From Raphidiopsis brookii D9 (GTDB taxonomy: Bacteria > Cyanobacteriota > Cyanobacteriia > Cyanobacteriales > Nostocaceae): a stretch of DNA of 32,000 nucleotides. Shown piece by piece: positions 1 to 32,000 of this stretch. The stretch covers positions 60,001 through 92,000 of the forward strand of contig ACYB01000004.1 in assembly GCA_000175855.1 (NCBI GenBank), in the 5' to 3' direction. How positions within the stretch are numbered: position 1 is the first letter of the stretch; every line of letters starts with the position of its first letter. The notes under the pieces are model-generated. The model ran no database searches. It was not told where the DNA came from and saw only the letters and a list, made by a program, of their open reading frames with translations. A program made the translations under genes and the position numbers.

Positions 1-807
1 GGTCAATTCCAAAACCGTAATATTCACTTCGGGGTCAGAGAACATGCTATGGGTGCCATCTGTAATGGTATGGCTTTACATGGCTCAGGTTTAATTCCTT
101 ATGGTGCGACCTTCCTAATTTTCACTGACTATATGCGGGCTGCTATTCGCTTGTCTGCTTTATCTGAAGCTGGAGTAATTTGGGTAATGACTCACGACTC
201 CATTGGTCAGGGGGAAGATGGTCCAACCCACCAACCGATTGAAACCCTAGCTTCTCTGCGTGCGATTCCTAATTTGACAGTGATTCGTCCTGCTGATGGC
301 AATGAATCTTCTGGAGCTTACACTGTAGCTATTACCAGAGCTAAACAAAATGCTCCTACCCTGTTGGCTTTCACGAGACAAAATGTTCCTAACTTAGCAG
401 GTACATCCGTGGAGGGTGTGACTAAGGGTGGTTATATCATTCTAGATTCTCCAGGTACACCAGATATCATCCTGATTGGCACAGGTTCAGAATTAAGTCT
501 CTGTGTAGGTGCTGCTGAAAAACTAACTGCTACAGGTAAGAAGGTGCGCGTAGTTTCTATGCCTTCTACAGACTTGTTTGAACAGCAAGATAGTTCCTAT
601 AAAGAGTCGGTACTGCCAAAAGGGGTAACCAAGCGTCTAGCTGTAGAAGCTGGAAGCAGCTTTGGCTGGCACAAATATATTGGAATTGAAGGTGATGCTG
701 TTAGTATTGACAGATTTGGTGCTTCTGCGCCAGGTGGCACTTGTCTGGAGAAATTTGGATTTACCGTTGACAACGTGGTAGCTAAAGCTCAAGCATTGTT
801 GGGTTAG
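1..807 (+). CDS. tkt: Transketolase, C-terminal portion (5' end lies outside the window)
   Basis: Frame 1 is open from nt 1 ([23 protein letters not shown]...), so the ATG at 49 is internal. Transketolase stretches are present: [39 protein letters not shown] strong terminator follows. Confidence 0.95.
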
Positions 808-836
808 TCACCTGGCATATTTAATGGTTATATGCG

Positions 837-866
837 GGGTAGGATTTTATTCCTACCCTTTTTCTT
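837..866 (+). terminator. Rho-independent terminator of tkt
   Basis: Perfect 8-bp stem GGGTAGGA (837-844) / TCCTACCC (851-858), 6-nt loop, then TTTTTCTT (859-866), 30 nt after the tkt stop. Confidence 0.75.
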
Positions 867-951
867 GGTAAGTTGTCAACCTGCAACAAATTAGACTACA
901 CTAAAAGCAGTAAAAGATAAAGAAATATTAAAATCTGTTGTTAGTGCAATC

Positions 952-2220
952 ATGGAATGTATCATAAATAGGCGCGCCCAATTTTCAGCAAGTCATCGGT
1001 ATTGGTTACCAGAACTTGGTGAAGCGCAAAATGTAGGAAAATTTGGTCTGTGTGCGAAATTTCCTGGACATGGACATAATTACGTGCTATTCATTTCCAT
1101 GTCGGGTGAACTGGATGAATATGGAATGGTACTTAATCTATCTGACGTGAAACAGGTAATTAAGAGTGAAGTTACCAGCGAACTAGACTTTTCTTACCTC
1201 AATGAGGTGTGGGAAGAATTTCAAGCCACCCTACCCACCACAGAAAATATTGCTAGGGTAATTTGGAACCGTTTGACACCTCATTTACCCTTGGTGCGCG
1301 TGCAGCTATTTGAACATCCCCAACTGTGGACAGAATACGAGGGGAAAGGGGAAAAAATCTCCTTAACCGCGAGAAGTCATTTCAGTGCTGCACATCGGTT
1401 AGCACCCAATCTACGTGCAGAAAAATATGGCAAATGTACCCGTACTCATGGACATAATTATCATTTGGAAGTGACTGTGGAAGGGGAAATGGATGGACGC
1501 ACGGGAACGATTGTGGACCTTGGCTGTTTACATGAAACTGTGGAACGGGAGATCCTGGAATTATTTGACCATTCCTGTATTAATGAAGACATTCCCTACT
1601 TTTCTACCTCCCATATAGTTCCTACTACGGAAAATATTGCCCGATACATGAGTGATTTGCTGCAATTTCCCATTAGTGAACTGGGGGTGAAATTGTCCCG
1701 GGTAAAATTATTTGAAAGTGACCACCTGTGGGTAGAGTATGAAGGTAAGGACTCAGAAATATTTTTTAGTGTAGCTACGGGTTTTAGTGCAGCACACAGA
1801 TTGGCCGACCCTACCCTTAGTTTGGAGAAAAATCAGACCATTTATGGCAAATGCTCTCGCATTAATGGTCACGGACATAATTATCATTTGGAAGTGACGG
1901 TTCGGGGGGAGATAGATTCAGTCACGGGAATGAGTGTTGATTTGGTGGGATTAAATCAGATAATTCAACACTATGTCATTGAACCTATGGATCATAGTTT
2001 CTTAAATCAAGACCTCCCCTATTTTACTGAGGTTGTACCAACTGCAGAAAATATTGCTGTTTATATTAGCGATGTAGTGCGATCGCCCATTGAGGAGTTA
2101 GGAGCAAAACTGCACAAGGTTAAACTAATTGAAAGTCCCAACAATTCCTGTGAAATTTATGCTAAAGATATAGAAGAAAGCAGAGTTGATCGGGTAGACC
2201 GTGAACTAGCAGTAGTTTGA
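952..2220 (+). CDS. Triple tandem 6-pyruvoyl-tetrahydropterin synthase / QueD-like (T-fold) protein, 422 aa
   Basis: Three ~130-aa modules (aa 1-131, 135-265, 269-404). Each carries the PTPS/QueD signatures: SA(S/A)HR, a Cys followed by HGHNY (C34/H40/H42; C162/H166/H168; C301/H307/H309) and PT(T/A)ENIA. Modules 2 and 3 keep the D-H pair (FDHS, MDHS); module 1 has LDFS. Confidence 0.85.
   Translation: MECIINRRAQFSASHRYWLPELGEAQNVGKFGLCAKFPGHGHNYVLFISMSGELDEYGMVLNLSDVKQVIKSEVTSELDFSYLNEVWEEFQATLPTTENIARVIWNRLTPHLPLVRVQLFEHPQLWTEYEGKGEKISLTARSHFSAAHRLAPNLRAEKYGKCTRTHGHNYHLEVTVEGEMDGRTGTIVDLGCLHETVEREILELFDHSCINEDIPYFSTSHIVPTTENIARYMSDLLQFPISELGVKLSRVKLFESDHLWVEYEGKDSEIFFSVATGFSAAHRLADPTLSLEKNQTIYGKCSRINGHGHNYHLEVTVRGEIDSVTGMSVDLVGLNQIIQHYVIEPMDHSFLNQDLPYFTEVVPTAENIAVYISDVVRSPIEELGAKLHKVKLIESPNNSCEIYAKDIEESRVDRVDRELAVV
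2079..2086. repeat. HIP1 octamer GCGATCGC (first of ten copies in the window)
   Basis: Exact GCGATCGC at 2079, 8954, 15415, 16929, 25395, 26618, 28299, 28467, 29297 and 29442 (start positions). Over-representation of this palindrome is a known cyanobacterial hallmark. Confidence 0.9.
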
Positions 2221-2327
2221 AACAAGTGCAGTAGCATGAAGTTGGGGGAATGGGGATTCTAAACGGTTAACTCAACTACATGGCATAATTCAAAGAATGC
2301 CAATTCTACAAACTAGAGGATCATCCC

Positions 2328-2825
2328 ATGACTAGAAACAAGTTCAAGCTACATGATCTACCTTGGGTAAATAGACTAAAGATAATACTATTAACCTTGA
2401 CCATTAGCATTATTACTCCTTTACCAGCATCTCAAAAAATTGCTGAAGCCATACCCACATCCAAAAAATCTCCACAGCGATGGATTCAGGTGGACCTATC
2501 ACAGCAAAAATTAACTGCTTGGGAAGGTAAAACACGGGTCCACACAGTTAAAATTTCCTCTGGTAAAAAGTCAACTCCCACTCCTGTGGGTAGATTCCGG
2601 ATTCAAAGTAAACATAGAACCACCCGAATGCGGGGTAGGGGATATGATCTTGCCAATGTGCCCTACACCCTATATTATGATGGTAGTTATGCTATTCATG
2701 GAGCATACTGGCATAAACGTTTTGGTACGCCAGTAAGCCATGGTTGTATAAATCTGCCCCCTAACCGTGCTAAGTTAATATTTAACTGGGCTAGTGTAGG
2801 TACAACTGTAGTAGTTGAACAATAG
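2328..2825 (+). CDS. L,D-transpeptidase (YkuD domain) with N-terminal signal/anchor segment
   Basis: Hydrophobic N-terminus (LKIILLTLTISIITPLPA). The YkuD-type core runs from LSQQKLTAWEG to the catalytic motif SHGCINLP. Confidence 0.85.
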   Translation: MTRNKFKLHDLPWVNRLKIILLTLTISIITPLPASQKIAEAIPTSKKSPQRWIQVDLSQQKLTAWEGKTRVHTVKISSGKKSTPTPVGRFRIQSKHRTTRMRGRGYDLANVPYTLYYDGSYAIHGAYWHKRFGTPVSHGCINLPPNRAKLIFNWASVGTTVVVEQ

Positions 2826-2845
2826 AATATACTACTCCCAGTTAT

Positions 2846-4723
2846 CTATTGGACACTCTTGGTCAAATTAGTTCTTAAAGAAGCAAAATGCTGACCACCA
2901 AGTTCAATTTTATCCGCGATACAACCATGTTTCAACCTATCAATTAGATATTCTGTGTCTCGAGCAATTAAATTAGTACCATGGTCTGGTTCTATTAAGC
3001 TGACTAGTTTGATGTGTTTTGTTGGTTGAACGGAGAAATTAGCAAGGCCCAGAAAATTAAACACACCTGACTCATAAGTACCACAGGGTACAGAAGGATT
3101 ATCAACACCAAAACAATATTCATCCTCTTGAAACCAATCAAAAGCGGGATAACCATGAAAGTGAACAATTGGGGCTCCATTTTCAATTAGTTCTGGTGCA
3201 TATAAAGCAGCAGACAAACTAATTGCCAGCATGACATAAATATCGTAGGAAGGTTTGATGTCAGATTTATGGGAATTATTTGCTGGTGGTAGTTGGAGAT
3301 GTAAATTATTGGTTAGTCCAATGCGCAGAACATCCTGTTCCAAACTCAGGTCTGTTTTATTGGAACCTGAGCGGGAACTAACTAACCAAATATCGGGAAT
3401 TTGCTTAAATATATAATCTGCACCAATCCGTGTTTTTAAAAACCGTCTACCTGATTGATTTTTTCGCACTTCATCACTATTCAATCCAGGAATTGCTAAT
3501 AAATCTTCCCATTGGGTGGCACTTATTTCCCTTTCTCCCACATAGGAAGGTGGTTCTATATAGGCTATAAAACCATAGGAAACGCCAGTTCTCCCATTGA
3601 CGATAACATTTACTATATCCCTATGGGATTTTCTTTTAATCACCTCGGTTAATTTGAAACCTGGTGGAAACAAACCTGTTGAGGTCAGTTCCTTACCTAA
3701 CTTTGCTAATTTGTGAGCATAGGGAGATAGATAGGGATTATAGACTCCCAGTTCAAATCTATTCATTAATAGGGGAGTAATGGGAACATAAATTTTAGGA
3801 ATTAGGGATTTTAATATGAAATCATCAATTTCTGTCCTAGGAAAAATAGAATCAGATAAATTCATATTTAGGATAGAGATTTGTTCTTTAGATACCCCTA
3901 TTACTATTTCAGAAAATGTTTGAATCAGGGTGTTAATTCCAATACTAATTTTCTCTTGATAGTGAGTTAATGGACTCACAAATTTATCATCGATGTCGCT
4001 AAGAATGATCACTTGAGTATTGGTGGGATCTTCAACATATTTAGCAGCGTGGTCTTCGGCCCAACTACTCAACTTAGCAATTTGCACAACAGACATGTTC
4101 TGTTTATTGATTAACCAATGATAAGATAAAGTGTAAATACTTTCCGCGACAAATATACCTAACTTTCTGAACCATGAATTGGGTCTTGCTACATCTATTA
4201 CCGCATTAATTTCTGATCTTACCCCCTTAATTGTAAAAGAATAATGCCAATTAATAATGGGAATATTAATTTTATAACAAAAGTCCCTAATAGAATCTTG
4301 CCAAGGAACCACAGCAACACCCAGAGTTTTTAATTTAATAGCTAAATCCTGACGGAATTTAGTAATTCTATGATTATCATACCCATTGGGTAAGGGTCTA
4401 AAGGTGACACTGAGGTTTTTAGCCATAATGTGCGGGTTAATAATGGGGGGTTGATATTCTATAGGTAGTTCACTTGTGAACCCCCCAATCAACTTACCAA
4501 TGGTTTGTAAACTAATACCGGAAATGGGATTTTCTGTGGTAGAGTTGCTAGAGATATCCATTTCTTGCAATAGGGCCAAAATATCTCCTTTATGGGTAGC
4601 AATTTCCGCTTGCATTTCCGGTGTAATTATTCCTTTGGGAGAGCGGATATTTAGTTGTTGATTCTCGATCCAAAATTCCACACCTTGCTTAGTTAAAAGT
4701 GCTAAGATTTCTGATGCGTTCAT
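2846..4723 (-). CDS. Orphan protein: TubC-type N-terminal docking domain plus ~560-aa unassigned domain (625 aa from the ATG at 4723)
   Basis: From the ATG at 4723-4721 (GGAG 9 nt upstream) the protein begins MNASEILALLTKQGVEFWIENQQLNIRSPKGIITPEMQAEIATHKGDILALLQE. This matches the TubC N-terminal docking-domain pattern (L..L...GV.LW.E...L....P.G..TPE....I..HK..I..LL). I recognise no catalytic motif in the rest. The listed 698-aa ORF start (4942) would overlap the upstream ACP gene, and that extension is low-complexity. Confidence 0.7.
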   Translation of the reverse strand: MNASEILALLTKQGVEFWIENQQLNIRSPKGIITPEMQAEIATHKGDILALLQEMDISSNSTTENPISGISLQTIGKLIGGFTSELPIEYQPPIINPHIMAKNLSVTFRPLPNGYDNHRITKFRQDLAIKLKTLGVAVVPWQDSIRDFCYKINIPIINWHYSFTIKGVRSEINAVIDVARPNSWFRKLGIFVAESIYTLSYHWLINKQNMSVVQIAKLSSWAEDHAAKYVEDPTNTQVIILSDIDDKFVSPLTHYQEKISIGINTLIQTFSEIVIGVSKEQISILNMNLSDSIFPRTEIDDFILKSLIPKIYVPITPLLMNRFELGVYNPYLSPYAHKLAKLGKELTSTGLFPPGFKLTEVIKRKSHRDIVNVIVNGRTGVSYGFIAYIEPPSYVGEREISATQWEDLLAIPGLNSDEVRKNQSGRRFLKTRIGADYIFKQIPDIWLVSSRSGSNKTDLSLEQDVLRIGLTNNLHLQLPPANNSHKSDIKPSYDIYVMLAISLSAALYAPELIENGAPIVHFHGYPAFDWFQEDEYCFGVDNPSVPCGTYESGVFNFLGLANFSVQPTKHIKLVSLIEPDHGTNLIARDTEYLIDRLKHGCIADKIELGGQHFASLRTNLTKSVQ

Positions 4724-4857
4724 GACTAAGTCTCCAATATGAAAAAAAGTGATTAATGATAAAAAGCTGCGAGAAAAAAAAGACACTTGGCTGAACGGAT
4801 TGTATAGTCCTCCATTCAGTCCCAGTGTCAGTCTTAGAGGAGGAAAACTGGAAAATC

Positions 4858-5145
4858 TTAAATTTGCAATATTTCTGAGGAGGAATTTTCTAATTCTTGA
4901 GCTAATCGTTGTGCTAATTGTTGAATGGTGGGATAGTACCACAAGTACATCAGGGACAATTTAAATCCCAAAATTTTTTCGGCTTTACTTGCTAAAATCA
5001 TAGCTTGTTGTGAATCTAAACCATAACTATCTAAAGGTTGTTGAATATCTATTTCTTCTGGATTTACTCCTAATATGAAAGCAATGTTGTTAACTAGCCA
5101 ATGTTCAATATCCCCAGCACTATTTAGCTTAGTTATTTGACTCAT
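4858..5145 (-). CDS. Discrete acyl/peptidyl carrier protein (PP-binding), 95 aa
   Basis: Type I PKS/NRPS-style carrier signature: IDIQQPLDSYGLDSQQAMILASKAEKILG...LWYYPTIQQLAQRLA. The phosphopantetheine Ser codon is at 5011-5013. GGAGG lies 8 nt upstream of the ATG. Confidence 0.85.
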   Translation of the reverse strand: MSQITKLNSAGDIEHWLVNNIAFILGVNPEEIDIQQPLDSYGLDSQQAMILASKAEKILGFKLSLMYLWYYPTIQQLAQRLAQELENSSSEILQI

Positions 5146-5184
5146 CTATTTACCTCCAGTTTCTTAATCATTAAAATCTTTAAT

Positions 5185-6558
5185 TCATGATACCTGAGAT
5201 GATAAATAGGAAATTTCTTCAATCATTTCCATAAATTCATTCACCAGTTTTTCCATAGTGGGTTGACTCAGGGAAGGTTGGGAAAAGACGAAATTTAATA
5301 ACATCTTGCCTTGAAAAGTGGCAACATGAAGGATAAACATACCTGCATATAGTGCGTGAGAACCCGCAAAACTGATTTCTTCAAGTTGTAATTCACCATA
5401 TATTTCAGGGATGTTAACCTTACCAATATTAGAAACGGAAACATTAGCAGCAATTTGATGAGGAAATAGAAAGCAAAAGTTAATCAGATGTTTAGCAAGA
5501 AATACCATTTTAAAAATATCCCCTCTATGGATACTTGCTGCTAAGGATTGTTTAATCCTCCTGGCCAGATCCCAAAAATAGGTGTTGGTTGTGATAGTGT
5601 GAAAACTCATCTGGGATGTGGCTAATAGACCAATATTCTCTTCATTGATGGGTGGTTGTAAACGTCTTCTTAAGTCAAAGTAGGATAGACAATTTAATCG
5701 AATAGACTTACACTGCTGGTTGAGAATTTTTTTAGCTACTGTCAATAACATGGCAGCAGATAAGGCACTTTGTACTGTGGCATTTTCTGCTCGACATTGG
5801 GCAAAAAATTTTTCAGCTGTCTCTGATAATATTTGTCTATGAATTATTTGGGAGTTCCTCTGAGAAATGGGAACATATTTTTCCACTTTTAAAGTTTGTG
5901 GAGGGTTAGTCAGTTTCTCCCAGGCGATCTTTAACAGTAATATCCATCTATTTAACTTTGCTCCTTTTAAATGACCCAATATTTTTTCTGGTGGTGGTAA
6001 TGGGGGTAAAAGACTAAGCGTATCCGAAAAATTACCAGAGGTAATTTGTGCATAATAGGTGAAGATTTCTGAATGTAGATTAACACTTGATAAACCATCA
6101 GCAATTGCATGATGTACGGTAGTCAATAGATGATTAACCTTTGGATTTTCTTGATTAATAATTAGTACCGCTCGCATCAGGTATCTACCACTATCAATTG
6201 GTTGATTCATTTCCTGATTAACAACTTCTTGCCATTCTTTCTCCTCCGAATTAATTACCGCCCGTAAAGGTATTTTTTCTGTAGTACCCGGTTGCAAATA
6301 AAACCGATTGCGAAAATTATGTTGATGGGTAATAATATGAGAGTTCAGAACTAAATGACGATACTGCAAAATATCTAGAGCTTCTCTCAAAACTGGTTTG
6401 TGGATGTAGCCTCGAATGCAACTAATAGTAACCAAATTCCAGGTTTTCGCACGTTGGTTGAGAAGTTCCATAGTAGTTTCTAAACTACTCAATTGTCTTG
6501 TATGGACAGGATTAAAAAAATATTTAGAGTTTTTCTGGAATATATTGAGTATACTCAT
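5185..6558 (-). CDS. Stand-alone condensation-domain-like acyltransferase (HHxxxDG superfamily), 457 aa
   Basis: Catalytic motif VHHAIADGLSS is encoded at 6094-6114. The size and N-terminal RQLSSLE segment fit free-standing C / PapA5 / WS-DGAT-type enzymes. The start at 6558 overlaps the upstream ER gene by 35 nt; an alternative ATG is at 6471. Confidence 0.75.
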   Translation of the reverse strand: MSILNIFQKNSKYFFNPVHTRQLSSLETTMELLNQRAKTWNLVTISCIRGYIHKPVLREALDILQYRHLVLNSHIITHQHNFRNRFYLQPGTTEKIPLRAVINSEEKEWQEVVNQEMNQPIDSGRYLMRAVLIINQENPKVNHLLTTVHHAIADGLSSVNLHSEIFTYYAQITSGNFSDTLSLLPPLPPPEKILGHLKGAKLNRWILLLKIAWEKLTNPPQTLKVEKYVPISQRNSQIIHRQILSETAEKFFAQCRAENATVQSALSAAMLLTVAKKILNQQCKSIRLNCLSYFDLRRRLQPPINEENIGLLATSQMSFHTITTNTYFWDLARRIKQSLAASIHRGDIFKMVFLAKHLINFCFLFPHQIAANVSVSNIGKVNIPEIYGELQLEEISFAGSHALYAGMFILHVATFQGKMLLNFVFSQPSLSQPTMEKLVNEFMEMIEEISYLSSQVS

Positions 6559-8188
6559 CGGGAATCTGTAATCCTTGAATTTTTAAGTTTTGGATGCGGT
6601 ATAGGAATGCTGCTCCCGTCATGATATGGTTAGCAACTTCAACAACTTGACGATTTTGAGGTTGAGCTAAATAAGAACCTTGCACCCAATCATTAAAGCT
6701 ACCCATAGCTGGTCCACACCAAATTTGATAGTCAATTTCTCTACCCTTTTCTCCAGTATTGGACCAACGAGAAGAGAGTCCTAAATACCAACGGAAAATT
6801 AATGCCATTTTCAATTTAGGATTGTTTGCTGCTTTGGTTAACTTTTCTGGATTTCTTTGAGATAAATAATTAATTGTCTCTTGCCAAACCTCCTGCCAAG
6901 ATTTTTTAAAAACTTGTTTTTCTAATTTATCTCTTTCTGAGTTGGGAACTTCCTCTATTGATTGATAGGTTTTATATAACTCATATAGTTTTTGAGCGCG
7001 GAGGGGAAAAAGAGTTCCTCGTTTGAGAACTTGTAATTTCACACCCATTTCAAACATATCAGCTGCTGGAGCCATCATCACATCAGCCATTTGAGCTTGG
7101 GCTAATAATTGCTTTGTGTGTGCAGAAGTTCCAGCTTCCATACAAGATTGATTTACGGAACCGGTAACAACATAAGCAGCACCCATAATAAAAGCAGCTA
7201 AGGCTGATTTGGGTGTGGAAATTCCCCCAGCTACACCAATTCTTACTGGATTTTTATAATTGTATTGATTTTGAATTTCATTTCTTAGTTCCAGAATAGA
7301 AGGTAATAAACAAATTAGGGGACGATTATCCGTATGTCCTCCGGAATCAGCTTCCACCGTGATATCATCGGCCATGGGAATTTGACTGGCAATATTAGCT
7401 TGTAGTTCACTAATTAAACCTTGTGCTACCAGTTGTTTAAGAATTTGAGTGGGAGCAGGATGTAAAAATTTTGCTGCTACCTCCTGACGGGAAATTTTAG
7501 CAATAACTTTATTTCCGATTTCAATTTCATTAGCTGAATTTAGACTCAATCCCGCAGCTCGATAATAAACTATGTTGTCAGTTAAATCTAAAAAGGCTGA
7601 TGCTTCAACTACTTTGACATGGTATTTTAGGTACAAATCTACGTTATGTCGTTCTATTGCTGGTTCACTAGGACTATGGAGTAAGTTAAAACCGTAAGGT
7701 TGTTGATTTAGGGAATGTTGAATTTTATCAATGGCTTTTTCCACACGAGAGGGAGATAAACCACCCGCACCAAAGACGCTTAAAATTCCCGCTCTCCCCA
7801 ATGCAATTACCATTTCTTCTGATGCTATTCCCTGGGCCATTGCTCCAGTCATATAAGCATATTTCACACCATAAGACTTGAGAAAATTTTCATCCCCCAG
7901 TTGTACAGTTGTTAAGGAAGGAACCGTCATTAACATTTCTAGCTGAGTACTACCCCCAGAGACACTTTCTTCATTGGTAATACCAATTTTATTTTCATGT
8001 CTGACTATATAACAAGGTTTTTCTAAGACTCCCAACTTTGATTTGATTTCTTTTGCATCGAATGCAACCGTATTAAAATCACCTTGCCATGAGCGATGGT
8101 TAATAAGATGATTAATAAATAAATTAGAAACTCGCAGATAATTATCTCGATTAATGTCTAGATTGATGATATTTTCTGTAACTAACAT
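6524..8188 (-). CDS. PfaD-type trans-acting enoyl reductase (nitronate monooxygenase-like FMN enzyme), 554 aa
   Basis: The length and stretches such as YAYMTGAMAQGIASEEMVIALGRAGILSVFGAGGL, EADSGGHTDNRP and MAPAADMFEMGVKLQVLKRGTLFP are typical of PfaD / PKS trans-ER proteins. Confidence 0.9.
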   Translation of the reverse strand: MLVTENIINLDINRDNYLRVSNLFINHLINHRSWQGDFNTVAFDAKEIKSKLGVLEKPCYIVRHENKIGITNEESVSGGSTQLEMLMTVPSLTTVQLGDENFLKSYGVKYAYMTGAMAQGIASEEMVIALGRAGILSVFGAGGLSPSRVEKAIDKIQHSLNQQPYGFNLLHSPSEPAIERHNVDLYLKYHVKVVEASAFLDLTDNIVYYRAAGLSLNSANEIEIGNKVIAKISRQEVAAKFLHPAPTQILKQLVAQGLISELQANIASQIPMADDITVEADSGGHTDNRPLICLLPSILELRNEIQNQYNYKNPVRIGVAGGISTPKSALAAFIMGAAYVVTGSVNQSCMEAGTSAHTKQLLAQAQMADVMMAPAADMFEMGVKLQVLKRGTLFPLRAQKLYELYKTYQSIEEVPNSERDKLEKQVFKKSWQEVWQETINYLSQRNPEKLTKAANNPKLKMALIFRWYLGLSSRWSNTGEKGREIDYQIWCGPAMGSFNDWVQGSYLAQPQNRQVVEVANHIMTGAAFLYRIQNLKIQGLQIPDEYTQYIPEKL

Positions 8189-8300
8189 TGTGGAAAACCT
8201 TTGTTGGAAGTGATTGGGGAAACCTATGAGCAGGAGGATATTGAACTAATACTTCCCACCCACTCCTCCCCCTTGTTTGATATAAATTTTGATATCAACC

Positions 8301-11108
8301 CTATTTAATTCTATCAGCTTGGTCAATTTTCCGCTGATAAACCTCTATTTTATGCCCAATTAAAGAACTCATTTGCTGGAATGATACTTCCCGAGATTTT
8401 AATAAAAGGGTATGGGCTTGATTCATCATTACATGATTCTGACTCAATTTTTTATACTGAGACTGCAACGAATAGGGGAAAATGGACTTGAAGATTTTTG
8501 TCGACTTTGGTAAATTTACAGCATGATTCTTATCCACTTGGGTTGGTAAATAATAATTGACCTGTTCTACATTAGTCAGATCATATAAAGCTGATAGGTC
8601 TAAGGAAACTTGATGACTAACTAGTCTAGCTAAAGCTCTCACAATTGAAGTATGATCTTCCATACCTCTTCTATTTAAAGAGACAGCAAGATGTTCTTTT
8701 TCCTTCAGGGTTGAACTAATCCATCTTGAACAGTTACCACCAACCCCTACTTCGATAAATATTCTAATGTTGTCATCATAAACCCGGTTAATTAACCGAG
8801 GAAAATCAAGTTGGTGACAAAGATTTTTGGCTATGTTATTACCAATAATTTCACTGTCTATGGTAAATGGTTCATAATTCCCCCCAGAGTAAAAGGTTAT
8901 CCCCGGTATATCTTGAGTTGGCAAAGTATTCATTTTGGCCAGTTCTCCATACTGCGATCGCATGGGTGGACAGTGAATGACATGATCAATCGAGGTGGGA
9001 AAAGCATCACACTGAAGTTTTTCAATTATCCTTTGACAGGCTTGTTTTTCTCCAGCAATGACTACTTCATCTGGTGTATTAATCAAGGGAATATAAACCC
9101 GATTTTCATCTTTAATTGCTTCTTTCACCCGAGAAACCGGACAAAGAACAATATAGTTACCCCAAAAATCTTCATTCTTGTTATTATCATCTGGAGGTAA
9201 TGCCCAAGCTTGACGAACAGCATTTTTTGGTCCAGAAAGTTCGGTCTTAAATAGGGGGGAAGCATTTAAATAATCACTGGTGCTTTTAAAACTAGTCCAA
9301 ATACCTTGCGCTAACATCATACTAGTTTCACCCAAACTATAACCAAAAGCACATTGGGGTTGGAGATGAAAATAGTTTTTAAAAACTGCGGTAATTAATC
9401 CAGCAAAGCCAACCTCCGACTCTAGCATGGCTACCGGGTCATCTATTAGTTTCTGTTCCATAGCTTCTAATTCTCTACTGGTCGCTTTATTGATGGTGCG
9501 AGGATAAAGAATTTTTTCGATGTTAGCTACCCGTTCATACACATTATTAATTACTCGGTCATCATAAATTTTAGGGAATAGTCGAAACAGACTTCTTCCT
9601 AATCCTATATAAGATGTAAATGAGCCAGAATAAACATAGGCTATTTTACCTTTTTTGGACAGGGGATTAACTGTGAAATAACTACCTAGGGGAGTTTGCC
9701 AATCTTTCCCAGTAGCAAATGTGTCTTTGATTCCTTCAATACCTCTGTTTATTTCTTGGATTAATTCTTCTAAATTTCTGCCGAGAATTGCGACGATATA
9801 GTTTTTTATGGCGTATGTATTTTGGGATCTTTGGTAATTTTGAAATTCTTGAAATGTTTGCCTTGCTAGATGAGATAGAGAAGAATGATTTTGCTTTAGA
9901 TAGTTTTGCAATTTGATCATCTTTTCTACCAGAGAGGACTGATTTTCACCAGCTATGGGAAATAGATAATAAGGCATTTGGGCCAAATATTTACTACTCC
10001 GTTCTAGTTCACTGCTTGTTTCTGACAGAATTATATGTATATTTCTGTCAGTTTCTATGCTGTTAATAGCAGCTATTCGTTTAGAGGTGTTTATTTCTAA
10101 AAACCAGGGTTTGGATTGGGTTGGAAAATAAAAGGGAGTGTTATGCCAAATATCTAATTTTTTGACACCAGTCCATTGGGGAACAGCTGGGATATAACGA
10201 TGATATAAACAAAGTGCAGTTTTAATCAAACTCATCATTCCTGACGCGGTATGAGTGTCACCAATATTAGTCTTCACACTACCTAAAGCACAGGTCAAAT
10301 TAGACTTTTGAGTTTTGTAAGCAGCGATTAAACCTTGAACTTCCCCATCATCTTCTTCCCTAATACCACTAGCATGAACTTCTATATAACCAATATCTTT
10401 AGCTGTAACTTCTGCTATCTCAAAAGCTGTTTGACAACAGCGGGTAATTGCTTGTGCTTGGTTTGGATACTTATCCACTATACTGACAGCATCAATTACT
10501 GCATAAATGTGAGAATTTTGTTGTTTGGCCGTTTCTTCCAGTTGCAAAATTATTATTCCTATTCCTTCTCCTGATAAAGTCTTAGTAGCATTTTGGTCAT
10601 AGCTGAGAGTTTGTTGACCTGTATCATTCTCAAAATTTTCAGAATTTTCGTGATCCCAATCTATTGCTGCTATTAAAACAGCATTTACTTGATTTTTAGT
10701 GAGTAGTTTTTGTGCTAAATCTAACGCTGAAAAGACCGATTTTTCTTCAGCGAATGCTGGGCTTGTTGCATTCCATAACTGGGAAATATAACTAGCCAAT
10801 TTATTTTGGTGGTCACTTTGGAATCTACTCACCAATATCACTGCGATTTTAGTTTCTTCACTTAAGGTAGCAGTTTTGAGAGTATTCTCAGCCACCTTTA
10901 ACATTAGTTTTTGTGGTGGTGACAAATTTTCTATCTGTGGTAAAGGAACTTTCCATGATGGCTCAAGATTATAGTTAATAGGTGCAAAATTCTGCTTTCC
11001 TTCATAAATAATACGTTCAAAACTATCTAGTTCCTGAGAACCACTCACTAGGCAATCCAACCCCACAATTGCCATTTTCTGAAATTGACTTCCTATTAAC
11101 TCCTGCAT
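8301..11108 (-). CDS. Ketosynthase-like (no active-site Cys) / acyltransferase didomain protein, 935 aa
   Basis: The N-terminal half has a KS fold but degenerate catalytic residues. By my hand alignment, AEEKSVFSALDLA sits where DTACSSSL is expected, HASGI replaces HGTGT, and NIGDTHTASG replaces NIGHxxxAAG. The C-terminal half is an AT with GYSLGE (Ser codon 9346-9348) and a downstream HCPPM motif. GGAG lies 8-11 nt upstream of the ATG. Confidence 0.85.
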   Translation of the reverse strand: MQELIGSQFQKMAIVGLDCLVSGSQELDSFERIIYEGKQNFAPINYNLEPSWKVPLPQIENLSPPQKLMLKVAENTLKTATLSEETKIAVILVSRFQSDHQNKLASYISQLWNATSPAFAEEKSVFSALDLAQKLLTKNQVNAVLIAAIDWDHENSENFENDTGQQTLSYDQNATKTLSGEGIGIIILQLEETAKQQNSHIYAVIDAVSIVDKYPNQAQAITRCCQTAFEIAEVTAKDIGYIEVHASGIREEDDGEVQGLIAAYKTQKSNLTCALGSVKTNIGDTHTASGMMSLIKTALCLYHRYIPAVPQWTGVKKLDIWHNTPFYFPTQSKPWFLEINTSKRIAAINSIETDRNIHIILSETSSELERSSKYLAQMPYYLFPIAGENQSSLVEKMIKLQNYLKQNHSSLSHLARQTFQEFQNYQRSQNTYAIKNYIVAILGRNLEELIQEINRGIEGIKDTFATGKDWQTPLGSYFTVNPLSKKGKIAYVYSGSFTSYIGLGRSLFRLFPKIYDDRVINNVYERVANIEKILYPRTINKATSRELEAMEQKLIDDPVAMLESEVGFAGLITAVFKNYFHLQPQCAFGYSLGETSMMLAQGIWTSFKSTSDYLNASPLFKTELSGPKNAVRQAWALPPDDNNKNEDFWGNYIVLCPVSRVKEAIKDENRVYIPLINTPDEVVIAGEKQACQRIIEKLQCDAFPTSIDHVIHCPPMRSQYGELAKMNTLPTQDIPGITFYSGGNYEPFTIDSEIIGNNIAKNLCHQLDFPRLINRVYDDNIRIFIEVGVGGNCSRWISSTLKEKEHLAVSLNRRGMEDHTSIVRALARLVSHQVSLDLSALYDLTNVEQVNYYLPTQVDKNHAVNLPKSTKIFKSIFPYSLQSQYKKLSQNHVMMNQAHTLLLKSREVSFQQMSSLIGHKIEVYQRKIDQADRIK

Positions 11109-11174
11109 GACAATTCTCCATTTTTAAATTTGATAAGTATTACAAAGCCCAATTACCTTAACTGAATTTGCTTA

Positions 11175-14100
11175 TTAGTAACTATTGGGCAAGATTGTGG
11201 CTTTTGCTCCCTTCATCCGATTATAAACTTGTCCTTTTTGACTGTGAGTAATTACATCAGCAACTACATAAGATTCAGTTTTGGATTTGATTTCACAAGT
11301 TACATAAAACGTTTCTCCAAAGGGAACAGGTGCAAATTGTTCAAAATTTTCAATTTCTGATGGTAAACAACCAACTTGATGAAAATGTTGAGTCCAAATC
11401 CACAGAGAATGTACCTGTACATCCGCTATATAGGGGTTAAAAGTCTGTACTCTGAATTGTCCCTGTTGGTGTAATGTAGGTTCGGGGAGTTCACATTTCA
11501 TAGTCAGTTTACCGGGACTGATATTTAACACAGATTTTACCCCTTGAAAAGTATTACCATGAAATAAACTACCCACACCAGTTTGATATAGTAAGGAATT
11601 GCTGGCTAGGAATTGCCCATCTTGGGTGAGGTTAAAAAGTTCATAGTTATCAGCTGGAGGAACTTGTCTTTTCAAAATTAGGTTACTACTAAAATGATAT
11701 CTGATTTTTCCATGGTTGGTAACACTACTAATTTTGCCCACAAGGTGAATTTCTTGATTGTCAATTTTAGCAATTTCTTGAATTTCAAGAATATATTCAT
11801 GGGGGGAATTTTGGTCAAAAACAATTCCTTTAAGGACTTTAAAGTTAGGACAGTGAAATATCTGGAAACCAGGATAGAGTTGTTCACAACTGCTAGATAT
11901 CCACGACAGTCCACAAGTTGCGGGAAGAACTGGATTACCCGCAATCACATGATCCTGTAAAAATGGGTTATAGTTTAACTTTAATTGACGGGTGATTTGA
12001 TGGGTTTTTAGTTCACTAGACAAGGTAGAAGGAATATAGACTAAGGGACTACCAATTACTACTTGGGTCATGCTTGAATCACTAGTTCTTAGTTGATCAA
12101 CTAAGATACTACTACCCAGTTCTTGGGGAATGGTTTCAATTCCTCGTTGTGCAAATGCTGTCTGTAATTCCGGAGAAACCATACCACTATCCCAAGGACC
12201 CCAATTAATGGAGACTACATGACAATTAGGGTATTTATGTTTAATTACATGGGCTGATTTGTTGAGAATTTCGTTAGCTATTGCATAGTCCGTCTGTCCA
12301 ACGTTACCATAAAATCCCACTACTGAAGAAAATAGGATTAAATATTCCAGTTGATTTGTTTCCACAATATTGAGTAGGTTTTCTAAACCCTGAACTTTGG
12401 CAGCATAAACTGTTTCAAAATCTTGAACTGTCTTTTTCTCAATTCTTTTATCTGCTAAGTTACCCGCACCATGAATGATTCCAGTTATAGTGCCAAATTG
12501 GTCAATTATAGGTCTTAGCTTTTCTTTCAACATCATACCATCGGTGATATCAACACAGATATATTCTGCTTTTCCTCCTGCTTCATTAATTGCTTTTAAT
12601 GTATTGTGTATTTCTCTTTGGGAGGCAATAGTTTGATATTTTTTCTGCACCATTATGGGAGTGGGTTTTTCTCCCTTGGACAGAAAATCTTCCATGATTC
12701 GCCGTTTCAGTTCATTTTCATCTTCATATCCTTCAGACCAAACAGGTTCAATTTCTGCACTAGAACGTCCTAAAAGAATAAACTTGCATTGGTATTCTTC
12801 AGCCAATTTGATTACACATTTAGCAGTAATTCCCTTAGCACCCCCACTAACTAAAAAAACCTGGTCTTTAGTAATATTTAATGAATCGGGAATGATGGAT
12901 GATTTAGTAGGTTCTGCTACTAAGGTAAATCTATCTGTTTTATTATATCCCACCTCCGTAACTAATAAATTAGGATCTTGCAATTCAGCCAGAATATGTT
13001 TTACGGTTGTGTCCCCATCTAAATCAGGACTTAAATCTAGGGTACGACAAAATACTTCTGGCCATTCTTGATTTAAACTTTTAGTTAGTCCAAATAATCC
13101 TCCACTAATGGGACTAAAATTGTGAGTTTTTGCCGTTCCTAATTCACCATCTAATCTCACAACTGCAAAAAAGCAAGCACGTTCTTTTTTAGTCAGTTGA
13201 TTTAGATCTTCCTTCAGATGTTTGGCAATTAAAAACACGTGCTGAACAATGGCTTGATCTATTCCCAAGTTATTGTTGGAGTAAGGATGTAGATGAATAA
13301 AACCACCTACACAACCAAACTTGCTGGTAAGTTCGGTCAAATGTTCTTGCAAAGTTTCTTCATGCCAATCGTTTAATCTGATTTGAGCAATCTCCTCCGA
13401 TAGGTTTGACTCCAAGTATGGAAAGGTTAAAACAACAGTTTTACATCCTTTATCTGCAAGCTTAGCTACTAACCTATGGGTAACTTCCGAACCATCATTA
13501 GTAATTAAGACAAAATGATTTTCTGGAATGGTTAAATCTAAACTGTCTGGTTGAGGAAGTGCTTTTAATTGCACCGGAAGGCGCAGGATTTTATCCGCTA
13601 CTTCCGTGGTTGACGTGTCTGGTTTTTCTGATGTGGATAAATTGGACCTCTCCACAGTTTCAGCTTGATTGCGCATATAGTCAGCAATTTGTTCCAGAGT
13701 TGCCAATTGCGCTAATTCTTCTGGGTTAGGTCTGGGTAGATCCGGGTAAAGTTCTAAAAGTCCTCCCAGAATTTCTACTCTTTTGATAGAGTCAATTCCT
13801 AAATCTGCTTCCATATCCATGGAAGGGTCTAACATTTCCACAGGATAACCTGTTTTATCACTAACAATAGTGAGCAAGATCTGACTTAAATTATCGGGAA
13901 TGGTAATTGTTGTAGATCTATTTGATAAGTCTTCATGTAAGTCGTCATGGGGTAAAACCAAGAATTGTGGATGATTATGGTGTTCACTAAGAGTCTCCTC
14001 TAGGGGTTGATTTTGACCCAGCTGTGTAATTAAGTTGTTTATATACTCAGCAATTTGTTCCAGAGTTGCCAATTGCGCTAATTCTTCTGGGTTAGGTCTG

Positions 14101-17100
14101 GGTAGATCCGGGTAAAGTTCTAAAAGTCCTCCCAGAATTTCCACTCTTTTGATAGAGTCAATTCCTAAATCTGCTTCTATATCCATGGACAAGTCTAACA
14201 TTTCCACAGGATAACCCGTTTTATCACTGACAATATTGATCAGGGTCTCCCTCAGTTTTCCTTTATCAATATGAGTAGCTATGGGAAAATCGACTGTAAT
14301 GTCAGGTAGATTATTCTGGGAATTATTTTCCGGTTCTAGAGGATAAATTAACTTTTGTGCTGGTGGGTCACTTTGTGCAACATGGGAAGATGGAAGATGA
14401 GAATACCCATTGGGAGACCCTACCTCTAACAAGCTATAGTGCTGCTCGAGTAATTGAAAGTAATTATTGGTATACTCCTGTTGATAATTGAGATATTTTT
14501 CGTGAATACGAATGGTTTCAGCTTGATGGTCGTGTAGTTGCATCATGCTACGTTCCGTACTAGAAATTGCCAACTGTTGTGTTTGAGCTTGATATTCATT
14601 AGTTTCTTCCTTCCCTAGGAACAAACACTGTTGCTGCATTAATTCATAAAAGGTTTTATTGTACTCTATTTGATTTTGCAAAGACTGTTGATGTGCATGA
14701 TTAATTTCACTTTGCTGTCGAGTAAATTCTGCTAATGATTGTTCCAAACTATCAAGAATTCGATCATAGTTTTCCACGGGAATTTCTATCTTTTGTTCTA
14801 CCATACTATAGTTTTTAACTTCAGAATTAGTTTTTGAATTGAGGATACTTGATGAGGTTATTTCTGGATTTATCTCCACTAATGTTTTCTCTGGCTGAGT
14901 TTGATAATTTTCTTCACTAACCCTTGTTATTGGGATAACTGAACCAGTTGCTAAAGCCTGAGCAAATGCTTTTTGTGATCTGTCATTAATATTGGTAGCA
15001 TTCAATCTGATATTCAAAGTTTTTTGTTCATTTTTCTGTGAAGCTGAAGAAATTTTAGTAGGAATTTGATAGGGATCTAGGTTTTTTAATGGTACACCAA
15101 AAACTCGCAATTTGGTAACAGCTTCCCGTAATAATAAATCACTATCTTGACGATAATTAGCATTTAATGCTACCGCAATATGAGGCTTGTCTACCAAGAT
15201 TTCTTTGACTAAATTAGTAAGAATATTTTTGGGACCAAACTCAATAAAACAATTACCACCAGCTTGATATATATTCTCAATCTGTTGTTGAAATAACACC
15301 TGATTTAATAAATGTTCCTGGAGAATTTTTTGCATGGATCCAGGTTTATTAGGATATAATTTTCCTGTCACATTGCTATAAACCGGAATGCGAGGTGGTT
15401 GAAAATTCACTTGTGCGATCGCATGGGCGAAGGGTTTTTGTGCATGGGAGACTAACGGTGTGTGGAAAGCAGCGGAAACCCCTAATAAGAAACAGGAGAA
15501 CCCCTGAGCTTGTAAAACATTCTGTAATTGAGTAATTTCTGATTTGTTCCCAGCTAGAACTATTTGCTGTGGGGAATTATAGTTAGCAATAGCAACTTGG
15601 GGAAAGTCTTTAATGAATTCGGTTACTTGGCTGATATTACCTTTTACTGCTAACATTCCTCCAGCATCCACTTCTGGGGATGTGGACATTGCTTTTCCCC
15701 TAGCTTTGACCAGAAAGAAATAATCTTCTTCAGTTAATACACCTGCAGACCATAGAGCTGTTAATTCTCCAAAACTATGTCCAGCAACAAAATCAACTTT
15801 CAACCCAGCTTGCTGCAATATTTTATATAATCCTGCACTCAATACTCCTATTGCTGGTTGTGCATATTCAGTTTTTTGCAGTTTTTCTAATTGTTCTTGT
15901 CGTTCCTGTGGACTGAAAACTGGAGTGGGGAAGACTACTTGAGAAAGAGATTCTAATCCCTCACGGGAGAATAAATCATCTAGATGAGAGTAGGTTTGTC
16001 GTAAGCAGGGAAAGTTAATTACTAATTCTCTTCCCATTTCCAAGTATTGGGAACCTTGTCCGGAAAATAAGGCCACTACTTTTCCGGTTGTTTCCATACC
16101 CTGTTGACGATAATAAATTCCTTTGGGATGTTCCCAAAAATCAACAGAAGGTTGATTTTTTAGCAAATCAATAATGATAGCTAAATGGGCTATTGCTTGG
16201 CTTAAAGAAAGGGTGGTGAATCCTACTCTAGCATGATCAACAGGAATTATCAATTGTTCAGATTCGGCAATTATTCTTTGATAATGTTGTTCTTTATCTG
16301 TTGATTCTAACTGTTGATAAAGATGTTGACATTGAGATAATAACTCTGGCGTTGTGGGTGCGCTCAAGAAAATTGACTTAGCGCAATTATGCAATCTATA
16401 TGATTGATGATGTTCTGATTCATATTCTTCCAAAACTACATGATAATTTGTACCTCCAAAACCAAAGGCGCTCACCCCAGCTCGTCTCGGTTGATTGCTA
16501 ATCCATGGTCTGGTTTCCGTGTTTAAATAAAAGGGAGAATTTTCAATATTCAGTTTGGGATGGGGTTGGGTAATGTTAATAGTTGGTGGTAATACCTTAT
16601 GATGTAATGCCAAGGCGGTTTTAATTAAACTAGCAGCACCCGCAGCAGCTTTTGTGTGTCCAATTTGAGATTTAACCGTTCCTAAAGCTATGTGTTGTTT
16701 TAGAGAGTTATTATCGCCAAATACCTGATTTATTGAAATAAATTCCGTAGGGTCTCCCACCATAGTTCCCGTACCATGAGCTTCAATTAAACCCACAGTT
16801 TGAGGTGCAAAACCAGCATTTTCATAAGCCCGACGAATGGCTTTTACCTGTCCTTGGGAATGGGGAGCGTAAATGCTTTTGTATTTACCATCACTGGAAC
16901 TGCCAATACCCTTGATGACAGCATAAATGCGATCGCCATCTTTAACAGCATCTTCCAGACGTTTGAGTACCAACATTCCCACGCCCTCACCTAACATCAT
17001 ACCATCGGAATTGACATCGAAGGGTCTAACGTTTTCACTGGGGGAAACTGCGGGAGTTTTACTAAAACACATATAGGCAAAAATGGAATTATCGGTATCA

Positions 17101-17945
17101 ACCCCACCTGTAATCATCATATCAGCACGATGGGCAAGCAATTCGCTGATTGCCATATTCAGTGCGCCCAGGGAACTAGCGCAAGCAGCATCAACTACAC
17201 AATTAGTTCCGCCCAAATCAAGTCGGTTGGCAATTCTCCCGGAAATTACATTAGCCAACATTCCAGGGAACGCATTTTCCTCCCATTGTATATAAGCACT
17301 TTTGAGTTTCTCAATTACTTTTTCAGTCTCATCATCAGAAAGTCCACAGTTTTTAAAAACTTTTTTCCAAATGGGATATTGTAATCGTGACCCCAAAGGT
17401 ACTGCCAATTGTCTACCAATTGCCACACCTAATATTACCCCTGTACGATCCCGATCAAACTGTTGGGACTCACTATAACCAGCATCTTCCATAGCTGCTT
17501 TAGCGACAACTAAACCTAATAATTGAGAAATATCCGTCACTTCTAGAATATTTGGTGGTAAACCAAACTCCATAGGATTAAAATCAATATCGGGGATGAA
17601 ACCACCTCTTTTACAGTAAGTTTTATCGGGTGCTTTAGGATTGGGATCATAATAGTCTTCCACGCTCCAGCGGGAAGCAGGCACATCTGTAATGCAATCT
17701 ATTTTATCCATTATGACCTGCCAATACTCCTGCAAGTTTCTTGACTCGGGAAATAGGGAAGCCATACCAATAATTGCAATTTGATTACTTTGATTACCAC
17801 CATTATAATTTTGAGAATATTCCATGGTTTTTTTCCCTTTAATCAAGTTTAATACATCTCGTTCACAATTGCTAACTTCATCCTGCAATTGTGCTAAATC
17901 TGACTCAAATTTGGCGTGATTCATGGCGATATTGTGCTTTTTCAA
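11175..17945 (-). CDS. PfaA/HglE-like type I synthase: KS-AT-(Gln-rich linker)-ACP-ACP-KR-DH, up to 2256 aa
   Basis: KS: DAACASS (Cys codon 17181-17183), EAHGTGT, KSQIGHTKAAAG. AT: GHSFGE (Ser codon 15774-15776), AAFHTPL. Two ACPs: LGIDSIKRVE (Ser codons 14154-14156 and 13788-13790). KR: VSGGAKGIT plus a GQTDYAIAN Tyr motif. PS-DH: HVIAGNPVLP (His codon 11949-11951), LFHGNTFQ, ADVQVH. The start is uncertain: TTG at 17945, ATG at 17924, or ATG at 17825, which has an AAGGGA-like SD and gives a typical 15-aa lead into IAIIGMA. Confidence 0.95.
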   Translation of the reverse strand: MKKHNIAMNHAKFESDLAQLQDEVSNCERDVLNLIKGKKTMEYSQNYNGGNQSNQIAIIGMASLFPESRNLQEYWQVIMDKIDCITDVPASRWSVEDYYDPNPKAPDKTYCKRGGFIPDIDFNPMEFGLPPNILEVTDISQLLGLVVAKAAMEDAGYSESQQFDRDRTGVILGVAIGRQLAVPLGSRLQYPIWKKVFKNCGLSDDETEKVIEKLKSAYIQWEENAFPGMLANVISGRIANRLDLGGTNCVVDAACASSLGALNMAISELLAHRADMMITGGVDTDNSIFAYMCFSKTPAVSPSENVRPFDVNSDGMMLGEGVGMLVLKRLEDAVKDGDRIYAVIKGIGSSSDGKYKSIYAPHSQGQVKAIRRAYENAGFAPQTVGLIEAHGTGTMVGDPTEFISINQVFGDNNSLKQHIALGTVKSQIGHTKAAAGAASLIKTALALHHKVLPPTINITQPHPKLNIENSPFYLNTETRPWISNQPRRAGVSAFGFGGTNYHVVLEEYESEHHQSYRLHNCAKSIFLSAPTTPELLSQCQHLYQQLESTDKEQHYQRIIAESEQLIIPVDHARVGFTTLSLSQAIAHLAIIIDLLKNQPSVDFWEHPKGIYYRQQGMETTGKVVALFSGQGSQYLEMGRELVINFPCLRQTYSHLDDLFSREGLESLSQVVFPTPVFSPQERQEQLEKLQKTEYAQPAIGVLSAGLYKILQQAGLKVDFVAGHSFGELTALWSAGVLTEEDYFFLVKARGKAMSTSPEVDAGGMLAVKGNISQVTEFIKDFPQVAIANYNSPQQIVLAGNKSEITQLQNVLQAQGFSCFLLGVSAAFHTPLVSHAQKPFAHAIAQVNFQPPRIPVYSNVTGKLYPNKPGSMQKILQEHLLNQVLFQQQIENIYQAGGNCFIEFGPKNILTNLVKEILVDKPHIAVALNANYRQDSDLLLREAVTKLRVFGVPLKNLDPYQIPTKISSASQKNEQKTLNIRLNATNINDRSQKAFAQALATGSVIPITRVSEENYQTQPEKTLVEINPEITSSSILNSKTNSEVKNYSMVEQKIEIPVENYDRILDSLEQSLAEFTRQQSEINHAHQQSLQNQIEYNKTFYELMQQQCLFLGKEETNEYQAQTQQLAISSTERSMMQLHDHQAETIRIHEKYLNYQQEYTNNYFQLLEQHYSLLEVGSPNGYSHLPSSHVAQSDPPAQKLIYPLEPENNSQNNLPDITVDFPIATHIDKGKLRETLINIVSDKTGYPVEMLDLSMDIEADLGIDSIKRVEILGGLLELYPDLPRPNPEELAQLATLEQIAEYINNLITQLGQNQPLEETLSEHHNHPQFLVLPHDDLHEDLSNRSTTITIPDNLSQILLTIVSDKTGYPVEMLDPSMDMEADLGIDSIKRVEILGGLLELYPDLPRPNPEELAQLATLEQIADYMRNQAETVERSNLSTSEKPDTSTTEVADKILRLPVQLKALPQPDSLDLTIPENHFVLITNDGSEVTHRLVAKLADKGCKTVVLTFPYLESNLSEEIAQIRLNDWHEETLQEHLTELTSKFGCVGGFIHLHPYSNNNLGIDQAIVQHVFLIAKHLKEDLNQLTKKERACFFAVVRLDGELGTAKTHNFSPISGGLFGLTKSLNQEWPEVFCRTLDLSPDLDGDTTVKHILAELQDPNLLVTEVGYNKTDRFTLVAEPTKSSIIPDSLNITKDQVFLVSGGAKGITAKCVIKLAEEYQCKFILLGRSSAEIEPVWSEGYEDENELKRRIMEDFLSKGEKPTPIMVQKKYQTIASQREIHNTLKAINEAGGKAEYICVDITDGMMLKEKLRPIIDQFGTITGIIHGAGNLADKRIEKKTVQDFETVYAAKVQGLENLLNIVETNQLEYLILFSSVVGFYGNVGQTDYAIANEILNKSAHVIKHKYPNCHVVSINWGPWDSGMVSPELQTAFAQRGIETIPQELGSSILVDQLRTSDSSMTQVVIGSPLVYIPSTLSSELKTHQITRQLKLNYNPFLQDHVIAGNPVLPATCGLSWISSSCEQLYPGFQIFHCPNFKVLKGIVFDQNSPHEYILEIQEIAKIDNQEIHLVGKISSVTNHGKIRYHFSSNLILKRQVPPADNYELFNLTQDGQFLASNSLLYQTGVGSLFHGNTFQGVKSVLNISPGKLTMKCELPEPTLHQQGQFRVQTFNPYIADVQVHSLWIWTQHFHQVGCLPSEIENFEQFAPVPFGETFYVTCEIKSKTESYVVADVITHSQKGQVYNRMKGAKATILPNSY
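13681..13869 (-). repeat. ACP-coding tandem repeat, copy 2 (366-bp period)
   Basis: A ~189-bp block aligns base for base with 14047-14235. I count 8 mismatches (~96% identity), and the first ~95 nt are identical. Confidence 0.9.
14047..14235 (-). repeat. ACP-coding tandem repeat, copy 1 (366-bp period)
   Basis: Partner of 13681-13869. It encodes SDKTGYPVEMLD.SMD.EADLGIDSIKRVEILGGLLELYPDLPRPNPEELAQLATLEQIA.Y. Confidence 0.9.
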
Positions 17946-18693
17946 TTTACATGGGTTAAACTTGCCCCAAACTTTACAATCAAGTTTTTAGGATACAAAC
18001 AGTTCCTAATGTCAAGACAGATTATTTCTGAGTTTAATTTGGTAAAATGCTTTGCGGCCAAAGTGAGGATACATTCCAGAAACCCAAACAAAAAAATCCT
18101 ATCCTCTTCCCTGTAACTTACTATATCAATTAATTTGCCGCCGATTTATTCTGATATTAGACCTGCCCACAATATTTGACAACAGTTATGCAACTTAAAT
18201 GCAACTAAAGAAAATGCAAAATTGTTATGAATCAAACTATAATTTTTGGATTAAAGTTTGGGATTGTGGAACAAAATAGTCAAGCGTTGCATCTATCTAA
18301 GGAAAGAGAATAATTTAAAATTTGTGATCAAATAAAGAGCATCTAGATATTTGAGTAATAAATAGTAATCAAAGTTAACCTGCCCAAAAAACTTCACAAA
18401 ATTAAGTATAGAATTTTGTTGCATAAGGCTTGAAATTGCACATTAATCAGTTTATTGTATTTGGTTGAATGATGTAAATGTAAATCCATCCCGTTGGTTT
18501 ATGAGGTGGATAGATAGGGAACCAAGCGACCAGATAAATTCACACCAAATTGATCCCTAATCCAGGTTGCCAATTCGTCAGTTTATCCACCCTTAACTAT
18601 GGAGGATTACAAATAAAAATCATGCAATTGTTGGTGTTTGTATATTGACAAATGCAAAATGGTAATTAAAATAAACTATAAGGGCTTGCTGGC
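17946..18693. promoter_or_regulatory. 748-bp AT-rich divergent intergenic region with repeated motifs (putative control region)
   Basis: It lies between the synthase operon (minus strand) and the ORF107/devBCA-family genes (plus strand). ATGCAA(C/A/T) occurs on the plus strand at 18188, 18199, 18214, 18622 and 18652, and on the minus strand at 18286-18292 and 18418-18424. A direct repeat ACCTGCCCA sits at 18161-18169 and 18378-18386 with similar flanks. An inverted 8-mer GGTGGATA / TATCCACC sits at ~18505 and ~18584. No promoter was mapped. Confidence 0.4.
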
Positions 18694-19017
18694 ATGAGAC
18701 TATCTGAACTAGATCCACTCATACCGCTAAATGAGTTGAGAGAAGAACTGCTGAAATTACCAAAAGGCTACTCTTTTTACGAAGATGAGTTGGTAGGATT
18801 TCTATCAAAACGTAGATGGCCTGATACGGAACGTCGAATTGATAGAACGACATTTTGGCGGTGGCGTAATGACAATGGAATTGAACATCAAAAAGTATTC
18901 AGTCGCTTGGATGTTCTCAAATTGTGTCAAATTTGTGATCACTATCGTGTTGATGGAACTCGCAATGAATACCTGGCACTTATGAAAAAGAAAAAGGAAC
19001 TAATGCTCAACAAATAA
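18694..19017 (+). CDS. Hypothetical 107-aa protein, possible HTH DNA-binding protein
   Basis: ATG-initiated ORF with plausible composition. The segment IDRTTFWRWRNDNGI resembles the S(R/K)STLYRW..(D/E)G recognition-helix pattern of AlpA/excisionase/MerR-like HTH proteins. No family assignment is possible by eye. Confidence 0.5.
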   Translation: MRLSELDPLIPLNELREELLKLPKGYSFYEDELVGFLSKRRWPDTERRIDRTTFWRWRNDNGIEHQKVFSRLDVLKLCQICDHYRVDGTRNEYLALMKKKKELMLNK

Positions 19018-19043
19018 TTGGAACTGATTCAAATTCTAGGTGT

Positions 19044-19090
19044 ATATAGCTAAGGAATAGATGAAAATACATCCATCTTCCTAGCTATAT
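19044..19090 (+). other. Imperfect inverted repeat (hairpin) between ORF107 and the DevB-family gene
   Basis: ATATAGCTAAGGAA (19044-19057) pairs with TTCCTAGCTATAT (19078-19090) with a one-base bulge and a ~20-nt loop. No T-tract follows. Confidence 0.3.
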
Positions 19091-19256
19091 CTAGAAACTC
19101 CATCTTGCTTGTTAAATAAAATTCAGCATATCACGCCATATCAATTGTAGTTATCAAAAGAATGCTATCTACCGCCGTATTATAAGTAGCTTGTCTCAAA
19201 CCACAAGGTTAAAACTTGATTTAAGGGATAGTAAACGGATAACTAAAGGCATAATT

Positions 19257-20456
19257 ATGGTAGACAAAGAAAAGCATTTACTTGTCAATTTTAGAAGTTG
19301 GTTGTTAATTAGTTTAGCGACTACCACATTTATATCTACCCTACTCATATCTTTTCAAAGTATTTCAAATTTCCAGACTAAATCCCAATCCAAGGTGGCA
19401 ATTCCCATTAATACTCCCAGTCCAATAATTACTGGTGTTGCTGCTTTAGGAAGACTAGAACCCCAAGGAGAAATAATTCGCTTATCTGCTTCTAACTCTT
19501 TGGGAGGAGGTATAAGAATAGCAAAACTTCTGGTCAAAAAAGGCGATAAAATTCGTCAAGGTCAATTAATTGCCTTTTTGGACAATTATAGTCTTAATCT
19601 TGCAGCTTTAGAAAAGGCCAAAAGACAAGTAGAAGTAGCAAAAGCCAATCTAGAAAAAGTAGAAGCTGGAGCAAAACAGGGAGATATTTATGCCCAAAAA
19701 GCCACCATTGGGCGATTGGAAGCAGAATTGCGTGGTGAAACATCAGCACAAAAAGCCATAATTGCTAGATTGCAAGCTGAATTAAATAATGCACAAAGAG
19801 AAAATCAGAGATATGAAGATTTATATGAAAATGGAGCAGTTTCCGCTTCAAATGCAGAGAGTAAACGCCTAAGAAGAGACACTCTACAGCAACAAATAAA
19901 TGAAGCAAAAGCAGCACTAAATAGAACTCAACAAACTTTGCAAAAACAATTAAATGAAGCTCAATCAAGACTCAACAGCATTGTGGAAATTCGTCCTACT
20001 GATCTACAAGTAGCAAAAGCAGATCTGGCAAGTGCAAAAGCTTCAATTACCCAGGTTCAAGCGGAATTAGATTTAAGTATAATTCGTTCACCCATTGATG
20101 GACAAGTTTTAAAAATTAATGCTTGGCCAGGAGAAATAATTAGTAGTCAAGGTATTGCTGAATTAGGAAGAACTCAGCAAATGTATGTGGTAGCAGAAGT
20201 TTATGAGACTGATGTTAAAAAAGTAAAATTAGGACAATCTGTAGACATTACTGCTGATGCTTTTCCAGGGAAAATTCAAGGAACAGTTACAGATATTGGA
20301 TTGCAAGTTAATCAGCAAAATATCTTCAATAATCATCCGGGTGCTGATACAGACAACAAAATAGTTGATGTCAAAATTCGGATCAACAATCCCAAAGATA
20401 ACCAAAGGGTTGCAGATTTAACTAACCTACAGGTTCAGGTATGGATCAACATGTAA
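19257..20456 (+). CDS. DevB-family membrane fusion protein (HlyD-like) of a tripartite ABC exporter
   Basis: N-terminal TM segment, then ITGVAALGRLEPQGEIIRLSA, which is typical of DevB-family MFPs. A long coiled-coil (LEKAKRQVEVAKANLEKVEAG...) and a C-terminal beta-barrel region follow. ATG at 19257 (AAAGG upstream) is preferred over the TTG at 19191 used in the ORF track. Confidence 0.9.
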   Translation: MVDKEKHLLVNFRSWLLISLATTTFISTLLISFQSISNFQTKSQSKVAIPINTPSPIITGVAALGRLEPQGEIIRLSASNSLGGGIRIAKLLVKKGDKIRQGQLIAFLDNYSLNLAALEKAKRQVEVAKANLEKVEAGAKQGDIYAQKATIGRLEAELRGETSAQKAIIARLQAELNNAQRENQRYEDLYENGAVSASNAESKRLRRDTLQQQINEAKAALNRTQQTLQKQLNEAQSRLNSIVEIRPTDLQVAKADLASAKASITQVQAELDLSIIRSPIDGQVLKINAWPGEIISSQGIAELGRTQQMYVVAEVYETDVKKVKLGQSVDITADAFPGKIQGTVTDIGLQVNQQNIFNNHPGADTDNKIVDVKIRINNPKDNQRVADLTNLQVQVWINM

Positions 20457-20511
20457 TAGTTAAAAGTTAGGAGTCAATTCACATAACAACTTAAATTAAG
20501 AGGTCTTCAAA

Positions 20512-21684
20512 ATGATCCTAAATATTCCTCTGGCTTGGCTACAACTGGCTAAACAAAAAGTTCGTTTTCTTGTAGCTCTAGCGGGAATTTCTTTTGTTGC
20601 TGTTTTAATGTTTATGCAAATTGGGTTTCAAGATGCACTGTATGCTAGTGCCACACAATTGCATAAGAATATCGAAGGAGATTTATTTTTGATTAGTGCT
20701 CAATATAAATCCTTAACTTCTAACCAAAGTTTTCCTCGCAGTCGTTTATATCAAACCCTAGGTTTTAAGGATGTAGAGTCAGTGGATCCCCTATACGTAC
20801 AGTTTGCTAAGTTAAAAAATCCGGTAAATGGGCGGAAATATCCCATTTATGTGCTGGGATTTGATCCGGTTAAATCAATATTTAAGTTACCAGAAATACA
20901 ACAGGATTTTAAATTACTCCAAATACCAGATCGGGTATTTTTTGACCGTGCTGCTCGTCCAGAGTTTGGTCCAATTGCCCAACACTATAGCCAAAATAAA
21001 CCTGTCAGCATGGAGATATTCAGTTATCTAGGCTTAATAGGTTACAAAGTTAGGGTAAGTGGTTTATTTAGTCTTGGTCCATCTTTTGGGGTTGATGGGA
21101 ATTTAATTGTCAGTGATTCTACCTTCATGCGAGTGTTTCGAGAGCGCAATGCCAATCAAATAGATATAGGGTTAATTCACCTAAGACCTGGTGCTAATTC
21201 CCAAAGGGTATTAGGTGAACTATCAGCTAACTTACCCGAAGATGTGATGGTCATGAATCGTCGGGATTTTATCGAATTTGAAAAAAATTATTGGACTTTA
21301 AGAACACCCATCGGTTTTGTATTTAACTTGATGGTAATTATGGGTTTTGTCGTTGGTGTTATAGTTGTTTACCAAATTCTTTATAGTAATATATCCAGCC
21401 ATTTGATTGAATTTGCCACCCTCAAAGCCATGGGATTTAAAAATCAATATCTCCTAGGGGTTGTTTTTCAACAGGCTCTAATTTTAGCTGGTTTGGGATA
21501 CATTCCTGGATTTGCTATCTCCTTGGGACTTTACGACATAGCCAAAAATGCTACCCAATTACCTATTGTCATGGATGGTGATAAAGCATTTATTGTATTT
21601 ATTTCTGCTGTGGTTATGTGTTTAACTTCAGGTTTTTTCTCCACTAACAAATTACGCAAGTTAGATCCGGCTGATATTTTTTAA
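20512..21684 (+). CDS. DevC-family ABC exporter permease (FtsX-like)
   Basis: N-terminus IPLAWLQLAKQKVRFLVALAGISFVAVLMFMQIGFQDAL, a large periplasmic loop and a C-terminal FtsX-type TM bundle ending ...KLRKLDPADIF, as in DevC proteins. Confidence 0.9.
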   Translation: MILNIPLAWLQLAKQKVRFLVALAGISFVAVLMFMQIGFQDALYASATQLHKNIEGDLFLISAQYKSLTSNQSFPRSRLYQTLGFKDVESVDPLYVQFAKLKNPVNGRKYPIYVLGFDPVKSIFKLPEIQQDFKLLQIPDRVFFDRAARPEFGPIAQHYSQNKPVSMEIFSYLGLIGYKVRVSGLFSLGPSFGVDGNLIVSDSTFMRVFRERNANQIDIGLIHLRPGANSQRVLGELSANLPEDVMVMNRRDFIEFEKNYWTLRTPIGFVFNLMVIMGFVVGVIVVYQILYSNISSHLIEFATLKAMGFKNQYLLGVVFQQALILAGLGYIPGFAISLGLYDIAKNATQLPIVMDGDKAFIVFISAVVMCLTSGFFSTNKLRKLDPADIF

Positions 21685-21743
21685 AAACATTAACATCTCC
21701 TATTCTCACAGTTGTCTAAAGTTGTTTCCTAAGTCGGAGGAAT

Positions 21744-22436
21744 ATGAAAAGTTCAAACCCCATTATAGAAATCGAGGGCTTAAATCAGTATTTTGGTAAA
21801 CCCAAATTAAAGAACCAGATATTATTTGATATTAATTTAAGAATTGATGCTGGTGAAATTGTGATTATGACAGGTCCTTCTGGATCGGGAAAGACCACCC
21901 TACTAACCTTGATTGGTGGTTTACGTTCTGTTCAAGAAGGAAGTTTAAAATTTCTGGGAGAGGAATTATGTGGAGTTAGAAACGGGAAGTTAGTCCAAGT
22001 ACGTCGTCAAATAGGTTATATTTTTCAAGGACATAATTTATTAGACTTTTTAACAGCTAGAGAAAATGTACAAATGTCTTTGGAATTACAAACCTATATT
22101 CCTCAAGGTCAAGCTAAAATGCAATCCCAATCCATCCTTGAGTCCGTAAAATTAGGTAACAGGATTAATTATTATCCTGAGGATCTGTCGGGAGGACAAA
22201 AACAAAGAGTTGCTATCGCACGTGCTTTAGTTAGTCACCCTAAATTAGTTTTAGCAGACGAACCCACAGCAGCTTTAGATAGTAAATCTGGTCGAGATGT
22301 GGTCAATATTATGCAGGAATTAGCTAGGGAACAAAATTGTGCCATTTTAATTGTCACTCATGATAACCGTATTTTGGATATTGCTGACCGTACTATTCAA
22401 ATGGAAGATGGCAAACTTACCCAGTTAGAGAATTAG
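21744..22436 (+). CDS. DevA-family ABC exporter ATP-binding protein
   Basis: Walker A GPSGSGKTT, signature LSGGQKQRVAIARAL, Walker B LVLADEPTAALD, H-loop VTHD. GGAGG lies just upstream of the ATG. Confidence 0.92.
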   Translation: MKSSNPIIEIEGLNQYFGKPKLKNQILFDINLRIDAGEIVIMTGPSGSGKTTLLTLIGGLRSVQEGSLKFLGEELCGVRNGKLVQVRRQIGYIFQGHNLLDFLTARENVQMSLELQTYIPQGQAKMQSQSILESVKLGNRINYYPEDLSGGQKQRVAIARALVSHPKLVLADEPTAALDSKSGRDVVNIMQELAREQNCAILIVTHDNRILDIADRTIQMEDGKLTQLEN

Positions 22437-23224
22437 GTGATGGGAGATTCAAAAGGAATTTCTTTAGCAGAGTTGAGATCTAAAAACAAACTGGCCTGTG
22501 GTTGATGACGTAAGATTGAAGCTGGACATTTGGGAGAAATATCACCATACAATAGCTCTTTGACTATTTTGGCTTTGCGGGTTTGTGGTGCTAAACACAT
22601 TATCTTTTTGGCTTTGCAAATCATGGGAATAGTTACAGTAAATGCGTATTGAGGCACACTCTCTAAATTAGGAAAATAGCCAGTTTTTACTTGCTGCTGA
22701 CGATTCATTTCATCCAGTTTGACTAGTTTCACTGGCGCTAAATCACCAAAGTTAGCCACATCGGGATCATTGAAGGCTAAATGTCCATTTTCTCCCACAC
22801 CTAGAAGACACAAGTCAATTGGTTGATTTGTGAGAAGTTTACCGTAACGCTCGCATTCGACAATTGGTTCTAGGGCGTTTCCTTCTATATATTCAAATTG
22901 TTGTGCCAATACCCTTTTTTCTACATTCTCTGTTAAATAATATCGGAAACTGGCGGGATTCTCTGGATTAATACCCAAATACTCATCTAGGTGAAATATG
23001 ATAACCCTTGACCAATCTATACCGCCAAGACTAATTAAATTATTTAGGAATTGTAGTTGTGATTTTCCTGTAGCTAATAACAAAGCGATTTTATCTCTTT
23101 GTTGTAAACACTCAACTAAATACTCCCTTGCTATTTTCCCAGCATCCCAAGCCATTTCTATTTCGGAACCATAAGTCCGTACTTGTAAATCATCTACTCG
23201 AAAGCATTTTATTGGCAGTGACAT
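22433..23224 (-). CDS. nagB: Glucosamine-6-phosphate deaminase/isomerase-like protein (NagB/PGL superfamily)
   Basis: LLATGKSQLQF, FHLDEYLG and GVGENGHLAFNDP match the NagB pattern rather than the DGHTAS pattern of 6-phosphogluconolactonase. Its stop codon overlaps the convergent DevA-family gene stop (TTAG at 22433-22436). Confidence 0.8.
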   Translation of the reverse strand: MSLPIKCFRVDDLQVRTYGSEIEMAWDAGKIAREYLVECLQQRDKIALLLATGKSQLQFLNNLISLGGIDWSRVIIFHLDEYLGINPENPASFRYYLTENVEKRVLAQQFEYIEGNALEPIVECERYGKLLTNQPIDLCLLGVGENGHLAFNDPDVANFGDLAPVKLVKLDEMNRQQQVKTGYFPNLESVPQYAFTVTIPMICKAKKIMCLAPQTRKAKIVKELLYGDISPKCPASILRHQPQASLFLDLNSAKEIPFESPIT

Positions 23225-23336
23225 GGATTTAAATAACCTAGGTTCAAGAAAGGATAAAAGTCAACAAGCAAGCAGAAAACAGATCAAAAAAACTCAGTCT
23301 GGGAAATCCAGTGGTTTGCAATCCTTAATTATATCC

Positions 23337-23654
23337 CTATTGATTAATTGGCTTTTTAGTTTGCCAAACTTCCTCAAATTCTGCTTTGGAAATTTCGAAC
23401 TCTTCTATATTGTTATCATCTAATCTCTTGTCACAAAGCATTCCATAATCATCAGACAGATGACTTTTGTCATAGAACAAAACATTCCCATTTTCATATA
23501 CCTCTACTTGTCTAATAGCATATAAATCACTATCAATTTCCATAAAATATGTACTAGACCCCCAAGAATCATACTCACCCCCAAGGGACACATCCCATGA
23601 CCACTTGTAATACTTACCTGATTTTTGCAATGTAGACATACTATATGCAATCAC
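23337..23654 (-). CDS. Small hypothetical protein (99-105 aa)
   Basis: The ORF has protein-like composition (...YFMEIDSDLYAIRQVEVYENGNVLFYD...ISKAEFEEVWQ). This resembles a widespread family of small uncharacterised bacterial proteins, but I cannot name the family. GTG at 23654 or ATG at 23639. Confidence 0.5.
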   Translation of the reverse strand: MIAYSMSTLQKSGKYYKWSWDVSLGGEYDSWGSSTYFMEIDSDLYAIRQVEVYENGNVLFYDKSHLSDDYGMLCDKRLDDNNIEEFEISKAEFEEVWQTKKPINQ

Positions 23655-23735
23655 TTACGTTGAATTTTCGACTTGGTTTTTATGGGTTACTATAACCTAG
23701 TATATACTCAGGAAGCAATTTCCCCTAAATACACA

Positions 23736-24465
23736 CTAATTCTCCTGGGGGAAATCATCCCAAAGACTAGTAATCTCTCGCAAACTTTGATGATTGCCAT
23801 TACCCAGTATCAAATGGTCTAATATGGGAATGTTTAACAGCTGTGCGCCTGATAACAACTGTCTGGTCAAATCTAAGTCCGCTTGACTAGGATCCAGATT
23901 ACCCGAAGGATGATTATGGGCAATTATCATACGTGTTGCACCATGTCGAATCACCTCTCGAAAAATGTCCCGGGGAGAAGCTAAGGTTTCAGTTGCAGTA
24001 CCAATGGTAATTATTTTCGTTCCTAAAAACCGATTTTTCACGTCTAATAGTAAAACTGCAAATTTTTCTTGACTTTGCCACATCAAATCCTGACTCAGGG
24101 TTGCTGCAGCTGCTATGGGACTGTCAATAATCGCTCCCTCCGCAGGACGAGATAAAAAACTCTTTTCCTAGTTCCACCGCAGCTAAAATCGATGTGGCCT
24201 TTGCAGATCCCACACCGTGAATTTCGGTCAACTGAGCTGGAGTAGCATCCCGCAAAGCAGCTAGGGGATCCCCTTGATCTCTTCCTAGTTCTTGTAGTAT
24301 GTGTTGACCCAACCCCACAGCTGATAGTTTACCAGGACCTTGTCCAGTTCCTAGTAGAATAGCAATCAGTTCCGCAGTAGCTAAAACCTTCGCCCCATGG
24401 GTAATTAGTCTTTCCCTCGGACGCTCATTTTCTGGTAAGTCACTTATTCTCAGACAATAGGTCAT
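23736..24465 (-). pseudogene. radC: radC-like gene (HhH + JAB/MPN domain) split by a 1-nt frameshift in an A6/T6 run
   Basis: ORF 24465-24124 encodes the RadC N-terminal HhH part (ERPRERL...[10 protein letters not shown]...IHGVGSAKA...AAVELGK). ORF 24086-23736 encodes the JAB part ([15 protein letters not shown]). Removing one base from the A6 run at 24154-24159 gives a continuous ...[38 protein letters not shown]... Confidence 0.8.
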
Positions 24466-24610
24466 ATCAGTTATTGTACGGTTGTGTCACAAAAAATTAG
24501 GGCTATTTTACAACCTACTAACCTGAAATATCCTCGTCAGATTTTCTATAGTGAATCAATCAAATTTGCATCTCCTTTACTTGGATTATACGTAATGGTA
24601 TGGACAAGAC

Positions 24611-26662
24611 TTAATTTACTACATCCTGATACACTATTTCTTGAAACTGGATAATATCTTTTTGCGGATCCGCAAGAGCTACCTTGACTAATACTCTTTC
24701 ACCCAATTTTACAGAGCGCTTAAACATCATTGGTAGTTGTAAACCTAGATCCTCCAATAAAATCAATGCCAGATTACTATCTTCCCTTAACCACATCAAA
24801 ACTATCACCTCCCATACTTGTTCCAGATGGCGACGTAGGTATTCTAAGGCGTAGTATCTGTTAGTTTGCCGTTCTACCATGGTTAATTCTTGGGTGGTAC
24901 TGCTCACGGTCATCATCACTTCTCTGATTTGTTCAGCAGAAAAAGGTGGTTCTTCACCCCTTAAATGGGCTTTGAGTTGAAAGTGGGTGAGTAAGTCACT
25001 GTAACGACGAATAGGGGAAGTAGCCTGAGTATAAGTGTCTAATCCTAAACCTGCATGACGCAAGGGGGTAGTGCTCATCTCGCTTTTTGGCATACATCGA
25101 CGTAAAGCACAAAATCTCACAAACCCTGGAGGGAGTTGCAGCAATTCCTCTTCCGGTGGTAGTTCCGGTTGGGGTTGACCACGAAAGGGTAGGGGGATAT
25201 TATGGCTTTGAGCATAACGTGCTGCTACTTCTCCCGCTAAAATCATCATTTCCGCCACTAATTGTCGAGATGGGGACTCATCCAATATATCTATGCTGAT
25301 CTCATCATTTTTGACCTTGATCATCGCTTCTGGCATGGTAATACTGATTGCGCCCTGGTTGTTTCTCCAGGTTTTCCTTTTCTGTGCTAAACCGGCGATC
25401 GCCTGGATTTCTGGTTCTGCTTGCACTGCCAAATCTAGCATTTCATCCACATCCTCATAGGTTAGGCGATAGGTAGGTTTAATCACACAAGGATGAATAC
25501 TATACTCCGCAACTCCGCCACTATCATCTAGAATTACGCTGAAACTGAGGGAACAACAAAGCCTTCCCTGTATCAGACTCATGGGACCTGTGGCCAACAC
25601 TTCCGGAAACATGGGGATCATTCCTGTGGGTAGGTAAACCGTACTACCGCGTCTCCTGGCTTCTAGATCTAACTCATCTTCTGGTATTAACCACCGGGTG
25701 GGATCGGCAATATGTATCCAGACCCGTTGTCTTCCATCCTCCAGCAATTCACAACTTAAACCATCATCTATTTCCGTCGTGCTTTCATCATCAATAGTAT
25801 AGACTTTGAGATGCTTGAGGTCTAACCGGTTAACATCTAAATCCGCTGGTGGGGAATCCAAAATTTCTTGCGCCACTTCTAATATTTTGCTAGGGAACTG
25901 AACAGGAATTGAGGAACGACGCAGGAATAGGTTTTCATGGGGACTCCACCACCCTAAGTCGATCAGTAATTGCAAAGCTGCTGGGGGAGTTGCAGAACGT
26001 CCCAGCATATTCATAGTTTCTAATACGGGACCTGGAGGTGGATAGTTACGCACCAAAGATTCCGAATTTATCCCCATACGTATAATATCGGCTACTAGGA
26101 TAGCATATTTTTCCAGGGCATCTAAACGCTGACGGTCAGACTTTTGCCATTCTACCGTGTCACCCCTGAGTGACCGCTCTACTCGCAGTAAAAATTCCTG
26201 TTGTCCTTGGGCTTTTTGGGTTTCTACTTCTATCTGGTGTTTTCTTTCTGCTACCTGGGAAGCACTACGCGGTTCATAAACTTCTCCCTTTTGCTTGAAA
26301 AATAGTTTATCATCCGATAGTAAGCAATGGGCAGCATAACACTGATATGGTAAGCACTCAGAAAACAGTAGATTTGCCATTTGACCAGGAGTGACACTTT
26401 CTCCCTCAGCTACCAACAATTCCCAGGCCACCTCCAAACTTGATGGATCTAGGTACGGTACAACCTGATCCAAAAATTTGGGAATCTGTGTTGACTTATA
26501 ACCCTCTCCATTAACGATATAGGTTATTTGTCGGGGTGCCAGGCTGTGGGATTGACCCCGTTCATCTACCACAAACCAACGAGTCTTACCGTCTGGACGA
26601 TCTACCACTCCCAGTCGGCGATCGCCTTGAACCCTGAATTCAACTAGCGTCCCCTTTTCCAC
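24611..26662 (-). CDS. rnb: Exoribonuclease II / RNase R family protein (RNB domain), 683 aa
   Basis: RNB catalytic motifs YTIDDESTTEIDDGLS and YTQATSPIRRYSDLLTHFQLKA, with a C-terminal S1-like tail (GERVLVKVALADP). Confidence 0.9.
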   Translation of the reverse strand: MEKGTLVEFRVQGDRRLGVVDRPDGKTRWFVVDERGQSHSLAPRQITYIVNGEGYKSTQIPKFLDQVVPYLDPSSLEVAWELLVAEGESVTPGQMANLLFSECLPYQCYAAHCLLSDDKLFFKQKGEVYEPRSASQVAERKHQIEVETQKAQGQQEFLLRVERSLRGDTVEWQKSDRQRLDALEKYAILVADIIRMGINSESLVRNYPPPGPVLETMNMLGRSATPPAALQLLIDLGWWSPHENLFLRRSSIPVQFPSKILEVAQEILDSPPADLDVNRLDLKHLKVYTIDDESTTEIDDGLSCELLEDGRQRVWIHIADPTRWLIPEDELDLEARRRGSTVYLPTGMIPMFPEVLATGPMSLIQGRLCCSLSFSVILDDSGGVAEYSIHPCVIKPTYRLTYEDVDEMLDLAVQAEPEIQAIAGLAQKRKTWRNNQGAISITMPEAMIKVKNDEISIDILDESPSRQLVAEMMILAGEVAARYAQSHNIPLPFRGQPQPELPPEEELLQLPPGFVRFCALRRCMPKSEMSTTPLRHAGLGLDTYTQATSPIRRYSDLLTHFQLKAHLRGEEPPFSAEQIREVMMTVSSTTQELTMVERQTNRYYALEYLRRHLEQVWEVIVLMWLREDSNLALILLEDLGLQLPMMFKRSVKLGERVLVKVALADPQKDIIQFQEIVYQDVVN

Positions 26663-26784
26663 AACCCTCTAACTTTTTAGTAATTTTAAATTTTTTATCC
26701 TAACACTTAATCTCAGTTTGGCAATTTTAGTCTTGGGAGTTTTTAGTCACCCTGATAGTTTGCCACTGTTCTCGACGGTTCACT

Positions 26785-26830
26785 GCAACTTGCTACCTAG
26801 GTAGTCTTACAGTTGCTCCCCGTCTTTTTT
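26785..26830 (+). other. Hairpin plus T6 tract in the rpsR-rnb spacer (terminator-like, orphan)
   Basis: GCAACT (26785-26790) pairs with AGTTGC (26811-26816) and encloses the perfect palindrome CTACCTAGGTAG. T6 follows at 26825-26830, 8 nt after the stem. No plus-strand gene lies upstream. Confidence 0.25.
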
Positions 26831-26891
26831 AGATCGTGCTGATGATCTATGCCGACCATTTCTATCATTCTACATTGATCCACCCAAAATG

Positions 26892-26939
26892 ACAAGCCAG
26901 GTTCCCAGGAAAAGCTTTTTTATATAGGATCCGGCTTGT
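26892..26939 (-). terminator. Weak candidate terminator/processing hairpin after rpsR
   Basis: ACAAGCC (26892-26898) pairs with GGCTTGT (26933-26939), plus 2 further bp across a bulge. The loop is long (~29 nt). On the minus strand it is followed by CATTTTG, so the T-tract is poor. Confidence 0.3.
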
Positions 26940-26952
26940 ATGGGAGAGCCTC

Positions 26953-27168
26953 TTACCCTTCAGCATTTATAAACGGTAAGAAGGCCAGAATGCGGGCTCG
27001 TTTAATTGCCAAGGTCAATTGCCTTTGTTGCTGCGATGTCAACCCAGTAATCCTTCTTGGTAGGATCTTACCACGTTCTGTCATGAATTTACGCAGTAAA
27101 TCAACATCTTTATAATCTATGGGTTCTCCTGGTTTAATAGGTGACAGACGACGACGATAATAGCTCAT
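26953..27168 (-). CDS. rpsR: 30S ribosomal protein S18 (bS18)
   Basis: [66 protein letters not shown] is an unmistakable bS18 sequence. Confidence 0.97.
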
Positions 27169-27171
27169 TTT

Positions 27172-27366
27172 TTACTTAATTTCCTTGTGAACAGTATGCT
27201 TATTACAATGGGGGCAGAACTTTTTCAGCTCTAACCGACTGGTCGTATTCCGACGATTCTTGGTGCTAGTATAGCGAGAAACGCCTGGAGAACGCTTATC
27301 TGGATTTGTTCGACACTCGGTGCATTCTAGGGTCACTATTATGCGGGCACCTTTGCTCTTAGCCAT
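27172..27366 (-). CDS. rpmG: 50S ribosomal protein L33 (bL33), Zn-ribbon type
   Basis: [64 protein letters not shown], with the CxxC...CxxC pattern. Its stop lies 3 nt upstream of the rpsR start. Confidence 0.97.
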
Positions 27367-27626
27367 AATTTTACAAACAGTAAAGCCGGGAAGAATTTAA
27401 CACAAATAACTATCTTCTCACATATAGCCGCATTTTTTCAACTACTTGCTCAACTTTTTCCACAAATAGCCACAATGCTTAACTAATGTCTTTTCACATA
27501 TTAATTCCTTGCACCGGGTTTGTGGGAAATTTTTAAGGATTCACTCAACTTTGGAAAAAATATATGTTAGAGTCGGGAAATTGCACCAAGACCAAAAAAA
27601 TTATTGATTATTATTTATCTTAACCT

Positions 27627-29087
27627 ATGCCATCCATTCGCCAATTACACCAACAGCTAGTCAATAAAGAACGTTCCGCTATTGAAATTGCCCAATATTA
27701 CTTAGAACAAATTCACCTTTTAGAACCAAAACTACACAGTTTCTTGAAAATTACTGCGGAACACGCCTTAATACAAGCTGGTGATATAGATAAGAAGATC
27801 GCTACAGGGGAGGAAATCAGTATTTTGGCGGGCATACCCATTGGTGTGAAAGATAACCTATGTACCAAAGGGATTGTCACCACCTGCGGGTCAAAAATTC
27901 TGGAAGGGTTTATCCCCCCTTATGAGTCAACGGTAACTCAAAAGTTAAATCAGATGGGAGCAGTAACAGTAGGAAAGACTAATTTGGATGAGTTTGCCAT
28001 GGGGAGTTCTACGGAAAATTCCGCCTATCAAACCACTGCTAACCCTTGGGATATATCCACAGTTCCCGGTGGTTCCTCTGGAGGTTCAGCAGCAGCAGTA
28101 GCAGCAGCAGAATGTGTGGTATCCCTAGGTTCGGATACGGGAGGATCAATCCGTCAACCAGCTTCTTTTTGTGGGGTGGTAGGGATGAAACCTACTTATG
28201 GACTAGTTTCTCGCTACGGATTGGTTGCTTATGCTTCTTCTTTGGACCAAATAGGTCCTTTTGGTAGAACCGTAGAGGATGCAGCAATTTTATTAAATGC
28301 GATCGCCGGTTATGATCCTCAAGACTCCACCAGTTTAAAAGTGGCAATTCCTGATTACACCGCCAATTTAACCCCAGACTTAAAAGAGAAAAAACTCAAA
28401 GTCGGGGTAATTAAGGAAACCTGTGGTCAAGGTCTAGATGAAGAGGTTTCCTCAGCAGTCAACCAGGCGATCGCCCAATTAAAAGATTTAGGGGTGGAAA
28501 TCCAGGAAATCTCCTGTCCTCGTTTCCGCTATGGGGTTCCCAGTTACTATATCATCGCTCCGTCGGAAGCATCAGCCAACCTTGCTCGTTATGATGGTGT
28601 GAAATATGGGATTCGCGCCCAGGATCCGGATAATTTGTTATCTATGTATAACCGTACCCGTGCCATGGGATTTGGAGCGGAAGTGAAACGACGAATTATG
28701 ATTGGCACTTATGCTTTAAGTGCAGGTTACTATGATGCTTATTACTTAAAAGCCCAAAAGGTTCGTACCTTGATTAAGGAAGATTTTGAACAGGCATTTA
28801 CCAAAGTTGACGTTCTACTAACCCCCACAGCACCAACTACAGCATTTAAAGCCGGGGAAAAAATAACTGACCCTTTAAGTATGTATCTCAATGACCTAAT
28901 GACTATCCCTGTTAATCTAGCTGGATTGCCTGCAATTAGCGTCCCCTGTGGTTTTGACAGTAAGGGTTTACCCATTGGAATGCAATTAATTGGGAAGGTG
29001 CTAAGGGAAGACCAACTTTTTCAGCTGGCCTACGCCTATGAGCAGTCAAATAACTGGCATTCACAAATCCCTAAGATGTCGGAATAA
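27627..29087 (+). CDS. gatA: Glutamyl-tRNA(Gln) amidotransferase subunit A
   Basis: Amidase signature [14 protein letters not shown]...[13 protein letters not shown]...[12 protein letters not shown], with the length and N-terminus typical of GatA. Confidence 0.95.
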
Positions 29088-29225
29088 TTACATCTAAATC
29101 CCCCCAAGGGTGTTAATTGCACCAATGATAAATTTATGGATAAAAATCCTGATGTAACAATAAATCTCAGAATAGGCAAAATAGATAAAATTACTGTTCT
29201 CATCAAAAATTAAGAGCATCAAATC

Positions 29226-29726
29226 ATGACTACCGCATCTGCTTACTCCCTGAATGTTCCTGGACATCCTACTGGGCAAATCAGTAAAGAAGAATTGCGA
29301 TCGCTGCTTAAAGAAGTAGAATCTCAGCTGTATCATAGCCATGCTTACCGTGCGGTTGTGGATAAGGCACAGAAGCTATTTGATATATCTCATGAACAGC
29401 TGACCAATTTCAATAAGTTAATACAAGCCATTAGTAGAGAAGCGATCGCCCTAACTTTTGAGCGATTCGTCACCAAACAATCTGCTACCAGCACAGATAG
29501 TAGTAAAAATGATTCTGCTGATAGTACTAATAGTAATGAGATAAAAGAACTCAGCAATCAAACGGTTGAGGTATGTGAACAAGTTTTGGAAAATAGGTCC
29601 CAGCCAAATGATCCGGAGCCAACAGCAAAAAAACAGCAAAAATCAGATAGGGTGAAAGGTGAAAACGAACCAGATCCAACGAAAAAAACTCAAAAGCTGG
29701 CCATGGAAAAATCAAAAACCTTCTAA
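29226..29726 (+). CDS. Hypothetical protein, 166 aa (possibly the N-terminal part of a frameshifted longer gene)
   Basis: Structured-looking N-terminal ~85 aa, then a Ser/Asp/Asn/Lys-rich tail. Its last 68 nt overlap the next ORF in the +1 frame. Confidence 0.5.
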   Translation: MTTASAYSLNVPGHPTGQISKEELRSLLKEVESQLYHSHAYRAVVDKAQKLFDISHEQLTNFNKLIQAISREAIALTFERFVTKQSATSTDSSKNDSADSTNSNEIKELSNQTVEVCEQVLENRSQPNDPEPTAKKQQKSDRVKGENEPDPTKKTQKLAMEKSKTF

Positions 29727-30312
29727 AAGTCGACTAGCTGCAAAAAAGGCGGAGGAAGAGAGATTAGAATCCTTACGTCAAATAGGTGAACAACTGAAAA
29801 AAGCCAGGGAATCTCAAGGATTAACCCTACACAAACTAACTATGTATACTTATATATCACCAAATCAAATGGCAGCAGTAGAAAATGGGGATATGGAAAA
29901 ATTACCCGAAGATGTGTTGCTTCGTGGCTTTATTAGAATTATGGGCAATGCTTTAGGACTAAATGGAGCTGATTTGGCTAATTCTTTACCGGTTAGGAAT
30001 GAGTGCAAATCCATTTTGCCGTCTTGGTATAAAAATCAAAGGCCTTCTCGATCATTGAGTATAGAACTTAGTCCCACTCACTTATATTTGGGGTACACAG
30101 CTCTTGTAGCTGGTGCTGTAAGTGGGTTATCCATGATGTACGAACAGGCAAATAATCAAGGTATCAAAAACTTCCAGTCAACAACTCCATGTTTGTCATC
30201 ACTATGTGGGTCAGATGAAAAAGCGACAAATGTTAATGATCAAAGTACTATGCAGCATGGTAGAGTAGGGAACTCTTTCGGTCCTCAAATTTCCCCGCCT
30301 GAGGCGCTATAA
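29659..30312 (+). CDS. RodZ-like HTH (XRE-type) protein with one TM segment, 217 aa as listed
   Basis: HTH region LRQIGEQLKKARESQGLTLHKLTMYTYISPNQMAAVENGDMEKLPEDVLLRGFIRIMGNALGL, then TM LYLGYTALVAGAVSGLSMMY. No ATG precedes the HTH, so the start is either the GTG at 29659 or read-through from the upstream ORF. Confidence 0.65.
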   Translation: MKTNQIQRKKLKSWPWKNQKPSKSRLAAKKAEEERLESLRQIGEQLKKARESQGLTLHKLTMYTYISPNQMAAVENGDMEKLPEDVLLRGFIRIMGNALGLNGADLANSLPVRNECKSILPSWYKNQRPSRSLSIELSPTHLYLGYTALVAGAVSGLSMMYEQANNQGIKNFQSTTPCLSSLCGSDEKATNVNDQSTMQHGRVGNSFGPQISPPEAL

Positions 30313-30343
30313 AAACTACCAAGAACATTTGAAAGCCATATTC

Positions 30344-31021
30344 ATGAACAGTGATACCCAACTAAGTCTATTTAACCAATCAGTCCTTGAGCAAAAAGGA
30401 CTGATTTATACTGATGCTAAAATTCCCATTCCCATGGGAACCTATATAAATATCAACGAGCTAACACTCCACTGTGAAAATTGCCATCGGTGTGGACTGG
30501 GTAAAACTCGCACTCATGCAGTGGTAGGAAGGGGAAACCCCCAAGCGAAAATCATGATTATTGGTGAAGCACCAGGACAACACGAAGATGAAACTGGGTT
30601 ACCATTTGTAGGTAAATCTGGACAATTGTTAGATAAAATTCTAGCATCCGTGAATTTGACCACAGAGCAGGATGTGTATATATGCAACATTGTCAAATGT
30701 CGTCCACCGGAAAACCGAGTTCCCACTTCAGAAGAAAGTAACGCTTGTAGACCCTACCTATTAGAACAAATCCGTCTGGTTGATCCAAAAATCATTTTAC
30801 TAACAGGTGCCACTGCTGTAAAAGGAGTTACAGGTAACAAGCTGCCAATTACGAAAATTCGCGGGCAGTGGTTAGAATGGGAGGGACGCTTATGTATGCC
30901 CATTTTTCACCCCTCCTATCTCTTACGTAACTCTGCCAAAGGGCAAGGATCCCCCAAGTGGTTAATGTGGCAGGATATACAAGAAATTAGAAACAGATAT
31001 GATCAAATATCAAGCAGTTAA
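30344..31021 (+). CDS. Uracil-DNA glycosylase, family 4 (Fe-S type)
   Basis: CENCHRCGL Cys cluster, the family-4 motif IMIIGEAPGQHEDETGLPFVGKSGQLL, CNIVKCRPPENR and HPSYLLRN. ATG at 30344; the ORF track uses the TTG at 30329. Confidence 0.88.
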   Translation: MNSDTQLSLFNQSVLEQKGLIYTDAKIPIPMGTYININELTLHCENCHRCGLGKTRTHAVVGRGNPQAKIMIIGEAPGQHEDETGLPFVGKSGQLLDKILASVNLTTEQDVYICNIVKCRPPENRVPTSEESNACRPYLLEQIRLVDPKIILLTGATAVKGVTGNKLPITKIRGQWLEWEGRLCMPIFHPSYLLRNSAKGQGSPKWLMWQDIQEIRNRYDQISSS

Positions 31022-31029
31022 CTGTAAGG

Positions 31030-32000
31030 TCAAGATAACACAGTCCCTACCAGCTGGGCCAAACGTTTGGCAGCGCCACTTTCACCCCTAGTTGTTAGCA
31101 ATTGGTGTTTCATTTGAGCCAATTTGAGGGGATTTTCTAATAGGTTTAAAACCATTTCTCCCACTGCGTGAGGTGCCAATTTACCAACCAATTCTGGGAC
31201 AATTTCTCGCCCCGCCCAAATATTAGGCCAGGCCAGTAAACCTTTATTTCTGAGGAACCACCAATTAATCAATTTTGCCAAACTGGAACCCACAACAGGT
31301 AAATTTGCCAGAATTCCTGGTAGACCATCCCAAGAGCGCATGGCATCCAATTGTTGGGTAGGTAATAACACAATCATTGGTACACCCAAAGCTCCCAGTT
31401 CAGCAGTGTTTGCTCCCACCGTAGTCAGACAAATGGCACAGGAAGATAACAAATGATAAGCGGGGTTTTCCTGAGTCAATTCTACCATCAAACCCCCAGA
31501 AGTTTCTAGGTAGTTATCCTTTAAGTATGCACCTTGAAAACCAAAGGATTGGGCAAACTTGTTTTTTTGAGGATTGGCAAAACTGGCCAAAGTCAGTAAA
31601 TTTAGAGTGGGTGCTACAGGTATAAAAAACTTGGTATGAGGTCTTTTAGCATAAATATATTCGGCTATAGCTAATTCTAGGGGCACACCCTGAATCAACT
31701 TAGCAGGTTTGGATCCAGGTAAAAGTCCAACTAACTCCCTTCCAGATTCTAAACTAGGAGATTGTGAAGTTACATAATCCTTATTAGCAGCTTCTAACAT
31801 CAAGTCACCCACAACATGAAACTTATGGATGTGCTTAGGTGAAACATTTTTCATCCCCTGAGGGTTCATAACGGCAAAACAGTCAATTAAATTATGCCAT
31901 CTGGCTTCCCACTCCGCATAAACTAGGGTTTTGTATCCCAACTTTCTGCCAATAATCACAGGGAAAACCTGATCTCCCCCCAAAAATATCACCACACCTT
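31030..32000 (-). CDS. Lipid-A-disaccharide synthase (LpxB)-related glycosyltransferase, C-terminal ~323 aa (5' end outside the window)
   Basis: The frame stays open to the window edge, and the GTG at 31995 is probably internal. GT-B-like features and the pattern GGDQVFPVIIGRKLGYKTLVYAEWEARW...TVGANTAELGALGVPMIVLLP recall cyanobacterial LpxB-related proteins. The assignment is by resemblance only. Confidence 0.55.
   Translation of the reverse strand, partial: GVVIFLGGDQVFPVIIGRKLGYKTLVYAEWEARWHNLIDCFAVMNPQGMKNVSPKHIHKFHVVGDLMLEAANKDYVTSQSPSLESGRELVGLLPGSKPAKLIQGVPLELAIAEYIYAKRPHTKFFIPVAPTLNLLTLASFANPQKNKFAQSFGFQGAYLKDNYLETSGGLMVELTQENPAYHLLSSCAICLTTVGANTAELGALGVPMIVLLPTQQLDAMRSWDGLPGILANLPVVGSSLAKLINWWFLRNKGLLAWPNIWAGREIVPELVGKLAPHAVGEMVLNLLENPLKLAQMKHQLLTTRGESGAAKRLAQLVGTVLS

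What the first reader, a model, noticed from the sequence alone, without database searches (positions are those of the whole stretch)
2846..17945. Pfa/HglE-type lipid megasynthase operon with a non-canonical release/tailoring end
Six co-directional genes have short gaps (39-134 nt, plus one 35-nt overlap) and their own SD sequences. They encode KS-AT-ACP-ACP-KR-DH, a Cys-less KS/AT protein, a PfaD-type ER, a stand-alone HHxxxDG condensation-type enzyme, a discrete ACP and a docking-domain protein of unknown function. The front three proteins resemble PUFA-synthase / heterocyst-glycolipid (HglE) machinery. Several canonical parts are missing from the window: a PfaC-like KS-CLF-FabA-DH protein, an HglB-type ACP-thioester reductase, a glycosyltransferase and a thioesterase. 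Chain release therefore probably goes through the C-type enzyme to an ACP-bound or free nucleophile, giving an ester- or amide-linked lipid rather than a free PUFA or a fatty-alcohol glycoside. I do not know the product of such an arrangement.
Basis: partly seen in the sequence, partly recalled or inferred. Interest (0 to 1): 0.8.

Follow-up and report, generated by a model that had tools for sequence, protein, structure and literature searches.

The report
Orphan cyanobacterial lipid synthase, new end-enzyme

Summary
Six co-directional minus-strand genes encode KS-AT-ACP-ACP-KR-DH (PfaA family), a Cys-less KS/AT (PfaB family), a PfaD enoyl reductase, a PapA5-like HHxxxDG acyltransferase, a discrete ACP and a TubC_N docking-domain protein. 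The window is from Raphidiopsis brookii D9. A 2025 PNAS paper already names this locus the "hgl-like island": hgdCB plus hglE-F-G-C-A homologues in five ORFs, product unknown. The three tail genes are not mentioned in that paper's text or in the supplementary files held here. In 80 related genome loci the ACP-docking-protein pair is essentially invariant. The ACP carries a conserved C-terminal docking tail. The PapA5-like gene is missing from 16 of 67 loci. The docking protein ("X") has no Pfam, NCBIfam or PDB sequence match. Its high-confidence AlphaFold model, together with five ordered motifs ending in HxH...HG, points to a class II aldolase-like metal domain. X also occurs in a FAAL-PKS glycolipid-type cluster, and, without the docking domain, in Patescibacteria next to PlsC/Aas-like acyltransferases. 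I infer that chain hand-off runs ACP to X and that PapA5-like esterification is a Nostocales accessory. X's chemistry and the product remain unknown.

The parts
11175..17945 (-). PfaA/HglE-F-G-type megasynthase: KS (aa 54-458), AT (626-937), ACP x2 (~1233-1302 and ~1355-1424), KR (1697-1919), PS-DH (1979-2254). The true start may be ATG 17924 or 17825 rather than TTG 17945.
   Evidence: Pfam and NCBIfam hits (TIGR02813 2169.7 bits). Active-site residues C255, H390, H430, S724, two LGIDS serines and H1999 are intact.
8301..11108 (-). PfaB/HglC-type non-condensing KS-like domain plus acyltransferase.
   Evidence: TIGR02816 scores 161.6 bits, above its cut-off. Alignment to the PfaA KS shows Cys to Glu and second His to Asp. 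The AT motif GYSLG is present.
6524..8188 (-). PfaD/HglA-type enoyl reductase.
   Evidence: TIGR02814 E 1e-202; Pfam PfaD_N, NMO and FabD_helical_ins.
5185..6558 (-). PapA5-like stand-alone condensation-fold O-acyltransferase (HHAIADG at aa 149-155). It overlaps pfaD by 35 nt and is an accessory gene of the Nostocales versions.
   Evidence: Pfam PapA_C and Condensation. NF006787 PapA5 subfamily E 2e-21, below its cut-off. PDB 8s6l PapA5 E 2e-24 over the full length. Absent from 16 of 67 related loci.
4858..5145 (-). Discrete ACP (serine in GLDSQQ) with a conserved C-terminal tail ...SSEILQI that is the likely docking motif for X.
   Evidence: PP-binding E 1e-13. An ACP lies directly upstream of X in essentially all 79 loci with upstream sequence. 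The last six residues are conserved as [S/D]-E-[I/T/F]-[F/L/I]-[Q/E]-[I/L].
4544..4723 (-). N-terminal beta-hairpin docking (TubC_N) domain of protein X (aa 1-60).
   Evidence: PF18563 E 8e-15. The AF2 model matches solved docking domains: AerJ 8aqq (TMt 0.85, rmsd 0.8 A), TubC 2jug and Kj12 6ews.
3584..4531 (-). Protein X, middle alpha/beta domain (aa ~65-380) of unknown fold class.
   Evidence: AF2 pLDDT is 84-91. No Foldseek PDB match reached E 0.001; the most probable match was CoaB at probability 0.63. The only conserved polar residues are N288 and K310.
2846..3583 (-). Protein X, C-terminal class II aldolase/adducin-like domain (aa ~381-625). Conserved residues: G380/S382, S452-G453-x-x-K456, P491-S492-x-D494, H521-x-H523, C547, E578, H581-G582.
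   Evidence: Foldseek to RhuA 1gt7 (E 7e-4, probability 1.0), AraD 1jdi and HMPDdc 2z7b. Motif order matches E. coli AraD, FucA, RhaD and YgbL. hhalign is weak (E 0.03-0.17) but pairs SRSG/PSYD with AraD KPSG/PSSD. Pfam Aldolase_II E 0.2 in one member.
18694..19017 (+). Small ORF (107 aa) of unknown function in the 1.2-kb divergent intergenic region. An 11/12 sigma-70-like promoter match lies at 18645-18672.
   Evidence: ORF list. No Pfam or NCBIfam hit. Promoter scan; the number of promoter-like sites in the region is not above chance.
19191..22436 (+). DevB (19191-20456), DevC (20512-21684) and DevA (21744-22436): a tripartite ABC exporter of the heterocyst-glycolipid exporter family, and part of the island.
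   Evidence: TIGR02971 at 349 bits, TIGR01185 at 457 bits and TIGR02982 at 367 bits, all above their cut-offs. hgdCB homologues are part of the published hgl-like island definition. devBCA lies co-directionally after X in L059, L065, L072 and L054.

Best explanation
The locus is the 'hgl-like island' of R. brookii D9. It is an iterative PUFA-synthase-type secondary-lipid synthase (PfaA-like, PfaB-like and PfaD-like proteins) paired with a DevBCA-type envelope exporter.

Shown:
- One active KS, two ATs, KR, DH and ER are present with intact motifs. There is no FabA-type isomerising dehydratase, thioester reductase, glycosyltransferase or thioesterase.
- The discrete ACP and protein X form an invariant pair.

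Inferred:
1. The synthase builds a long, largely saturated (possibly hydroxy- or keto-bearing) acyl chain.
2. The chain, or its last intermediate, ends up on the discrete ACP.
3. The ACP's conserved C-terminal tail docks onto the beta-hairpin docking domain of X.
4. X is a metal-dependent class II aldolase-like enzyme that occupies the position held by the ACP-thioester reductase HglB in the canonical island. It processes and off-loads the ACP-bound chain.
5. My preferred chemistry for X is transfer of the acyl chain to a small phosphorylated acceptor (DHAP, glycerol-3-phosphate or a similar compound), feeding a glycerolipid-like product.
6. The Nostocales-specific PapA5-like enzyme then adds or receives an ester-linked chain.
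7. DevBCA exports the lipid to the cell envelope.
For: - Identity of the megasynthase and exporter.
- Source strain.
- Published naming of the island in this strain, its retention after loss of heterocysts, and its unknown product.
- ACP-X invariance, and PfaA-PfaB-PfaD upstream in 60 of 67 loci.
- Conserved ACP C-terminal tail. This matches the known SLiM/beta-hairpin docking logic, in which the last five residues of a carrier protein bind the docking domain of TE, TR, C, MT or halogenase partners (PMC9113145).
- X model at pLDDT 91.4 and pTM 0.87.
- Class II aldolase fold and ordered motifs.
- An X-thioesterase fusion in a PfaD-desaturase-ACP-X context.
- X in a FAAL-ACP-KS-AT-ACP-X-SDR-GT28-Glf cluster. 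The GT best matches diacylglycerol glucosyltransferases.
- An SDR 57-63% identical to that SDR recurs downstream of X in 17 Pfa-type loci.
- Docking-less X homologues in Patescibacteria sit next to PlsC/Aas-like acyltransferases in 6 of 7 contigs.
Against: - No experiment or product is known.
- The class II aldolase assignment rests on one Foldseek hit (TM about 0.47) plus motifs. Profile-profile statistics are weak (E 0.03-0.17), and the Pfam Aldolase_II threshold is not reached.
- O-acyl transfer is not a known activity of that fold.
- The X-TE fusion fits a tailoring or decarboxylase role better than an acyltransferase role.
- Beta-hairpin docking domains also recruit on-line tailoring enzymes such as halogenases, so X need not be the release step.
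- How the chain reaches the discrete ACP is not shown.
- The SDR partner is absent from this window.
- Patescibacterial homologues are only 22-26% identical and may do something different.
Confidence: 0.55

Rival explanations
1. X is a beta-keto-acyl processing enzyme. It acts on a 3-oxoacyl-ACP, or on the freed beta-keto acid, chelates the 1,3-dicarbonyl on its metal and catalyses hydrolysis and decarboxylation to a methyl ketone. An SDR then reduces the ketone to a secondary alcohol that can be glycosylated or esterified, for example by the PapA5-like enzyme.
For: - The class II aldolase superfamily contains beta-keto-acid decarboxylases: HMPDdc 2z7b appears among the Foldseek hits, and E. 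coli YgbL/OtnC aligns with the family.
- In the FAAL-type cluster X follows a KS-AT + ACP module that has no KR, so the ACP should carry a 3-oxoacyl chain. X is immediately followed there by an SDR and a glycosyltransferase.
- The X-thioesterase fusion fits hydrolysis followed by decarboxylation.
- A conserved SDR is linked to X in 19 loci.
Against: - The conserved SG and PSxD motifs, which bind substrate phosphate in class II aldolases, are kept. A plain fatty beta-keto acid has no phosphate.
- It does not explain the neighbourhood with PlsC/Aas-like acyltransferases in Patescibacteria.
- Most clusters with X, including this one, have no thioesterase.
- The GT is of the diacylglycerol-directed type.
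Confidence: 0.2
2. The PapA5-like condensation-fold enzyme is the chain-release catalyst. It transfers the finished chain from the synthase to a nucleophile held on the discrete ACP or free in solution, giving an ester- or amide-linked lipid. X is only an accessory or scaffolding protein.
For: - The HHxxxDG motif is intact and the protein resembles mycobacterial PapA5 over its full length. PapA5 releases ACP-bound mycocerosates by esterifying a diol (established knowledge).
- The gene is translationally coupled to pfaD by a 35-nt overlap.
- It is present in 51 of 67 related loci.
Against: - It is absent from 16 of 67 loci. These include the complete minimal islands PfaA-PfaB-PfaD-ACP-X-DevBCA in Xenococcaceae, Myxosarcina and Acaryochloris.
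- Its position varies: before the ACP, after the ACP or after X.
- X is far more conserved (49-75% identity) and keeps about 25 near-invariant residues typical of an enzyme.
Confidence: 0.15
3. ACP and X form a loading module rather than an off-loading one. X uses a ketose or triose phosphate, through metal-enediolate chemistry and possibly Cys547, to place a small polar unit on the discrete ACP. That unit is then joined to the fatty chain, by analogy with FkbH/glyceryl-ACP or AfsA-type chemistry.
For: - The class II aldolase-like site has retained phosphate-pocket motifs and a conserved Cys.
- A dedicated ACP is always adjacent.
- A C-type enzyme that could join two carrier-bound partners is present in Nostocales.
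Against: - The gene order is ACP then X, and the docking polarity (carrier C-terminal tail to enzyme N-terminal domain) is the polarity used for downstream partners.
- In the FAAL-type clusters the ACP before X is the only carrier for the KS-AT module, so it must carry the growing chain.
- Patescibacterial homologues have no adjacent ACP.
Confidence: 0.1

Closest known systems
'hgl-like island' of heterocytous cyanobacteria (PNAS 2025, PMC11804610)
   Same: It is the same locus type and the same strain. The paper defines homologues of hgdC, hgdB and hglE(A), F, G, C and A in five ORFs, states that this is the only island left in R. brookii D9, and leaves the product unknown.
   Different: The published definition is built only from homologues of Anabaena hgl genes. 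The paper's text and the supplementary files held here never mention the PapA5-like gene, the discrete ACP or the TubC_N protein. The present work adds these, and identifies ACP-X as the invariant terminal module.
[quoted passage not shown]
   Same: It has a homologous KS-AT-ACP2 / KR-DH synthase, which is fused into one protein here. It also has an HglC-like KS/AT, the HglA enoyl reductase and a DevBCA/HgdBC-type exporter.
   Different: The locus lacks HglD (second KS), HglB (ACP-thioester reductase), HglT (glucosyltransferase), HetN and HetI. A split ACP plus docking-fused X sits where HglB would act. The host makes no heterocysts.
Bacterial PUFA synthase (pfaABCD) and other secondary lipid synthases (Shulse & Allen 2011, PMC3098273)
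   Same: PfaA, PfaB and PfaD family membership is above the NCBIfam cut-offs, and the architecture is an iterative type I FAS/PKS.
   Different: There is no PfaC (KS-CLF plus FabA-type DH/isomerase), so cis-polyene formation is not expected. Release is not by a PfaB/TE or AGPAT domain.
Mycobacterial PapA5 (phthiocerol dimycocerosyl transferase)
   Same: The stand-alone condensation-fold enzyme has the HHxxxDG motif and full-length similarity to PapA5 (PDB 8s6l, E 2e-24). Like PapA5, it sits next to an iterative lipid synthase.
   Different: The score is far below the PapA5 equivalog cut-offs (76 bits against 396). The substrate alcohol is unknown, and the gene is dispensable in many versions of the island.
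SLiM/beta-hairpin docking pairs of NRPS-PKS systems (TubC, Kj12, Bamb_5915, AerJ)
   Same: X has an N-terminal alpha-beta-beta-alpha-alpha docking domain, and the upstream carrier protein ends in a short conserved tail.
   Different: The catalytic domain attached to the docking domain is not one of the listed partner types (C, E, Cy, TE, MT, TR, halogenase). It is a new family.
Class II aldolase/adducin superfamily (FucA, RhaD, AraD, OtnC, HMPDdc)
   Same: The predicted fold of X residues ~381-625 resembles this superfamily. The ordered motifs G-x-S, S-G, P-S-x-D, H-x-H and H-G correspond to its phosphate pocket, catalytic acid and three-His metal site.
   Different: No significant sequence-profile match was found. 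X has an extra ~320-aa alpha/beta domain and a docking domain, and its substrate is presented on an ACP. No member of the superfamily is known to act on acyl-carrier thioesters (my knowledge).

Membership tests
hgl-like island (PNAS 2025) | Clustered homologues of hgdC, hgdB and hglE(A)/F/G/C/A encoded by five ORFs, without hglD, hglB or hglT | tested here: met
   DevB, DevC, the PfaA-like fusion (KS-AT-ACP2-KR-DH), PfaB-like and PfaD-like proteins are present. No TR, GT or second KS is in the window. The paper names R. brookii D9 as carrying only this island.
Canonical hgl island | HglB-type ACP-thioester reductase for chain release | tested here: not met
   No NAD-binding thioester-reductase domain occurs in any ORF of the window.
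Canonical hgl island | HglT glycosyltransferase and HglD stand-alone KS | tested here: not met
   Neither is present in the 32 kb. Stucken et al. 2010 report that the hgl cluster is absent from D9.
PUFA synthase (pfaABCD) | PfaA, PfaB and PfaD family proteins | tested here: met
   TIGR02813 at 2169.7 bits (cut-off 1010), TIGR02816 at 161.6 bits (cut-off 144.3) and TIGR02814 at 673.8 bits (cut-off 449).
PUFA synthase (pfaABCD) | PfaC with KS-CLF and tandem FabA-type dehydratase/isomerase domains | tested here: not met
   No such ORF is in the window, and the only DH is the PS-DH of the PfaA-like protein.
PapA5 / condensation-fold O-acyltransferases | HHxxxDG catalytic motif and the two-lobed condensation fold | tested here: met
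   HHAIADG lies at aa 149-155. Condensation and PapA_C Pfam hits are present. There is a full-length match to PapA5 structure 8s6l, E 2e-24.
PapA5 / condensation-fold O-acyltransferases | Equivalog-level identity with phthiocerol dimycocerosyl transferase | tested here: not met
   The best NCBIfam scores are 76.4 bits (cut-off 396) and 40.8 bits (cut-off 716).
SLiM/beta-hairpin docking pair | An N-terminal beta-hairpin docking domain on the downstream enzyme | tested here: met
   PF18563 E 8e-15. The structural match to AerJ has TMt 0.85, and TubC and Kj12 docking domains also match.
SLiM/beta-hairpin docking pair | A short conserved C-terminal tail on the upstream carrier protein | tested here: met
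   The tail ...S-E-[I/T/F]-[F/L/I]-[Q/E]-[I/L] is conserved in the ACPs upstream of X across about 79 loci and two cluster types.
SLiM/beta-hairpin docking pair | Physical binding of the tail to the docking domain | not testable with these tools
   This needs ITC or NMR with the ACP tail peptide and X residues 1-60.
Class II aldolase/adducin superfamily (PF00596) | The characteristic alpha/beta fold | tested here: inconclusive
Class II aldolase/adducin superfamily (PF00596) | A three-histidine metal site (HxH...H) plus a catalytic Glu/Asp in a PS[ST][DE] motif | tested here: met
   H521, H523, H581 and P491-S492-x-D494 are at least 90% conserved across 43 family members. They occur in the same order and secondary-structure context as in AraD and FucA.
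Class II aldolase/adducin superfamily (PF00596) | A significant sequence-profile match | tested here: not met
   Pfam Aldolase_II reaches E 0.2 in 1 of 43 members. hhalign gives E 0.03-0.17. No PDB sequence hit was found.

The most novel reading that the evidence does not exclude
Protein X founds a new class of carrier-protein-docking, metal-dependent chain off-loading enzymes built on a class II aldolase scaffold. It would transfer an acyl chain from ACP to a phosphorylated C3 acceptor, making an acyl-DHAP- or lysophosphatidate-type product. This would explain how the orphan hgl-like island releases its lipid. The docking-less relatives could supply a so-far unassigned acylation or fatty-acid entry step beside PlsC/Aas-like acyltransferases in Patescibacteria. 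By my knowledge, those bacteria lack standard fatty-acid and lipid-initiation genes.
Probability: 0.2. Interest if true: 0.85.

Novelty: new variant of a known kind. Interest (0 to 1): 0.6.

Why it matters
The hgl-like island is widespread in heterocyst-forming cyanobacteria. It is retained in lineages that have lost heterocysts (Raphidiopsis) and is present in Trichormus azollae (a reduced-genome symbiont, by my knowledge), yet its product and role are an acknowledged open question.

Showing that its invariant end is an ACP docked to a new enzyme family gives a concrete handle. X and the ACP become targets for knockout, pull-down and in-vitro reconstitution, and lipidomics can look beyond glycosylated diols.

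The same enzyme family appears in a second, glycolipid-type cyanobacterial cluster. It also appears in a conserved acyltransferase-X-7TM-kinase trio in Patescibacteria. Its chemistry may therefore bear on how these ultra-small bacteria build membranes, and it would add a new off-loading logic to PKS/FAS enzymology.

Tried and rejected
- Canonical hgl island just outside the window: rejected on published evidence that D9 lacks it. A direct look at the contig beyond the window failed because the exact protein was not on record.
- NtcA-type regulation: no GTA-N8-TAC site lies in the divergent intergenic region, and the window-wide count equals chance.
- Promoter and terminator scans gave nothing above chance.
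- Rfam and tRNA scans of the window were empty.
- Sequence searches for X against Pfam, NCBIfam and PDB found only the docking domain.
- Fold of the middle domain of X: a separate AF2 model (pLDDT 84) gave no match at E 0.001 or better. The most probable match was CoaB at probability 0.63, alongside ribokinase-like hits, so I drew no conclusion.
- An alignment of all 43 X homologues was too diverse for the genome scan. A 12-sequence alignment worked.
- Low-stringency hhalign extension mis-paired the HxH strand with AraD's third-His strand at no confidence. I relied on motif order and secondary-structure context instead.
- Literature searches for the tail genes or for a characterised product found nothing beyond the PNAS 2025 description. 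The JACS Au 2026 survey covers different cyanobacterial Pfa-like hybrids. MIBiG and antiSMASH could not be queried.
Full report
**What is in the sequence.** The window carries six co-directional minus-strand ORFs at 11175-17945, 8301-11108, 6524-8188, 5185-6558, 4858-5145 and 2846-4942. Pfam and NCBIfam scans identify them as follows:
- a PfaA-family megasynthase with KS, AT, two PP-binding domains, KR and PS-DH (TIGR02813, 2169.7 bits);
- a PfaB-family protein with a KS-like domain and an AT (TIGR02816, above its cut-off);
- a PfaD-family enoyl reductase (E 1e-202);
- a PapA5-like condensation-fold enzyme;
- a 95-aa ACP;
- a protein whose only recognisable part is a TubC_N docking domain.

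Catalytic residues of the PfaA-like protein are intact: C255, H390, H430, AT S724, two LGIDS carrier serines and the DH motif HxxxGxxxxP. In the PfaB-like KS the catalytic Cys is replaced by Glu and the second His by Asp, while the AT motif GYSLG is kept. The PapA5-like enzyme has an intact HHAIADG motif. It matches the solved PapA5 structure 8s6l over its full length at E 2e-24.

The sixth gene really starts at ATG 4723, which is preceded by GGAG.

A DevB/DevC/DevA tripartite ABC exporter is encoded divergently from the megasynthase, across a 1.2-kb spacer. It spans 19191-22436, and all three proteins score above the curated cut-offs of the heterocyst-exporter families. Nothing else in the 32 kb is a KS, thioester reductase, glycosyltransferase or thioesterase.

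**Where it comes from and what is already known.** The sixth protein is 100% identical to a Raphidiopsis brookii D9 protein.
- Stucken et al. 2010 reported that D9 has lost both the nif and the heterocyst-glycolipid clusters.
- The 2025 PNAS study of hgl evolution describes a smaller, highly conserved "hgl-like island". It contains homologues of hgdCB and hglE(A)FGCA in five ORFs.
- That study states that this is the only island left in R. brookii D9. It argues against a role in heterocysts or akinetes and says the island's role "remains unclear".
- The five ORFs correspond to DevB, DevC, the fused HglE-F-G (PfaA-like), HglC (PfaB-like) and HglA (PfaD-like) proteins.

So the cluster type is not new and is not the canonical hgl island. 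The paper's text and the supplementary files held here never mention a TubC-type protein, and their mentions of carrier proteins concern the known hgl genes only. This follows from an island definition that used only Anabaena hgl homologues. I found no paper that characterises a product.

**Which tail genes are core.** A genome scan seeded on the sixth protein returned 80 loci. They come from Nostocales and also from non-heterocystous cyanobacteria: Xenococcaceae, Myxosarcina, Acaryochloris, Aliterella, Leptolyngbyaceae and others. tblastn mapping of the window proteins onto these loci shows the following.
- An ACP gene lies directly upstream of the docking protein ("X") in essentially every locus with upstream sequence.
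- A PfaD orthologue, preceded by PfaB and PfaA, is upstream in 60 of 67 loci with at least 6 kb of flank.
- The PapA5-like gene is present in only 51 of 67, and its position varies: before the ACP, after it, or after X.
- Complete minimal islands of the form PfaA-PfaB-PfaD-ACP-X-DevBCA, with no PapA5-like gene, occur in Xenococcaceae, Myxosarcina and Acaryochloris.
- Nostoc versions insert an unknown 432-aa protein and a 2Fe-2S ferredoxin between PfaD and the ACP.

**ACP-X docking.** The AlphaFold model of X is of high confidence (pLDDT 91.4, pTM 0.87). Its first ~60 residues superpose on solved beta-hairpin docking domains: AerJ 8aqq (TMt 0.85, rmsd 0.8 A), TubC 2jug and Kj12 6ews. In known systems these domains bind the last few residues of a short C-terminal tail on the upstream carrier protein. 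They are found on C, E, Cy, TE, MT, thioester-reductase and halogenase partners (review PMC9113145). The ACPs upstream of X all end in a conserved tail, [S/D]-E-[I/T/F]-[F/L/I]-[Q/E]-[I/L]-COOH, which is SSEILQI here. This holds even in loci with a different synthase. I infer that the ACP presents its cargo to X. Binding itself is untested.

**What X is.**
- *Sequence.* Beyond the docking domain, X has no Pfam, NCBIfam or PDB sequence match. An exhaustive HMMER search of 1.84 billion cluster representatives found only 227 relatives, so the family is small.
- *Conserved residues.* Across 43 diverse members about 25 positions are at least 90% conserved. They include R378, G380, S382, S452-G453-x-x-K456, D464, P491-S492-x-D494, H521-x-H523, C547, E578 and H581-G582.
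- *Fold.* Foldseek against the PDB gives E. coli rhamnulose-1-phosphate aldolase as the best match (E 7e-4, probability 1.0, TMt 0.47). L-ribulose-5-phosphate 4-epimerase and the decarboxylase HMPDdc follow. All three have the class II aldolase fold.
- *Motifs.* I aligned E. coli AraD, FucA, RhaD and YgbL. Their signature motifs are GNxS, (P/T)SG, PSS(D/E), HxH and HG. The first three form the phosphate pocket and catalytic acid, and the histidines form the His3 metal site (my knowledge of the family). These motifs recur in X in the same order. They also sit in the same secondary-structure context: PSxD, then a helix, then a strand ending in HxH; and later a strand, HG, a strand and a helix.
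- *Statistics.* hhalign is weak (E 0.03-0.17). It nevertheless aligns exactly SRSG...PSYD of X with KPSG...PSSD of AraD. One family member touches Pfam Aldolase_II at E 0.2.
- *Conclusion.* I regard a class II aldolase-like metal domain (residues ~381-625) as likely but not proven. The middle domain (~65-380) is a confident alpha/beta model with no significant structural neighbour.

**Contexts of X elsewhere.**
1. One relative is a TubC_N-X-thioesterase fusion. It sits in a PKS-PfaD-desaturase-ACP-X-TE operon.
2. In Aliterella atlantica and an unnamed marine cyanobacterium, ACP-X follows a different line: FAAL, (desaturase), ACP, a diiron-like protein, then KS-AT. It is followed by an SDR, a GT28 glycosyltransferase, a second SDR, a GMC oxidoreductase and UDP-galactopyranose mutase. 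The GT best matches diglucosyl-diacylglycerol synthases, although below their cut-off.
3. The SDR next to X in that cluster is 57-63% identical to an SDR encoded a few kb downstream of X in 17 Pfa-type loci. None lies in this window.
4. Docking-less homologues (~540 aa, 22-26% identical) belong to Patescibacteria. In seven contigs with different outer neighbours, X is always followed by a HisKA_7TM kinase. In six of the seven it is preceded by a PlsC/Aas-like acyltransferase.

Every context is lipid-related, and two point to glycerolipid-type chemistry.

**How it most likely works.**
- *Shown:* an iterative synthase with one active KS, a non-condensing KS-like partner, two ATs, KR, DH and ER; no FabA-type isomerase; a dedicated exporter; and an invariant ACP-X pair with matching docking elements.
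- *Inferred about the chain:* it is long and mostly saturated, perhaps hydroxy- or keto-bearing as in heterocyst-glycolipid aglycones. It is passed to the discrete ACP, possibly through the PfaB-like AT.
- *Inferred about X:* X takes the functional place of HglB's thioester reductase and off-loads the chain.
- *Preferred chemistry (about 0.3 on its own):* transfer to a phosphorylated C3 acceptor held at the metal site, of the acyl-DHAP/LPA type. The linked SDR would reduce the acyl-DHAP keto group. This reading unites the retained phosphate-pocket motifs, the diacylglycerol-type GT and the PlsC/Aas neighbours.
- *Main rival (about 0.2):* hydrolysis and decarboxylation of a 3-oxoacyl intermediate to a methyl ketone, followed by SDR reduction. 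This fits the KR-less KS-AT module, the TE fusion and the decarboxylases in the superfamily. It does not fit the Patescibacteria context or the phosphate motifs.
- *PapA5-like enzyme and exporter:* in Nostocales the PapA5-like enzyme probably adds an ester linkage by analogy with PapA5, and DevBCA exports the product.

**Verdict.** The finding is real. The new and interesting element is the conserved ACP-docked enzyme family X. I rate it a new variant of a known kind, with interest 0.6.

Noticed in passing
window 23736-24086 and 24124-24465 (minus strand): A radC-type gene appears split into two adjacent ORFs. One carries UPF0758_N plus HhH (113 aa). The other carries the RadC JAB domain (116 aa). 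This may be a frameshifted pseudogene or a naturally split gene.
   Followed up: no
window 18694-19017 (+), promoter-like site 18645-18672: A 107-aa ORF with no family match lies between the megasynthase and devB. It is preceded by an 11/12 match to the sigma-70 consensus (TTGACA-16-TAAAAT). It could be a small regulator of the island, but its conservation was not examined because the fetched loci do not reach this region.
   Followed up: partly
L070 2305-17492 (Aliterella atlantica CENA595) and L079 2754-17930: This is a second conserved cluster type containing ACP-X: FAAL, (desaturase), ACP, diiron-like protein, KS-AT, ACP, X, SDR, GT28 (diacylglycerol glucosyltransferase-like), SDR, GMC oxidoreductase and UDP-galactopyranose mutase. 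It looks like an uncharacterised glycolipid pathway.
   Followed up: partly
L086, L089-L093 (Patescibacteria contigs), X gene at about 5001-6650 in L090-L093: A three-gene module is conserved amid otherwise unrelated housekeeping neighbours in candidate-phyla-radiation bacteria: PlsC/Aas-like acyltransferase, then the X homologue, then a HisKA_7TM histidine kinase. In L088 the acyltransferase is replaced by three stand-alone 7TM proteins.
   Followed up: partly
L043 6234-8000 and 20 other Nostoc-type loci: Nostoc versions of the island carry an unknown 432-aa protein and a 2Fe-2S ferredoxin between pfaD and the ACP gene. They also carry an ABC half-transporter, an unknown 460-aa protein, an SDR and a methyltransferase downstream of X. 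The Raphidiopsis island is a stripped-down form.
   Followed up: partly
window 952-2220 (+): A 422-aa protein contains three 6-pyruvoyl-tetrahydropterin-synthase (PTPS) repeats in one polypeptide (E 1.5e-97, three stretches). This is unusual for a family that is normally single-domain.
   Followed up: no

Follow-up and report, generated by a model that had tools for sequence, protein, structure and literature searches.

Why would the last gene of a cyanobacterial lipid-synthase row encode an assembly-line docking domain fused to a large body that matches nothing by sequence, and what could such a protein do there? We address this question for gene X in a window of 32,000 nucleotides, the whole stretch of Raphidiopsis brookii D9 DNA that was analysed (contig ACYB01000004.1, positions 60,001 to 92,000).

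Gene X and the lipid-synthase row that it closes

Gene X lies on the minus strand of the window at positions 2846..4723 (stop codon included) and encodes 625 amino acids, a reading frame that a previous, sequence-only reading had reported correctly with its strand unstated. The start is an ATG at 4723, with GGAGA just 5' of it. An alternative ORF beginning with GTG extends to 4942; because it would overlap the adjacent gene for an acyl carrier protein (ACP), and because the homologues all begin MNASE..., we take the ATG to be the right start. The R. brookii D9 protein P0001 is 100% identical to the predicted product. The gene had been called an orphan, a label that has to be dropped given 803 relatives at E ≤ 1e-3, which fall into 132 clusters at 50% identity and occur in 443 species genomes.

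NCBI records name the product "Non-ribosomal peptide synthase". This is a misnomer, as the name comes from the docking domain: TubC_N is the sole match in Pfam and NCBIfam, adenylation, condensation and PCP domains are absent, and identity as an NRPS was therefore rejected. The same libraries reveal neither a thioesterase of the alpha/beta-hydrolase type nor an NAD_binding_4 reductase domain, in agreement with the earlier view that the body lacks adenylation, condensation, thioesterase and reductase domains. The profile of PlsC/GPAT acyltransferases (PF01553) is also unmatched, and the protein has no HX4D motif or condensation-domain features.

The genomic region comprises a co-directional row encoding, in order, PfaA-like, KS/CLF-AT, PfaD, C-domain, ACP and X proteins, followed by a convergent YkuD gene. 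X is thus the last gene of the row, the position given to it in the sequence-only reading. All genes of the row are on the minus strand. The PfaA/HglE-F-G-like synthase (11175..17945; TIGR02813, 2169 bits) has the Pfam domain order KS-AT-ACPx2-KR-DH. The HglC/PfaB-like KS(CLF)-AT protein (8301..11108) was identified by Pfam Ketoacyl-synt_C and the PfaB family TIGR02816, and the PfaD/HglA-type enoyl reductase (6524..8188) by TIGR02814 (E 1e-202). A PapA5-like stand-alone condensation/acyltransferase protein (5185..6558; Pfam PapA_C and Condensation, NCBIfam PapA5) retains an intact HHxxxDG motif (VHHAIADG) and has no docking domain. Also present in the window is a divergent HlyD/FtsX/ABC-ATPase exporter of the HgdB/C, DevBCA type (19191..22436, plus strand; Pfam). 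Searches of Pfam and NCBIfam detected no adenylation domain or FAAL in the cluster and no HglT glycosyltransferase in the window, and no reductase gene follows X in the R. brookii locus.

The window corresponds to the "hgl-like island" of Perez Gallego et al. (PNAS 2025, PMC11804610), whose seven hgl homologues are spread over five ORFs (hgdCB, hglEAFGCA) and which lacks HglB (ACP-TR) and HglT. The main text and parts of the supplement define the island by its hgl homologues only, state that its role "remains unclear", and do not mention the C-domain, ACP and docking-domain genes. As described there, the island is conserved across heterocytous cyanobacteria with an inferred origin in their last common ancestor, is retained by toxic bloom formers without heterocysts, and is the only hgl-type island carried by R. 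brookii D9. A function in heterocyst or akinete glycolipid synthesis was rejected because R. brookii D9 keeps the island without heterocysts and nif, and the same parts of that paper concur (PMC11804610).

Across 80 cyanobacterial species loci, ACP and X form the constant pair, and the C-domain gene changes place, is duplicated or is missing. X has an ACP gene upstream of it in 78 loci, at a distance of up to 500 bp in 57. The PapA5-like protein varies in position and is missing from 16 of the 80 loci and from Lyngbya; an extended SDR is encoded directly downstream of X in 26 of the 80 and again in Lyngbya. The HlyD/FtsX/ABC-ATPase trio follows X immediately in Symploca, Xenococcaceae and Lyngbya loci. 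Many loci also include proteins of ~430 amino acids that appear diiron-like (E..H motifs recognized by eye, no Pfam match), together with a desaturase.

The docking domain and the carrier-protein tail

The gene X product begins with a beta-hairpin docking domain (bHD) and continues through a linker and an N-terminal alpha/beta body domain to a predicted class II aldolase-like domain (AF2 model: pLDDT 85, pTM 0.83). Sequence and fold evidence agree with the TubC-type assignment previously made for the N-terminus (4550..4723, minus strand). Residues 5-54 score 55.2 bits against Pfam TubC_N (PF18563; cut-off 26, E 7.7e-15), and a phmmer search of PDB sequences recovered TubC (2jug, E 5.6e-7) and AerJ (8aqq, E 9.1e-7) over residues 3-60 only. 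DSSP assigns the modelled domain H3-12, E16-20, E23-27, H35-43 and H45-58, and Foldseek superimposes it on AerJ 8aqq (TMt 0.84, rmsd 1.0) and on the N-terminal docking domains of Kj12 (TMt 0.75-0.80). The domain is followed by a flexible linker of low pLDDT (residues 59-95; 4439..4549, minus strand), in which a conserved LQTIGxLIGGF helix is found; pLDDT falls under 50 at residues 57-65 and again at 85-88.

According to the published rule for pairs of a short linear motif (SLiM) and a bHD, the final ~5 residues of a carrier-protein C-terminus pair with strand beta2 of the docking domain as an additional strand, with salt bridges (PMC9113145). In the gene X family K23 of beta2 is conserved in at least 90% of sequences and R27 is near-invariant. 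The putative partner in the window is a stand-alone ACP of 95 residues (4858..5145, minus strand; Pfam PP-binding, E 1.3e-13) with a GLDS phosphopantetheine site and the C-terminus ...AQELENSSSEILQI. Its last 12 residues, ELENSSSEILQI-COOH (4861..4896, minus strand), are a candidate SLiM, as a conserved tail of this kind fits the rule (PMC9113145). An acidic-hydrophobic tail of the form [ED]-x-[FLIMV]-[QEH]-[ILFM]-COOH is kept to the last residue in 75 of the 78 loci with an ACP, in variants such as SEIFEI, SEIIQI and SEILQI, and the C-termini of PfaA, KS-AT, PfaD and C-domain proteins in the cyanobacterial loci show no comparable conservation. In one locus (L077) X follows a modular PKS, and the ACP domain that terminates the PKS ends in ..DDMEEIIL. 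Co-variation between the ACP tail and the bHD residues gave no usable signal because both are too conserved, and such differences as exist follow phylogeny.

The pairing of the acidic ACP tail with the docking domain, which had been offered as speculation, thus gains strong comparative support, and the two probably form a docking pair. Given these data, the idea of a tailoring, loading or off-loading enzyme recruited to an assembly line also stands. A docking domain on a non-NRPS body is not a novelty in itself: bHDs on trans-acting thioesterases, methyltransferases, reductases and halogenases are documented (PMC9113145), and AerJ 8aqq is a further precedent. Known SLiM/bHD pairs (TubB-TubC, the Kj12 rhabdopeptide NRPS, enacyloxin Bamb_5915, AerJ) share with the X system the alpha-beta-beta-alpha-alpha N-terminus, a linker of ~35 residues modelled with low confidence and an acidic/hydrophobic carrier tail. 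They differ in that they serve NRPS or modular PKS lines, whereas X, except in L077, accompanies an iterative lipid synthase of the PUFA-synthase/Hgl type, and the family of the X body is not listed among known bHD-bearing domains (PMC9113145).

The intergenic region between the ACP gene and X encodes a 17-bp hairpin followed by U8 (4774..4829, minus strand; RNA fold, -26.4 kcal/mol, z -2.4). It resembles a terminator or attenuator, and was overlooked by a simple terminator scan because its loop is 11 nt.

A body with a predicted divergent aldolase-like domain

Residues 61-625 had been described as unrecognizable, and by sequence this remains true: neither the single sequence nor a profile of 45 homologues matched Pfam, NCBIfam or PDB sequences at E ≤ 10. 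By structure it does not hold for the C-terminal ~300 residues. AF2 models were compared for the window protein (pLDDT 85) and for a Patescibacteria homologue that is 24% identical to it (P0155, pLDDT 92). For both, the only significant PDB fold matches found by Foldseek belong to the class II aldolase superfamily (RhaD, AraD, HMPDdc, POD and FucA), with E-values of 7.9e-4 and 1.3e-4 for RhaD (prob 1.0). The match is partial, with a target-normalised TM of 0.37-0.51 and an rmsd of ~10 Å. Profile comparison of the family with class II aldolases (hhalign, against 3 and later 15 sequences drawn from E. coli and plasmids) was not significant (P 0.07-0.16). Thus, of the checks proposed for the body in the sequence-only reading, profile-profile search yielded no significant match and AlphaFold with Foldseek gave partial matches to a known fold. 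No member of the 45-sequence set matches the PF00596 profile at E ≤ 10, and for this reason the family is not filed there. On the basis of the fold matches, the residue mapping and a motif pattern, residues ~330-625 (2849..3736, minus strand) are predicted to form a class II aldolase/adducin-like domain that is very divergent and carries a putative metal site.

The preceding alpha/beta domain (residues ~96-329; 3737..4438, minus strand, boundary approximate) has no significant fold or sequence match in the PDB. Its invariant residues are F123, N286, N288, K310 and the motif P309/P314/P317. Weak Foldseek matches of this domain to an HDAC8/arginase fold (prob ≤ 0.1) were disregarded.

The three patches previously singled out as conserved-looking, IVHFHGYPAFDWF, VPCGTYESG and LIEPDHGTN, are all present in gene X. 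Within them, H521, H523, G524, C547, E578, H581, G582 and N584 are invariant in 45 homologues down to 23% identity. In total, ~30 residues show strict invariance among proteins of only 23-25% identity; they include three His as well as Asp, Glu, Cys, Lys and Arg. Putative active-site residues were mapped onto FucA by one hhalign alignment that is co-linear but sub-optimal and non-significant, and the invariance of the mapped residues was assessed in sets of 45 and 39 sequences. H521 and H523 of the strand IVHFHGYP (H521-F-H523; 3155..3163, minus strand) are putative metal ligands that correspond to FucA H92/H94. H581 of EPDHGTN (2981..2983, minus strand) is the putative third ligand, as H581-G582 is placed opposite H155-G156. 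The spacing from the His-x-His pair to this His is 58 residues in gene X and 61 in FucA.

The segment K490-P-S492-Y-D494 (3242..3256, minus strand) resembles the class II aldolase motif (K)PSS(E/D), which contributes a phosphate-binding Ser and a catalytic acid or metal ligand. P491-S492-Y-D494 is placed opposite FucA P70-S71-S72-E73; S492 and D494 are invariant, and the counterpart of S72 is Tyr or Phe in the gene X family. S452-G453 of SRSGSNKT (3365..3370, minus strand) aligns with T43-G44 of the FucA phosphate pocket. No counterpart of FucA N29, also of this pocket, was found in gene X. LNMNLS (N286/N288) was considered as a GNxS phosphate motif and dropped, because the alignment and the order of secondary structures put the start of the aldolase-like domain after ~residue 330. 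Residues aligned to the FucA metal and phosphate sites are invariant across phyla, and H521, H523 and H581 with D494 would form a three-His metal site with an acidic fourth ligand. C547 of PSVPCGTYESG (3083..3085, minus strand), which is invariant in cyanobacterial, Chloroflexi-type and Patescibacteria members, is possibly a covalent catalytic residue or an additional metal ligand. A pattern of the aldolase motifs was drawn up after gene X had been inspected. Of 1166 long ORF segments, the only ones to match it were X homologues and true aldolases, and none of 20,000 shuffled sequences did.

Compared with the PF00596 superfamily (FucA, RhaD, AraD, MtnB, OtnC, HMPDdc, POD), the X family shares the co-linear motifs (S/T)G, PSx(D/E), hhHxH and HG. 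It differs in its ~300-residue domain with large insertions, an extra N-terminal domain of ~230 residues and an additional invariant Cys, and in a lipid and carrier-protein context rather than sugar-phosphate catabolism. The combination of an ACP-docking domain with a predicted, divergent aldolase-like body has not been described before, and the titles and abstracts screened, most of them from unrelated papers, offer no precedent for a class II aldolase-like enzyme that acts with an ACP or PKS.

Two groups of relatives bear on function. In the variant P0136 all mapped catalytic residues are lost, H521, H523 and H581 among them, and a C-terminal thioesterase is gained; its gene follows PfaD, desaturase and ACP genes, and this ACP ends in AESEVFEI. 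Outside cyanobacteria the docking domain is absent and no carrier protein is encoded nearby. The objection that homologues might never be linked to carrier proteins therefore applies to this part of the family, but lipid and acyl gene contexts persist there, and 78 of the 80 cyanobacterial loci are ACP-linked. The order PlsC(HX4D)-X-HisKA_7TM occurs in four of five Patescibacteria contigs, where the 7TM histidine kinase, not PlsC, is the most constant neighbour. Gene orders in a second group are DAGK_cat-PlsC-PlsC-X-His_Phos_1 or X-His_Phos_1-DAGK_cat, and in two more contigs, one from an Anaerolineaceae MAG, a downstream ADH_zinc_N reductase gene overlaps X. The PlsC-type neighbours bear NHxSxxD and FPEG. 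All catalytic residues are conserved in the Patescibacteria and the Anaerolineaceae-type group. X itself falls outside PF01553 and may cooperate with these PlsC-type neighbours.

Possible roles of gene X in chain release

We tentatively propose, at chances that we place a little short of even, that X is a metalloenzyme which the ACP recruits to end the assembly line, perhaps by linking the acyl chain with an acceptor of the triose-phosphate type. In the hgl-like (PUFA-synthase-type) line, the stand-alone ACP would recruit X in trans, with the beta-hairpin docking domain of X gripping the ACP tail ...S-E-I-L/F-Q/E-I-COOH. Catalysis would take place at the His-x-His...His metal site (H521, H523, H581, D494) and the Ser/Gly phosphate-type pocket (S452-G453, S492), where a metal-bound phosphorylated hydroxy-ketone or polyol (DHAP-like) could attack the acyl-S-ACP thioester and set the very-long-chain acyl group free in the form of a polar lipid precursor. 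The frequently adjacent SDR might then reduce this precursor, the PapA5-like protein could optionally acylate it again, and the neighbouring DevBCA/Hgd-type pump would export the product.

That X is most likely the chain-terminating, off-loading catalyst we infer from the position of ACP and X, which sit where HglB sits in the heterocyst-glycolipid pathway. HglB/HetM (ACP + thioester reductase) has an equal logical position, after HglE/G/C/A-type genes and beside a Hgd/Dev-type exporter; in the X system, in contrast, carrier and catalyst are separate proteins with proposed docking, and the catalyst lacks a reductase domain that binds NAD(P). The island without HglB, the constant ACP-X pair and the P0136 variant, with its catalytic residues lost and a thioesterase gained, were all counted for termination. 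The PlsC, DAGK_cat, His_Phos_1 and reductase neighbours of the docking-less relatives, together with the SDR of the cyanobacterial loci, were taken to favour a link to lipids and phosphate backbones. The off-loading of a synthase product into a lipid backbone is a concept shared with Pfa-type terminal acyltransferases and PapA5-type release; Pfa-type synthases with a terminal acyltransferase include those with the myxobacterial AGPAT domain. Which acceptor is used, and by what chemistry the acyl group is transferred, is speculative. X relatives are syntenic with PF01553 acyltransferases, and an acyl-transfer role for X itself is hypothetical. No enzyme with the class II aldolase fold is known to us to act on a thioester or to move acyl groups, and the two PlsC-type acyltransferases already encoded in some non-cyanobacterial loci leave less need for X in that capacity. 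Also counted against the preferred reading are the non-significant profile comparison, the partial fold match, the motif pattern drawn up in hindsight, the missing N29 counterpart, the lack of a reductase gene after X in R. brookii and the 7TM kinase, in place of PlsC, as the steadiest Patescibacteria neighbour.

Alternatively, docked X could alter the tethered chain near its thioester by aldolase-type enolate chemistry (epimerisation, dehydration, retro-aldol cleavage or beta-keto decarboxylation), with release left to the C-domain or another enzyme. Reactions of the class II aldolase superfamily include those of an epimerase (AraD), decarboxylases (HMPDdc, OtnC) and a dehydratase; epimerase and decarboxylase members are among the fold matches, docking implies an ACP-bound substrate, and a C-domain with an intact HHxxxDG motif adjoins X in the window. 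We nevertheless give on-line tailoring only a minor chance, as the 16 loci (and Lyngbya) without a C-domain would need another releasing enzyme, the inactivated variant with its thioesterase indicates release, and the docking-less relatives have PlsC acyltransferases, a kinase and a phosphatase as neighbours, not enzymes that modify fatty acids. The absence of an adenylation domain or FAAL also leaves the stand-alone ACP with no obvious loading enzyme, and X could fill this gap by turning a triose phosphate (DHAP, GAP or related) into a C3 acyl unit (glyceryl, lactyl) on the ACP, with C547 as a possible covalent way-station, as a functional analogue of FkbH-type glyceryl-ACP formation. The C-domain, which requires an acceptor nucleophile, would then esterify the fatty chain from the PfaA ACPs onto the C3 unit. 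The fit to an aldolase-type phosphate pocket and metal site and the invariant cysteine favour such a loader; however, ACP and X are kept in loci without any C-domain, a thioesterase fused to an inactivated loader would make no sense, and the Patescibacteria relatives have no ACP nearby, so that we consider it improbable.

Two further readings carry still less weight. Class II aldolase-like dioxygenases exist (pyruvic oxime dioxygenase; CloR/NovR), and a three-His site that binds Fe(II) could allow X to oxidise or cleave the ACP-bound chain with O2. POD 8ix6 is among the fold matches (E 0.018, TMt 0.44), and the diiron-like proteins and desaturase of many loci suggest that the pathway has oxidative steps. 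Such an oxygenase is quite improbable, as the PSxD acid and S-G pocket are aldolase-type features, and the full conservation of catalytic residues in the Patescibacteria and the Anaerolineaceae-type group, lineages of largely anaerobic fermenters, argues against O2 dependence. The fold has a non-enzymatic member in the adducin head, and X might similarly be a non-catalytic adaptor or lipid-binding scaffold that connects the ACP with the exporter or the membrane, or passes the lipid on. Exporter genes do adjoin, and the P0136 body persists with every catalytic residue lost, but that variant needed an added thioesterase, and strict invariance of ~30 residues at such low identity is typical of an active site; we regard a scaffold as very improbable.

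Returning to the preferred reading, in which X terminates the chain, its chemistry is the shortest route to the island product, because ACP and X are the most constant non-synthase part and would decide the head group. If X works on a carrier-bound thioester with an aldolase-type metal site, this would be new release or tailoring chemistry for assembly lines and would give the SLiM/bHD docking toolkit another catalytic domain. A bolder version, which we think unlikely, makes the whole family a new class of metal-dependent enzymes of aldolase fold that O- or C-acylate metal-bound DHAP from acyl-ACP or acyl-CoA, terminating chains in cyanobacteria and feeding PlsC elsewhere. If so, in Patescibacteria and Chloroflexi-type bacteria X would provide PlsC-type acyltransferases with their first committed intermediate, an unrecognised entry step to glycerolipid-like membrane lipids in lineages thought incapable of making their own lipids. 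The Patescibacteria relatives, whose genes are in tight linkage with those for PlsC and a 7TM sensor kinase, are a candidate for a membrane-lipid handling step in these reduced genomes.

Protein X and its place in the hgl-like island

The 625-aa protein studied here (X) is encoded at 2846-4723 on the minus strand, according to the ORF call and translation. Its start is an ATG at 4723, with a GGAGA ribosome-binding site ahead, and the N-terminus (MNASE...) is common to X and its homologues. X is 100% identical to a R. brookii D9 protein annotated as 'Non-ribosomal peptide synthase'. That NCBI name, carried by this protein (P0001) and many homologues, is unsupported by domain content, as is the JGI name 'desulfoferrodoxin' for one homologue. 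The sole Pfam domain in X is TubC_N (residues 5-54, E 7.7e-15, 55 bits vs a cut-off of 26), NCBIfam models gave no match, and matches to PDB sequences were confined to the docking domains of TubC and AerJ. The TubC-type docking domain that the sequence-only reading placed at the N-terminus is thus borne out.

X is the last gene of a co-directional row consisting of a PfaA-like synthase (KS-AT-ACPx2-KR-DH), a KS/CLF-AT protein, a PfaD enoyl reductase, a PapA5-like condensation (C-domain) protein with an intact HHxxxDG motif, a stand-alone ACP and X, in agreement with its earlier description as the terminal gene of a lipid-synthase operon. The 95-aa ACP ends in ...AQELENSSSEILQI, as had been quoted. 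A divergent HlyD/FtsX/ABC exporter is situated past the synthase. This cluster is the 'hgl-like island' described by Perez Gallego et al. (PNAS 2025, PMC11804610), a set of seven heterocyst-glycolipid gene homologues (hgdCB, hglEAFGCA) in five ORFs. It is conserved throughout heterocytous cyanobacteria, and R. brookii D9 has no other island of this type. The searchable text of that paper makes no mention of the C-domain, ACP and docking-domain genes.

Other features of the window were also recorded. A hairpin between the ACP gene and X (4774-4829, minus strand; 17 bp, 11-nt loop, then eight U; dG -26.4 kcal/mol, z -2.4) resembles an intrinsic terminator or attenuator within the operon; transcription of X may be weaker than that of the ACP gene, or separate from it. 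The hairpin is not conserved, given that in other species with adjacent ACP and X genes the spacer between them ranges from 7 to ~470 bp. Mechanical ORF calling gives a 35-bp overlap of the PfaD and C-domain genes at 6524-6558 (minus strand), which suggests translational coupling; in related loci these genes overlap by 4 bp or lie apart. The PfaA-like gene and the exporter genes diverge from a 1.2-kb intergenic region (17946-19190) where the island is probably regulated; it contains a 107-aa ORF at 18694-19017 (+) without a Pfam match. A 422-aa protein at 952-2220 (+) matches 6-pyruvoyl-tetrahydropterin synthase (PTPS) in three tandem stretches (E 1.5e-97); a typical PTPS/QueD has one such domain of ~120-140 aa.

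A divergent aldolase-like body in a widespread family

X had been called an orphan, a label that no longer applies: its body alone, used as a query, retrieved 803 proteins, an exhaustive HMMER scan gave 132 clusters at 50% identity, and a separate scan with one genome per species found relatives in 443 genomes. The family comprises four groups. Cyanobacterial members are ~620 aa long and without exception carry TubC_N; they share 60-75% identity with X across the Nostocales and extend to Leptolyngbya, Lyngbya, Symploca, Elainellaceae, Xenococcaceae and Chroococcales. Proteins of 540-570 aa without the docking domain (35-47% identity) include one from an Anaerolineaceae MAG, and a large set of ~545 aa (23-26% identity) occurs in Patescibacteria (Parcubacteria, Yonathbacteria). 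The remaining group is a variant, P0136, in which TubC_N and a degenerate body are followed by a C-terminal thioesterase.

The body had also been judged unrecognisable. This holds at the level of Pfam, NCBIfam and PDB sequence matches, but not at the level of fold. An AlphaFold2 model of X built with a 45-sequence alignment (pLDDT 85, pTM 0.83) was compared with the PDB using Foldseek. The docking domain matched AerJ (TMt 0.84), as expected, and significant hits for the body came only from the class II aldolase/adducin superfamily: RhaD (E 7.9e-4, prob 1.0, TMt 0.48), AraD (TMt 0.51) and HMPDdc. The model of a Patescibacteria homologue, P0155 (pLDDT 92, pTM 0.92), matched RhaD (E 1.3e-4), then AraD, pyruvic oxime dioxygenase, HMPDdc, a Thermoplasma class II aldolase domain and FucA. 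Sequence-profile methods miss this relationship: PF00596 had no match in 45 family members, the family profile had none among PDB sequences, and hhalign against 15 collected class II aldolases gave P of 0.07-0.16.

One sub-optimal hhalign alignment is nonetheless co-linear. It places S452-G453 of X opposite FucA T43-G44, P491-S492-Y-D494 opposite P70-S71-S72-E73, H521/H523 opposite H92/H94, and H581-G582 opposite H155-G156 (FucA numbering checked against the E. coli sequence). These FucA positions are the phosphate pocket, the catalytic acid and the three zinc ligands. All the X residues mapped to them are invariant from cyanobacteria to Patescibacteria, and the sequence patches quoted in the sequence-only reading are found in X and contain invariant residues. 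Searched across 1166 long ORF segments, an ordered regular expression of the four motifs picked out X homologues and genuine aldolases and nothing else, and it matched 0 of 20,000 shuffled X sequences; having been devised after X was seen, it counts as supporting evidence only. Taken together, the fold matches and the aligned invariant residues lead us to regard residues ~330-625 as a highly divergent, class II aldolase-like domain with a putative metal site; X is not filed in PF00596. An invariant Cys547 has no counterpart in aldolases, and no relative was detectable for the alpha/beta domain at residues ~96-329.

The ACP tail and the cyanobacterial loci

ORFs were called in 80 cyanobacterial loci and matched against the window proteins. 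In 78 of the 80, X has a stand-alone ACP gene upstream (within 500 bp in 57), and in a Nostoc subclade the gene order is ACP-Cdom-X. The C-terminal end of this ACP follows the pattern [ED]-x-[FLIMV]-[QEH]-[ILFM] in 75 of 78 cases (most commonly SEIFEI, SEIIQI or SEILQI), and no comparable C-terminal conservation was found in the remaining cluster proteins of these loci. In published pairs of a short linear motif (SLiM) and a beta-hairpin docking domain (bHD), the carrier protein has a disordered tail of <15 residues, the last ~5 of which pair with strand beta2 via salt bridges (PMC9113145). The bHD of X retains K23 and R27 in strand beta2, and its sequence and that of the ACP tail match this arrangement. 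The ACP tail, which the sequence-only reading had offered speculatively as the partner of X, is thus a candidate well supported by comparison.

One of the two loci that lack a stand-alone ACP starts at a contig edge. In the other, from an uncultured genome (L077, 3729-10004), the gene ahead of X encodes a 2091-aa modular type I PKS and overlaps X by 4 bp. This PKS, the terminal ACP domain of which ends in ..DDMEEIIL, replaces the Pfa-type synthase and stand-alone ACP, an arrangement that points to reuse of the docked enzyme by a different type of assembly line.

The constant unit across the cyanobacterial loci is synthase, ACP and X. PfaD was found in 65 of the 70 loci having enough upstream sequence. 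The C-domain gene is upstream, downstream or duplicated, and none was detected in 16 of the 80 loci. The HlyD/FtsX/ABC exporter is a frequent accessory, an extended SDR (Epimerase/3-beta-HSD family) is immediately 3' of X in 26 loci and in Lyngbya, and subsets of loci encode a GT4 glycosyltransferase, a methyltransferase or a KASIII-like protein. Proteins of ~410-445 aa that appear diiron-like by eye (E..H / D-E-x-R-H type motifs; L065 6227-7525, L040 8215-9441 and ~25 other loci) are encoded between the PfaD and ACP genes of many islands; lacking any Pfam match, they form another uncharacterised family tied to hgl-like islands.

The variant P0136 (L107, 7667-10180) follows a PKS, PfaD, a desaturase (FA_desaturase) and an ACP whose tail, ending in AESEVFEI, is of the same type. 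Its body lacks the His triad, the PSxD motif, the S-G pair and further invariant residues, and is predicted to be catalytically dead.

Docking-less relatives and the proposed role

In the non-cyanobacterial loci of X homologues neither a docking domain nor a nearby ACP was found. The context there is still lipid. In four of five Patescibacteria contigs (L001, L004, L005, L006 and L108), X lies between a PlsC-type acyltransferase with intact HX4D and FPEG motifs and a HisKA_7TM histidine kinase. The exception, L108, has no PlsC-type gene preceding X and instead has three tandem 238-aa 7TM-module paralogues. The kinase is directly 3' of X in all five, a tight association with a 7TM sensor. In a marine group the order is DAGK_cat lipid kinase, two PlsC genes, X and histidine phosphatase, or X, phosphatase and DAGK_cat. 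The conserved set in uncultured marine bacteria (L008/L009, L110, L010/L011), consisting of a DAGK_cat/YegS-type kinase, two PF01553 acyltransferases, the X homologue and His_Phos_1, resembles a self-contained module of the glycerolipid type. An overlap between X and an ADH_zinc_N reductase gene 3' of it occurs in two more contigs, one of them from an Anaerolineaceae MAG.

The architecture, conservation and syntenies of X are direct observations. There is good support for the inference that X is recruited via its bHD to the ACP tail, in which case it would act on whatever the ACP carries. With moderate support, X may be the terminator of the assembly line. In the true hgl pathway HglB is an ACP-thioester reductase, whereas here HglB and HglT are missing and the ACP and X occupy that place; moreover, the ACP-X pair is kept where the C-domain is absent, and the lineage with the apparently dead active site (P0136) gained a thioesterase.

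In class II aldolase sites a metal binds DHAP or another phosphorylated alpha-hydroxy-ketone, which is activated to an enediolate or alkoxide. Partners that recur beside X (reductase, PlsC acyltransferases, phosphatase, lipid kinase) read like successive steps of the DHAP route to glycerolipids, from acyl-DHAP through lyso-phosphatidate and phosphatidate to diacylglycerol. Given an aldolase-type site and such partners, we speculatively favor a reaction in which the acyl chain would pass from the thioester to a DHAP-like acceptor, by transfer or Claisen-type condensation. We know of no precedent for such acyl chemistry on this fold, and the fit is imperfect: some loci already have two PlsC genes, R. 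brookii has no reductase 3' of X, and the most constant Patescibacteria neighbour is the 7TM kinase. Rival readings make X an on-line tailoring enzyme using enolate chemistry, a loader that places a C3 unit on the ACP, an Fe/O2 oxygenase or a non-catalytic adaptor.

Docking domains on trans-acting non-NRPS enzymes are already known (PMC9113145; AerJ), and the hgl-like island itself has been published (PMC11804610). What appears to be new is the catalytic family of X, which has no Pfam or NCBIfam model, was misnamed as NRPS and had an unrecognised aldolase-like nature; its pairing with a SLiM-bearing ACP as a constant, proposed terminator module of hgl-like islands; and its spread to Patescibacteria and Chloroflexi-type genomes in PlsC-linked operons.
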